Part shown: positions 1 through 64,000 of the stretch, piece after piece
Numbering within the stretch: position 1 is the first letter of the stretch
Layout of the letters: each line of letters starts with the position of its first letter
NCBI RefSeq assembly: GCF_052425735.1
Contig: NC_135759.1
Location: 23,870,001-23,934,000 of the forward strand
Length of the DNA: 64,000 nucleotides
Reading direction: 5' to 3'
Source of the DNA: Oculina patagonica
Lineage: Eukaryota
The notes under the pieces: generated by a model
Database searches by the model: none
The model's input: the letters and a program-made list of their open reading frames with translations, nothing else
Told to the model about the DNA's origin: nothing
Translations under genes and position numbers: made by a program

Positions 1-888
1 TCTCTTCATCTCTTCTCTCTCGCATGGCTATAATCATGTTCAATTTTTCTCGCAAATTCTGCGTGAGCCCTCAGTTTGATTCAAATGCAATCAGCTTTTC
101 CATAGCTTGAGTGTTTGCGCACGGTGCGGATTTAGTGCAAGACCTTAAAACAAAGCTGTTTTAAATGTATGAAGCTAATGCTTTCGACCAGATGTTTTAA
201 CATCTTTTTAACTTTCAACGAAATGTTTTAAAACCCATCCATCCCTAAATGTTTTACACACTTTTCTATTACTTTCAAATGGGGGGGATCAATGTAAATT
301 GGCTCCCCAAAATTAATTTAATTTTTGCTGAACTAAAATGAATAAATAAAATACTTCCGAAAAAGGATTCAATGTATTGACACCTTCGGACGACGTCACT
401 AAATTAATTGAAGAACTTAAAGCAAGCAGGCGAAGTTTGTATATAACTATTTTAATGCATGTTTTATTTTATTTCAGTATAAGCCACTTTTTCGGCTTTC
501 AACCCATGCCATTTTTTCGGGCAAAAAGGTCTCCGCCCCCCAGGACCGAAGGTGCCCGTACGCCTATGGCTATTTACACTATAATCAAAACCGTTGTCTA
601 ATCCCAAATACTGAAACGAGTCTTGCCCCCTTACCCCCCCCCCCCCCCCCCCCTTTCGTAAAAAAAAAAAACAACAACACCCTACATTGAAAGCAATCAC
701 CTTGCACATCATCTTTCTTTTCCCTCATTTAACTTTTGCTAAGCTGTGCATAAGCATTAAACGTGCGGGCGAGAATTGAATAACGAAACACAGACATATT
801 GGATTGGTTGAATGTTTGAATGCTTTGTTTTATATACTTAAGAATAAGTAATTTATAAATTTATTTTCGATTTTTTTCCCCACATAAG

Positions 889-3800
889 GCTGTCACGTGG
901 GCACTATCATAACTATGCCATTATCAGGACTTTTAACAAAATATGGATTTGATGGGGGCTGGGCCTCAGTGTTTTACTGCTTTGGTGAGTGAAATTTCTT
1001 ACAGTAACTTGAGAGACTTCGAGTACAACAATCAATCAATTAGTCAGTCAGTCAATCAATCAATAAGTCAATCAATCAATTTCTAAAAATTACAAACTGT
1101 AAAGGTTTCGCGTGGACATTAGGATTCACTGCAATTTTTTCAGCCATCGCATCATTCACCAATGAAGCATATGTGCCTGTTATATTTAGACTTACTGAGG
1201 TACAAGCCTATGAATTCTTGTAGAACTGACTGACTGACTGAACAACGAACGAACGAATGAACGAACGAACGAACGAATGAATGAATGAATGAATTAATTA
1301 ATTTATTAATGAGGAAATTGTTGAATGATCATGACTTGAACATTGCAGTGTTTTAAATGAAAAATATTTAACAAATATCAAATGTTTAAGTTGTCATTAT
1401 TTTGAACGCATTGTTTGTTGTTGATTTGCTTTGTAGGTGCTGCTGGTATACTGTGGTTCGTTGCCTGGCAACTGATTGTTCATGAATCACCTTTCGATCA
1501 TCCCACCATATCAGAAGATGAGAAAAATTACATCGAAAGAAGCTTTGAAAAAGGAAATGTAAGAGAATCGCAGCTGGTTTTGAAAAGATTCCTTAGCTTA
1601 TAAAACGATAAAGACAATCTTAGGTTGAATGATCCGTGGCTTAAAAAGCAAGCGATATAACTCGTTTCACATTTTTAAAAGGTTGCGCATGGATGGCAGA
1701 ATTCCATTTTCTTGGTCATAGACTTATCAAAGACGTTCGCTTTTTGTTTACGGTTTGGCAGAATACATCACATCCTATAGCCATGACATTTAAAGGGCAG
1801 TTCATGGTATTTTACGTAATTCTTTTCTTTTTCGCTTTCTATTAAACTTCTGTTGTCAAAATCTCGGCCACCTAACAAACAAGGATGATTTTTGAGCATT
1901 AATTTAAACGACATCTTTTTTACAAGCTGTGTTTAGCATAAAAAAAGTCGAGCTAGCGCTTATCAAGTTCACCCTTATGCAGTCCATTTTAATTTTCTCC
2001 AATTTTGTCCATCAATGTGAATGTCGCTTACGCGCTTCTTGGCTTTCAGTGTCGGCTTGTGAGTTCTTCTACAGCATTAAGCATGTTGTGATATTTCAGT
2101 TGATTCAATGGCCAGCTGTTCAGTACTGAAATTTCCTTAACTTTCGTGACCCTTTAACTTTCTGTTGTCGTTTTAGGAAGATGCACCAATACCATGGAGG
2201 TCAATTCTGACGTCAGTACCCGTGTGGGGAATCATGTTTGGTAACCTGGCCTCGGACTGGGGTCTGTACACTATTCTAATCTGTCTCCCAATGTTCCTCC
2301 TTGATATTTTGCACTTCGATATACAAACGGTAGGTATAGTGCTTTTATTATTCTAAGAGGCATATTAATGCAAAAGTTTCTTTTATCCTTCAAGTGTGAA
2401 ATTAACACGGAAATAGTTTACTGGACAGTCATACATTCAGTACAGTACAGCAATTCGTCAGGAAAAATCTCATTGTATGTTGTATGACAACAATTTTCTC
2501 CTTTCTGATCAATTCTATTTTCTTATGAGCTTCGAGTAGAACTCACAGCGTTATAATGACAAAAATAAGAAACTATACAGTTATTTATCAGTTCAGATCA
2601 TTTGTCTCTGCCGTGTTGTACAACAACTTCAACTGGCGTTAGCTTGGAGAGGGAGGAATTCGTCTGGCCTTTTTGTCTAAACCTTTTTAATCAATAACAC
2701 CTTAAAAAATGGAAAGTTAGGCCTGAAGTTTGTTTCTGCAGCAGGTAACTTGCAAATAATAAATTTATTGTTAACTCACAGATGGGATTCCTTGCGGCCA
2801 CGCCTTTCTTGGTGAAATCTCTCTCAGGCCCCTTTGGTGGCATCACGGCCGATCTTTTACGAAGAAGGGGACTAAGTACCAAATCAGTTAGAAGATTATA
2901 CTTCGCTGTTGGTAAATGTTAACTACTTTTTGTCATTGCTGCTTCACCATATTTATTCTTATATTTTTTAAAAAAAAATACAAATACATTCACTTTAAAA
3001 ACAATATTGTTGTACAAAAGGGTAACGAAGTGGGTCTCTCTTGGTTGGTAGAATTTTTCCCGTACTTTGGTACTGACTAAAAAAATCGGTTCGTTTTCCT
3101 AGTACTGTAGTTAAGTTAAGCTCAGTGATTAAGAAGGTACATTATAAAATATCGGATTCGATTTCTTTCTCATCCTCATCCGACGTCGATGAGGTAAATA
3201 TCATCAGCGGCGTCCCTCTTGACAATCGGAACTCACGAAGTCAGCCAAGTGCTTCGTATTGAAAGTAGGCAGCTTTTTTTGACATGTTCCAATAGAAATA
3301 TTCTTCATCGCAAGCTGATTCCCCCAAGCTAGGCCCAGCAATGGCCTTCTCCCTGAAAGGTTACAGCTTTTATAAAACAGCGTGAAATTGGGAAACGATT
3401 GAAAAGAGATTTTGTCGTTTTGAATTTTTTTTTTTNNNNNNNNNNNNNNNNNNNNNNNNNNNNNNNNNNNNNNNNNNNNNNNNNNNNNNNNNNNNNNNNN
3501 NNNNNNNNNNNNNNNNNNNNNNNNNNNNNNNNNNNNNNNNNNNNNNNNNNNNNNNNNNNNNNNNNNNNNNNNNNNNNNNNNNNNNNNAGGAAGTCGCTTC
3601 TTAAACATCCGCTGGAGTTTTATTTTTTTATACTGAACAACTTCACCTTCATTTTAAATGTAGCGAGGTAAATAATTTACGCCGGACTAAATCGAAAACG
3701 TAGTGCAAATAAAGTTCTCCACCTTTTTTCATGATCAAGTGAAACGTTCCTTGTTCAGGACGCCGGGTGTTGCTATAAACAGTAAATAACTTTAGTTCAG

Positions 3801-6800
3801 TAAAGCAAATCTAACCAGAGGTCTAGCTGATTATGAGCGTGCTTGCTTGTAAGTGAAGGTCTTATCATCTGTCATGTCACCATGGACACAAAGAAAAATA
3901 GATTCGAAACCACTTAATCTCGCTTAGCAATTCAAATTTGCCCGTTTTATTAGAACATTGCATGTTTTTGTTACTCATCCACAATTTAAGTATTTTAGAC
4001 TGAGACCTTTGGAAATGCCAGCTAAGGAGAATGCAAGAGGAACATACATGCTTTTCAAGGAGAAAAACGTTCAATAAGTTATATAAACTTCCCTTTAAAT
4101 TATAAGTTCTAATTACCATGTAAAGTTCAAGACTAAAATAAACAACATAATTTACTCTTCAATACTTTAAGATATCCTTGCTAGTCTCGCTTCTTTTTGC
4201 TCCTTGATTAATTGCGCACGAGTTTGACTTTTGTTTATGAGCAAAAATAATCGTTTCTCGTAACCGTTGGCTGCATGTGAAGGTAAGTGAAACACTAAGC
4301 TAATTATCAACGTCGAATCAAATTTAGAAAGCTGACGTTCCGAGCATCAGCTCCTCGTTGGAGCAAGTTTACCGCGAAGAAGGGCTAGTTATCTTTTTTG
4401 GTATTGGTAACGTATGACGCTTGACTCGTAAACGGTCGCGAAGCTCGCTTAAAATGGTTATTTGTCATTTCAGAGATTTTTAACTTGTTACCAAAAAGGA
4501 AAGTTTTCTTATCGTAAAGCCCACTTTATTTCCAGTGAGAACTTGACTGAACGCCGAGTTTTCTTAAAGAGGACATCGTTAAGCCCGTTTTAGCTGGTTT
4601 TCAAGAGTCGAAATCGCACTCGTTGCCCAATTGCAAGGGTCACCGTTAAGTTTGGCTTCAAACTCTGGCATGCTCTCATTAACCCTCGCCAACTCTTATG
4701 GTTACTCTTATTTTATTTAAGCCTGCTCAAATTTTTTGTAAGTTTCAACGAGATTTTTCACTCGTTTATCTCGTCCCGTTTGGCTATACGCACGATTCAT
4801 AGTCGACGAGAGTTCAATACTGGCATGCTCTGTTTTTGTTAATGGCTAAATTAAAAAATATCGTCAACTTTAATTTCTGGGGCTCTCATTCTTCGTGGCC
4901 CGGAAAACACTAAAATCATTAACAATCTAGAGGATTAAAGAACCACCAAAATTCAACATTTCCTTAAAAATCGTTTTTTGCCCTGAATAGACTCTTACGA
5001 AGTTAGGGTTTCTGCAAGAGACCAATCGTGGCGTTTAAAATTCTACAAAAAAGCCTTACATAACAAGTATTCAGTGTTGACTGACAATACTTACCCAGAT
5101 GACGTGTATAAGCATAGAACGGCTGTTTTTCTAAGGAGCTTTTCACGCCCTTTCACTAAAATGAACGTATATTTTTTTGATAGTTTTTATGATGCCATAT
5201 CGCTTATATTCAAGCGAAAGGTAATCAAGCGAGATCTGCTGATGAAATTACTATCTCGAGGTTATGACTTCTTTACGTCCCTTTAAAAGTTTGCTTTCAA
5301 ATTAAGGAGTCAAAACAGCTGTGGTAACAGACTCGACGGCTTGTGTTTTCACAGCTTTTGCGCGAGTTTTCTTAAGTAAACTTCTTTTAAACAATCTTTT
5401 AGATACGAAAAAGTCATGAGAAAGTAAAAATTAGAATCAATTGTTGATACTCGCTGTTTTGATTCAAAGAAAAATAAATTGTAGAGAGATTGTTAATGAA
5501 GGTCAAAAACAACTATGGAAACGCTGTTTTGAGATCATGGGCAGTCATTGGATTTAATTAAAGCCGTTCTTTTCTAACGATTACATGAAATTAAAGCAAA
5601 ACAATTTTTAAGAGACCGTTCATTTTACTCATCTTAATTATTAAAGGTGGATTGTAACGGTTTAAACATTCACGTCTTTGACACTCTTTCGCAGCTTCAC
5701 CAATATTAATTATTGTTCAGAAAATTATCAAATTGTTTCGTTTGCCGATAGGACAAAAATATATTAAAAACAAAAGCTTTTACCAACTTATTTTAAAGTT
5801 ATTAACGCAATTCAAACAGTAATAAATAGGGTATTTAACCTCTTTTTACGTTGCCATAACAACAAAGTTTGATATCATTTGCATCGGATCCTGTTTATTG
5901 AAAATCGCTTTTAATAACTCGTCCTTCTGCCGCGATATCCAGCGTGCAATAAGAATGCTAAACTCGGGAAGATCTAAACTATTGTGAGCCACCCTAAGGT
6001 TGATATATAGGTTGTGGTGGTTAATTTAAAAACATCGCGCTTACAATTTTTTTGGCTAAGGATACCAATCACCCGTTACAAAGTGCTTATTTAGCGCTTA
6101 ACCGCAAAGTAAAGAGTAATGTAAATGTTTTAATGTAAAGGTAATATGGAGAGGGTCAAATCCTTAAATTTTTCGACATTAAAAATCCATAATAAGGTGC
6201 AAAACAACTACGAGGATCATTTTGTTTTACAATGTATCTGCAGTATTTCATTCATATTTTTATATCTTAATTAGTTATCATTTCATTGTTTCACGGAAGC
6301 ACTGTATCTAGGAGTTCTAACATCATGATATTATCAAAGACCCACTTGCCGGAAACCCAAATTATACCCATGTTGTGGCCCCACTGAATAAAATTAGTTA
6401 TACATGTCACTATCGAACAAAAAACCCGTAAAAATAGCAGGATAAAAATCCGTCAAATATAGAATGCTATTTGTAGAACAGCCGGGACCGCCGGATTTTC
6501 CTTTGACTAGACATCACTAATGTTCTAATATTAATTGATTAACATTTGTAGCAAACTTGTACGAAAGATGCACAGAGCACCTAACCCACCAGTCCCTCAC
6601 GTGTTTGTCGTCAAGACAACCGACCACCTTATTAGTCTCCCGTTGTATCAATTCTGTCGCTGTTTTTATACAAGACATAGTCAATCAAATCATGTTGACT
6701 GTTCATCTCGCAATTTTTTAATTTTTGTTAAATAATTTAATGGATTTCTTTATATAAAGGCAACGTTTTTTCCCAAGATTTACTAACATGTAACTCCAAT

Positions 6801-7995
6801 ATGGCAGACATCGTTTGAAAAATATCTGGCGAGGTCACTTGACAGCAAACTGTTGTCTCAAATGTGATTCTAAAGTTATATTCTATTCCCTTCACCAGGG
6901 GCCATGGGAGCTGGAACGTTTATCCTCGCTGCAGGTTACGCCAAGACTGCTACAGTGGCGGTGACGTGCATGTGTATCGGTGTAGCGGCCTCTGGACTGA
7001 TGCACTCTGGGTACAATGTCAATATGTTGGATATTGCTCCACGGTACGCATGCGTGATTATGGGACTAACTAACACTGTGGGAACAATAACTGGATTTCT
7101 TAGTCCCATGATGGTTGGATATATCACGGTTAATAAGGTAGGTATGGAACAACTGCGCACGCGATCAACGTAAGTGACGAGCACAGTCAACTTGTTTAGC
7201 TCGATATGCTACAAATATAATGTTCGTAATGTCATTCACAACGACGCTACAGAAATTCGTAGTATTAATCGAGTTGGAAGTCGATGTTGTTAGAAACGAA
7301 TTGATTTTTTCCGCGTTGATATTATTGTCTCAAGCACAAAAAGCAGGCGGCCGGGCCGTACTAAAGAATACGGTGCGTAAAATTCACCGATTACGGCACT
7401 CGCACTCGTCTGGGAGTCATAAAACATCTGTACATACCTCCATTGTACTTGTACTTGATTCTGATTTGTTTTTCTTTAATTCTTTTTATTCTTCTCTTAG
7501 TAAAGAAAGCAGGAAGAAATTTGCAAATTTGTGAAAGTTAATAACTGCAACCCTACGTGATACTCTTTAAGCTTGTAGTTCAATAATTAGAAAATGAAAT
7601 TGATTAATTAAAGGAGGTAAAAAAAGATTAACGGAGAAGTTATTGCAGTTGAAATCACAATAATCTTGATTAATTATAACTCACTGTACCCTTCATGTTT
7701 TATTTTCCAGGACATTCGCCTTTAATAGTTATGACCTTTCCTTCTACCCTGTATTTTTTGTTTAATTTTGGCATTATAGTGTTTAGTCTGGGTGATACAG
7801 TGACAACAGGTGTTTTCTCCTCTTTAGAAAGCTGAAGAGTGGCGCACAGTGTTTTGGGTAACATTTGTTATCTATGTGGTTGGAATGTTGCTCTTTTGCT
7901 TGCTGATGTCCGCTGACCAGCAGCCGTGGGCAAACGGCGGCACAGAAAGAAAGAGTGACGAGAGAGAAGAAGTACTCATGGAGGAACAAAGTTGA
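889..7995 (+). CDS. SLC17-family MFS anion transporter (sialin/VGLUT-like); 5' part lies upstream of the window
   Basis: Six phase-consistent GT-AG exons: 889-984, 1437-1558, 2177-2329, 2782-2911, 6899-7137, 7828-7995 (TGA). SLC17 motifs: GTIITMPLSGLL..GGWASVFY, ESPFDHPTISEDEKNYIE, IPWRSILTSVPVWGI, NVNMLDIAPRYACVIMGLTNTVGTITG, EWRTVF..SADQQPWA. AATAAA near 8150. Confidence 0.93.
1030..1300. repeat. Compound tetranucleotide microsatellites (TCAA/AGTC; ACTG/AACG/AATG) in an SLC17 intron
   Basis: Arrays visible at ~1030-1080 and ~1225-1300. Confidence 0.85.
3436..3587. other. Assembly gap (152 N)
   Basis: Run of N after a poly-T tract, inside the SLC17 intron 2912-6898. Confidence 0.99.
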
Positions 7996-9762
7996 CCATT
8001 AGGCTGACTGCAAACATTTCTTTACTTTATATAAATAATTTTAATAATAACATTACATGAAACAATAGTACTTTGCTAGTATTACAACCCATGATGACAA
8101 GTGGGCTATACTCAACCACACCTTTATGATATACTTGAAGATTTCAACAAATAAAAGTCTTTAAAATTTAACATGACGAGAGAGAAGACGAGACGATCGT
8201 GCCATAAATGGCGGCACCCTTGGTCTGGGCCAGAACATGTTTTGGTATAAAGTTATGGGAAGTTCAAAATGTAATGTTCACGGGGACCGAGACCACAACT
8301 CAAGGTCTGCTCAGGAGAGGAGTCAGTTGGCGAGATTCGACAGTGTTTAGTTTACTCACAAAAATAAGCCGATTTGTACAATATATATACGCTGCTCTTT
8401 CAGGCAGTTACGAAACTTTAAGTAGTACTTCATCGCGTTTGCACTAACTGGCGTTGAATCAGGTATTGATCCAAAATATCAGTTGCTAAAACTTAGAGAA
8501 GTCACTGCGGTTATTCAGGTTATTTTCCAGAAAAGCAACAGGTCTTGAAATGTTACGGGCTTTACAAAACCTTCACGTAATGATTCATCTAGTGTTTGTA
8601 CTGAACGTTCAATCGAGTACCAGCTCGAAAAATCAGTTACGAGAACAAATAAAATCACTGCGGTTTTTGACTCAAAGCAAAAATAAGTGTACAAAATTAT
8701 ATGTTTCGTTCAAGTTCTGAAAATAAGTCAGTGTTACTAATCAATGTTGCAATATTAGACATTGAAATGATTTTCTCTTGTTTTAAGCCGTTTATTCCAT
8801 GTTGTACTTTGTAATATTGAGAATTGTAATTAAAATAAAATATCCATCTCTTGAGTTTTCTTGGGATCATTATGTTACTGAATTGTTTATGAATATAAGC
8901 AGGATTTTGCTGATGGCTTGTTATAATATCACTTATCTAGCCGGTTCGCGATATTGTGGGCAATTTTAGAGTATTGCTTGTAATATTTTACAGCCTGTTA
9001 CTACAACAAATGCTATTATCAAGACAAAAAAAAATAAAATGCCACTATACAAATTATGCTGCTCATTATTGCAAGACTGGTTACCACGCCCTCTCGGTTT
9101 CCAAATTTAGTCAAACAACATGGCGTCGAACCAGCAAATCAACATGGAAATAAAACGGATAAAATACAGAAAAAAAAACTAAATCCTTTCAAAACAATAC
9201 GGACAATGTGTGTTAGAACAAAAGTCGAAGAATGGAAATGGCGTGGCGACGCTTCAAATCCCGAAAAGAAGTTGGAAAGGTGAGATAAGTTCGTTATATA
9301 TCAAGTCGCCTGGCTAAATTGTATTATTGATTTTTTTACAATTTATAATTCAGTAATACTGGTGTGCTCATGAGATTAAGAAATAATTTACTTCTGTCGT
9401 AATCATAAGAAATTTCGGTTTCATTTATAGGAATTTTGCCAAAACGTGCCTGAAATTATTTTCCAATTTCATTCAGCTCGGCGCTATTTAATTATCATAG
9501 CTCTCGAAATCTTGCTCAAAAGTTGATAGTCTCTTTATATATTTACAACCTGGGGCACTCCCCTCCCCAGGTTAGAGAGATTATAATTTTTAAAACTAAA
9601 GTTACTGTAGGATAATTGTAAATAACGCAATGAGTTAAATTTGATCAAATTGCCCTGAAAGGTACTTAGGTGCCTAAAAATTTAACGTTGAAAATAATAT
9701 TATTTTGAAACATGAACAATATGAGTGAACCCGAACAACAAACAAAGTAAAGCTGCTGCTTG

Positions 9763-11695
9763 CTAAAACGTTGTTCGAACAATGGCGCTATAATACGAAC
9801 AACTGATCGTCTCACGGAAATGCTCCTCGAAGTCCTCATTTGTGGCGTTATTTAACTCACAGAATAGTTTGTTTTTATCAGCACAAACATTGAAAGACCT
9901 GCAACGCAGGTCACGTGTGCACAACAGTCCACATTCTGTCACGCCATACACAGTCGTAGTCTTGATCACGTGGTCATGCAGAGAGGCGTAAGCGTGACCC
10001 TGCACCAGAAGGGAACGACCTGTGACATCTAGAAATAAGATAAAAGAAACACCTGATTGAAGAAAAGTCGAACCATGAAAAGCATAAACCATAAATGATG
10101 TTACCCAAATGTTTACTGGGAAATCGCAAAATACTATAAATCATCCTCTGTGACAGAACGAACATTATGATAAGACAGGTTGCAAAAATCATACTCTTAA
10201 AGTTCTCAAAGAAAGAAAATATGTTGATTATAAATAAATGGAATATTCCTAAGCTTACCAATACTGTCGGCAACCAGAATCCCAATTGGCCTTATCGTTC
10301 AGGGTATATACCCTTTATAGGATCAACGTTTGGTATCTCTATTCGGCTGCCCTGGTAGATATGTGTTTTATCCCAAGAAAGCTGTTCACGAACTATGACC
10401 TAGAAATTTTGACGTCAAGGAGCGAGACTACTATGTTTTGCCGGTGCTTAGGTACCTAAAACATTGAGTTACACATTCTGATTAAAGATTGAAACAAACG
10501 AAAAGAAATGATTTATTTTCACAACAAAAAGCATTGGTTTTTCTACATCAAAAAAAAATTCTTTGGTTCATACTTTGTTCGGTTCGTGATACCTTGAGGG
10601 CATATATTCCCAGCTCCACAGCTCTCTGTTCCTGTTTCTTGTAAGTAGTCTGGCGGAAGATTATCTGAAGGACAAAGCTTCTCGCGATGTCTTACCCCGC
10701 GGTCACATGTGACTGAGCATGCGCTCCATGGTCCCCATTTTAGATCTATCTCTACAACACAAAAAATAAATGACAATGCCAGAATGAATCTAGAAACCAG
10801 TCACTTGGCGAGTTTAAAAGGGGGAGTGTGTAGCTCTTATCATAAAAAGCGCAGTGCGTAAACCTCTGGATGTGAAATTAAAAGTCAAGGCACTCGAATT
10901 TATTTTGAAATGAAAGTACTCGAATTCATTTTAACAGAAGTGTGGTGAAAATTTTTTAGCAGTTGCCAGCGAAATCAATACTTAATTAATATATCGTCAA
11001 TGTTTAGAGTTTAACTGTACAATTACGTTAGACGCCTCCTTTCAAACTTGACCTTGCACGCGAAAATTTATGAAACAATATTCTGCATTGAATCAAAAAG
11101 AAAAATCAATTTAATAATCACCGACGTTGTTGTCCGCAAGAAATAGCAGATATTCAGTGAGCAAAAGGTGTTCAGCAGATGTAATTAGAGATTTCTATGC
11201 TACCTTCCATAATTGTTCTTTTTTTATGTTAGTCAAATAATTATTTTGTTCGTGCATTAATTCTTCTGCTATAATTTATTTTAAAAAAATTCCGTAAACC
11301 ATTCGCAAGGCTTGAAAAAGCGAATTGATACGACATGCCTTATAAATTCTCCACTTGACAATTGTAGCTTGCTGATTTTTTTGACGAGATGCATGTAAGT
11401 CGGTTTCCAATTTAACAACAACAACTGCGAATAAACGATCCATCGAACAAGTTTGGTCTGGGGCAAAATCTCCCTAAAATATAATTCTGGTTTTCAGTCG
11501 AAGAAATGTTGTACATGAACCTACATGTAGATTGCAAAAAAAAAAAAAATCAAAATAATCGAAGTACATATAAAGATCGTAGAGAGATTCAATAAACGCA
11601 TTACCATGGCACGGGGGATCACTGGCTTGCACACTCGTGATGAAGATGTGAATGGCTCCCACATAAAGGACAAGCATTGTTACTAGTGCCAACAT
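9763..11695 (-). CDS. Small secreted TSP1(TSR)-PAN/Apple protein, ~171 aa (TSR-PAN gene A)
   Basis: Exons 11695-11605 (signal peptide MLALVTMLVLYVGAIHIFITSVQA), 10751-10593 (WGPWSACSVTCDRGVRHR, TSR) and 10028-9763 (SLHDHVIKT..ECGLLCTRDLRCRSFN..CELNNA..YYS, PAN). Phase-1 introns; total 516 nt. Confidence 0.88.
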
Positions 11696-12047
11696 TTAGC
11701 AAATGTAAGCGTAGGTTTATCTCAGATCAGAGATCAACTTCAAGTTCTCCTTCACACTAAGATCTAAGGAAATCAGTGCTTTTTTTTGACCTGTCAGTCT
11801 GCTATTGTCTTATCTCGACGGTTAATTAATTGCTTCCTAACGTCTAACTGAGTGAATGGTCTCCGGAGATAGGTTCCCAAAACAAGAGTAGGAAAAAAGT
11901 CCGCTAATGAATAGAATATGCTAATTTGCTGATTTAAAATCAAATTCAAAATCAATAAGAATAAATGACTTATATAGCAATTATAATTAGGGATCTGTTG
12001 TACATCTAGTTTAAAGGCTTTATAAAGTAAAGAAATGATCCTCACAG

Positions 12048-12200
12048 TGAAATTGCAATTAACGAAACTGCAAAGAAAGAAGCCTAAAAAATATTTAGGG
12101 TTTCAACGAATTTTAAACTCGTGACCTCCGCGATACCGGTGCGATGCTCTACTATCTGAGCTATATATATGAAGCCATACATTGGGAGCAAGGTCAATTC
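12048..12200 (-). mobile_element. tRNA-derived SINE-like fragment
   Basis: Minus strand reads TAGCTCAGATAGTAGAGCATCGCACCGGTATCGCGGAGGTCACGAGTTTAAAA: an A-box-like motif and a degenerate B-box, with no closable acceptor stem. Confidence 0.6.
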
Positions 12201-12267
12201 AGCTGTCAATTGAGAGTTCTTATTTCTTAGTAGGCTTTGTGATAAGCAAAAGCCTACCCAGAATAAG

Positions 12268-12382
12268 ATAGCCTGTTCCAGGCGTTCGGTTAGTTGTCTC
12301 GCCATTTTTTCCACTCGTCGTTTTTCGTGCAAATCCGTCCCGTTTTCCGCGCTGTACCCCAACTAACTGAACGCCTAGAAAG
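12268..12382. mobile_element. Short palindromic MITE-like element
   Basis: TTCCAGGCGTTCGGTTAGTTG ... CAACTAACTGAACGCCTAGAA imperfect inverted repeats. Confidence 0.55.
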
Positions 12383-15300
12383 GAAAAGGCTAACAATAAG
12401 ATGATAACGAATCGGAAGGGCAAACTGTCAGTTAACTGGGTTGTTTTAAAGGTAAAATAATGAATAAGTGGATAAGTAACAGCTTCTGCTTTTCTTTTGC
12501 TTTCTTTATTCTCCTCTACCTGTCTTCCCTCGAGTTGTAACAGGAAACACGCCAAGCTTTTCTTATTATTCACACATAAATGCAATACAAAATAAATGGT
12601 ACGCAATGCATGCAGAAGCGATGACGTTTCACAAGGGGTCTTACATAATTTTGAGGAAATTTGTCAAAAACGTATCGTAAATAAAAGTAGCTGACACCTT
12701 GTGCGTGAAAAAGACTGTTATCCAACTGCAGCTTACATTTTCCAAACATAAGAAGCAATCTAAGTGATTGTATAAATAGCATAGCATAGTTAGGATCTGA
12801 TTAAATTTAAATTAATACAGTACTTATAAATTCACAGGCAAAAGATGCAATTAATACATTTTCTTTGTAGATTTGCTCAATTGAACAACAGTTATATTTT
12901 ATTTTATATTCTAAATTTTTTTTAGATTTCCCTATGTTGTCTCAACAGAGATTGCGTTATATTATAGTGTGACATCTGATGAACGACATACGATACGCGC
13001 TAGCAAGCTTTTAAAGAAAGGTTAAACGGTCTCTTGCTCACAGCGGCCCTTTATATTATAAGAATTAGAAATTTCTGTCTACTAAAGCTAATAGATCCTA
13101 TCATTTATAATTTATCTCCTTCGTTTATACATTGTAGTGTTCCATTCTAACTGCACGGGAGTATTTTGATTTTGTGTTCTACGCGGCGATTTCTTGTTAA
13201 GTTAAACTTGATTTTGTTCGATCGCGACAGACTAAAAGAGCCCGTCGTGCCATGGCAATAAGCGATTACGTCATCGCTTAAAAATGTACGTAGCAGTAAG
13301 TGAAAAAAGGTAAAGCAATAATGTAAGAAGGAAAGAAAGAAAGCCCAGAAAACTGATCTTTGAAGCCACATGGGGGCAGGTCATTAACAACGCGTTCAAT
13401 TTTCACCCGGCTTCACACGTGCACTGTACCGTTTCGGAAAGAGTATGGGCTCGAAACCCGTTGAAGCCTCGAAGCGGATCGATGTTTCGAAATCCAGTAA
13501 ACGCTTTTCGGGAATAAAGATTAATTAATACTTTTTCCTTCTTATTTAAATTTTTTCTCAAACTAGTTTAAAGGTCTTAAATGTTGTGGGTGACTTTAAT
13601 CTAATACAACTGTTATAACATTACAAATAAATGTACTTGTGTCCTTTATTTGTAATGCTAGCACATCGTGAAAGTAATAAATCCTGATGACACAGACATA
13701 ATTTGACCTTTTATTTTGTTCAAGACAAAACAAATACAAAAATTCAATAATTTTGTCCGGTTTGGTCAAGCCAAACAACCTTGATAAGGAGGAAGAATAT
13801 TATGTATGCAAGCCAAGTCAAACAACTATAAATAATTAACTACTGACGAAAAAGCCTTTCTTCTTTAGGAGCTTCAGGATGAAAAAATATCTTGAAATTC
13901 AGAAATGTTTTCAGGCAGCAAGTAAAATTTCAAAATCTACACGAGTGATTCATACATCGATCCTTCAAGTGTCAAAAACCTCTTTACGTACATTCACCTA
14001 CAAAACCAATCTTCTCCAATTTTAAACACGCGCAGTAAGTCCAAGTCGAACTTTGATTCTTACACGTGACTTCCCTGCTTGCAGAGGCTTCTTTTTCTTG
14101 CAAAAATGTGTATCCTGCAAAAAGAAAAAGAGGGATATGATCAGACGCTAATTCACAAAAAAATAAAGGCCTTACCTTGGATTATATTTTGCCTAAAATG
14201 GTCATCATCTTAACCCATACTTACAGTGCAAGAAACGCATTTTTTTTTCTGTTTTCTTTTTTCTCTCGGAACACATCCTTATACTCTTGAAAGGAAGTCT
14301 AATTAATCGCATATTAGTCTTTGGGCTTCCTCGCCCTACTGCTGTTTTCTGCTATTAGTATCTTGATCATCCAAATAAAAAAATCTTGAGTTTGATTGGT
14401 TCTTTGGAACACGCGTCTTATTTTATTTTTGGGCAAAAGCAGCGTGTCGTAGGTGTCCAATTACAACTGCTATTAAGTCCAATAGACTCATTTATTATTC
14501 GATTTTATTTTTTTTTTTATTTTAAAATAAACGCTCAAAGAAGACTTGAATTTCCAATTCCTTTATGAGGGTCTAGCTGGGGTACTGGAATCTCAGTTCA
14601 CAGTTTTAAAATTTTCGTCGATTTCTTATAATAAGTTAACAGTTCAAATTTCAGCCCACTTCTCTGCTATCCACAGTAAACTCTGCCAATCTAAGATCTC
14701 AGCTATTAGTTAAAAAAACGCATTTCTCAGCTAAAAGTGATAATATTTACCAATTCTCGGCTAGCAGTGAAACCCCAAACAGAGCCTCCTATTCTACTGA
14801 TTCCGCTATTAATTGACCATAAGACTTAGTGTCGTACAATTTAAAAGTATAATCGTTGGTGTAATTTTTGATCGATAATCACATAAATATTTACTACTTG
14901 TTTTGATTGTACGTAATTTAAAATTTTCAACTTAGACTTGCACTTCTCCAGACACAGGCATAAAGTCATCCGGAAGCATAACTTAATATACATAACAAAA
15001 CATTTATTCAAGATGCCACAAAACAAGACAAAATACATATTAGACACGTGAAAATACGTCTTAATTAAAAAGTAAAACACAAGGATAACCCTATAACGTT
15101 TACTTAAAAATTATTAAAAATACTTATCCCTGCAGGCGCTTTTCTCGCCTTGGGTATCGCCACAGGGAAGTCTGCGCCGAAATCTAGCTAAAATTACTAT
15201 CTTAAATTGTTTCTTTTTGAAAAGTTTTAAAAAGATGGGACCAAACAGAGACACTACAACCAATTAGGAACGCTGCATGAGTTTCCGCAATAATAGGGAA

Positions 15301-15877
15301 AGTTTTGGCTTGAATTTCAATCCCAGACTTCATTTGTCGTGAATACTGGTTCCACAAATTATTTTAATATGCCGCCACATTTACTAATAAAAAACAATTC
15401 GACTTGAAGGTTGAGTTTACGTTTTTCTATTCGCTTAGCCGAGTTGACTATTACTCAAAAACCGGGGAAAGTCATCTAATTGTTATACATTGAAGGATTG
15501 CAGCCCAAAACCTACTATTTTGTGTATTTTTTGGCCAGAAATCAGGAACAACACGCGCGCGATAATTTTCTATCAGCGAAACTAGCATATTAGCCCTCGA
15601 AAGACCCCATTGTTTAACTAGAAAACAGTGGGAGAACCAATCAGATTCACAGATTTCTAATAGAATACGGTCGAGTGTCAACTAATATAACCAATGCGGT
15701 GCGTAATTCCCTCCGATGAAAAAGCTACGAACTCTAAAAGTCCCTAAAATAGCAAGGACACATGGATATAGTGCAATCATGAAGAAGCGGAATATATGTT
15801 GGCAATTACATTGTGTGATAAATGCTTTTGAAGCTTGTTTTTAAGCAAAATAAGTATGAATTAATTATAAGCAAAAA

Positions 15878-16051
15878 CAGTGGAACTCCAATTTAACGAA
15901 GTTTCCGGTGTAACGAACGGTTTTCTTCAGCCCGACCAAAGTTACTAACAGTAAAATGAATACAAACAGAAACCCGGTATAACGAGCTACCCGTTATGGC
16001 GAGCACATTTACCCAGTGCCTTTGGAACTTCGTTATGTCGGGGTTTGATTG
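15878..16051. mobile_element. Degenerate Tc1/mariner-pogo type MITE
   Basis: CAGTGGAACTCCAATTTAACGAAG ... CTTCGTTATGTCGGGGTTTGATTG imperfect TIRs with internal TAACGA repeats. Confidence 0.5.
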
Positions 16052-17198
16052 TTTAATGTGAATGCATTAGTCGAAAAAAAGGAACTTGACATCGCATTTT
16101 GCTAGACAGGGAACGATGGTGATCACGTCTAAAATCAGACTTTTCTCGACCAGGGGCTTTGCTTTGTGAACTTCCCACTGACAACTGACTGAGAATTATA
16201 CAAATTAAGCTTAACGTTCCATACTAATGTTGCGTCAATTTAAAGTTCCGTGTAGCGATTTTATTTTAATTTAAGCTACCACCAATCATCATTCTTGGGA
16301 TCCCGAATCAAACAGGAAAATAAATTTTAACTCAAACCTCTCCATTTGTCACTTTTGTCATTTTCAATCTTTCTTTCTGTTCTGTTACATTTGCAATAAA
16401 TTATAACAATGGGGTCATAATTTCCCTACCATAGAAAAAAAGCTGTGAACTCTAAATTTGTTTTGGTTTTACTTCCTCCGTTAGAAAGTGCAATCAATTG
16501 TTGGCAATTTATCTGTGATTAGAACTATTCAAACTTACCTTTAGGCAAAACCAGTTGGAGATTAATTATAAACAAATATATTGTCAATGCTCTAATTAAA
16601 ATACTGCTAAAACACAGCTCTTGAAAGTTATTTTAAATTATTTTCTCGTTATGTTTCGTTTGCTTTCCTTTTTCACGGTACTAGATTTAATGAAATAACT
16701 TTAAGGTAGACAAGCCTTAAAATATCTGTTTGGTTGATAATATAAAAATATGTTTATAAAAGTGTTCACGGTGGCTATCAGTTTTTAATATTCTTAACAG
16801 CAATCAGGGCAGTTAGAAGAGGCCTATCAGAGTTATAATAACAAGCATTTACTGTTTTTTATTTTGTCTCCAAATTCAAATTGAAAGGTTTTGATCGTTT
16901 ATGCATGCGGCCATGAATTTTCGTCAGATTGCGTTTGGCAGATGGCCACAGATAATATGTTGATTTTCTTAATCGCACCTGATTGAAAATCTCTGGCCGA
17001 ACCATCAAAAGTACCCCACTGTTTCGGTTTCGGAAAGCAACTAGCGATAATAGATGTTTGTATTTGATTCTTACGTATATTCCGTAAACTCCAGTAGGAT
17101 GATATGACGACTACAGAAATCACTTTTGGAACACTTTTGGAACTTGAAATCGCCTCGGTTTTAAAATTTTGGGGAAAATTTTTCCAGTCTTGGATACA

Positions 17199-20100
17199 AT
17201 GAGATCACTGTGGACGCTACAAATATTTTGCTTCGTTTTCGTTCCTTGCTATGAAGGCAAACAGAAAGAAGGTAAGACCTAAATATTTACATGTAGCTGT
17301 AAAGTCTGAATTTACAGTTAACTGTCTCAACTATTTCAGTCTGCGGCGGCGACGGCGGAGACAGCTTGCAAATTAGTCATATTTCAACCGCGCAAAGCGC
17401 GCAAAGCGCGCAAAGCTAACCGCGCCATTTATAATAGTGCTTTAAAATGTACCTAGTGTGCTAAAGAGCGATGTCGGTACGTATATGCACAAATCGACGA
17501 TGTTTTACGAATAGCATTTACAGTATAAGAAAATAAGCCCGGCTAAAAGAGGAGTAACAACACTGATAAACACTGTCTCGGGAGGGCACCGGCAACCCAA
17601 GCTCCGTAAGCTGGAAACTGCGTAACACTGATATTAATAGTCCCTCGAAATTTCGTAGTGTTCGCAAAATTAGGCTGGTGCTCAGAATGCTCGCAAAATT
17701 TTGGTGTATGCTCGTTTTTTCGTGCTCGCATATTTTTACAAGTGCTCGCATCATGCTCGCATGCTCGGTGTTTTGTGGAGGCAGCTTTTTGAAAAGTGCT
17801 CGTTGCTCGCAAGGCTAACATTTGTCAATGCTCGTGCTCGCAAAGAAAAACGCTGTGCTCCCATGCTCGCGGTAACCGGTTGTTTCGCCTACGAGTTGTT
17901 TCGCTAACGAAACAACCGCAATTCATGCTCGCTATGACCATTCGATAAACCAAGAATAGATGGAAATTGTGCTAAATAAAAAGATTGCATCACCATTACC
18001 AATGTAAAATGTTCTTGATAAACAGGTAAATGGGCTTGAAGGCACGTACTGCGAGTAGCCAGTAAGAAATACTCAAAAGATTAATGGGGCCATTTTCGTG
18101 TTTGGACAAGCCACGCACTAAATAGCCTCAAGTACAAACAAAAGAAACATATCAATGACATTTGCGTGCAGCGTTGGTTGTATCATGCTCAGTGGCAGAA
18201 ATTCACTAAAATATAGAAAGTGTTTTTGTTTTTCTTACATGTTTTGCGGCTAAAATTATAAAGTTTCTGCAGATAGCTGCCTGCGTCGCTTATACGGGCA
18301 GTACAAACTGAATAAAAAAATTTATAATTAAAACACTTTAAACATGACTCACGCCAGTCTTCTCAGTACGTGTATTAAACATGTTTGAGTCTATACCTAC
18401 CTCGAAATTGATGAGTAAACAACATTTTTTCCAGCAGGTATCCTATGTTACAGCTTGTTACTATCTTTGGTTTACTTTGCTGTAATTCAGAACTCTATTT
18501 TTAAGAAAATAATTTTAGTCGGTTTTTCCTGAGACGTTCATTTTTCGGTTCACCGAATTCGAGGACCGTGAAATTTTCTAAGTATTGCATAAATTGCACT
18601 AAAGAAAAGTCTGTTAATTTTTTTTTTTTTTTTGCATTGCATGGTTATCTTTAAAAGAACGTGGTGTTAAATAAAGATAAAAATCTTTCCATGCATGCAA
18701 TAAGTCACCCTAGACGTCTGCTTAAATTATTAAAATTATAGGGCAAATCAGCCGCTACATAAGAAGCAGGCTTGCACACAACAGTCATTAATCGTGCCGA
18801 GTACAGTAGGCATATTAAACGTTCAAACTCAAAATCGAAGATCGCACGGATTTCTGTTATTTTACCTTGACTCTGTAAAAATTAACTTGGTAAATATTTA
18901 GTGACTTCACAGTATTTTTCTTTTATGATACTGATAACAATATTTGTTTAGAGAATTGTGACTATTCTATTGGAGGAAATTAAATCCTACTCCAATAGTT
19001 TAAGGTAACATAGTGACGAAATGCATGACTGATACCATCAGCGACACCGTCGTATATAATTGACGACTCTCTTTCATTTTTGTCGTATGCGTTTATAAAG
19101 AGCCAAGTTCGATATTGAGTCTCAGTTTTTACTTTTTCTGTCGGAGTGATTAGCGATGCATCTGACAACGGGCCAAGGGCTCGCTCACAAACACAGCACG
19201 TTCCTTTTTGTTTGTGCTCTCGCTTTAACGATGCCTTTCGAAGTAAAATGCCAAGGTAGGGATTTTCTTTTGTACTTTAGAGGATGAATGATTTTCATTC
19301 TTTTTACTCCGTATAAATAATTTAGCGGAAAACCCTTTTGTGGTGATCTTGACTTCAATGAAATCTTCTCAAAGGATTTTCCCTAACACCTTCTGTTTCA
19401 TGTCATTTGATTTGAAAAGAACAAAACCATTTTGCTAATGGTCTTTGAATAATATTCAGCTTAAGATATTTATCAACCCTCTTAATCTGAAACTGTTCAT
19501 ATTAGTTTAAGACTGTTTGCTATATGTCGCAACCAAGTTCCTGTCTTACTGAAAGAAAATGACACCAAGTAAGAGGCAATTGATTGCGCGTACGCCGCCA
19601 CACCGCTGTATTTTGATCGAAAGACCCTGAAGTTGCTGTCTAATATAATCATTTACATTAATTAAAGGAAGAAACGTCAAGTTTTGATCAAACGAAAACT
19701 TCCGCTTTCGTTTTCCGCTATTAAATTCTTTATCAAAGCCATCGGATGTCGCGCGCTCTCACTGAATTTGAACCTGCTAAAGTTTTTGTTTCTGCGATGA
19801 GCTAGCGTTCCATCCAGGGGAGAGTAGAAATACTTCAAGGCTTGAACGCAGATATAACCTTAACATAGGTTTTGTTTCCAAGTTTTCGCTCTTTTAATAA
19901 TAGACAGATGTTGTGCCCTGCCCTATCAAACCATCTCACCAAAGATGGTCTCACCCATGAGAGTAAAATATAACTCTAGTGAAACTCTAATTCATCAACC
20001 GGGTCTCATCAACTCTCGTTCTCATGATTACGTCTGGTTTTCCCTTTCAAAATAAATGTATTGTCGAACAAGTAGGTGATGAGACTGATAAAGAAAATAT

Positions 20101-23100
20101 CAACAACTGCGTGCAAATGTCTTCGGATATGCCACCAGAAGTAACATTAAAAATAATACCTGGCAATCGATGAGGTGAATAACTAATTCGAAATTGGGGA
20201 GTTAAGAAGAAAAAAAAATAATATTCAAAGTTCAGCACTCAACGATCAGGCGCGTACCTTCCTTTACGCGATTTACGCAAGTGCGTATCAGAATTTCCCA
20301 GACTTTTTTTACATTATAGAAGAAAAGCAAACGGTAAAGTCCTGTAATAAATAATATGGAAAATTTTGGTTTTCTAGTTGAGAATTAAGCTAACCTCCAG
20401 GGTTTAATCTTGACTTCACAAACTCTTTTCAGTCTCAGGAATGCAGGAAATGGCGTTTTAGAGGGTAACATAAAACAAAATTTCCAGGGGGACATGCCCC
20501 CGGACCCCCAAAGAAGCTCGCGCCTACGGCGCTCGCTGACTCGTCCCCAGTCGTCTTTTTTGAGTCCATCTTGAGTCGACTGCTGGACACGGAGGGAATA
20601 ATGGGAAGGAAGTCTCTCGCCTTTCCTCCTTCCCATCATTTTTGCGTCTTGTACTTTTCGCATAAGAGACGACTGGGGACGAGTCAGCGGCGCTGGTATC
20701 ACACCTTTGGCTTAATCTCCCACTGACTTTGTGCGTACAGCTAAACATTGCCTAGGAACGCCCCTGACGATTGTAAACTCCACTAGATGCATATGGACGG
20801 ATCGGAAAGTGGATATATACTGAGTTGTGCAACGCTTTCAAGTGGTTTACTATGGAATATCTTACGAGTCACTTGTATTTTCTCGGTATACACACGAGCC
20901 TTTAGGCGTTTGTGTATACAAAGAAAAAACAAGTGACAAGTGGGATAATCCATAGTGTACCACGAGAAAGTGTTGTGTATCTATTTTATACCATGCCATA
21001 GAAAATACGAATAAAATTCCGTCGAGAATAAAATCGCAGCGCATGATGGGAAGGTTGAGTTGAATACCGTCGAATATTCAACGGCTTTCCAGTATTCTGA
21101 TTGGCTGTATTTTCTATGGCATGGTATAAAATAGCATACCGTATTTTCTCGATTAAACGCCGGGCCCCGAATAAACGCCGGGTCTCCGAGCTATAGTTGT
21201 AAGTAAGCCTTCCAGGCATATATTTGAGGTGTAATATGCTTTAGGTATGATGGCAAATTACGTTCCTGTCACAAATAATGATTTAAAACCCTTGTTTAAT
21301 AAACATTTTACTCCAATAAACTGCACCATTCAAATGAACGCCGGATCCACGGAGCCAAGGGGCCGGGGGCGTTTAATGATTGAGAAAGTACGGTATGCAA
21401 TTTATCCATTTTATCAGTTTAAATTTTTTTTTGAAGTATGGAACCAGAAAAGTTAGAACATGTGTGCATGTCTTGATGATCGATGAAAGATTTTACGGCA
21501 GATTTTAAGGTGGCTGGTAAGGGTTTCCAGCACTTTCCATCACTTATACGTTGTTGGGTCAGCCCTACGTACTACTATTGATTAGTTGATGGGTCAGTAA
21601 CCCACTCTGATGCAACAATATGGGTATCAAACGAATGCCTATTTTCTTGACATTTTTGGTTTACATAGCAAAAGTATGATCTATTTTTTCGGTCCATTTG
21701 TATCTTTACATACTTATCACAATTCGATAGTAAAACGTAGGGTCACCAAACTTAAAAGCACTTCAAGGTAAATTAAGCGTGCTTTTTTTAGAGGTTATAC
21801 TGTTGCTTTGGTTACCTTTACCTTATTAACATAACCATAACTTTTTCATCAATGATTGGGCCTTCTTTACCATTATTTTAGAGTTAACTGATAGAGAATG
21901 GAAGTACTGACCCATCAAAGTATAGACTACGTTTTGTTACCATGCATTTTTTCGCATTTTGCTTTCTTGTTTCCTTCCTTAAAACTCTTCAATAAAGTTT
22001 TCTAATAAGTGTTACCCAGCTTTACTCCCAATTAAATTCAAGAAGAAACCGTCTTTTACGGCAACGTGCATTAGGTAGATTCTTAGCCACACAGAATAGG
22101 CATATAAATATCTAACTGCACGAGAAATTTCTAGGAAGGGATTTGCGACATCTTATATGTTGAGGCGTTATGCGTCGCCTGTTCGGGGCTTATTAAAAAA
22201 GAAAGATCAGTTTTTACGTTACTTTTCTGCTATAAAATTTCAATATTTTTTTATTTCAAGTAGTGAAAAATCTCACTCGCTTTTCTGAAAGCACCTTCAA
22301 GTTCGTATTTCGTTGTTCAACTGAAACACCGACTAATTCAATCAGTTTTCAGTCTAATAATATGATATAATTTTCAACGCCTAAATTTTCATCATTCATA
22401 CAATTACTACGTCCCGTTTTGGGCATGCGCAATATGTCTTATTTTGGTATTTGAAATTGGCATGCGTGTGTGCAAAGGATTAAGGGATTATAGAGGCTAA
22501 ATCAGTTATACTCGTAGTAATATACGTAGCTTATTCTTGGATTGCAATTTAAAAATATGGTATGGTGCTTTCGTATACTGTTTGGGAGATAATCGAAACA
22601 TAAATGTTAAGAATATTATTGTTATTTTGTGAAGTATCTCGGAGAAATAGATATAGAATAGTTAAATTAAAAGAAGCGCACTGATGGTTCTTTATGGAAA
22701 AATTTAGCTCAAATTAATAATTAAATTTACTGCTTTGAGAAAATTGGTAGTGATGCAATTGTTCTTCGAAGGTAGAAAAGTGGATAAAAAAATAAAAAAA
22801 AATAAGGCGTTCCTAAGAAGAAATTTATAATGCTTGCCTTTTTAAAGTTTAATTTTACCAAGCCATTCCGCGCAGAGTCCTCTAATTACCTTTTTGAATC
22901 TTACGGTGTTCTATCCAATTTCAATATTTAATGTTGTGAAAATTGCTGCTTCGACAGCTTAAACTGAACAATTTCACAAAGTAAAATTGAACGAATTAGT
23001 AGCAGTTCGACTGAGAATCATGAACGCATAACGGTTGCGTGCGATATCGAAGAAAACTATCGAGTCTTTCGTTTTATTTCCGTAAATAATTCATCCACGT

Positions 23101-26100
23101 TCAATTTTACTCAATGTGTTTTTTACCAGCCCTCCACTAATGCACATCGACATGCTTTTTTTCTTCAAAGAAAATGAAAAATTGGCTTTCAGCTCAAATT
23201 AGTCTCCGAAGCATTGATTGGCGGGATAAAGCCATCTACGTACAGTTTGCTAATTATGATTAACTTTACCGTCAAGGGGATTACCGCCATTACAATAAAA
23301 CGCTTGGCCAATAGACGTCCGTGTCTGTCAAAGCACCGTTTGTAAATGTTTGCTTGGCAGTTTCTGTACTTTAGAAGCCAATACAAGGCAACAATCAGAG
23401 CGGAGATCGCTTACAATTATGACAAAAATTCATTTATAGTCCGAAGAAGTTATGGAAGTAGGATCTATGCGGAGCGCAAAGGTCCATCGACTGGTGCCGA
23501 ACTTGCTTTTACTGTGGCTATGCAGCATTTCAGTGGTAAAAGGTATTCATGATGAGTTTGCTTACTTTTCTTACTAGGACGTAATAACTGCGAGATCTGA
23601 TGTTTTTACTTTTATATCGTATTCTTTTGACGTCGCCGACAACTGAAAAGCGCGCGATGACGGCTGAACGAAAATTTTTTTTTCTTTTGCGAAGATGAAT
23701 TTCATAAACTAAATATCGAAATATTTCGTTGAGGTTTCAGTGAAGAATGTAACCCTAAAATCTTGATTTGGTCGGTTGAAGGCATTCGTAAAGCAAAATT
23801 ATTGATATCTCCTGAAATTTATGGGCAATATATATAAAGAGTATAAAGAGAATCAATAAATGATGTTGAAGTTTCTTTCAAATCCTGAGTCCATAACTGA
23901 TTACAATGCTGAGGTCTATCAGTTTTATGGGCCAAAAGGACGGAAACACGATTGAAAACTTAGAAAATGCATGCGTAAACTTATTAACTGATACTGACTG
24001 GATAACGTTTCACGTGTAATCGTGTAATAAGCCCATGGATTTATTTTTAATGAAACCTAAACTGCGCAGTTCATTTACAAAACAGAGCTCTCAGCTAAAA
24101 GTATACCTAGCTCAAATGTATGAAAAAAAACTGTTGTTTTTAAAACACCCAATGTGTTTCCATGCACAAACAGTCTCTTATTCAAAAGCTGTATAATTCA
24201 CGCCGCCGCTTACTTTAGTCTCAGCGGCAACATTAAAGCTATCCAGTTAAAAAGGAAGACACATTTTTACTGCAAAAACTACTGGTGAATGATTTATTAA
24301 TATGGTACAAAAGCGAGTTTTTTAACAAAAAAAATAAGGCTCGCCTATTTTAATTTTTGTACTTTTTAAGTCACAAGACTCAAATGGATAGATGGGCTTT
24401 GTACTTTGTAGATGAAATCAATCTTCTTTTATCATTTAAATTGATCTTTTTGTCTCAATATATGGCATTGAAAGAAGGATAATAAACCATACAAATGTAA
24501 AATGGAATTATTGTGTTGAACATAAAAATGTTTTTCTGATTGTTGGGTTGCCGCTAAGTTGAAACATTCAGTACAGACTGTCGTGGAATATTATAACAGA
24601 GAAGTTAGAAACTTCATATCGAATTTTATGAGTTATTATTTATCATGCAAATATGCCAAAAACATTTAAACACAAAGTGCATGCAAATATAACTTTATTG
24701 TCCGTTGTTGTCATTTTCTCGATACGGAAAAAGAGGTTCTCATGCCACTTTCCGCGGTTCACATGCGAATTCAAACAATTGTATCGGGTGTCTTTGAGAT
24801 CAGATTTAGCAATAAAATCGTCCAAATATTTAATAATGCATCTATTTTCTCGCTCGCTTGAAAGAGAGGAACTGGAGTAAAAATCAATCCTGCATGTACG
24901 TTTTATTCTCAGGCAACAGTTTTAAAATTAATACATCCGGATGTTACACAAAAGACACGGACTCGACAATTAGTTTGACACTTTTCTATTCCCGTCATGT
25001 TTCAAAACATCAAATGTCCGGCCATCAAAATGGAGAGATTGACAATGAGTTCAAGCTAACACGTAACATAGCTAATACTTTTAATCTCTAAAAGATATTC
25101 GAAATCAAAAAATAATTTTGTGAGAGCTTGAACAAATGAAACTCAGATTTCGCATAAATGCTTTTAAATCGGCATCGATTTACTTGATTATTTTTAGCTT
25201 AGTTGTCTTAAGATCACGATTTGTTGACCTAAGCCATAAAAGCCACTTTTAAGAGACCTTTTAAGTCACACGAATTATGTCAGCCGAGAAATCAAAACAA
25301 TCTGATTACCGCTGTCAACCGTTGCGCTGGTGTATTTGTCATATTATTTGGCCTAGTTTTTGTTACTATTTGTCAAGCTAGCATTAGCACTTGAAGGCAT
25401 TTTTTTTAATGTACATCAGTATTGTTTGTAAATGTGTGCTAAGCGAAGTAAATTCGTACTCGGGGAACTGGTAGGGAAATGTATCTCCACTAGACAAAAA
25501 AAATTACTTGCGAGTACCTTATTGTTACTTATTTTCGCGGAACCTTAATTTCGCGAAAATGGAATGGGCATGTTTCGCGTGACTTAAATTTCGCGACTTG
25601 GCCAAAAAAATACGTTTTACAGGAACTAAATTTCGCGAAAATTGTCAAAAGACTGGTCTGCATTAACAAACAGTAAGTCTCACAATTGGTACAACTGATT
25701 TTAATTTTCCTCAGTGCTAGTAATAGTTTCCAATGGCACTGAACAAACCCATATAACAAAACGAAGCTTAAAGCATTTTTACATGTTTCCTTTGTAGCAA
25801 AGTAGAGCTAGTTTGACGACTGTACCAAGATAATTATGTAGTAAATTGACCGCAACGTTGATAAATTATAACGTATTATATAGAAGGGTATTAAACTTCG
25901 CGTCGTTATTTTTTGCAATAACATTTTTTCGCGGGTCTTTAATTTCGCGATTTTATGAAAATCGCAAAATTCGCTTGTGAAAGTCCCGCGAAAATAAGTA
26001 GCAATAAGGTATGACCTCACAGGGATTTCGCTTATTTGCGGCAAGTACTTCAATTTACGTACCAACATATTTTTATCGTAAGCACTTAAAGTTTTTCAAG

Positions 26101-29100
26101 ATAAAGCTTTCACATAAACAGACACCATTAGTAAATAAATAACTAGATAGAGTGATAAAGTGAATATATTAAGCACACGCAAACTAAATGGGAACTGCTT
26201 TTATTATCTTATTCTTAAATGTTTCTTAAATGTTTTTAGGAGAGTGGGGAGAGTGGGGAGCTTGTGCTGTCAAGCTTTAATCACCTTATTCTTTAATGTT
26301 TTTAGGAGAGTGGGGAGAGTGGGGAGCTTGTGCTGTCAAGCTTTAATCACCTTATTCTTTAATTTTTTTAGGAGAGTGGGGAGAGTGGGGAGCTTGTGCT
26401 GTCACGTGTGGAACTGGACAGAGAACACGTGAAGGATGTAAAAAGGAAGTTAAACCGGGAAAGACATGTCCACCAGGACAGGTGACAACACAGACCGAAG
26501 TGTGCAGCACAGCTTCTTGTGGTGTATCCTCTTTGGTAGCACAAGGTGACTTAATATGTGCCAGTGGATAGCTTAAAATAGGAAAATGTTACACTGAACA
26601 AATACGTCCATTTTCATGTCTATTTGGATGTATCAAAACACAGTACGTCTCAGACTTATTTTCGAACACATCATCACGAATTAAAGAATCTTAAATTTAG
26701 TAGTTTGTTTGCAATACCAGAAAATGCATAAAATTTATTGCATTGTTAGTAGAAAAAAATAGTAGATTGCCAGTACAGGATGATACTTCCTAACGTCACT
26801 GCTTAGTAGGTGGCTATGTGTACATAGCCACCTAATATCGACCGATTGATCGCTCAATAGAAAGCTCTTGGAGTGGTTTTTCGTGTACAATGGCCCAAAA
26901 GGATTAACAAAACTGTCATTCAAAAATTCATTAATAATTCATAAAGAAAATACAAAAGAAATTAATTTTTAATGATTAATTTTTAAACTTTACCTCCAAT
27001 TTTCTAGGCAAAAATAGCCCAAAAACTAAATATTAGTGCAAGAATGAGTTGATCTACATTAGAAGATTTTGAAGCTGTTCAATAAAATCTCAGTTCGTGT
27101 TTTATCAAGTCTAAAACACTCGGCTGCGCCTCGAATTTTTAACTTGATAAAACACTGCTGCTCATTTATGACACATTTCGTAAATCACTGTTCCAAAACA
27201 GTTAGACTGGTAAGTAAAGAGACTCCTTTACACCAACTTTAAAAACATTTACACACGGTAGCGTAAAGGTCGGTTTAACCACCTTTAACAACATTTAATT
27301 GATGGTGTAAAGTTGGATAACCGACTTTACACCAGATTTAACCACATCTTTAATTTCATGTAAATCCCAATTTTCATGCTGTGATATTTTGAGCAATTTT
27401 AAGTGACATCAACTTTTCAGTATTTTTATATGAATCACTGTTTACCTTCCTCCACGACCAGCTGATGATTGCTTCACAAAGCCTGTAGGAGTATCTGACC
27501 AAGCCAAAATTCCTGATAATCACATAACAGCTTCTTCTCAATATGGCGATAATTACAAGCCCGCTTACGGTCGACTCAACGGAGACAGAGGCGATGGTTG
27601 GTGCGCCAAAAAAAAAGATAAAGATGACTGGCTACAGGTTGATCTTGGCACAACTTTTCAAGTGTGTGCTGTTGCTACCCAGGGAGACATAGATGGCGAT
27701 GAATGGGCCACGCACTTCAAGTTGTCTTACTCCTCGGATGGAAACGTCTGGACACCTTATAAGGATGCAAATGGTGTAGAAGTGGTGAGAGGTTACACCG
27801 CTTAACTTCAATACTAGTTAATTGTTATTGCATGTCACGAGATTCATTTAATTCAAATAGAAAATCAGAGCGATGCAATGATCATATGTTTAAAATCGAT
27901 GACACAATAGTTATAAGCAACACTTTATATTGTATATATACTAGTTATGCAACGCTTTCGAGTGGTATACTATGGAATATCCCACGAGTCACTTGTATTT
28001 TCTCGGTATACACACGAGCCTTTAGGCGAAAAAGAAAATACAAGTGACAGGTGGAATATTCCATAGTATACCACGAGAAAGTGTTGTATAACTATTTTAT
28101 ACCATGCCATAGAAAATACGCTTACTTAATTTCGTCGAGAATACAATCGCAGCGCACGATGGGAAGGTTGGGTTGAACACCGTCGAATATACAACGGCGT
28201 TCCTGTATTCTAATTGGTTGTATTTTCTATGGCATGGTATAAATCCATTTATGCTTCGTATAATTACGTTGTTTGTTTGTTTTTAATGAAAGGAATTCCA
28301 CAGGCAAGGTGACAGCAACACAGTTGACCAACACAGATTGTCAGTGCCAGTGTCTGCAAGATACTTTCGTTTTTATCCAACCAAGCAACATAAATGGAAC
28401 TGTCTTAGAGTTGAGTTGTATGAAGGTAAGCGTGAGTTCTCAGTTCTTTTATCAATTAGACATCTGAAAACAAAGCAACGTATTTCTGTGTTATCTATAG
28501 GGTCTATTCTAATCAGGTAATAATTACACCATAACACTGCCAGAAGTTATTACACCACATAATAATATAATATATTTCCGTTTGAACTCAATTTTCTATT
28601 TCTGCTTTACAGAAATATCAACAGGTAAAACAACAACTGTACAAAACAAGTTAAGAGCAAGAAAAACCTGTTAACTGTAAGATTCTTTAACCGTTAAGGC
28701 GCAGATCGAAAAATCTTTAACATGTACAGTAGATGATGAGTTGGACTTAAACGGTGGGTGCTTTCTATCCTTTCTTAACCCTTGGTGTAATCACTGAAGG
28801 TAAGAAAAGGAAGGTAATGCACCCCACGCACTGAAGGAGATAAAATTAAAACCCCTGTAAAAAGTTCGCACCATCCATTCATGGCACCGGGGCGAAACAG
28901 CCAAAAATTGGCCGTTAGGCGTAAAAATGAAAAAAAATTAACCGTTAACCGTAAATGCAACAACTTCATTGAGACCCTCAAAACATCAAGCTACAATAAA
29001 ATTTGGCCAAGTTTAGGAATTAACCTCCTTTTCAATAACGGGACCCAGAAAAGTTATAACACGTATCATCTTTACTTTATCATCATCCACAGCGCAATAT

Positions 29101-30390
29101 TCATCATCTGTGGCTCTGACGTCATCCTCTCAGAAAAAGACGTCATTTGTGCCAATTACATCACCGCTTGCCAAGCCTTCGATCTCTGCGCTAACGTCAT
29201 CTTCAGAAGCGATGACGTCGGATTCTTCGTCTGTTTTCCCTATGTCATCCACTTCTCCATCGTCCACAGCGCAACTCTCTTCTTCTCTGACTCTGGCGTC
29301 ATCCTCTCAGAAAAAGACGTCATTTGTGCCAATTACATCACCGCTTGCCAAGCCTTCGATTTCTGCGCTAATGTCATCTTCAGAAACGATGACGTCAGAT
29401 TTTTCGTCTGAGATTCTTATGTCATCCACTTCACCATCGCCCACAGCGCAACCCTCTTCATTTCTTGCTCTGACGTCATCATCTCAGAAAAAGACGTCAT
29501 CTGTGTCAATTACATCATCGCTTGCCAAGCTTTCGACGTCAGATTCTTCGTCTGTGATCCTTATGTTATCCACTTCACCATCGTCCACAGCGCAACCCTC
29601 TTCATTACTGGCTATGACGTCATCCTCTCAGGGAAAGACGTCATCTGTGGCTTTAACTCCGCCGCTTGCCAAGTCTTCGCCCTCTCAGTCAATGTCATCG
29701 GCAGTAATGATGGCGTCGGGTTCTTCGTCAGTGATTCTTATGTCACCTGCCAAGTCTATTCACTGGGGATCAATAGCTTCCTTCGCATCCCTCAATAGTG
29801 GGAATAATAAAGGTAGCCATGACAATTATGCCCTGAATATTTCACACCCGTCTGACCTGCTTTTCTTAAATGTTGCTGTTATAAAATCCACCTAGCAGCA
29901 TGTATTAAACCTATCAACATTTGTTGTTTATACTTTTAAAAAAATCCTGGAATCTTCTAGATGATGTTAAATTTGTGATTAATAAATCCATTTAAATGAC
30001 AACTGCTATAAATTGCAGAGTTTCTTTTAAAGTTAATATCTTCTTGTTGAATATCATATTTTAAACATCTATTTTTTGTGGTCTTTTGTTCTCCTAGATG
30101 ACCCATCCAGTCGCCAGGCGTATTTCCACACTGCGGAGGAAAATTGGATTCTTCTTAATCACGTGATAAAAGATATCTGGACCCCAAGCGAAATCACGTG
30201 TGCGATGTTTTGTTTAAGAGATCAAAACTGTCAATCAATCAACTTCAAGTTTACAGCAAAGGACTCTATCCAGGTTAAAAACACCAACACAAAACAGTAC
30301 CCGAACTGTCAGCTCAACTCTGCCAAACACTTGGCCAATCCAATGGACTTCTTCCCAAGGAAAGGTTACCGCTATTATTACTTTACATGA
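17199..30390 (+). CDS. Secreted modular protein: signal peptide - TSR - F5/8 type C (discoidin) - Ser/Thr mucin-like stalk - PAN/Apple, ~575 aa (TSR-PAN gene B)
   Basis: Exons 17199-17271 (MRSLWTLQIFCFVFVPCYEG), 26372-26545 (GEWGEWGACAVTCGTGQRTR), 27462-27784 and 28293-28425 (IPDNHITASS..GRLNG..GWCA..DWLQVDLG..VATQG..ARYFRFYP..CLRVELY), 28613-28624 (microexon), 29093-29812 (S/T repeats), 30098-30390 (PAN). Total 1728 nt, in frame. Linking the leader exon across the 9.1 kb first intron is inferred from its phase. Confidence 0.82.
17640..17935. repeat. TGCTCG(C)-rich internal repeat, probably a non-autonomous transposon fragment
   Basis: More than 10 dispersed TGCTCG(CA) motifs in ~300 bp. Confidence 0.55.
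20247..20766. mobile_element. Non-autonomous TIR element with a nested palindromic insertion (20536-20687)
   Basis: Outer ends CAGGCGCGTACCT / AGGAACGCCCCTG flanked by an ACGAT direct repeat. Inner CTGACTCGTCCCCAGTCGTC...GACGACTGGGGACGAGTCAG flanked by CGGCGCTCG / CGGCGCTGG. Confidence 0.65.
20814..21130. mobile_element. Double-palindrome interspersed repeat, copy 1
   Basis: Two adjacent hairpin units (e.g. ATACCATGCCATAGAAAATAC...GTATTTTCTATGGCATGGTAT). A closely similar copy lies at 27936-28243. Confidence 0.75.
21139..21393. mobile_element. MITE, TA target duplication (Tc1/mariner superfamily)
   Basis: TA|CCGTATTTTCTCGATTAAACGCC ... GGCGTTTAATGATTGAGAAAGTACGG|TA. Confidence 0.8.
25517..26009. 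mobile_element. MITE, TA target duplication
   Basis: TA|CCTTATTGTTACTTATTTTCGCGG ... CCGCGAAAATAAGTAGCAATAAGG|TA, with internal AATTTCGCG repeats. Confidence 0.85.
26207..26404 (+). repeat. 66-bp tandem repeat x3 spanning an intron/exon junction
   Basis: Unit = 33 nt of intron end (…TTTTTAG) + the first 33 nt of the TSR exon. Acceptor-following bases at 26240, 26306, 26372. Confidence 0.95.
27936..28243. mobile_element. Double-palindrome interspersed repeat, copy 2 (in the intron splitting the F5/8C domain)
   Basis: Aligns by eye with 20814-21130. Confidence 0.75.
29081..29750 (+). repeat. Coding tandem repeat, 177-bp (59-aa) unit, ~4 copies
   Basis: Units start at 29093, 29270, 29447 and 29591 (third unit is 144 bp); they encode LTSSSQKKTS..ITSPLAKPS. 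Confidence 0.9.
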
Positions 30391-30600
30391 CAAAGAAGGA
30401 GATACCACTGTTATTACCTCGCATGCGGACAACGAAGGGGATACCACTGTTATTACCTCGCATGACAACGAAGGGGATACCGCTATTATTGCCTTCCGTG
30501 GCAACGAAGAAGATAGCGCTATTATTGCCTTACATGACAAGGAAATGATATTACTTTTATATTACTTTACACAACAAGGACATGATACCGCTTTACCTTT
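30362..30600 (+). repeat. ~36-bp tandem repeat starting in the last codons of gene B and running into the 3' UTR
   Basis: GATACCACTGTTATTACCTCGCATGACAACGAAGGG-like unit, ~6 decaying copies. Confidence 0.85.
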
Positions 30601-32104
30601 TATGGCCATGAAGAAATGCCGCTTTTACCCCATAACGTTATTAGCACATAATGGGATTGGATACTGTTAGTAGTTACTGACATAACGACGAACTTTCAAC
30701 AAATTATTCCTCCAGATAAGGTGTAACATCACACATGTAACGCGACAGCGCCAGATCCAGGTCGAAGCCATAGCTGGGGTAACGTCTACAAATTGAGGCC
30801 TATGAACATTTTTTACGTCTGAAAATGGAGATTAATGCACGAAACAAAAATATTAATGCTAAAGAATTATGGTTAAAGTCGCCTAAATTTGGCCAGATAA
30901 CATGATGGTTTTCTTTTGCCGAAAATCAAGATTCATGTGAAGATGATAGTGTGTGCCTGCTAAATATATTGGTTAAGCGCTAAATAATTTTTCTTCAAGG
31001 GGGAAGCCGGCTTGTATCGACCTGAACGCAAAAAAGAGAGAGCGAGCATCACAATGGAGCATAGACATTCCTTTTTACCTTTTTTCCCCAGCTTGTATTC
31101 TCACGAACAGACTTCTTTTTGTTTAGCATCCGCAAATTTGATGTAAATAATTTGCCGAAAATTTAGTTCCATAGGGTTATGCTGCATACCATAGAAGCTC
31201 TTTTAACCCCCTGCACCCCCGTGCTTGTTTTCCTTTTTGGGGCCTTTTTAGGGGGGGGGGGGAGCGAACCATAAATCAGTTTGGATACATAGAAAAGAAA
31301 TAAAGTTGACTTTGTAATGTTTTAGTCCTGTTTAGTGAGGGAGGCTTAATAGTGCTTTTACAGTAACTGAGCTACCGCAGTAGCCCATTGCTATTGAGGG
31401 AATTAACGTAAGAAAATTACTGTTTAGTGTTGTTACACGTTTATGCTATTTGCGAGCTTCAGCTGAAAACACAGACCAGGTGCAGAAGGATTTTCAATCA
31501 GTGATCGGTTCCTATAACTCTACTTTTCCCAGGAATTGGAACTCAAAAAATACAAAAGATTAAAGACTTTGTTTCTTTCGATGTTTTCATAGATGAACAG
31601 AAATTATGACACAAGACGAACGTAAAAAACACATTTTATAATATGTGAAATCTAAATTGGCAGGTTTTAATGAACGCGAATAAAACCCACTTAAATGAGT
31701 CAAATAAGCATGTAAGCTTTTTGACTGTATAAAACTCTTAAATTAAGCTGATTTCCATTGTCTTCCGAATTTTCTGAGTTAGCCTGTGATCATTTCGCCT
31801 TTCTGTTTCATAACGCCGAGAAACAAGAATGCTAGAGTGAAAAAAGACATGAAACGTGAGCTCACAGTAAAGTAAAGTAAGGCAATTCAAGATTATTTAT
31901 ATTTCATTGGTTAAGGAGAAAGATCAAATTTGAAAGCTTCCTTTGTTATCTGATACAAAATCAAAGATATGTAGTACCCGGAGGTGAAAAATTGCTTGGG
32001 GAAAATAAATAAACACCATAAGAGTTTCACCGTACGCGTGGGAAGGAAGAAAAAATATTTTACGCGTTAATTTGTTAAGGCGTATATGTGTGATATAGTT
32101 TAAA

Positions 32105-33976
32105 ATGCGTCTTGGGAAGGTGTTCTTTGTATTGCTAATCTTTTTATGCAGACTTCTGAGCAATGTAGAAAACGGTAAGTTATACTTCTTTTTTTAAAAA
32201 AATGGTATTTTAAGTTCTTTCCACATTATATCTAAATTTAATTGCAATTTCTCTCGTAAAATTGTTGGCTTTGGCAAACGAGGCTTGTCAGAAGTCCATA
32301 TTTTCCATGTGATATCTTAGTAGAGCAGATAAAGATATGGAACAAATTTAAAACGAAAGAACATGGAAAACGAGTTGACAAGCATCGAAATATAGCCATT
32401 TAGATCTCTTATAAGTGAGTTATAACCTACAGAATTCAGTATTTTATAGATTCTCAAACAACGTTATCATTGCAGAAATACATTGTTAACATTCTATAAT
32501 CGCACAGTGTCACTTTATTTCATCTTTCTCTCTTCTGTCCCTTTACATTTCTTGCCTGACTGATATTTCTTTTAAGGATTGTCCTGTTTTTTTTTTTGTT
32601 TCATTCTTCTTATACACCCTTTGACTCGAAGGTGTTCGGTCAAGTTAAAGGTTAAAAAAACAAGCTGAGGCGTCACAGTATTTTAAGCTATTGCAAACGG
32701 GCAGTGCAGTTTCAGTTTAGGTTCAAGTTCAGTTCACGTTTCAGTTCACTGAAACGTGATCACCAAAATCACCTGCAGTGTTCAGTTGCAGATAGCTCGG
32801 AAATGTCACTCGGAAACGAGCTCTTCACTGTTTATATTTGCGTCATTGGTCGATGGTTAATTCTGTTAACACATCAACAAAGCAAGAAAATCTCAAATAT
32901 AATTAATGACTTTTAATTTTGAACAAAAAAATGCATATGATTTCCTTGTTTCTGCGCTAAAACAACAGTTTGTTGTTTTCTACATGGGACCTCTTCGCTT
33001 GTTTGTCCAGCTACGAAAGCGCGCGCGCGCAAAAAAAAAAACAGTGTAGTATAGGGTATCAAAAGCCTTGGCTAATGAAAAGCTTATCACAGTAACATGT
33101 AGATCTTTATTTTTCTTCTTAGTGACGTGATTAAAAATGATGCGGTCTTTTTTAGCAGCAAATTTGAAGTGTGTTCAGTTCTATTCGCCTAAAAAAATCA
33201 AATCACACAAGCAAAGTTTCAAGAGTTCAAAAGATTGTTTTATTATAGTGAATTCAAAACAAGTAATCAACGTTGAAGGGAAAAACATCGCTTTATTCCT
33301 CCAAGTTCTCTTTTATACATTTTAGCCCTTTCATTGCACTATGTAGACGCAGGGATATTTTACAAGGTGTTAAGATGGACTGAATAGCTTTAAGAAAACC
33401 ATTCTTATTCTCAGAGCGCCCTTGTTCTTATTGGACAGTGATTGCATGCAAGCGCATTTTTCAACCAATCAGAGTGCGCGTTGTATTTGGGTTAATTTAT
33501 TTTCTTGTAACGTAAACTGTTCTGTCGATTCTTTAGCTCATTGGAGTCAGTGGAGCGCATGCTCTTTCTCATGCGGATCTGGTGTTCAGCAGCGACACTT
33601 TAATTGTAAGAAAAAGAAGTGTGATCGCGTACAGACAAGATCGTGTCAAATAACCTCCTGTTCTATACACGACATGACCGGAAATAACCTGGGAGGACTG
33701 CTGCGAAGAGGCAGAAACGACCTGGCGTTAATCAACCACGACATTAAGGAGCTGTTCGTTTCTTCCGAAATAGAATGCGCTCTTTACTGTCTGAGATTAC
33801 CTGAATGCAGCTCTATCAATGTTAAAGTGCAGAAAGACTTAGCGAACCCGGCAAAGGAAAATTTATCACTTCTGTGCCAGCTTAACAATGCTACTGCTGA
33901 TTCTGAACCAGAAAATTTAGTTGGAATCAATGGTTCAACTTATTACAGCTTTATTTCACGGCAATCGAGAACCTAA
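32105..33976 (+). CDS. Small secreted TSR-PAN/Apple protein, ~169 aa (TSR-PAN gene C)
   Basis: Exon 32105-32174 (MRLGKVFFVLLIFLCRLLSNVEN, donor GTAAGT) + exon 33537-33976 (HWSQWSACSFSCGSGVQQR..; ALINHDIKE..ECALYCLRLPECSSIN..CQLNNA..YYS). Total 510 nt. Confidence 0.88.
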
Positions 33977-36900
33977 AGTACATTTCATGACTGCTTACAT
34001 AACAGCACGGCGCTCACGAAATTAGTGTAGTATCAAGCATAGTACAGTTTTCTGCACAAGTTTTTGCTTTAAAGGCAAACCATACATATAGTAAACGGGC
34101 TGAACGAGCTTACCTAGTTTTGAAGAGAAGCTTGAGTAGATACTTTCAAATGAATAAATTAATGAAACGAATTAGGAATACAATTTGCCGTTATGGCTTG
34201 CTCCCCACTTAAGTCTTAGACTTAGTTGAAGGTCAACGTAGAGCTGATGGAAAGTAAATTAACCATTACCTTTTGCCAAGGATATCTGGAAGCTTCAGGC
34301 AAAGCCGCAAGGCTAAAGAGGTTGAAAATTGTTTGACCAGTGAATTGCTGCAGTATCATTGCAATTCAAAGGAAGACGAGCAAAGAACTCAAAGTTTTTA
34401 CTTGCAATTTTAGCTTGCTTTACTGAGTGTCTTAAGGCGCTTTAATTGGTTTTGTTTAATTGTCGTATGGTGACGCGCTATTTATACGTTAAGCTTTCAT
34501 TTATCTTGGTTGGTCTTTGTACATCTATTTAGGGAAATAAATATGCATTCACTGTGTTTTTCCCCATGCGATAGCTGGTACAATTCACTGTACATTGCTT
34601 GTGAATTTCCTCGTTTGTTTGTTATTTCCCCGTGCTCACCTCCCCCCCCCCTTCCCCCTGTACGCCCTGCATATTCCTCGTGTATTCACTTGCGTTGTCC
34701 GTGTATTCCATTCCATTATAATTCCTCCTGTGTTCCTGGTGGATTTACCTTTTGTTTCCCAAGCATTTAAACGCCTTTTAACCCTGCTTTCCATATGATC
34801 GTAATGACTGACGACGCAAATCGTAGAAATACTCAACCGTGACGCACGGCGCAGAGCGAACTGTCTCCATATGATCACAAAGATAACTACCCCGGGCGTT
34901 CCTGCCTACCCTAGTTTTTTTTTGTTTAAAGTGTTTTTCCATGCGTTTCTTTGACAACTTACAAGAGAAGCCACATCCAATGCACGGAGAACGTAGGTGG
35001 GAGAGTGGTGGGAACCCATGAGTTGCGCATCGCAGGACGCACGGGGCGGGGGGTAACGTTTAGCTGAACGCATTGGAAATGCCGGGGACTGCACGCAAGA
35101 AAGGACCATACACGGAAAGTATGGGGTAAGGAAGGAGCAATTCAAATGCACGGGCAAACTCTCATGGAATGCATGTGGAACATAGGAGGGAACTTAGCTG
35201 AAACTCTTTAAAGGGTGCATGGCGTTGTGCAGAGGGGAACGTAGAAAACCGCACAGGGAATGCGCAAAGAAATGTACAAGGGAACGCTTAAATGCACAAC
35301 TATAAGAGAAGTGGAAACGCATTAGGGAACCTTTACAGCAAATCCACCGGAAAAGTAGGAAGAAACCCATTGGAAACACATGGGAGAAGAAATCTTTTTC
35401 TTTTAAAAATTTCAAAAGGGAGCAGAAAATCGGTCACGAGCGCCATCTCTCCGCCCACAGTATGTCAAGTATAAACACTCGATCTGTTAAGACCGAGTAA
35501 GCACTGAAACTATTTTAATAAATACAGACCTCGTGTTGGAAGCTATGGTGAAAACAAAACAGACTTGTAGCGTTCTTCTACAACACAGGATTTCAACTTC
35601 TTGTTTGTAGAGCCGCTCTGGCCTGCTGGAAAGACAAAATTGAGACCATGGAAGTTTGAGGTGTAAGGTTTATGAAAGATGACTGTACATTTTGTTTAAG
35701 GTAAGAGTAATTAAACCATTTATTATGGAACTAACTTAACTTTTAGATCACATTTACCAAGGGTCGGTCAATGTGAGCATTTTATTCAAGTTTCAAAATG
35801 CTCACATAGTCCGAACCTTTTTATTACTGCATGTAGTTTATATAGTTTAATTTAATTTTGTGGTCTCCAAAATTCTTTTTTTTTTTAAAGTAAAAAAAGG
35901 TATGAAGTTTTAAATCTCCGCCACCCCCAGTAAAAAGAACGAAAAACAAACAAATAATAACAATGACAATCCAGACCAATTAAGTAGCAGTATAGCTACC
36001 ATTCGGCGCGCGGTCACAAACTTGAAAATTTAAATTTTAAATTATACACGTGATAAATCTTTTCTCGCTTTGGGTTCTTTGACCGTTCATTTCCCGTCCA
36101 CGTTCAAAATGTCACGTCGTAGAAAACTAACTTCGTCCTCGCCCACGGCTGCAAAAAACTATCAAGCTTCAGTGTCGGATTGTTTATACGTTTGGAGCTG
36201 TTATGGAACAAAAATAGCTGTGGCAAGAACTTAACTTCAAGCAAACTTGCAAGCACGTGCTTCGTGTAAACCGGAGATGTCGGAGTGTAATCTTTGATTC
36301 AAGGTACGAATTGTACACCAAAGTAATGTTTTGTAGAAGTAACTTATATCTTTTTTCTTTCGGAATGCATTCTACGGAATCTTTTGGAAGGATTTACCAG
36401 CTGTAAATTGTCAGTCAATTGTTTGTGAATAGATGCAAATTGTTAGTTATTCCGTCTTTGTCCACGGATGTAACATGTCGACGTTTGCTAAGAACTTAGT
36501 ATTTTGACGTAGAACATTTTTTTCAATTATGCAATATTTGCTAAGAATTTGGTCGTAAACTGATCCTCGGTGATTTCTCTTCCATTAAGGTAACCAAAAT
36601 GTTTCGGTACCTCCTAGCTATTAGAATTATTATTCGTTAGAATTCTATATTCCATACTATGAAAGAGTCGTTTGACATTCTCTTGATAGGGAATGTAATG
36701 CGTGCACCAAGTCGTTCTATCCATTAAATCTAACAAATCATAAATGTTAAACAGTATCTATGAAGGCAGATGGGTAAAAATCTTTTCCAAATTAGATGTG
36801 TTTTAGAAAAGATAACATTATTTGATAACGGAGAACAGAGCTACAAATAAATAGTTTTCAATATTAATTGTTTTCTGGTTGTTTTTCTAGGAAAGACTTG

Positions 36901-37389
36901 GAAATGAGTGTAGAACAGAGAATCACGAGGCCAACCATATCACGATTTTTTCAGGTATCTTGACCTTTCACTGATTGCCATACGATATGCGTTTTGAGAG
37001 TTTCGTAATACATGATAAAACGAACTAGTAGATACGTAAACATTCACATAAACACTTCTGGTAAAACCTCAATTGTTCAAATCGTTAAAAACAACAGGAT
37101 CACTCATTTTTACCGAATGGTAATGAGGTTCTTGGGATCATTCGCTAAGTCACGTGTTTCCCTCACTCACTCACTCGAACACTCGACTCTGATATAAAAC
37201 CGCAATTAATTCATGCATTTAACAGTGAACGTGCTGACAAAAAGGTTCTTTAAAAGGCCATTCAGCGCATGTCAAAACAAATTATTCTCCAACCTCGTTC
37301 CCAGGGTCACTCTCTTTCAGGGAACTAAATTGAATTTTCACAAAACAAATCGAAAGAGGATCAGTTACAGTTATCCTCTGGTGACAAAA

Positions 37390-38720
37390 GAGAATAGAAT
37401 TCGCTCTACGAAGCCTCAGAGCAGGCTATCAATGTCCCATTCACGTAAGAAAACATTCAAAGACGCGTTTTAGTAAACACAACATTCATGCACGTTTTTG
37501 TTTCGCGTCACATCATCTTTGTGTCACGTCATCCGTTCTTCATCTTTTTGAGTCGTGCAGAAACGCGCTTCTTTCTCTCAAATTTTATTCGCTCCTAAAA
37601 TAACGCTATACGTGCTGGCAGAAAAGTAAACATATTCATAAAACAAATTTAATTATGCTAAAAAGGATCAAAGGTTACACTTAAATATTTTTGTGATGAA
37701 ATAGAATTCGCGCTACGAAGCCTGAAAGCACGAACCATCATGACGCAATTCCCATGGAAAAATAAAACATTCACAGGGAAATAAAGTGAGATTGTGTTAC
37801 ATTATTGAACGCTCATTTGAACTAAATAGTATCAATGACCCATTCACGCAAGAAAACATTCAAAGGCAAATTGAGGTTGTGACCTTACTGAAAGCAGCTA
37901 TGAACTACACATAGTTACGCTTAAATTGTTATATAAAAAAATATTATGCTCGGCATGTGACGTGTTCAGTTTAGTTAACACCACATCAACGGCACGTTTT
38001 TTATTTCGCGTCACGTCACCTCGTGTCACGTCATCCGTTTTTCATCTTTTTGAGTCGAGCAGATACACGAAGTGCTCGGGCGTATCTTTTCTCTCAAATT
38101 TTATCGGCTTCTCAAAAATACAGTAGAATCCCGGTAACTTGAACTCTGAAGGGAAACGAAAAACCGTTCGAGTTAGCGGGGTTTCGAGTTATCGGGGTAG
38201 ATTTAATATTTAATTTGCCAAGTTAATAATTGATAGCTTACTGATTTTTCAGCACCTCAGTATACAGCACAGTGCAAATTAAACTTATCTTGTCAGAAAC
38301 TCTAATACGATCATAAATTCTTAGGATAAGAGTGGAAAAAGGCTGTCAAATACGTGACCTGTTTTGTTGCTCTAATCAATGGGCAACCGTGGCGAGTTGC
38401 AAGAACCGGAATTTGAGTTATCGGGGTAAATTTGACCCAAATTTTGATCAAGGGAAACGAAACTTAGTTCGAGTTGGCGGGGTTTTCGAGTTATCCGAGT
38501 TCGAGTTAACCGAGTAAAAATGACTTAAAAGTGAGTTCAAATCCAAGGGAAATGGAAGTATGTTCGAGTTAGCGGGGTTCTACTGTAACGCTATACGTGC
38601 TGACGGAAAAGTAATCATATTCACATAGCGCTACGACGCCCGAGAGCACGAGTCATCAATGACGCAACTCACGTGGAAAAATAAAGCAAAGTGAGATTGC
38701 TTTACTTTATTGGACACTTA
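37390..38720 (+). repeat. Diverged local tandem duplication (2-3 partial copies)
   Basis: Repeated blocks such as GCACGTTTTT..TTTCGCGTCAC..GTGTCACGTCATCCGTT..CATCTTTTTGAGTCG (~37490, ~37992), GCTACGAAGCC and ACGCTATACGTGCTG. Confidence 0.75.
38121..38585. mobile_element. pogo/Tigger-like MITE, TA target duplication
   Basis: TA|CAGTAGAATCCCGGTAACTTGAAC ... GTTCGAGTTAGCGGGGTTCTACTG|TA, with internal TTCGAGTTA repeats. An empty paralogous site lies at ~37599. Confidence 0.9.
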
Positions 38721-39699
38721 TTGAGAAAAAAATGCGGAGGTCGGCACTTCATTCATCGAATTACCATGAGGTTGCTCGAAGAGCCTTTGATTTAAGCCTA
38801 CGTGACAGCCTTTAAGCAGCCATTTTGATGTCGTGTGGCGCGAAAGTCCGAAATTCAAAATGATATATCCTAAAGACGGTGGATGCTTTCGACCTGAAAA
38901 CCTTCAACAAGACATATATCAATGATGTCTAATAGCCAGTGAAGGATGAAAAGTCAGGGTTCTCGCGATTCTGGATTTTTAAAAGAATTTTGATGACGTC
39001 ATGTGAAAACCAAGAATAAGAATTCGCCTATAATTCGCCGACATCGTGTGCGGTCTTCGAATGTGCCTAAAAATGACGTAGCACGATTGTTTATCTAAGC
39101 ACATAGTGTTGTTTGTATTTTTTTGTTGTTGTTCGAAAGCTTCGTTACTCAAGTTGTTTTCTCAATTGTTTTGTAGATTGGTAATACTGTGCTGAGCGCC
39201 TGATGAATTAATATAGTGAGTTGAAGAAGGAATGTTCAATAAATTGATGGCAGTGGTGACAAAAAAAAAGTAATTCCGTATAACCAAAAATAGCACTACA
39301 AAAAAAAACTCCAAAACAGCCTTGGAAATTCCTTTTCATCAAAAGCGACGTTTCGCATTTGAAAGTTATTATGTTTTACCGCTCGCCTACAGGGAAGATA
39401 TTTGTTTACAAACATTGTTTTTGTTATTTAAATGTCCAACAAGTTAAACAAAAGAACTCTTTGTTTCACTAGCCAATAGATTTGTGGTTGGCACATTAAT
39501 TACAATAGGTGACGTCAACGATATCTTTGCTATTATTTCTTTCTATCCAAAATTCTAACAATACGCAGTTCTTTTAACAATGTGAAGGCCGTGAGCTTTG
39601 TCGAGACAGCAAGCGCAACTACTCTCTTCCGTAAGAGACGAATACTGACAATCAAAAGACCCTCTTTTTTAGTTACTGTAGAAGTTTCGTTTAGATTAG

Positions 39700-39808
39700 A
39701 TTTTTTGCGGCGTCCAAATTTTAAATAAGCGCCGCCCTCGAATAAGCGCCGCACTTGAGGCGCGAAAAATTAAATAAGCGCCGCGGCGCTTATTCGAGTA
39801 AATACGGT
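39700..39808. mobile_element. One end of a CCGTA-type MITE (related to 50911-51336)
   Basis: AATAAGCGCCGC repeats ending GGCGCTTATTCGAGTAAATACGG|TA. No matching left end found. Confidence 0.65.
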
Positions 39809-40439
39809 AATCGAAACCTATTGTTCATGAAGTCAACAGAAAAATTGTGGACCTGAGATCCCTGTTCACAAAAATTTGACGAGAAAAAACTGTCAATTTA
39901 ATTTCTTGTCAATTGTTTTTATGGAAAGCCTCAAATTAACCGTATATTGTGTTTAACAAGATAGAAAGGCAATTTTTAAAAAGCTACTGTTATCCTAAAG
40001 ATGGTTGTGATTTTGCAGCTGACCTTGAATGACCTTCAGTTGGCCTCTTTTACGATTGCCGTCAAGTTGGCTTCACATTATAATGCAAATTAACCTCGCG
40101 TGATTTTTGAGGGCGATTTCGACCAAATTCGTTGTACTGTGGTTACCTTTTGTAATTGATTTCAAGTTTTCAGGGTTATAATAGAATAAATATGGTAGAA
40201 TTTGAGATAATATTTTACGCTACTTTAAAAGAATGTAAGGCTTGTTGGCACAGATTCTGTCGATTTCTCAAGCTTGTCCTCTTTTTATTGTACTGTGCTT
40301 GCCTTCTGGCAGTCTCAAAGCATTATATCACGGCAGCTATATATTCTTATGTTTTAAGTTAAATCTGCGAACTTAAATCTGCCATCATGGATTTTACTTT
40401 TTCCTCAGTAAGGTGGAAATACTACAAATTGAAACAAAA

Positions 40440-41200
40440 TTACCTCTCAAACGTACATGAGGGGGGGGGGGGGGGTGGATGCCACCCCCGTAAGGTTTTT
40501 CAAAATTTTGAAAAAAGGATTTACTCTACAAGGATGAAACTTTCAGTAGTTGTTCATCCATCCTTTGCAAAAATTTCATGTCAACCATGTGTCCTTGATA
40601 TTTGACGTTGCCATGACAACGTCCTAACTACAAGCAGGTCTTGGCAAAAATCTTCATTTTTAACATTTTTCTTTATTATTTCCAGTTTTTGAAACAGAAA
40701 AGCATGATTTGGTTACTTTTACAGTCCATAAGCATTCTGGCACGATGTTGCATCAATTTCCGTAAATTTGGTGACTTTCTAAGAAAATGTCGAAATCCAT
40801 GATGGCGGATCCAATATGGCGGCTGTAATGACATCACGTGACGTATGACGTCATATTATATTGTAGAGTAAGCTACGGGCTTTCTTCTCAGTGCAAAATA
40901 ATTTCGCTGCACCTTAACGGAACGAAAACTCCTGGGAGGGGTTCCATCCACACCCCCACACCCCTTGTACGTCCAAGGATTACTCCAAAATTTTAATGCT
41001 TATGACAAAATGTGGTTGCCATAGCAATGTCAAAGACATGGATACCCAATTGGCACATCAAAATTTTCTGGAGGGATGAATGAACAGCTATTGAAAGTTT
41101 TAGTATTGCAGAGATACAGAATGAAACCTCTTTTTAATATTGTGAAATAAATTAAAATAGCTCGAAAGGGGTGGCATCCCCACTCCCAACCCCTTGTACC
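40440..41200. mobile_element. Degenerate non-autonomous DNA transposon
   Basis: GTACATGAGGGG…GGATGCCACCCC at the left, GGGGTGGCATCC…CCCCTTGTAC at the right. Boundaries approximate. Confidence 0.5.
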
Positions 41201-41829
41201 ACATAAAGCAACAATAAAACTCTTTCGTTCTCGGGAAGATTTTTTTCACGCCTTTGTCTTTATGTGAATCGAGTGATTTCAGTAAACCCGTGAAATAGGT
41301 CTTACACTCTTAGATACTATTACACACAAATTCCATTGTTTTCTTTAGTTTCCTTTTGATATATATTGTTTCACGGGTTAAATGAAATCACTCTAAGACA
41401 TTGCATGTTAAATACTACTTAAATGTAATCAATTGTTGACATGGCTGTTCTCCTTTATTTCTCCTTCGTAGAGTTGCTACTTGTCTGGATCAACTCATGG
41501 ATTTTCATGGATTCTTGCAGAAGACAGATGCCTGCGTGAAGTGGATTGCGAGTATAATATGCTTGCATGGACTGGATTCTGTTCTCGCTGTGTCGATCAT
41601 TAGGTAAAGAACAGTAATCGACTATCAATACAGATTAAAGTCTTTTATTCTCAATAGAGATTACAAACCAGTTTCTCCTTACAAAATCAGTACATTGTCA
41701 AGAAGAAGGAAGAAGGATATTGTCTTGTTGTTACATCAGTTTTCAAATTAGAAGAAATGTTAAAAAATGCAAAATTTAGAAAGGAGAATTAGAATTGAAC
41801 CTGCAAAATACAAACGCGGACCCGTGTTA

Positions 41830-42560
41830 TTGAAACTTGAAGCCTAAATGAATTTTCTTTTTTGTCGACCATGGAACTCCATCTAATATTTTGAAATGAA
41901 TTATTTCGTCGTTTTACGCTGGAATTATGTGAACTGCTTTAAATCCCTCCATATTTCTCTGCTGATACTAATCCAATTCGGCATCAGTCAGAATCAGAGA
42001 AAATTCACAAAATCATCAAGAGATTATTCAAAATTTCATCTGTTTTCTTGCGATTCGAATACCAAAAGCGAACACTGAATTTCTAATCTCACGCTCCTTG
42101 TGAATGAGAGTTAAACTTCATGTTCTGTTAGGTTTCCTTGAATTCACGGGTCCACGTTTACTTTGTAATCGTATTTAATACACAAAACTTTCATCGCATT
42201 CGATTTTTGCAAAGAATTGAAACTGATTGTTCATCAAGTCATCAGCAAACTGCTAAACCTTAGTTAGCTTCGACTAGAATTTGACACAAAAAGTAAATAA
42301 CAGTTTGGAATTTTTCTTTCTAAGTTTACCAACTGCTTCTTCTAATTTAGGAAAAAGTTTAGTCTAAGTTTTTTCTCGATTACTTTATGATTTTCAGTTT
42401 TGAAAAGACGAATCTGTGATTTTTAAGGAAACTTCTTTATTTATATCAATCTTTGTAATTATTGCAGATGTTGTTAAAACGCTTAGTTTCATTTGAGAAT
42501 TTTTCATGACGACGTAGTTGATATATTTTTCATTTTTTATTGACTTTTGTAATAACTACA
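41830..42560 (-). pseudogene. Decayed Merlin / ISXO2 (IS1595-like) DDE transposase relic
   Basis: Minus-strand translation with stops and frameshifts gives FVFSKLKI…AKIECDESFVY…KRGP…LIHKERE…SLILTDAE…EGFKAVH. Order and spacing resemble the F..SKL / VEIDES / IxTD / GFxH pattern of this family. Confidence 0.5.
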
Positions 42561-42689
42561 ATTATGATGTGTACTTAGTAGTGTAGTCAATTAATGACAC
42601 ATCTTGTAAAATAGTTTACATTTAATGAAGTTGAAATAAACAATGAGTTGTTATCAACAATTGAGTCTTCTGTCTTATAAAAAAATTAA

Positions 42690-43116
42690 TGCGCTTTTAA
42701 AAGGGGCCTGGTAACCAGTGAAAATGTAGGCTATCTCTTTTGATGCATTTTGACTATGTAGGGTTGCCAACGCGAAAAAAAATTCTGCGCTTTTAAACAG
42801 AGTCTAGTAATAAGAGAAAATAAAAGCTGTCTTTTGATGGAGAAAATCCGTCCAAAAACTGAACAGATTTTTCCCGCCAAAAGACTTAGTTTATTTTTTA
42901 CTTATTATTAGACTTCATTTAAAAGCGCAGACTTTTTTCCCGCCAAAAGACTTAGTTTATTTTTTTATCATTACCAGGCTCCTTTTAAAAGCGCAAATTT
43001 TACCCGCCAAAAGACTATTATATTTTTGACCAAAACCAAAACCCAAAATTTTTCTTGCAAAAAGACTTAATTTGACTTAAAATCCACTTCAAAGCACTGA
43101 TGTTTCTCCCGCCAAA
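42690..43116. promoter_or_regulatory. Imperfect hairpin plus direct repeats carrying four E2F-like TTTTCCCGCCAAA motifs
   Basis: Inverted pairs 42690-42714/42971-42995 and 42784-42814/42901-42931. CCCGCCAAA motifs at ~42868, 42935, 42998, 43103. Regulatory function is inferred. Confidence 0.45.
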
Positions 43117-44127
43117 CACATTTTTGCACGATGTCTTTGCAATCGACCTGGATAAATGTCCAACGAGTTTGGGTGTTATTTATTAAACAAAGTTGCATGG
43201 TTTGGCATGGAAAATATTCGACGAATATTTCTCCCAGCTTCATTTGGAAGAGTCTTCAATAGCGTTTTGTTCATAACTTTCTTCACTCCTGCAAAGAAAA
43301 AAAGTTTTAAACAACACTGAATTTACTCTATCGTGTAAATTACAATGAAATTACCAATCCATTTTATCAGGCAAAGTACAAATTAAATAAGATATACATG
43401 TAGCAAAGATTAACATTCTGCCGGTCTGAATTATAGGGTACACATCGCAATCAAGGCATTTAACATGAATTATAAAACAGTATTATCCTTGCTGGCGATT
43501 GACTGTACGTGTTTACGCCGACGCAAATCGCGCGAAATTTAAACTTGCGCAAAGCTTACAGTTTGGTAAAGTACATAATAATTACAAGTATATTTTGTAT
43601 ATGTTTAATTTTTATCTTACTGAGGACAAAAATGGAAATAGTAAAATTTTATGTTCACTGTGGATTTGAAACTTTTAGAGGAACACAATAATCTCTAAAA
43701 CCTCTTGCCTCCACGTGTAATCTAAAATGCAAATTAGATGGTGTCGAAGGATAGTGCGCCATTTAGTGTTTAAAATTGTAATTGTGTGTATAAACACTCA
43801 TTAAGCCACAGGCAGAAGTTTATAGCTTATATGTGTATGCTGAACGGAGTATTAAAACTTTCTGTTCTTGATTTCAAAAGTTTTTCAGATTTCATATACA
43901 CCCAAAGAGGAACACTACCATGCATGGCGGCTGTATATATCTACTAATTTTCTCAAAATTATTTTTGCAGCAACTCGATTATAAAAATAGGTCACCAAGG
44001 GTGACATGAGTCTAATGCCGTATGGCATAGTGATACAGATTGCGCGGTTTTCGTAAGCCGGTTAAAATTGGTTAGAGGTTTGTGTTCGGGAGTTTAATTT
44101 AAAATGCTTATAGCAAGCTAGGGGCAT

Positions 44128-46288
44128 CACAGGGGGCCCAGACAAACTGTTTGTGTATGGCCTGTGCACATTTACATTTTTATAGAGAATGTATGGAATT
44201 TACCGAATGGTTTGTAGAATTGCGTAAAATGGTGCAAAACATTAACAAATTTGTGCTGAATAAATGTTAAGTTTCCTACCTTTTGTGTAGTGTCGTTCTT
44301 TTGGCTCAAAATGGCGAATTTGAGTCGATTGAAGGGTATTTTGCTTTCGCTGTTTACTATACATCTAATTATATGGAAAGGGTGGAAACTCCAACAGCTC
44401 CAAAGTAGAACACTTCCAGCGCCGAGCCGATTTTCGACCTGATAATCCCATCGCACAGCTTTCAAACTACGCACCAGAAAAGAGGAAGGCTTGACGAATC
44501 TTCTCGTATCATTTGATCGAAAATTTATCCAAACGGTCCGGAACAAGCCCTCAAACGAAAACGGGTATCCAAAATTTTTAAGCCGTCCGAATGCGTAGCA
44601 CCAATTTGTTGTGCCGAAGGGAAACGCTATTCCCCAGCCTCTTTGTGATTGGATACAATTGAACAATGGTCGTTCAAGATTTTGTTTCGTGGATAGGGAG
44701 GCAAAGGCAAAACCAATACTCAATAGTATAGGGAGTGATGTCAATTGTGCGACACAACCTAAGGACCCTCGCGCAAAATATGGCAATATTGACGGCGATG
44801 CCGAAAGCGATGCATTATCATTTAAATATGCGTCGTTGTAACTTCTATGCGTCGAAGTAAAAGGAGTGCACCGTTGACGTCTGTTTATTTACTTCCAAAT
44901 ACACTCTTTCCGAAGCACCGCTCCCACAAACAATGAAAACCTTTTTCCCTTGCTTTAGCAGTCAACTGTTGATAGCCTTCGCCACAAAAGATTTCCCTGT
45001 TCCTCCCTCTCCAGTTACGAGAATATTGTGCCCAGCTTCGGCTATGTGTAGGATTTCAGATTGTTCAGAAGTTAATTAGGTTTCGAACCTATAAAATGAG
45101 GACTATTTCGGTGATTGCAGCCATAAATGTTTAAAACATCAAAAACAGAAAGAAAAATAAAGGAACTTAAACACGAATACCTTGCCATATTCGTATGTCC
45201 CGAAAAAATCCCACTTTTCCGCAAACTCGCGATCGCCTGCATTTTCTGCGCTACGAAAGTCGTGATGGAACTTCGCGGGATTTTCCCAATCAGCCGGACC
45301 TTGACACAAGAATAGCAAATCACAACAACGGTTTTGCACGAGAGTTTCACATGTGGGTGTATAGTTTTGCAATCTCTGTAAAACAACTAGGTGAGATGAC
45401 TAAAGTCTGATATTTTTTAGGGCTGTAAAATATTTTTTTCGTTGAAAAATGAACGCTGACTTTTATTTGAAGCTAGCTAGCTTTAAAAATGAACTCATAC
45501 CGACTAGATGTAGGTACTTACTTGTTTTTTAAGTCAGTATGAATATTTCATAATTACTTCGCCGCACTGACAAGTTACAACGACGCATATTTAAATGATA
45601 ATGCATCGCTTTCGGCATCGCCGTCAATATTGCCATATTTTGCGCGAGGGTCCTTAGGTTGTGTCGCACAATTGACATCACTCCCTATACTATTGAGTAT
45701 TGGTTTTGCCTTTGCCTCCCTATCCACGAAACAAAATCTTGAACGACCATTGTTCAATTGTATCCAATCACAAAGAGGCTGGGGAATAGCGTTTCCCTTC
45801 GGCACAACAAATTGGTGCTACGCATTCGGACGGCTTAAAAATTTTGGATACCCGTTTTCGTTTGAGGGCTTGTTCCGGACCGTTTGGATAAATTTTCGAT
45901 CAAATGATACGAGAAGATTCGTCAAGCCTTCCTCTTTTCTGGTGCGTAGTTTGAAAGCTGTGCGATGGGATTATCAGGTCGAAAATCGGCTCGGCGCTGG
46001 AAGTGTTCTACTTTGGAGCTGTTGGAGTTTCCACCCTTTCCATATAATTAGATGTATAGTAAACAGCGAAAGCAAAATACCCTTCAATCGACTCAAATTC
46101 GCCATTTTGAGCCAAAAGAACGACACTACACAAAAGGTAGGAAACTTAACATTTATTCAGCACAAATTTGTTAATGTTTTGCACCATTTTACGCAATTCT
46201 ACAAACCATTCGGTAAATTCCATACATTCTCTATAAAAATGTAAATGTGCACAGGCCATACACAAACAGTTTGTCTGGGCCCCCTGTG
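44128..46288. mobile_element. 2161-bp foldback-type DNA transposon: 717-bp TIRs, 7-bp TSD (GGGGCAT), 5'-CACAG…CTGTG-3' termini
   Basis: Arms 44128-44844 and 45572-46288 are reverse complements (the ORF track shows identical 204-aa and 76-aa translations on opposite strands). GGGGCAT lies at 44121-44127 and 46289-46295. Spacer is 727 bp. Confidence 0.9.
44858..45074 (-). pseudogene. PIF1-family (SF1B) DNA helicase N-terminal fragment inside the foldback element
   Basis: LTSEQSEILHIAEAGHNILVTGEGGTGKSFVAKAINS*LLKQGKKVFIVCGSGASERVY…TSTVHSFY: Q-motif, Walker A, motif Ia and the TVHSF motif. One in-frame stop; truncated before Walker B. Confidence 0.85.
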
Positions 46289-49200
46289 GGGGCATCGTGG
46301 ATGATTATGGATGAAAACGAAACAGTCATAAATGTTATATGCTTCACAAAATTTAAAGTATGAACAGGAGTTGATGTTACTTCTTCCGTATTGTCCGTAA
46401 AAGCAGAAACGATTAAACATTTGGACAAGATTGCGTGACGATTTACAAAAAGCATGTTCATTACAACAAGGGTTAAAGAACTTCACATCGTTTTCTTTCA
46501 GATTTTTCACCATTTTGATGATGACTCTTGAAACAGATTTTGCAATAAAAGCACTTGAAATAGTGACTGTTACTCCATTGTACTGTAAGCACTTAGTGAC
46601 AGATTTTCCTAAAAACGGGTGTAAATGCTCACGTCAATATAATGATGACCTTTTGAACGCTGGAAACTAGGCAATTATTATCGAGCTACCATACACAGGA
46701 GCGAAGACTGTTTATCATGATGTACAAATTTCGCGAATCATCACTTCCATATCAATGTAACCATTTTATGATTTTTCTAGCTGTAAGAAGAACTTAAGAT
46801 CTCTGAGAGTCGTAAAAGCATGAAATTCGATTTCAGTGTATGGCAAAGGCCGGGACAGTGTAATACTGCAAAGCGGCCAAACAAACGCATTTTGATTTAG
46901 TCGCGTAACTTGATTTACATTTATCCATGTACATCTTTTATTTTTGAAGGTTTTTGTTTGCACTGTAAAGAAAAAATTGGTCAAAATTCGAATGACTTAA
47001 ATACAAAAACCGAGGTAAAGTTTTCTATTTTTTAAAACAAAATAAATATTTGGTCGCATTGTGTAAATAAACGCGAGTCGCCGTCGAAATATTTTTTCTC
47101 AAAGACGTCTTGCTTTTTAAGCAAGACGAAAACACAAGTGCTTAACTGAACTGAAAACGAAGATTTATTTTCACAAAAAGCTTACAAATGTCTTAACTGG
47201 AAAATTATTTCGTCCTGTTCAAGTGTTGAATAATCGTGACTTGAGAAAGAACTTTTAATTATGCGTGGGAACACGTGTCGCTGATTGGCTGTTTTTAATT
47301 GAAACTAATCGTGCGTGTCCGTACGGAGTCCGTTCTTGCAGCTGATCATTGTTTTCTACATTACAGCGAACGATTATCGATCCCGAACCATTCCCTTGGG
47401 ATTGCTAACAGCTTTTTTCATATAACAAAGAGTCTAATGCTTGCGTGCGCTTTGCGCATGCGCATTAGACTCAAAAATGTTACAGACAAATGTATTATTT
47501 GGATCAAACGGTTTTCCACCTGATGTCTTTCGTGCAAACAGTTTTTGTAACATTGATGAGAAGGACAAATAGATTTGACCAATAAAGAAAATTTTGTCTT
47601 CGTGACGGCAAATTATTTGCTATTTATAGACGAAGAGTTCAACAAAACTATTTTTAAATTTTTCAGGATAATAATTTTCAACCTAATAGGTGCAATTTTT
47701 CTATGTTCATATATTTTCGTTAAGTAGAAAAGTAAGACACTTGTACCAATTTTTAGAAAAATCTGTTAAAGAGCCACCTTAATTTATGAAAAAAAGTTCT
47801 AAAGAATTTTCAACAGGAAAAAATATAAAGTACGTTTCGTCTCTGCTGCTGTTGCTATGACAACTAAACAGTAAATTAGTAAATGCTTTAGAGATTTTTG
47901 GTCAATGTTCCTTGTCAGTTAGGTCAGCTTAGCCGAGGGACAATTCCGATGCGGGATGGTTTGAAGTGCAGTGAACCACCTTAAAAGTAGTGCGATAAGA
48001 CACTTAGAAAAATATGTCGAAGAGCCACCTTTAATTTGTGAAAAAAAAGTTGCGCATAAGCAATTTGACAAATTCAACACTTTCTCTGTTTGGCATTAAT
48101 TGTAATCCTGGCTATGAATTTTCACACACAATTTCAATTTTCTGTTTGATTATTTAAGTATTTTCTTTTATGTCATAGGTTTCTATTTTTCCAAATATAA
48201 CTTATCTGCCACAAATATTAGAAAAATCGACATATCTTAATTTCTTTTTCATTTTGCCTTCAAGTAGTCCAATTATTAAAAATAAACAAATATAAAAAGG
48301 CAATTTAAACTCACCATGACTGATGCTCCCTGTATTCTGATAGCAGGAAAGTAATCACTTTCACCATGGAACTGAAAAAAAAAAACAGTCACAAACACAA
48401 CTCGTGAAATGTTCTTAATTTTCATCACTGATACGTAGAGTTTAGGTTACTTTCAGATTGGCGATGTTGAGTGCTTTGTTTAATAACAATTATTTACAAG
48501 TTTGTCCGCATCGACGTTACTTTACTTGCTACTTGCTACAATAGCAAGGTTTGAAAAATAAAAGGATTAGAAGTGAACACTTTTTTTACATAATTGCTAT
48601 GGGTGCACTCATTGAAACTCAAATCTGTTTTAAGTAGTGCGCAGCTCGGGGGAAAGGGCACGAGTGAATGTGGTCGTTGTGTTGCTCCAATAAGGGAGCG
48701 GACTGTTCGGCATTTTTCAACAAAGAAAAGAGGTGTACGGGCTCCCCTGGTTAACCACTGCTGTAAACCTTATAAAATACCACAGTCAAAAAAATTGTAA
48801 CAGAACTAATAGATCGAAGCTACCAATCTACAGCAGTGAACTATACATGTAGGACTAATATATGTAGACCTAGTTATTGGAGAACAAAATATGGCTATCA
48901 TAATAACAAAAATGGATAACTGAAATACCAACGCTATAGCCTGGTGGACCCCATTTTTATCACCAAACTACTTTTTTTGGTTAGAGATCACACGCCAAAT
49001 TAAACTATTCCGAGTAAAGTTTGTTGCACCCATAATTTTGTCCACCAGTAACTCGGCCTATGCACACAATATTCTCATTGACGTTTTAATCCTCGTATGG
49101 TAATGCCATCAAAGAAATATTGGGCCCTTGACAGTTGTAAGCCGCTTTCAGGATGGTAGGGCTAGTTCGTTGAACTCTGGATCAAGAGGATAAGGTTCTA

Positions 49201-49527
49201 GACATGGTTGGGGTGCTTGTATTTTGTTCTTGCCCTCTCCCCCTCCCAGCGGCCAACTGTTGGAAAAAACCTGACAACAATGCTTGGGTAACCAGCTATG
49301 GGCTTGGCATCCCATCCAGCGGAGTATCATTATTCCTAGTGGATTCATAACACAGAAGAATGAAAATGTTTTCACTTGTAGTTACTTGTAAAATAAAAAT
49401 CATACCCTATGACGCGTAATTTCATATCGACTATGATATTTTCGAACGTCATAACTAAACAGTAAAATCCAAGATGTGCAGGTTTTATGATGTCATAGAC
49501 ATTATACAACAGATAATCATATCTTAA

Positions 49528-49898
49528 GGAGGCTCGATGTAGTTTTTTTAGCCGAAGGGTGGTTGTTTTGAAAATCAAAATTATCTAGGAAGCCAATGCT
49601 CTTACAGATTTTTCTAAAATTTCGTCAACAGTTAGTCAATCTACTAAACTTTAACATATCAAAAAATAAACACCAAGAGTCAATCTAGATTTCGAGAAAA
49701 TCAAGCTTGTTTGAGAACAAAAGAAAACGTCAGTCGTTGCTATGGTAACCTTTGTGACAAAGTGACGGGTAAAAAATTAAAATTTGGTCATATTTGATCA
49801 TTATGGTGTATTTTGGCAAAAATCGAAGATTGGCTTCCTAGATAATTTTAATTTTCAAAACAACCACCCTTCGGCTAAAAAAACTACATCGAGCCTCC
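49528..49898. mobile_element. MITE with ~70-bp TIRs at a TTAA-type site (Kolobok-like termini)
   Basis: TTAA|GGAGGCTCGATGTAGTTTTTTTAGCCGAAGGGTGGTTGTTTTGAAAAT … ATTTTCAAAACAACCACCCTTCGGCTAAAAAAACTACATCGAGCCTCC|TT. Confidence 0.85.
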
Positions 49899-50910
49899 TT
49901 GCAGACATGGCTCCGAAAGGCATACTCTTTTAAGGTATCTTACATTAACGAAAACTCAGGGGGGGGGATCCATCGGCATCCCTCCCCTCTTCCCCTTTTT
50001 ACTATTGTGGGGGAATGACTGCTTGTACGTCTGCTGGGGACTGTTGGCATTGCATTCAAATGAGATTCTTTTTACAGCAGTGGTTGACCAGGGGAGCCCG
50101 GTCACCTCTCTTCCTCTTGATTACGCCATGCATTTACTCTTTCAGATTGTTGCCCAGATACTTCATTATCTAGTACGTAAAAACTGTAATATGCGTTTAA
50201 CACATACCATTGACGGGCCTGAGCCCTTACTGTGTAAGCTTCAGTGACGTTTGTTGGACTTTATAACGATCTTTCTTTGTCATAACTACAGAGTTTGCAT
50301 TGTCTTCGTCAATTTCCTTATGAAACAGAGATCGCCTTCGACTTAAATTAAATGCCAAAACAAACACAGGACTACACGCTGATAAACTGATACTTGCCTT
50401 TAGTTCGGTGTCAGTGTTGACATTACAGAAAGGGCCAATCAAGTTCCGTCTTTTTGTTTGTCCTTTTTGTTGACAAGCCTAAATAAAAGATAAAATAGTG
50501 AGACTACAACCTAACAAGGCGATTTGAAATCTCAGCAAAAAACCCAGTGAAAGTTTAACATTGACAACTAACAGGATGGATGCAAAGATTCAACCGAAGG
50601 AACAAAGCAGGATGAAAAAATTCTTAACTACAATAAACGATTTTGCACTATTTTCAGACTATGGCTATTGTAAATGTCTACTGCAAAACTGGAGATTTAG
50701 TCCTTGCAGAGAATTTGCTCCTAAAGATCCAGACAAATTCGTTTTTGTCACAAATACGTTTATTTAATTGGGTGCCGGATACAGCTTCCACTAAGCAGTA
50801 AATCGTTTTCCTCCATGGCTTCTGTGTTGTGGGAATACTGCGCCCGCATAAAACCACGACAACATCAAGAAGAACGATTGACCAATTTGCACCGAATCTA
50901 CCGGTGGTTA

Positions 50911-51336
50911 CCGTATTTATTCGATTAAGCGCCCAGCCTCGAATAAGCGCCCACCCTGAAGGTGGGAAAAGCAAATAAGCGCCCAGCCTCGAATAAGCGC
51001 CCACCCCACATCCGCATTCTGCCCTATGCCTTCAAAAAAGAGAAATGTAGAAGAGGAGTACTTTGATTATTATTAAAATTGAGATTAAAATTGGCTAAGT
51101 AGAGACTTCCTCGAAGACCGAGTTTTGTTAGTATTTTAAAGAAACTTTCAATGAACAGTTAATATTCTACTTTGGTACATTTTTACATTTTATCATTATT
51201 CTTTGTTTTGTTGTACATTAAACTAACTACTTGCGAGTTATGGCGAAAATTTAATAAGCGCCCAGCCTCGAATAAGCGCCCACTCTAAAGGTCCAAAATT
51301 AAATAAGCGCCCAGGGCGCTTAATCGAAAAATACGG
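50911..51336. mobile_element. MITE, TA target duplication (Tc1/mariner superfamily)
   Basis: TA|CCGTATTTATTCGATTAAGCGCCC … GGGCGCTTAATCGAAAAATACGG|TA, with internal AATAAGCGCCCA repeats. Confidence 0.9.
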
Positions 51337-51842
51337 TACTATAATTTCACCAACCTGATGAGAAACATCCCACGAAGACGTAACAGCCACATTTAGAGAC
51401 ATGAAAGTTTGGATGACTGTCCGGGATTCAACACGTGTATCTTACATCAAATCATCATTTTCGGTTGAATATATCTTTGTTTCGGTTCATTTGGTAATGT
51501 ACTGGCCATGGAGTATATCTTCGTTCTTGTACTTACATCATAGCCTTTTTTTACAAGCTTGTCGCGAAGGGCTTTTACCTTTGTAGAGAAATCGACGAAG
51601 CCGAAGAACCAATGCAACGCGCAAAGGTGATGCCAAACTGAGCTCGCGATGAATAGTAATTATTTGGGTCAGCATGCGTTTATTTGAATAATTTGCAATG
51701 TAAATTTGTAACAGAGATTATTTTCGCGCCAATGCAGTCGCATTTCGACGTTTTGAGTTAAAGTCATTAGATCCTTTAGTTCATAGACTTTAAGGTGCTT
51801 CAAAAAGGTTGGAAACTTAGTGGGACGAACGATATATATGAA

Positions 51843-51910
51843 GGAGAGGAGAGGAGAGGAGAGGAGAGGAGAGGAGAGGAGAGGAGAGGAGAGGAGAGGA
51901 GAGGAGAGGA
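51843..51910 (+). repeat. (GGAGA)n polypurine microsatellite
   Basis: About 13 perfect pentamers. Confidence 0.95.
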
Positions 51911-52335
51911 TGAGGGGGGGGAGAGGATGAGGGAACTTAGCTCGCTTTGTTTCTATTTGTCGTAACACATTTTCCCCTCGATTTCTTCTGGGACGGGAGA
52001 GCTTTTTAATTGTACATTTCTTTTTACAGTTATATACATTTTATGCCTACCTTTTTAGCTTGTGAATTTCAAATTTAACTTTAATCTTTTTTTCTTATGA
52101 TATTGTAATGCGCAATTGAAAAATTCCTAAATTGATAAATGCACAATAGAAGTTAATTAATCATATTTATTTATTATACTCCTGACATTGAGATGAAAAA
52201 GTGCTGGCGGAAACTAAACAAATACAAGCCGGACATCATATAAAACTGTTCACAAAGAACGGAAACAAGATGATGATTTCTCATTGAACGATGTTTGGCG
52301 TTATGAATACACAGTAAACGTTCATATAGTTTAAG

Positions 52336-54732
52336 ATGAGTTCAAGGAAAGGTTTCTTAATTTCATTTCTCTTTCTATGGAGACTAGCGAGCACTGTTGG
52401 AAACCGAATGATAGGTAAGATGTGCCGATTAAACATTTCGCTATTTTCTCTTTTCTCTTCATATAATACATGGCAACTAAAGCACTTTTAAAGCAAACTT
52501 TGGTTTAGTTAACATATTTTAAATTACTCTAAAGTTCTATTTTTCCGATCATATGCGTTGTTCATATATACAATGCGTTGTTCGTAGATCTAAAAACAAA
52601 ACTAAAAACGTTAACAAAGAACAGTTATCAATAGAAATGATTATTAACGTAATGGAAGTCTTCACTAAAACCGCTTGTTGGTGTTATGTTCACTCCATGA
52701 TCAGTAATTTCCTTTTAGTGTGTTGTCTTCCGCACGTATACACTTTCGTAATTATTCAGGTCATTTCTTCAAAAATTTCTGTATCTCTCTTATGATCTTT
52801 AAGTTAAGTGTTTTTTCATTCTCTTCTATAAATAATGCTGGCGGTCAAGCTAATGGTGTCCTAACAGAGGGCTTGATTTTACCAATTTCACAGACTCTAC
52901 TGTGCAGGTCAAAATTTGGCTATAAAAAGTCCATTTTTTCTTTATTTTTTGCTCATTATAATACATGCCAGGCAAATTCACCTGCCGTTTTTAATAGCGG
53001 ATAACGAGCGTATACATTTCCTCGACGGAAACGGAACACTCAAAAGATGTCTGTCTCTCTGTCAATAGTGAGATTACATGTACTTTCTGGGCGAAAACGA
53101 AAAACTTATTAAATTTTTCAATTAATTTTTAATTTTGAACCATAAACGATTTTCACCATTTGTGTGTCCTGACCTATGCCTTAGCAATCAAGCTTTCACC
53201 GACCTTGCATGAGTGCATGTTACAGTAAGACTATAAGAACTGAGTAATTTGTTGGTCTGTTCTCGTTAAATCAATTCAATTTCATTCGTCATGGGGCCTA
53301 TGGTTATTAATTCATTGCATCAACACAGAAAAATTAAACCACTACGTTGTGGCTAAGTGAACTCGGCAGTACGATTTTTATCTCAGTCTTTTTGTTATAT
53401 AGTGGTTTGTTACTATGGACTGACACTCGTGATGAATACGCCAAGACATTTTAAAAGAGAGCTTCTTCAAAGAGTCAATCCCGACGTCAAAAACCGGTCA
53501 AGCTTAAATCCCTTATCGTCAAGAAATCAAACTGAGAAAAAAAATTGTGTATTTTTTTGTCTGGATTCGACTATTCGAGACCATAAGATACCCAGAGTGC
53601 TAGAGAGTTTCTTTCTTCCTCTTATTTTGCAAAAAGTGCGTTTTCGTTTATTACGTGATTGTCGATATACAGCCAAAAGTAACTTGATTGTGAGCCCCTT
53701 TTAACTGGCTCAGAAAAACTCGTGAATTATTTTCAGAGACCGATCAAATGGAAAAGAATATTTTTATCAACAAAAGCAAAGCCAAACCCAATCGTTGGCT
53801 TTCCCGCCATGATTTTCCCGCCATTGGCACCTGTAGCAAGTCATTTGTTTTGAGTCTCGATTAGTTCATTCTTTACTTTATTTTATTATTCCACTATTGC
53901 GCCATTTTACCATATTAGGGCAAAAGAAGGCGCAAAATATATACCACGTTGTTACACTGTAGAACAAGGCAAAAATACGGGCGAACAAACTTACAGAACA
54001 CGGACCCAAACTTAGTGGGAAAAATAGTGGAATAATAAATATCTTTTCGATGGTTTAACATATAATACGAGCGGACATTTTGTCATTGCTCGTAATTTTC
54101 TTCGACCCTACGGGGCTCGGAAAAATACTACGCAACTCGCAATATTCGCGCGTATTCTATGTAAAACCATCGAAAAAGGTGTATTTATTCGGCTAGATGT
54201 CATTTTGGTCTTATTTCAGTGATAAAATATTATTTATTTTGTAACACACGGCAATTTATCCTGCCTATCGCTAGGAGAGTGGACGCAATGGAGCGCATGC
54301 TCCTCATCAGATGGATCAGGAACTGGGTTTCAGCAGAGGGTGTTTCAATGTAAGTCCACAGCAGAGGTGTGTCAGCAAGTGCAGTCCCCGGAGACAAGAT
54401 CATGTGTTATGGCTATTCACGACGACATGGCTGATAGCTTCAAAGATCGCTACCTCGAAGGCCTGTTCCAAGGAAGCAAGACCGACGTAGCTTTAAGAGA
54501 CCACAATATCAAAGAGCTGTTGGTTTCTTCCGAAACAGAATGCGCTCTTCATTGCATGAGAATACCTGAATGCAGCTCTATCAATATTGGAGTGCAGGAC
54601 TCAGCACATGCACTATTTGCATTACTTGTGTGCCAGCTTAACAAGTCCACTGCTGATTCTGTACCAGAGGATTTAGTTGGTTCCATTGGTTTCAACTATT
54701 ACAGCGTATTATCCAGGCATTTCGGAGATTGA
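52336..54732 (+). CDS. Small secreted TSR-PAN/Apple protein, ~178 aa (TSR-PAN gene D, paralog of C)
   Basis: Exon 52336-52414 (MSSRKGFLISFLFLWRLASTVG, donor GTAAGA) + exon 54275-54732 (EWTQWSACSSSDGSG..QQR; ALRDHNIKELLVSSETECALHCMRIPECSSIN..CQLNK..YYS). Total 537 nt. ATG context is similar to gene C. Confidence 0.88.
54034..54189. mobile_element. Palindromic MITE-like element in the gene D intron
   Basis: AATAAATATCTTTTCGATGGTTTAACAT … ATGTAAAACCATCGAAAAAGGTGTATTTATT. Confidence 0.7.
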
Positions 54733-55465
54733 GGACTGTGCCGGGTTACACTAATTTTAGACTAACAGGTTTTAAAGGCGCGCTGGACAGGTGATGGGAA
54801 CGGTTCGCCAAACAACGTCTCGGTTTAGAATACTTTTACTAAATCTGTAAAACACAATTTATATAATAGTCTGTAAAAAGATTTTGGTAGTATTAAAAGC
54901 CAGTGCGCTAAACGACCAATAAAATGGTTCTGCTTGAGCGTTACTTTAGATATCCTGTGGGGGAGGGGGACGGCTGAACACAGGCTATACTTTAGACACA
55001 ACCTGGTGCTTTTCTTAACAGCCCTCGCAAAGCAACCAGTAGCATAGTCGTAGCAGAGGTATGGGAGGTACCCGAGGGGCCCGTCTCCACTTGTTCCTGG
55101 AAAAATATAAGAATTGAAGGGACGAGAATTTTGCCCGCTCCAGCCCCCACTTTGTTACTAACCAAGGACCCACCACAACCCCACCAACCCTTTCTCCTTT
55201 ATTTTTTCGGCAGGTTCATTTTCATCAAGACATCAAGGACACCGTTCTGTTTTGGCGGTGTGAAAATCTGAGGAGCGCTTTTCATTTATACACTCGTCCC
55301 GTTCTACTTTGTTTGTGAAAAAATTGTGGTTCCACTTGGCAAAAAATCCAATAAGTGGTGGTAGCAAACTTGGTTTAAACACATGAGAAAACCTTACTGG
55401 CAAAGTTGGTTTATATCATTACAAGAACTATACTGTCTTTCAGGAACCAATCATTATCTGTTGGT

Positions 55466-55750
55466 TAGAGCAGTTTTCAATTGAGTGTCGTAAAACCAAA
55501 ACCAAAGTAATTACTCTGGCCAATCACAAAGGACACAGACAATCCAGTGAACCAATCAAAACTCGAAGCAAATACATGTAGCTGGCACGAAACGCGGGAA
55601 AACGTGCGCGAGCGAGTCACAATTGGTTTTGGTTTTACTCCTGATTGGCTGAGAAAGTGGCGCGAGATTTTTAAGCCAATCACTAAGCGTAGTAATGCAA
55701 AACCAAAGCAAACGCAATTTACATTCGACACTCAAGTGAAAACCGCTCTA
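55466..55750. mobile_element. MITE (TAGAGC…GCTCTA ends) flanked by an ~115-bp direct duplication
   Basis: TAGAGCAGTTTTCAATTGAGTGTCG … CGACACTCAAGTGAAAACCGCTCTA. Flanks 55352-55467 and 55749-55860 are near-identical. Confidence 0.88.
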
Positions 55751-56026
55751 AGTGGTGGTCGCAAACTTGGTTTAAACACATGAGAAAACCTTACTGGCAA
55801 AGTTGGTTTATATCATTACAAGAACTATACTGTCACTATCCAATCATTATCTGTTGGTTAGTAATGAAATCCATGTCGTAACTCGCAAAATGTGAACTTT
55901 AATTTTGTTCTTCACTTTTTTTGATGAGAAAATCATTAACTATGCATATTAATAGACGGCCGCTTGTCTAAGCTGCCCCTTTAAAAGCCTTTTGGTAAAC
56001 AAATATCTATACCCTCCAAGACATAA

Positions 56027-59000
56027 CTAATCAGCGCCCACTGTACCCAAAACAGCGGCATAAGCAGTCAACAAGTTGGCAGCCTGCCTCGTTTCCAATA
56101 GCAACCGAGCTTCAAGCAGCCAATCATGAGCTAAATTTCTAGGCTCCCCGCGAAGCTGATTCACCAACCGCGTTGCTAGCTCCAGATCTCCACGGCGCAC
56201 GTAATACTCTGCGCGCGCCAGAAGATCAAAAGTGTCTACATTGTCTAGATCTACGAGTTCTCCTTCCTTTTTAGGATCAAACGAATCGAAGATTAGAAAA
56301 GATTGAAAATACGACAGTAGATGAGTCCAAGGAGAAGCTCCGTTCTCTCCTATCATGGCTACTCGACGACACCATCTCCGGACCTTGTAAAAGCGACGGG
56401 TTACATGCTCCTCGTTCAACACTCCCCTTGTTACTGCCTCTAAAGGTAAAGAGTTGAGGACCTGGGAAACCAGTGGATCTTCTGCCGCTGCGTCGTGAAT
56501 GGCCGTCAGCTGAGGCAGCAGTGGCCTTGGTTGGTCAACACCTTTGTCGATAGCTGTACTCAGCGACTGGCATGCTGCCCACAGCTTTTGAGACTGCTTG
56601 TTTTGTTTTTCGATGTCTGCTCGACCTTCTATCACTGCCTCGACGCCTCGTAATTGAGCAAGGGCACCAGCTAGTTGCGTCTCAAAGGCGCTTTTTTCAT
56701 CGTTCAACTTCTGTCGTAAGTCTTCTTTGTGCCTGGAAAGAAGTACATCATAATTATTATGTTAGAAATTCTAAACATCAATCTATGTTAATTACCCTGC
56801 TACTCATCCAGGCGCCTGGATTGTGGGGGAAAGAGGAAGAGGATATCTGAAACGTGAAACTACTTAATTTACTGCTTAAAAATCTCTGCAAAGTTTTTTT
56901 TTTTTTCGCTGCAAAGATGTCTTTACCAAAGGTAGTTTCCCGAGATAATGTGCAAAAAGAAAAACAAGAAAGAGAAAAAGAAAACAAGAAAAATTCGATA
57001 ATGATGGGAATTTGATTAAATCCCGGGCCAGTCAAATATGCATTTCCGCGCAAATACCTAAATGAGCATGAGATAAGGGACTTCCATGTAATTTGAACCC
57101 CAGGGATGGGTCGCAAGGTGGGTGAAGAGCTACCTTTTCTTATTGGAAGAATTCCCCGAGTTCGCGGTGTAAGTAAACGACGTTGCTAGGTTATGCGATT
57201 GACGTTATAACATCCGCCGATGCGTTTGTGCAATGTTATGGTTGGCTAAACGAATCGGAATCTCTTCGTACAATTTAACGAAGACTGTATTTTCACGTCC
57301 ACCAGCCTGTCTGCATCGAAAATCGAATTGTATTCAGTCAATCAAGAAGAGCCTAGACTACATTACAGCTGTGAGTTGTGACACAAGAGCGTCTCGTGAC
57401 GATCCACTAACCTGCTCTCTATTTCTGTTGCTTGTACACGGAGCACTTCAGCCAAGTGATCACTGTACGCTGCTGCTTGGCGACGCAGCTGTTGACGGAG
57501 GCTCGCCTCGTGTTCTACTGCAAGCTCTGCCTCCTAAGAACAAAAGACGTGTAACCTTTGTAAGCATGACTTTGTGTCAAAAAACGTCTTTGGCAACCTA
57601 TTTCATTGCGATTTATAGCGTTAGAGTAGAGTAGAGCAATTTTTGCGCAAAGTAAAATACAGTCGAAGCTCCGCTAATGAACACCTCCCATAAGCGAACA
57701 CTTTGTCCTGCCACATACAAACACTACTGACAATTTAACCTCTTATAATGCTTGTAATTAAACAGCTACTGACCGCTGCGGTTTTTGAGTACAGGTACAT
57801 GTGCATGTTGTAATGTAAAATAAAAGTTTGACGATGGAAAGGGAGAGGAAACCCATACAGTTCTTCACCCAGCCCACTGATTTAACAGCTTCAGTGGCAA
57901 GAGATTAGTAAAAAATAAATTCACAGTCAGCCCTTTCTTACCTTCTTCTTGAGGGAAGTCTCAAACTCGGACGCCATTCTTTCACCTTCTTGTTTTAGTT
58001 TAAGATCAGTTAACTTGGCATCTTCTTCACGCTGGATTTTAAGGGAGTTCTCTAGCCTCTTCTGCTCTTCAGTCTGGTAGCTAGCCAACTCCTGAGTCAG
58101 TTGATCAAGTCTCTTACGCGCATACGCCAAAAGGACCGACTCTGATCTGATAATGAGATCAATTAGTAATTAGAAAACATCAGTACATTGATTTGTATAC
58201 ATTGCCAAAAAACTATAATCTGGGTGATACTGCTTTAATCAGCGCTCAACTAATAGTATTCGAACAATTGAAGTCTCGAGTACCTTCAGCACAGAGGCAG
58301 AATTGATTGACATCCAGCAAAGTTACTGACTGGTAACTGCTCATATGATTAATGCCCGTTGGTCAAACCAGCAGCACGCATTAAAGACAATTTAACATTT
58401 CGTGAATTGAATTGAAAAGAAAAAAAAACAAAGATACCAGTGGCACATAAGGTGATTCAACCCTATAAGAAATTATCTTTCAGTGACGTTTTAAACTCAC
58501 TCATGAATGAGATGAATTATTTCATTAATTGACATATTGTAAACTTAAAGCAGTCAAGCAGACGGCTAACATGTCAAGGGTAAAGTACTTTTTCAAAAGT
58601 TGAGAGTATTATGACAACTTTGCCGTTTATGCGCATCCTTACTGCGCACGTAATTCATCTTGCAACGTCACGCCAAGTCATGCATGAGCGCGTGCGCTGA
58701 GAAAACTCTCCAAACACATATAGAGTGAGTAGCCGTTGCATTAAATTCGCTTGCAGTTTGCTCTCTTAAATGGTCGGTGACCCCCATTTTTTTTCTGGAT
58801 AAAAAACCTTTTGAGATTGACAAAAAACGAGCAAAATTCGAATGTTGGAAGTTTATTATTTTTATCATTTTCTCTTCCGCATGCGATCGAATCGGTCCAT
58901 TTTTCAGCATTTTGCTGTTTTGAACGTTTACAAATCCAATTGTTAAAGACAAGGTTTGCTCTAAGGGACTTAAAAAGTGAAATATATTTGTTCAATAGAC

Positions 59001-62000
59001 CCACTCATGACAAATAAATTGGGACAAAGGAAGTTGGCCTGCACCAATTCATTTAAAATATTTTGTTGCCAGGAGCCGCAGAGGTCATATCGAGTGACAA
59101 AATCAAATTTATCCAAATAAGCGCGTTCTGATATCATATCTCAAAAACGAATTCAGTGACCCAAATTTGTTTACATTTCTGACATAAGTAACTTGTAAAC
59201 TAGCAGTGGTGAAAGTTAAAGAAAAATTGCAATGTTGGAAGATTTTCGCGTGAACGTCCTTAAAATCAAGGTGCATGTAATGTAACACAATGTCACTGTG
59301 TTTACAGTCATGAGGAAAATGCAAAATTATGTCACCAAAGAGTAATCTTAATCCCTTACCTAACATCTTTCTCTTCACCACCCTCCAAAGCTTCTCCTTT
59401 CAGGGCACCTGGTATAATACCCAGCAGCTCCTTCTTAAGTGCCTCTTTGCTCTCTTGCAAGTCTTTCTGATGCTCCTCCAGTACTGCTGCCTCTGCTTTG
59501 GACTGCTGCATGTCTAATGCTGCCTTCTGCACTCTGTAACTAACACGAGCTGCTTCCTCTGTTGCCGTGGTAACTGCCTGCTTAGCTCCAGCTGCTTCAG
59601 CTTCTTTGATGATGGAATGCACCTTTTCAACTTCCTCATTAACTTTCACCTGGTAGACACAAATGAAACACCTGCCAATCAACACATGAAGGAAAACAAG
59701 ATACCGTAAATTTCCTTAAGTAATCACCCTGGTTACTTTTGGATCAGAGCTAACTAGCCTAATGGCTAGCGACAGCTTTGATTTTACTAGCCAACACTAA
59801 TTTTCTACTAGACAAATTTTTTAGCAAACTTTTGATTCAGCAGAGGCACATCGCCATCTTCACCTCGTATTTGACAATTTCTTTAAGAGTATCAATAAAG
59901 TGCATCAATATCAAACCAGACTGGCAAGTAAGATTTCATACTATCTGCCAAAAGCAAGGACTAATTACGGAAAATTTAACATTCGTTTTTTCGGTGCTAA
60001 AGTTTGGAATTCCATTGATGGCTCACTTAAAACTAAGAGTCGTGCTTGTTAAAAAAATCTCTTTAAAGAATTGATTATCTCCAACTACTAACTGGTTACA
60101 TTGATGAACTTTATTTTTCTTTTCTGTGTGTACATACACTTTTCTTTTTTTGTTATCTGTCTGTGTGTGTGTGTGTGAATGGAAATCGTGTCCCGTTTTT
60201 TTTATACTCTGTAACTTTATTGCAATATTTTTTTCCGCTTGGCCCAGCCACTTAGCTCTCTAAGTGGCGGTGCTCTTTTTTTTTATTGTTAATTTTTCCT
60301 CTTGCATGTATTTATTTATTGTAAAACTCTTCTGGGCACGAAATAAAGATTGTTGTTGTTGTTGTTGTTGTTGTTGTTTCACTAGCTCTCTTATCATTAT
60401 CTTTATCAGATAGAGTATTCTCCTTGTTTTCCTGGCCTCTTTTGCTCCCACGTGCAGCAAAAATACCAGCAGCAAAATTTCACTATAGCCATTTTGGCTA
60501 GAGAAAGCCCAAAACCTACCAGCCAATACTGCATTTCTACTAGCCTGTTGCTAGTTGGCTACCTTAAGTCTTGAGCCCTGCTGGATTTAGCAACCATTGC
60601 CAATCAACACTATTAGGGGATTGAACTTTTGGGGGTTGCTACTTTTCGGTAGGTTTAGGTTAGCATCAATGTTTTTTTCCATTCTATGTACCACTTGGGA
60701 CAACAAATTATGGTAAATTTAATCTACGAAAATTGTAATAGTTGACAGGAACAAATGAGTTAAAAATCATTCTTTTTGGGTTATTTTATCTCACCGTTTT
60801 AGTATACCTTATTATAGGAAATTAACGCGTCATGAAATTAACGCGAATTTCAAAAATTCGTGTTAATTTAAGTCGCGTTAATGTTTGTTAACGTTAATTT
60901 CCGCACCGTTAATTAAGTGGAGTGTTAATTTCCATGACCTTAATTTCCATTATTTTGGCCCCAATTTCTTGTTGCAGTCCAGACGTTCTTGACTCAAAGG
61001 AAAAATCTTTTTTTTTTTATCAGGGTGGACATCTGCCGCTATACTGAGACTGCGAAGAACGCTCGAAGTGGGAAAAGTACCATGGACATATTTTGTGTTT
61101 AAGATTATACGCCAACAAGTGTTGAAATAAACTTGTTCGTGTTGTGTACAACGCGTTAATTTCCTTCATTTTGAAATGTTACCCCCTCTTTCGCGTTAAT
61201 TTCCTTCATTTTGAAATGTTACCCCCTCTTTCGAGTTAATTTCCTTTATTGGGAAGTAATTTTTCCTTCAATTTGCGTTAATTTAAGTCGCGTTAATTTC
61301 CAATACCTTAATTAACACAAGCGTTAATTTCCTATAATAAGGTATACTTAAACATTTGACTGAGTAAATATCCACCACTAGCCACCTTCACTTCGCTAAA
61401 TAGTTGTTAAATAACTGCACTTTAAGAAGTGGTTAAAAAAACTTCTTTAAGGGAACACAATATTATCATGATTTGTAAATCACATACCTGTGCAGCTTTG
61501 GCAGCAGTTACACTGTCAGTGGCTGCCTTTTGAGAATTTAGTACCACATCACTGAGATCTTTCAGACTTCCACCCTGTTGTGTTTGAGCTAGTGCAGACC
61601 TCAGCTGTTCAACGTGTGCTTTTATGGCTCCTGCTGCTTTCTGCTGTGCCTCGACGGCTTCTTGACCAATGACCTTTAATTTATCCATGGCATCGTGAAC
61701 CATAAGTTCCATGGCAGTCTGATCTACTATGGCTTCAACTTCTTTTTCAGTAAGACTTGTATCCACATCTACATTGTGTACATGGAGCAATGGTTAACTG
61801 AAAATTCTAGGTACATGTTTAAGGTACATAGAAAGTTGACTTCAACACATGAATATGACCCCTTTGTGTAAGGATCTCCCATCAAAACGTCAATTAACAT
61901 TTCCAACTTGAAATATACATTTATGTTAAATTTACAGGGGCAAGGGCTCAGAAAAAAAACTTGAATTCCAGCTTGTCCTTCAGACAAGCAACTTTCAAAA

Positions 62001-63638
62001 ATTACCATTTAAGTGTGAAAATTGACACCTCGTATTTGTTTGGGAAATACTAAACTACATGCATGTGTAGATCACCTGTGCACAATTTCTTGTGCAGGTA
62101 ATAATTATCATATTGGGAGTAAGAACAGCAATACCAGTAAAATTACATACAGTATTGTGTTACATTTACAGTCGAACCTCTTCAATACAAACACCAAAGG
62201 AGTGCCTTACCTCTTTTTTCCTTCTCAGATACTTTCTCAGAACTCTCTGGCACTTTAGATGGCATTACAGTCTCAGCCTCCTTCTCAACAGAGGCAGCAA
62301 TAGCAAGGTCCACAGAGGACACACCCACGTGATCGAGGGTTGACACAGCTGCCGTAGGGGACTTGACTTTTCCACCTGGAACCTTTGGCTGTTTGACAGT
62401 CGGAGCCTCAGGTTTGGTCTCAGTATGCTGGACACCTTGCTGCACCTCTTTCTCAACTGATGTGGCAATGGCAAGATCCACAGCAGAAATGGCTGTTTGA
62501 TCAATTGACGACACTGATGCCACTGAAGTTTGACTCTCAGTTATGGGCTTAACTGCCTTTCTTAATGGAAAATCTGCATCCTAGCACCAAGAAAAAAAAC
62601 TTACAAGGCTTACTTTTATGATGTGTCAACCTACGGCCTTGAAAGAAATGGCTCTGTTAAAACATAAAAAGAAAAAGGTTTAAAAATGTGTATATCTCCG
62701 TATAATTTATAGTACCTAGGATATCCCTAAACTATAGCTTATTATGCAGCTCTCAGTGTCATGGTAAATATAGTCATGTTGTATCTCACATACGTATCAG
62801 GAAAAAAAAGATTCAAAAGTTATTGGGGTGGTCGATCAAGTCACCAATAGGGTGGGAGGAACAATTTTATGTTTTTAAAATGCAGATCTTTCCGAGGCAA
62901 TTTTGGTAACAAAAATTCAAATTAAATAAACAAAAATTGACCAAGTTAAGACATAACAGTATGTGTTACCTGGAAAGATAAATGTACACAAAAATGTTCA
63001 AATGTACCAACAGAATGCACAAATAAATGTGGCGCATATATGACTTGATTTAAGTCGTCACGTTAGTTGTTTTTTTTTTTGTTTCAGAAAGCTCCATTTT
63101 CTTCATTGACAGAGGATGTGGCTGTATTTTGAAACTATGCATGCACTTAAAACATGTAGTTGCCACTTTAACACATTCATGTTTGGGTTAACGACTTTTC
63201 ATACTAAACCATGCTTTAGAGGTTAAAAGTGCTTTTAAATCTACTACTAGAAAATCCCAGCAACGATTAATATTTTAAGCCTTTCTATTCTCGGTATACC
63301 AGAATATACTAACTTGTTTAGTTAACAACAAATTTAGATATCTTACCTTTTGTGTACTCTTAGGCGCTGACAGACCAAGATTCAAAGGATCACCAGCAGG
63401 TGGGAGAGGTTTAGTGCCTCCTTGAGCACTGGTTGGTTTATTATCAGCTGGCTTGTTCCTGTTGCCTAGGTAGCGATCCAATGTACCAAGAAGAGGTTCA
63501 ACACCTGGAAGATTCTTGTGCACAAAACTGCGGAATTCTGTGTTGTAGGAATATGCCAAAGCCGCAGCTATCACACTTCCAGCGCAAACTGCAGTCACTC
63601 CTCCGACTATTTTCCCAGTTGAAGAGCCTTTGGCTGAC
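56027..63638 (-). CDS. IMMT: MICOS complex subunit MIC60 (mitofilin); 5' exon(s) lie beyond the window
   Basis: Phase-consistent exons 63638-63347, 62580-62211, 61768-61488, 59649-59360, 58146-57942, 57533-57412, 56732-56027. N-terminal TM followed by FRSFVHKNLP, coiled coil, LRRQAAAYSDHLAEVL, and the C-terminal mitofilin domain (DLLARAEYYVRRGDLELATRLVNQLRGEPRNLAHDWLLEARLLLETRQA). Confidence 0.95.
60807..61342. mobile_element. MITE, TA target duplication, in an IMMT intron
   Basis: TA|CCTTATTATAGGAAATTAACGC … GCGTTAATTTCCTATAATAAGG|TA, with many GTTAATTT motifs and an internal ~39-bp tandem duplication. Confidence 0.88.
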
Positions 63639-64000
63639 CTTATACAAAGAAATTATCAGATTATAGGTGATTATACAATACATACAATTATCCTGGACAA
63701 AAGAGTACCTCCCAAGGTGGGGGGGGGGGGGGGGAATTGGAAATGAGGGAACATGACATCGTTTATTTCAAGGGAACATGGGATTATTGGTTTATTTTGA
63801 GGGAAAAAAGGATTATTATTATTAACAGTGGCTTGGCAAGGAAGAAATAAATTATTTAATTAATGGAGAACAAGGAAAAAAATGCAAAACAATTTTTAAA
63901 ACATGAAGGTAACATGTACCTCCCCTCCCCCGCCCAGGAGACCCCCACTAAATATGCCCATCCCCTAGGGTCAACCCCTCCCAACTATAGTGCCCAGGGG

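Follow-up and report, generated by a model that had tools for sequence, protein, structure and literature searches.

The window, by which we mean the whole 64-kb stretch of Oculina patagonica DNA that was analysed, very probably contains a conserved stony-coral cluster of four TSR-PAN genes (A-D) whose products lack a membrane anchor and would act as soluble adaptors, with gene B carrying in addition a stalk and a captured discoidin domain. A-D are real, conserved genes that encode candidate secreted proteins, as judged from gene models, domain searches and comparison with other corals. They share one architecture, a short hydrophobic leader exon followed by one TSR (thrombospondin type-1 repeat) and then a C-terminal PAN/Apple domain; A, C and D are minimal, with just these two domains in ~170 aa, and B is an elaborated paralog.

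Gene models and domain content

Splicing at the coordinates given here yields proteins of 171 aa (A), 571 aa (B), 169 aa (C) and 178 aa (D), all in frame, with introns that have GT..AG ends and phase 1 without exception, which bears out the four genes that the sequence-only reading had placed at these positions. Gene A lies on the minus strand at 9763-11695, with a leader at 11695-11605, a TSR exon at 10751-10593 and a PAN exon at 10028-9763. The six-exon model of gene B is on the plus strand (17199-17271, 26372-26545, 27462-27784, 28293-28425, 29093-29812 and 30098-30390). Genes C (32105-33976) and D (52336-54732), also on the plus strand, each place TSR and PAN in a single exon, at 33537-33976 behind a leader at 32105-32174 in C and at 54275-54732 behind a leader at 52336-52414 in D, and the two are clear duplicates, leader exon included. 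No fifth copy was found in the 64-kb window by tblastn. The cluster is flanked, as had been proposed, by an MFS (SLC17-like) gene and by IMMT, with mitofilin confirmed, and this synteny and the gene order are kept in a second coral.

The leaders of all four proteins have a hydrophobic core of 10-18 residues, and the n-region is basic except in A; the signal peptides are predicted from hydropathy and inspection by eye only. Beyond the leader we found no transmembrane segment in A-D (the maximum Kyte-Doolittle value over 19 residues is 1.25) and no hydrophobic C-terminal tail, the C-termini being polar, in agreement with the earlier claim that the proteins are not membrane-spanning.

Pfam searches detected TSP_1 and PAN_1 in all four genes and F5_F8_type_C in B, some of them below the gathering thresholds of 21.6 bits for TSP_1 (PF00090), 21.4 bits for PAN_1 (PF00024) and 28.2 bits for F5_F8_type_C (PF00754). 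For TSP_1, A (42.6 bits), B (28.6 bits) and C (27.4 bits) lie above the cut-off and D (17.0 bits) below it. For PAN_1, A (24.3 bits) is above, and B (20.8 bits), C (20.4 bits) and D (20.7 bits) are 0.6-1.0 bit below with alignments that span positions ~9-73 of 76, nearly the full profile. Together with the models, these domains uphold the description of a tandem TSR and PAN cluster with three minimal members and one extended by discoidin and by a Ser/Thr-rich stalk. The PAN cysteines C80, C84, C90 and C113 are invariant in 24 of 24 aligned sequences. A WxxW motif is present in the TSRs of A, B, C and D and a CxxS/TCxxG motif in those of A, B and C. The TSR of D is atypical, because Cys2 and Cys6, a matched disulfide pair, are missing both from D and from its orthologs, P0004 and the D gene of the second coral.

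Gene C was the sole gene modelled with AF2 (pLDDT 80). Its PAN domain shows a helix (77-86) packed on a five-stranded sheet, with pLDDT 86-96 across most of the domain, and the top Foldseek matches to it are Apple, PAN and MANEC domains at a probability of 1.00. Residues 1-41 match TSR3 of BAI1 (TM by target 0.72-0.77, 36-39% identity) and also the TSR of TRAP, in keeping with a three-stranded, layered TSR fold. The matches to the model include the Apple domains of factor XI and prekallikrein, the HGF N domain, MANEC and the lectin SML-2, and further ones to the MANEC domain of HAI-1, plasminogen, CCN3 and isthmin-2.

Gene B and its discoidin module

Gene B was elaborated by gaining a Ser/Thr-rich repeat stalk and a discoidin module, and both of the insertions that the sequence-only reading saw in it are borne out, the stalk as a Ser/Thr-rich one. 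The discoidin (F5/8 type C) module occupies exons 27462-27784 and 28293-28425, identified by Pfam and RNA contigs; exon 3 scores 79.8 bits over profile positions 2-82 and exon 4 scores 26.7 bits over positions 89-127. The Ser/Thr-rich, mucin-like exon 5 (29093-29812) encodes 240 aa, is built of 144-177-nt repeats (TRF periods 177 and 144) and has 45% Ser plus Thr with only 7% Pro; its repeat region is shorter in the second coral. The PAN exon with the 3' UTR runs from 30098 to 31320, coding to 30390, and the UTR of ~930 nt ends past the sole AATAAA there, at 31299.

The 3' half of gene B (exons 3-4-5-6) is transcribed and spliced as modelled. Contigs of RNA type come from four runs of four studies, the runs being probably RNA: the junction 27784>28293, with GT..AG ends, is present in contigs of all four, 28425>29093 in those of two, and 29812>30098 is also spliced in RNA-type contigs, so the joining of exons 3-4, 4-5 and 5-6 is seen at the modelled sites. 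Contigs of the four runs cover 30096-31315 and stop there, at the single poly(A) signal. The Orbicella faveolata RefSeq model LOC110048641 has its mucin-PAN junction at the same point.

At the 5' end, the leader exon (17199-17271, MRSLWTLQIFCFVFVPCYEGKQKE, with a phase 1 donor) has a counterpart of equal length in the second coral, with an open frame, a GTAAGA donor and 83% identity. The TSR exon (26372-26545, with an alternative donor at 26521) lies 9.1 kb downstream across the predicted leader-TSR intron. Just before it is a 66-bp triplication (26223-26404; 2.8 copies at 98% identity by TRF) whose third copy supplies the TSR acceptor. Two upstream acceptors lead into a stop codon, and part of the gene B transcripts may therefore be unproductive. 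The second coral has one orthologous TSR exon, of equal length.

Donor-like tandem discoidin units are found at 2.44-2.47 Mb of another chromosome-scale contig (G000:C3). Window positions 27389-28890 match these units at 72-88% identity in blastn pieces, exon 3 with its flanking sequence reaching 85-88% and the exons themselves 89-92%, and the copied segment of ~1.2 kb, introns included, corresponds to one unit of the tandem array. The dS between the module and the units is 0.21-0.25. Since the module is absent from the gene B orthologs of three other corals, the comparison indicates a recent phase 1-1 capture of two exons. The module was copied as genomic DNA from the array on the other contig, after the split from related corals. 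The discoidin intron also holds a MITE-like insert of ~300 bp at 27939-28236.

Gene B is on this evidence a clean and datable case of exon shuffling, with an identifiable donor array, retained intron flanks, phase 1-1 boundaries, RNA splicing of the module to downstream exons of the host gene, and three other coral species without the module; for these reasons it should be useful for studying the birth of extracellular binding proteins.

Conservation, selection and family history

The second coral has the same gene order and, for A, B and D, has kept both the splice sites and the reading frame of the leader; exon lengths differ by multiples of 3 in every case. Gene A retains its three exons, splice sites and reading frame, and a transcript-like contig from another coral (L025/P0166) shows the exon 2>3 junction in spliced form; gene D retains its leader and both splice sites. 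The A-D proteins are 73-89% identical to their counterparts at dS 0.24-0.47. Ortholog dN/dS across the cluster is 0.15-0.61, including 0.45 for A, 0.15 for the PAN exon of B, 0.34 for exon 2 of C and 0.29 for exon 2 of D, values that indicate purifying though fairly relaxed selection. A-D are old paralogs that are retained one-to-one between species and not a fast-expanding array, and the earlier description of the family as diversifying is not supported. Across all sequence searches, the family was found only in a few coral lineages.

Some features could be read as partial decay of the cluster, with C, and possibly D or B, being non-functional or weak relics and only A and part of B working. 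For gene C, the four RNA-type runs gave no spliced contig, and the copy in the second coral has neither leader exon nor acceptor, so that this gene may be silent or not needed; the D TSR is minus one disulfide and under the Pfam cut-off, the decoy acceptors of B lead to a stop, and in another coral a degenerate C/D-like copy (P0087/P0205) has lost cysteines. However, missing contigs cannot prove absent expression, all four reading frames in the window are intact, exon 2 of C and D shows the dN/dS values given above with indels only in multiples of 3, and the cysteines lost from D are a matched pair whose loss is kept across species, so that we consider such decay improbable. It is rather doubtful, too, that A-D were assembled repeatedly by shuffling phase-1 TSR and PAN exons instead of descending from one TSR-PAN ancestor. 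The raw material is abundant: the genome contains >130 exons for TSRs, related PAN exons elsewhere in it number at least 45, and module gain by shuffling is demonstrated in B. In the PAN tree, A-D do not form one clade apart from the other PAN exons of the genome, A, B and C/D are left unresolved among them, and the PAN of B groups weakly (84/81) with P0115 and Haliotis P0048, which are CTLD-TSR-PAN proteins. A domain of 80 residues, however, gives little tree resolution, and A-D have their domain order, phase-1 layout and adjacency in common, with C and D being plain duplicates down to the leader exon.

Related architectures and possible function

The searches brought up no named protein built as SP-TSR-PAN, as the sequence-only reading had supposed; the nearest are CTLD-TSR-PAN proteins, one of them from abalone, and we know of none that has been studied. 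These relatives, P0115 (UniParc UPI00078A36AA, 322 aa) and Haliotis XP_071118257.1, resemble A-D in having a signal peptide and one or more TSRs followed directly by a C-terminal PAN without a membrane anchor. The C/D profile aligns to them over both domains in one stretch, and a C-terminal GYRYY motif is common to P0115 and the PAN of B. They differ in their N-terminal C-type lectin domain, in the many TSRs of the Haliotis protein and in an identity to C of only 24-27%; the Haliotis protein receives no PAN_1 call from Pfam. It is auto-named 'ADAMTS adt-1-like' and consists of a CTLD, 11 TSRs and a PAN-like C-terminus. An ADAMTS or ADAMTS-like identity, which calls for a reprolysin metalloprotease or ADAM spacer/Cys-rich modules, was rejected for A-D, in which Pfam finds only TSP_1-type and PAN_1 domains (plus F5_F8_type_C in B); in P0048 it finds only TSR families, and no protease domain was found there.

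The cnidarian TSR catalogue comprises properdin-like TSR-only, ADAMTS-like, astacin-, VWA-, trypsin/ShK- and Ig-TSR proteins (Neubauer et al. 2017, eLife 6:e24494; PMC5446238), and TSRs have been implicated in symbiont uptake (PMC5446238). Like A-D, the catalogued proteins are secreted, anthozoan and TSR-built, with mostly lineage-specific domain combinations (PMC5446238), whereas A-D have a single TSR each. The text of PMC5446238 makes no mention of PAN/Apple, every match to 'pan' being unrelated, and SP-TSR-PAN appears to be an addition to the known cnidarian TSR repertoire. PAN-fibrinogen-like and PAN-lectin-fold genes of the same genome use the PAN subtype of A-D (C-x3-C-x5-C ... C-[EQ]-L-N-N-x-T plus a YY motif) on a phase-1 exon joined to a candidate binding domain, but their partner domain is fibrinogen-like or lectin-fold and not TSR; Actinia tenebrosa LOC116305219 (Fibrinogen_C plus PAN_1) has this subtype as well. 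The PAN module is reused in dozens of other secreted genes of the same genome.

The parallel drawn earlier with apicomplexan micronemal adhesins stands for the modules and fails for the anchor. TRAP/MIC2 (with TSR) and MIC4 and SML-2 (with Apple) use the same two module types, and the C model structurally matches the Apple domains of SML-2 and MIC4 and the TSR of TRAP, but each named adhesin has TSR or Apple and not both, and no sequence relationship extends past the domain families. A TRAP/MIC-type adhesin was rejected, as TRAP/MIC2 has a membrane anchor and a cytoplasmic tail, neither of which A-D possess. Cnidarian Polydom, whose core is pentraxin-PAN/Apple-FA58C (PMC12549020), is like B a secreted matrix protein with PAN/Apple and discoidin domains; it differs in being very large and in having vWFA, EGF, Sushi, HYR, pentraxin and CUB domains (PMC12549020), none of which is in B, and the discoidin of B was derived recently from a different, multi-discoidin gene.

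In the mechanism we propose, the A-D proteins would be secreted and their TSRs modified, by C-mannosylation at WxxW in all four and by O-fucosylation at CxxS/TCxxG in A, B and C. They would probably be soluble extracellular adaptors, in which the TSR end (with the discoidin domain in B) may bind glycosaminoglycan, glycan or lipid-type ligands and the PAN end may attach to a partner, either protein or glycan; B could be a mucin-like component of a surface or mucus layer. The bridging, opsonin, mucus, skeleton and gamete roles suggested for A-D are purely conjectural. Heparan sulfate is bound both by small secreted TSR proteins (R-spondin, CCN, isthmin) and by PAN modules, the HGF N domain for example, and both kinds modulate growth-factor or protease pathways; A-D might likewise be matricellular signalling modulators in development or tissue remodelling instead of recognition or opsonin molecules. 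The structural matches to HGF N, HAI-1 MANEC, plasminogen, CCN3 and isthmin-2 are compatible with such modulators, and one-to-one orthology with purifying selection is more in line with extracellular housekeeping than with an arms race. This reading is nonetheless unlikely: in all searches the family is confined to a few lineages of corals, an uncommon distribution for core components of signalling, identity between the two corals is limited at the dS given above, and the mucin stalk and discoidin of B point to surface or glycan binding.

The secreted domain-shuffled proteins of corals are numerous and poorly described, and a role in managing microbes, symbionts and mucus is suspected for them. 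It is a long shot that corals possess a soluble recognition system of their own with the TSR-PAN proteins as one arm, in which a PAN 'handle' would dock interchangeable binding heads on a host partner that they share within the mucus or glycocalyx. If so, the handle would be shared with the PAN-fibrinogen and PAN-lectin genes of the genome, and B would represent a recognition system gaining a new head, the discoidin, by exon capture in recent species history. Public gene models miss or truncate the SP-TSR-PAN architecture, the Orbicella model beginning inside the mucin exon and an NCBI-listed protein for gene C lacking the leader, and A-D offer concrete targets for proteomes of mucus or skeleton and for single-cell atlases.

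Structure and fold of the TSR-PAN genes

The four genes lie on a chromosome-scale contig of the 529-Mb host assembly (G000:C2:23870001-23934000) in AT-rich sequence (GC 0.32-0.44, with an N run at 3436-3587), flanked on the right by Mitofilin/IMMT coding sequence (232 bits) and on the left by an exon of an MFS-type transporter, a weak match only. A six-frame scan of the window found thrombospondin type-1 repeat (TSR) signatures and PAN-like exons where a sequence-only reading had placed them. The spliced models that we derived from the genomic sequence, A (9763-11695, minus strand) and B (17199-30390), C (32105-33976) and D (52336-54732) on the plus strand, all run in frame to a stop codon through introns that are without exception GT..AG and phase 1. 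Searching the window with the four models by tblastn returned exactly the modelled exons and no fifth copy, and no further close paralog of A-D was found in a search of the whole assembly. Because the models close in frame across phase-1 GT..AG introns, carry the Pfam domains and match exon by exon in tblastn, the four genes had been placed correctly to the base.

Pfam returned the three domains that had been proposed, though not always over threshold. TSP_1 is over threshold in A, B and C and under it in D, PAN_1 is over threshold in A and 0.6-1.0 bit under in B, C and D, where the profile alignments are near full-length, and F5_F8_type_C is found in B, divided between exons 3 and 4. Exon 5 of B has no Pfam domain; it is 45% Ser+Thr and is composed of 144-177-nt repeats. 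The models of A-D have no hydrophobic segment beyond their leaders and their C-termini are polar, which bears out the claim that the proteins lack a transmembrane segment. The TSRs of all four contain a WxxW motif, and those of A, B and C also CxxS/TCxxG.

An AlphaFold2 model of the TSR+PAN exon of C, built on a 24-sequence alignment, gave a mean pLDDT of 80, with the PAN part mostly at 86-96. In a Foldseek search of the PDB, residues 1-45 matched BAI1 TSR3, the TRAP TSR and the POFUT2-TSR complex, and residues ~45-140 matched the factor XI/prekallikrein Apple domain, HAI-1 MANEC, the HGF N domain, the Sarcocystis lectin SML-2 and Toxoplasma MIC4, with E-values of 6e-3 at best or weaker and a probability of 1.00. 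The same families were returned from the Swiss-Prot AlphaFold set, and every relative in the 24-sequence alignment has the four PAN-core cysteines.

Conservation and selection in a second coral

Through a handful of relatives, most of them ORF fragments on genomic contigs, we reached 55 kb of a second coral assembly (ENA ERZ25067872, contig ctg20987) whose order is colinear with that of the window between ~14.7 kb and IMMT; nucleotide identity is 64-92%, or about 64-83% if the IMMT exons are set aside. Gene A is also upstream there in the same orientation. Synteny is kept between the two corals. Orthologous matches cover all exons of A and D, exons 1, 2, 5 and 6 of B and exon 2 of C, and the projected splice sites of the matched exons are kept, the C acceptor excepted. 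Exon lengths differ between the two corals by multiples of three in every case (91/88, 159/153, 293/287 and 458/443). The leader exons of B and D have kept their length, open frame and donor, and that of A an open frame from its second Met.

Pairwise dN/dS values between the window and the second coral (Nei-Gojobori) were 0.45 for A, 0.61 for the N-terminal part of B, 0.15 for its PAN domain, 0.34 for exon 2 of C and 0.29 for D. These values mark A-D as coding genes on which purifying selection acts, if in a fairly relaxed form, and there is no sign of diversifying selection at this pairwise resolution. The earlier interpretation is supported in part: for the architecture, the type of secretion and the tandem family, and not for the word "diversifying" or the specific roles. 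The TSR of D, which reads CSSSDGSG and is without the final Cys, is common to its orthologs; D has lost one whole TSR disulfide, which we take to be the Cys2-Cys6 bond of the established TSP-1 pattern, and the resulting form is retained.

Transcripts of the cluster and the origin of the discoidin module of B

We examined RNA-type contigs (Logan contigs of four runs, X1-X4, from four studies) over 27720-33710, 5991 bases that take in exons 3-6 of B and the leader junction of C. The introns are almost empty and the exons and 3' UTR of B are covered, so the four runs behave as RNA. Exons 3 and 4 of B are joined in all four runs (27783/4 to 28292/3), exons 4 and 5 in X1 and X4 (28423/5 to 29091/3, with a shorter side of up to 66 nt) and exons 5 and 6 in X2 and X4 (29810/2 to 30096/8), each across GT..AG and exactly as modelled. 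The very deep signal at the first of these junctions stems partly from paralogous discoidin genes, seen as contigs that are ~10% divergent and continue into other sequence. The second ties the discoidin exon to the mucin exon of B itself, one contig having no mismatches in its mucin-exon piece, and the composite discoidin-mucin architecture is thus transcribed. Further support for the splicing model comes from the Orbicella RefSeq model, where a Ser/Thr-rich segment meets the PAN exon at NK|D(D/E)PSS, as in B. Coverage of B ends at ~31315, and the sole AATAAA in that stretch is at 31299. A 36-nt tandem repeat of 4.9 copies (30367-30544) begins at the stop codon of B and extends into the 3' UTR; contigs of different runs differ there by 3-nt and 39-nt deletions, which indicates that the repeat is variable in length.

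For A, a contig from another coral (L025, JGI 3300008033) joins the TSR and PAN exons exactly at the modelled exon 2-3 junction; its transcript origin is shown by the spliced exons of the convergent transporter gene that it also contains. It aligns to 7069-7995 and 9791-10742 of the window, with A and the 3' exons of the transporter, both spliced, on opposite strands, and the 3' ends of the two convergent genes therefore overlap or abut.

The ortholog of B in the second coral has the TSR, mucin and PAN exons and no discoidin exons, and these are also absent from B in two further coral assemblies (L027 and L028), with the TSR and PAN exons only 1.2 kb apart in L027. In the host genome, the apparent donor is a tandem array on contig C3 (2.44-2.47 Mb; G000:C3:2443000-2470000, loci L016-L020), whose two-exon units recur every ~1.5 kb, all in phase 1-1, and share 85-88% identity with the two discoidin exons of B. 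The match includes the internal intron and extends into the flanking introns, by 73 nt upstream and ~465 nt downstream. The exons alone reach 89-92% identity and show a single in-frame codon difference; dS to three of the units is 0.21-0.25 with a dN/dS of about 0.3. The internal splice sites and the phase 1-1 frame are identical, and the upstream discoidin acceptor of B is shifted by 6 nt, in phase. Because the donor dS of ~0.2 is at or below that between the window genes and their second-coral orthologs (0.24-0.47), and the module is absent from three other species, these data indicate that the TSR-mucin intron of B captured one array unit at the DNA level after the lineages split. This recent exon capture is well documented. 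The array region or its vicinity also has TSR exons (C3:2422739 and C3:2455848), and a combination of TSR and discoidin domains may thus have been present in the donor gene already.

The internal discoidin intron is 508 nt in B versus 205 nt in the donor, the excess being a MITE-like element of ~300 bp (27939-28236) with dozens of copies, 93-94% identical, over all large contigs. This element matches itself in inverted orientation, and the summed depth of RNA contigs over it reaches about 49,000. Amino acid differences between B and the donor are concentrated in two short stretches, AKKKDKDD versus AKESARDD and QGDIDGDEWATH versus QGDRNGNEWVTD, which may be ligand-binding loops.

Relatives, possible function and status of the genes

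A word-index search with the TSR+PAN exon of C, the PAN exon of B and the spliced A ortholog gave 5-10 matches per query, mostly ORF fragments called on genomic contigs, and no full-length annotated signal peptide-TSR-PAN protein. Looking up clusters produced almost no names, and among cluster members there were no spliced, leader-bearing ORFs, all being unspliced genomic calls. A profile search of 1.84 billion representatives yielded 1254 matches at E ≤ 1e-3, mainly to multi-TSR proteins; about 15 of the matches span both TSR and PAN. Those aligning in one stretch were coral orthologs, P0115 (a secreted protein of 322 aa with Lectin_C, TSP_1 and PAN_1, larger than the minimal A, C and D) and a secreted Haliotis protein with a CTLD, 11 TSRs and a PAN-like end that is auto-named "ADAMTS adt-1-like". 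A C-terminal cassette of TSR and PAN is therefore present outside corals. For the minimal form we found no name in the searches made, in line with the sequence-only reading. In the host genome, a search for a P0115-like gene gave mainly isolated TSR exons.

The closest named relative of any gene in the window is Orbicella faveolata LOC110048641, which marks the host as a stony coral with a relationship to Orbicella. We found nothing relevant in the literature on this locus or on TSR with PAN/Apple in corals or cnidarians. A systematic catalogue of cnidarian TSR proteins has no PAN or Apple in its text (PMC5446238). Cnidarian Polydom resembles B in combining PAN/Apple with FA58C, in an otherwise large and very different protein (PMC12549020). 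Apicomplexan adhesins have module types in common with the coral proteins but are membrane-anchored, whereas the coral models are not. Membership of A-D among ADAMTS, TRAP/MIC adhesins or properdin-like TSR-only proteins, and of B in Polydom, was excluded by the lack of the defining parts. We regard the cluster as an architectural variant among the known invertebrate TSR/PAN shuffled-domain proteins.

C and D clearly duplicate each other down to the leader exon, and both have lost the intron that divides TSR from PAN in A and B; by tblastn, A is about 30-34% identical to C and D, and B about 29-40%. Their PAN subtype (C-x3-C-x5-C ... C-[EQ]-L-N-N-x-T ... YY) occurs widely in the host genome, where at least 45 further exons match the PAN of C at 31-43% identity. 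These exons (CELNNKT... YYGSVQV) form clusters on C12 (25.8-29.8 Mb), C13 (21.3-23.4 Mb) and C6 with a spacing of 8-10 kb; an EGF exon comes after at least one of them (locus L014). An Actinia protein combines Fibrinogen_C with PAN_1 in Pfam. A maximum-likelihood tree of PAN domains strongly supports the A and B orthogroups and moderately the C/D group (89/95), and places the PAN of B weakly with P0115 and the Haliotis protein. The tree separates A, B and C/D neither from each other nor from other PAN exons, so it does not decide on the monophyly of A-D; the simplest reading, which is not proven, is descent from one TSR-PAN ancestor by tandem duplication.

Typical TSR ligands are glycosaminoglycans, CD36-type receptors or microbial surfaces; those of PAN/Apple domains are proteins or carbohydrates, and discoidin domains recognise galactose-type glycans, collagen or phospholipid. 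Given these binding habits, the most economical mechanism would be that A-D act as two-ended soluble adaptors, their leaders directing secretion, as in the families concerned, and their TSRs being predicted to be C-mannosylated through WxxW in all four and O-fucosylated through CxxS/TCxxG in A, B and C. B would be a long mucus- or glycocalyx-associated version, probably O-glycosylated, with an extra binding head. We regard the gene structures, domains, conservation, partial transcript structure of B and exon capture as established, and consider it highly probable that A-D form a genuine, conserved family of secreted TSR-PAN proteins, with B as described. A bridging or recognition function is a tentative proposal that is less likely than not, and its main rival is that the proteins are matricellular signalling modulators.

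As to the status of the genes, the main rival to an intact family is partial decay of C, perhaps also of the 5' end of B through a triplicated acceptor. No spliced contig of C was seen in X1-X4, and low-depth contigs, in X2 only, include intron sequence, which does not imply that C is silent. In the second coral, exon 2 of C is open (~74% amino acid identity; composite ~27763, L001 ~9900-9990) and also without the first Trp of WxxW; the leader exon is absent, with leader, intron and acceptor replaced by unrelated sequence, and this looks like a recent 5' truncation. In B, a 66-bp unit of 2.8 copies at 98% identity (26223-26404) comprises the first ~38 nt of the TSR exon together with its AG acceptor and polypyrimidine tract; its two upstream copies are potential decoy acceptors (~26239 and ~26306) that reach TAA soon after the acceptor, and the second coral has a single copy. 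Cluster membership may differ between coral species. In L027, from a more distant coral, the B ortholog is followed ~10 kb downstream by a second B-like TSR exon (20024-20203), at the place that C occupies in the window. Two introns of B (20787-20933 and 27917-28063) carry copies of one interspersed element, which encodes the peptide ATLSSG[IL]LWNI.RVTCIFSVYTRAFRR.

Follow-up and report, generated by a model that had tools for sequence, protein, structure and literature searches.

The 2,161-bp element at positions 44128-46288 of the 64-kb window (the whole stretch of DNA that was analysed) is very probably, with a probability of roughly 0.8, a non-autonomous, internally deleted copy of a P-superfamily transposon family that has long terminal inverted repeats (TIRs) and carries a PIF1 helicase gene and a P/THAP9-type transposase gene in convergent orientation. 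We regard it as an internal-deletion member of this family because a complete and a near-complete relative show the full layout with both genes. An initial annotation of the window had proposed that the element derives by recent deletion from a larger cut-and-paste family of the P superfamily, and this proposal is supported by the termini, the target site duplications (TSDs) and the transposase found in the relatives.

Boundaries and inverted arms of the element

The two inverted arms (44128-44844 and 45572-46288) are each 717 nt long, are 100% complementary to each other and lie 727 nt apart, in agreement with the identical arms and the core described previously. Self-BLAST and the aligned inner ends extend the arm homology further inward, to 44860 and 45554, respectively, through 16-18 nt that contain one substitution and a patch of 5 nt in one arm versus 3 nt in the other. 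As the homology runs past the perfect 717 nt, the arms are really about 733 and 735 nt long. The left TIR thus spans 44128-44860 on the plus strand, its last 16 nt being imperfect, and the right TIR spans 45554-46288 on the minus strand and is perfect from 45572. Direct reading confirmed the CACAG...CTGTG ends of the element and the exact 7-bp duplication of GGGGCAT that flanks it (44121-44127 on the left and 46289-46295 on the right). Shifting the ends to any other placement produces no 8-bp repeat at this element, and we found no internal direct repeats in the arms. The complete lack of differences between the arms over 717 bp suggests that the insertion is recent.

The terminal 40-mer occurs at two sites in the window, which are the two ends of the element, with zero sites expected from shuffles. 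Neither this search nor self-BLAST detected a second copy of the element within the 64-kb window, and the same window contains no paralogous empty site and no Rfam match.

Each arm is filled by a 228-codon open frame (44172-44858 on the minus strand in the left arm) that exceeds every frame obtained in 5,000 Markov resamplings. The frame has no Pfam match and a low protein-likeness in the Atlas. A subterminal block of the left TIR (44414-44600, with a mirror copy at 45816-46002) is conserved in the relatives with 40% amino acid identity at about 73% nucleotide identity, which is a non-coding pattern of conservation, and the frame was therefore rejected as a gene.

The PIF1 remnant and the relatives of the element

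The core contains, on the minus strand from 45102 to 44857, an N-terminal piece of a PIF1-type helicase gene of about 82 codons, which was delimited by tblastn. It spans Walker A and motif Ia and includes the GEGGTGKS and STVHSFY motifs, so that the truncated helicase of the initial annotation is confirmed. Since the gene is truncated and interrupted by two in-frame stops (45076-45078 and 44962-44964), it is not functional in this copy. The 37-aa P-loop piece alone scores 23.7 bits against the Pfam PIF1 cutoff of 25.9 and matches many P-loop families equally well, and the second stop-free piece has no Pfam match. The assignment of the remnant to PIF1 was based on its homology to longer element-borne ORFs, which themselves hit Pfam PIF1 at 8.9e-17, and not on a Pfam match of the fragment. 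In tblastn, the remnant is 51.8-53% identical over 83 aa to PIF1 ORFs of the L003/P0039 type, and its identity to the intact PIF1 of locus L009 is 50.7%. Between the remnant and the right TIR lies a leader (45103-45553, minus strand), which contains an 84-codon open frame (45142-45393) without a detectable homologue. In the relatives, the corresponding leader is 89-190 bp long.

These relatives are found in public anthozoan and marine assemblies and have in common a CACAGG..GCCCA terminus, TIRs of 0.7-0.8 kb and a PIF1 gene that reads inward from one TIR. Homologous termini and TIRs, with PIF1 in the same position and orientation, are present in L002, L006, L007, L003, L014, L009 and L012, and the left end of the window element, CACAGGGGGCCCAGAC, has homologous counterparts at the ends of L002, L006, L013, L014, L009 and L012. 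Compared with L002 and L006 from its right terminus inward, the window element shows, in the same order and orientation, a terminus that is 87-90% identical over 30 nt, a TIR block with 71-75% identity and a PIF1 exon with 76%. The TIRs align with about 55-70% identity over about 580 nt. The right TIR is the native PIF1-side end of the element, terminus, TIR and PIF1 being colinear with those of the relatives from 46288 inward, and the left TIR would be the transposase-side TIR of the parent. The subterminal block is 71-75% identical at the nucleotide level to L002, L006, L007 and L014 over 150-194 nt, at a divergence where the PIF1 proteins are only about 52% identical. The TIRs of L009 and L012 resemble that of the window element only over approximately the first 130 nt.

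Cut-and-paste elements of the P superfamily have TSDs of 7-8 bp. The initial annotation had suggested tabulating TSD lengths in paired copies, and the TSD turned out to be 7 bp in all four bounded copies, i.e. the window element and three copies from other assemblies: L006 (3,170 bp, TIRs of about 692 bp, TSD ATGGGAC), L013 (770 bp, TSD GAATTAC) and the complete L009+L010 (12.9 kb, 827-bp TIRs that are 99.6% identical, TSD CGTAGTG).

The L003 type is the closest to the window element and shares with L009 the PIF1 gene, the tail that follows it and a further ORF, all in the same order. Beyond the PIF1 tail, L008 and L014 either diverge or are cut short. The minus-strand ORFs of L003 were considered as a transposase and rejected, as they are part of a separate 5.2-kb element that is nested in the PIF1 ORF, has its own TIRs and is absent from L006 and L007. 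These ORFs have no Pfam or PDB matches, and a suspected likeness to RAG/Transib found no support.

The TIR lengths bear on the word "foldback", by which the window element had been described. In a true de novo foldback, one parental end comprising the terminus, the TIR and the start of PIF1 would have been copied in the inverted orientation by a hairpin or template switch, and such a switch could leave 717-nt arms that are 100% identical with a patchy inner boundary of 16-18 nt. However, full-length and deleted relatives already carry TIRs of 0.69-0.83 kb, so no special inversion event is needed, and either route would yield a non-autonomous element of this kind. We consider this origin unlikely. 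The inverted-arm structure itself is real, but the term overstates it, as the long arms are the normal TIRs of the family.

Transposase and helicase of the complete copies

The full layout is seen in L009+L010 and, nearly complete, in L012. It consists of a TIR, PIF1 with a tail of about 430 aa, a convergent transposase of probable P/THAP9 type and the second TIR. The 398-aa PIF1 ORF of L009 has Pfam matches to PIF1 (2.3e-29) and UvrD_C_2 (5.4e-8). The next ORF, the tail of 429 aa, has no Pfam hit and gave only weak HTH-type leads in the Atlas. The minus-strand exons of L009 match TNP-like_RNaseH_C with 28.8 bits (above the cutoff of 24) and TNP-like_GBD with 19.3 bits (below the cutoff of 24.8), and the order of the domains is correct. 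L012, which comes from the sea anemone Actinostola sp., has 712-bp TIRs, PIF1, the tail and transposase exons that are 55-64% identical to those of L009, RNaseH_C being matched there with 31 bits (cutoff 24). The NCBI gene model of Actinostola has precomputed hits to RNaseH_C and, weakly, to RNaseH_N, the latter domain appearing in this model only. The transposase exon has 235 related clusters, almost all of which contain PF21789.

This transposase resembles the P element transposase of known structure only marginally, with E-values between 0.04 and 0.37. With a profile of 27 sequences, P element transposase (6P5A) was the best PDB match at E = 0.04, the match lying at the NQDxVExxF motif, and the searches with one and with two sequences of the exon gave non-significant E-values of 0.36-0.37. 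Neither the N-terminal ORF of the L009 transposase (369 aa) nor the small ORF upstream of it has a Pfam hit, a THAP domain included, though such a domain may lie in other exons. Long copies of the kind anticipated, with PIF1 and a THAP/P-type transposase, are found in other assemblies as L009+L010 and L012, whose enzyme is probably of the P/THAP9 type; the THAP domain was not detected in it. The window copy itself has no transposase. None of the loci closest to the window element (L002, L003, L006, L007 and L014) shows a transposase, all of them being deleted, truncated or cut by a contig end, and the link of the window element to a P-type transposase therefore runs via the more distant L009 and L012.

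The kinship of the helicase was judged by E-values against PDB entries. For the family helicase, the matches to PIF1 structures from bacteria, yeast and human lie between 1e-34 and 1e-38, whereas its match to the Helraiser helicase reaches only 2.6e-12 over 140 residues. By this measure, it appears far closer to canonical PIF1 than to the helicase of the Helraiser Helitron.

These comparisons bear on whether the window element could instead belong to an unrelated group of TIR or foldback elements (hAT, Transib/RAG-like or MULE/FB) and have captured a piece of Helitron or host PIF1 by chance. Its CACAG ends do look like those of hAT and the RSS-type ends of Transib, PIF1 is classically associated with Helitrons, and the fragment alone stays below the Pfam PIF1 cutoff. 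However, the uniform TSD length of 7 bp differs from the 8 bp of hAT, the 5 bp of Transib and the 9 bp of FB, the complete copies carry a TNP-like transposase, the helicase has the much stronger matches to PIF1 given above, and a Rep/HUH domain was found in none of the related loci. Moreover, at least five lineages, with PIF1 proteins that are by now only about 50% identical, keep the gene in one and the same position and orientation. A chance capture is thus very unlikely. PIF1 is a stable gene of the family, neither a one-off acquisition nor Helitron-like, and the piece in the window is a leftover of the family's own gene and not Helitron debris. The earlier idea that the family encodes or had captured a PIF1 helicase is borne out by this recurrence.

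Least probable of all is a false palindrome assembled from a chimeric or foldback long read, an error of which perfectly identical long inverted arms are typical, as it is at odds with the exact 7-bp TSD, the non-palindromic core of about 700 bp, a nearest assembly gap (3436-3587) some 40 kb away, and the agreement of termini, TIR length and TSD length with independent copies in other assemblies.

Origin of the copy and its place among known transposons

Internally deleted P elements usually arise by abortive gap repair or end joining, and those of the KP type in Drosophila have short overlaps at the deletion junction and are mobilised in trans. The preferred reading of the window element, an internally deleted copy of a long-TIR family, would follow the same course. 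In the autonomous members, PIF1 with its C-terminal tail would read inward from one TIR and a multi-exon P/THAP9-type transposase inward from the other. The deletion would have removed the whole stretch between approximately codon 90 of PIF1 and the inner end of the other TIR. The PIF1 homology ends at 44857 and overlaps the left arm by 4 nt (TTAC, 44857-44860), and an overlap of this kind is the trace that abortive gap repair or end joining would be expected to leave. As the copy retains both TIRs, its mobilisation in trans is possible, in which case the transposase of an autonomous member would excise it and insert it anew with a 7-bp duplication of the target.

The closest known counterpart is Galileo of Drosophila, a member of the P superfamily with TIRs of 0.3-1.2 kb, a 7-bp TSD and abundant non-autonomous "2-TIR" copies of 1.7-2.2 kb that consist almost wholly of the two TIRs (PMC3573991). 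The Galileo-like combination of long TIRs and a 7-bp TSD, to which the initial annotation had pointed, is present in the window copy and in its relatives, and the relatives have in addition a transposase of probable P/THAP9 type. The window copy resembles the "2-TIR" copies of Galileo rather than a de novo foldback. On the other hand, its host is an anthozoan and not an insect, its TIRs lack internal repeats, the transposase of the relatives showed no THAP domain, and the autonomous relatives carry PIF1 with a long tail, which has not been reported for Galileo. By analogy, the element would work like Galileo; we do not claim that it belongs to the Galileo clade. The P element of Drosophila is less similar to the window family, as its TIRs are 31 bp and its TSD 8 bp long and it has a single gene, with no helicase.

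AcademH is a cut-and-paste lineage that carries a helicase. KolobokH, a lineage of DDE/D transposons, has a RecQ helicase as a stable accessory gene (PMC9587614). Both differ from the window family in the transposase superfamily and in having RecQ or other helicases versus the SF1B helicase PIF1. Helitrons and Helentrons (RepHel) share a PIF1-family helicase domain with the window family, but have no long TIRs, no TSD and a helicase fused to Rep/HUH, whereas the window family has 0.7-kb TIRs, a 7-bp TSD and no Rep.

On its own, the window element is an ordinary non-autonomous copy, and its value is that of a marker for a family with a probable P/THAP9-type transposase and PIF1. PIF1 helicases on mobile DNA are treated as a hallmark of Helitrons (PMC8788227). 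A cut-and-paste lineage that retains PIF1 over a long divergence would represent an independent recruitment; the PIF1 proteins are about 50% identical between lineages, and the same layout is present in a sea anemone. Our literature search turned up no publication on a P-type transposase combined with PIF1. If the association is true, a PIF1 would be linked for the first time to a cut-and-paste transposon of the DDE type instead of to rolling-circle Helitrons. We see an evenly balanced case for an undescribed, anthozoan-wide lineage of the P superfamily that stably encodes PIF1, fused to or followed by the conserved tail of about 430 aa, and uses it in its own transposition cycle. Speculatively, PIF1 may unwind the long palindromic ends of the element or, alternatively, may promote long-tract repair synthesis across the donor gap, by which a 13-kb element is restored there. 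Since the copy number of P elements depends on repair synthesis over the donor gap, an element-borne PIF1 suggests a testable route by which a 13-kb element could avoid decay into short deleted copies. Furthermore, the "PIF1-like" gene models in Exaiptasia, Montipora, Desmophyllum and Actinostola may be transposon genes and not host genes.

Structure and helicase remnant of the window element

The initial annotation had described identical 717-bp inverted arms with CACAG…CTGTG ends, a GGGGCAT on both sides and a 727-bp core, and all of these were confirmed in the sequence. A repeat search placed the arms at 44128-44844 and 45572-46288, where they are 100% complementary over 717 nt and separated by 727 nt. 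The CACAG...CTGTG termini and the GGGGCAT copies immediately outside both ends (44121-44127 and 46289-46295) can be read directly from the sequence. The terminal 40-mer, searched within the window, occurs at the two element ends and nowhere else (shuffles predict 0). Self-BLAST, together with an alignment of the inner arm ends, extended the homology inward to 44860 and 45554 with one substitution and a small patch of 5 nt versus 3 nt, which brings the total arm length to ~733/735 nt. The sole assembly gap of the window is at 3436-3587. A 66-bp tandem repeat (42867-43027, 2.5 copies, 83% match) lies ~1.1 kb to the left of the insertion.

Each arm is spanned by a 228-codon stop-free frame (44172-44858 on the minus strand and its mirror 45574-46244 on the plus strand), which exceeds every frame obtained when the arm was resampled 5,000 times with a Markov model. 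A Pfam search with this frame gave no match, and its protein-likeness is low. Compared with the relatives, it is just 40% identical in amino acids at ~73% in nucleotides, and the related loci L002 and L006 have open frames of 112-120 codons on both strands in the same place.

The minus strand of the core encodes a helicase N-terminus, from LTSEQSEILHIAEAGHNILVTGEGGTGKS through KQTSTVHSFY, which is interrupted by in-frame stops at 45076-45078 and 44962-44964. The P-loop piece alone scored 23.7 bits against Pfam PIF1, for which the cutoff is 25.9, and it matched other P-loop families in Pfam just as strongly, so the PIF1 label had to be backed by other evidence. Run with HMMER against 1.84 billion representatives, this 37-aa piece retrieved PIF1-like fragments. 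ORFs on the contigs of these fragments are 52-53% identical over 83 aa to the window fragment (45102->44857) and match Pfam PIF1 at 8.9e-17, which upholds the earlier identification of a truncated PIF1-type helicase.

Relatives and the origin of the window copy

Going inward from its right terminus, the element is colinear with four related loci from public assemblies (L002, L006, L007 and L014), the common order being terminus, terminal inverted repeat (TIR), short leader and inward-reading PIF1 ORF. The terminus CACAGG..GCCCA.ACAA is 87-90% identical over 30 nt between the window and the relatives, and the TIRs can be aligned over ~580 nt at ~55-70% identity, rising to 71-75% in a block of 150-190 nt. 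On the strength of this colinearity, the right arm and core are identified as the original PIF1 end of a larger element, and the left arm as its other TIR.

L006 is a bounded copy of 3,170 bp with TIRs of ~692 bp (93-95% identical) and a 7-bp target-site duplication (TSD), ATGGGAC. A degenerate terminus pattern scan of JGI metagenome contigs located a 770-bp MITE-like family copy (L013:324-1093, contig Ga0126343, TSD GAATTAC) in which the left arm is short and the right arm longer. L003, a scaffold labelled TARA, contains the entire PIF1 gene, split by a separate 5.2-kb element. This nested element (L003:1124-6304) lies within the PIF1 ORF, has its own TIRs with inverted ends around CCGGGTCAGCTGTC flanked by CATC, and is missing from L006 and L007; its minus strand has four neighbouring ORFs, ~560 aa in total, for which Pfam and PDB gave no match. 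Downstream of the 3'-truncated family copy in L014, O-methyltransferase-like ORFs (7525-10872; Methyltransf_2, Dimerisation) are presumably host gene exons.

A 7-bp TSD was found in all four bounded copies, and TIRs of 0.7-0.8 kb are present in full-length and deleted relatives alike, in line with the Galileo-like character proposed at the outset. Hence, the window element is best read as the product of an internal deletion rather than as a freshly made foldback. The original description of a foldback deletion derivative thus stands as regards a deletion copy of a larger family, but not as regards the foldback, since the relatives already have long TIRs. The PIF1 frame reaches 44857 and the arm homology starts at 44860, giving a 4-nt overlap, TTAC; a deletion junction with such an overlap would be of the type that end joining or aborted gap repair leaves behind. 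Two stops in the PIF1 remnant and the lack of any difference between the arms over 717 positions point to a recent insertion from a non-autonomous lineage that was already decayed. The window copy contains no transposase and would have been mobilised in trans. Its closest precedent is Galileo, a long-TIR member of the P superfamily whose TIRs measure 0.3-1.2 kb, whose TSD is 7 bp long and whose '2-TIR' copies are 1.7-2.2 kb in size (PMC3573991).

Transposase and helicase of the full-length relatives

Long copies with PIF1 and a putative P-type transposase, much as envisaged in the initial annotation, were found in public assemblies. L009 was reached from P0082, an intact PIF1 ORF of 398 aa that has 66 near-identical members; L010, from a second look-up, fell on the same 1.0-Mb contig and the two were merged. 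The resulting element is ~12.9 kb long, with TIRs of 827 bp (99.6% identical), termini CACAGGCAGCCCAGAC...CTGTG and a 7-bp TSD, CGTAGTG. Its PIF1 begins ~150 bp past the left TIR (Pfam PIF1 2.3e-29, UvrD_C_2 5.4e-8); the ORF after it, 429 aa long, matched nothing in Pfam. The opposite strand carries a multi-exon gene (~20781 -> 14998), the last exon of which matches TNP-like_RNaseH_C at 28.8 bits (cutoff 24) and the penultimate one TNP-like_GBD at 19.3 bits, under the cutoff. In earlier exons, inspection by eye picked out ...DEM... and ...DG..N... motifs, which a P-type RNase H domain should have.

The second such copy is L012, which is near-complete and lies in the assembly of a sea anemone, Actinostola sp. 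(GCA_033675265.1). Its inverted arms are 712 bp long at 98.9% identity, and on the left side the family terminus motif lies farther out than the arm. Its identity to L009 is 47% in PIF1, 30% in the ORF after PIF1 (the tail) and 55-64% in the convergent transposase exons. The L012 transposase matches RNaseH_C at 31 bits, and the NCBI gene model from Actinostola has precomputed RNaseH_N and RNaseH_C matches. Public assemblies yielded 235 clusters with similarity to the transposase exon, nearly all annotated PF21789. The best solved-structure match of a 27-sequence transposase profile was the Drosophila P element transposase 6P5A, a marginal hit (E = 0.04) located at the NQDxVExxF...P motif.

The tail (~430 aa) directly follows the PIF1 ORF at L009:11213-12502, L012:10835-12082 and L003:7003-7755; it is 29-30% conserved between lineages, with no Pfam match and weak HTH-type leads in Atlas. 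Conservation between L009 and L003 also extends to another plus-strand ORF (L009:14459-14869; L003:8994-9167). Just upstream of the 12.9-kb element is a Pao-type LTR retrotransposon (L009:523-6465; Pao_retrotransp, rve, DUF1758/1759 ORFs).

A Helitron origin of the family's PIF1 is very unlikely, given the TIRs and TSD, the absence of a Rep domain from every related locus and the weak match to Helraiser: the intact helicase matches the Bacteroides, yeast and human PIF1 structures over its full length at 1e-34 to 1e-38, whereas the Helraiser helicase is matched only at 2.6e-12, over ~140 residues. The position and orientation of PIF1 are constant across lineages with protein identities as low as ~50%, and the named homologues of its C-terminal half are all anthozoan (Actinostola, Exaiptasia, Montipora and Desmophyllum). 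Together, these two findings argue for a long-kept gene of the family and not a chance capture, and the earlier proposal that the family encodes or captured a PIF1 is borne out by this recurrence. The 'ATP-dependent DNA helicase PIF1-like' of Exaiptasia diaphana, as well as uncharacterized or hypothetical proteins of Montipora foliosa, Desmophyllum pertusum and Actinostola, are apparently genes of the transposon family and not host helicases.

Possible role of the helicase and place of the family

The TIR block is better conserved in nucleotides than the PIF1 protein is in amino acids, and its pattern is not of the coding type. It is a candidate transposase-binding site or, alternatively, a candidate promoter for the gene beside each TIR. 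The helicase may open the long palindromic ends, or it may support long-tract synthesis during repair of the donor gap; when such synthesis fails, deleted copies like that in the window result. The latter possibility agrees with work in Drosophila, where PIF1 was found to promote DNA synthesis when a double-strand gap induced by a P element is repaired (bioRxiv 10.1101/554550).

Full-text literature searches found no paper that pairs a P/THAP9-type transposase with PIF1, and this combination is likewise missing from a survey devoted to Pif1 helicases and Helitrons (PMC8788227). Other superfamilies do include cut-and-paste lineages with a helicase, e.g. KolobokH, which carries a RecQ helicase (PMC9587614), whereas full-length relatives of the window element combine PIF1 with a putative P/THAP9-type transposase. 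For the window's nearest lineage, the link to this transposase is an indirect one that runs via other relatives. In summary, we rate the window copy by itself as ordinary, and the pairing of a P/THAP9-type transposase with PIF1 as the apparently new feature of the family.
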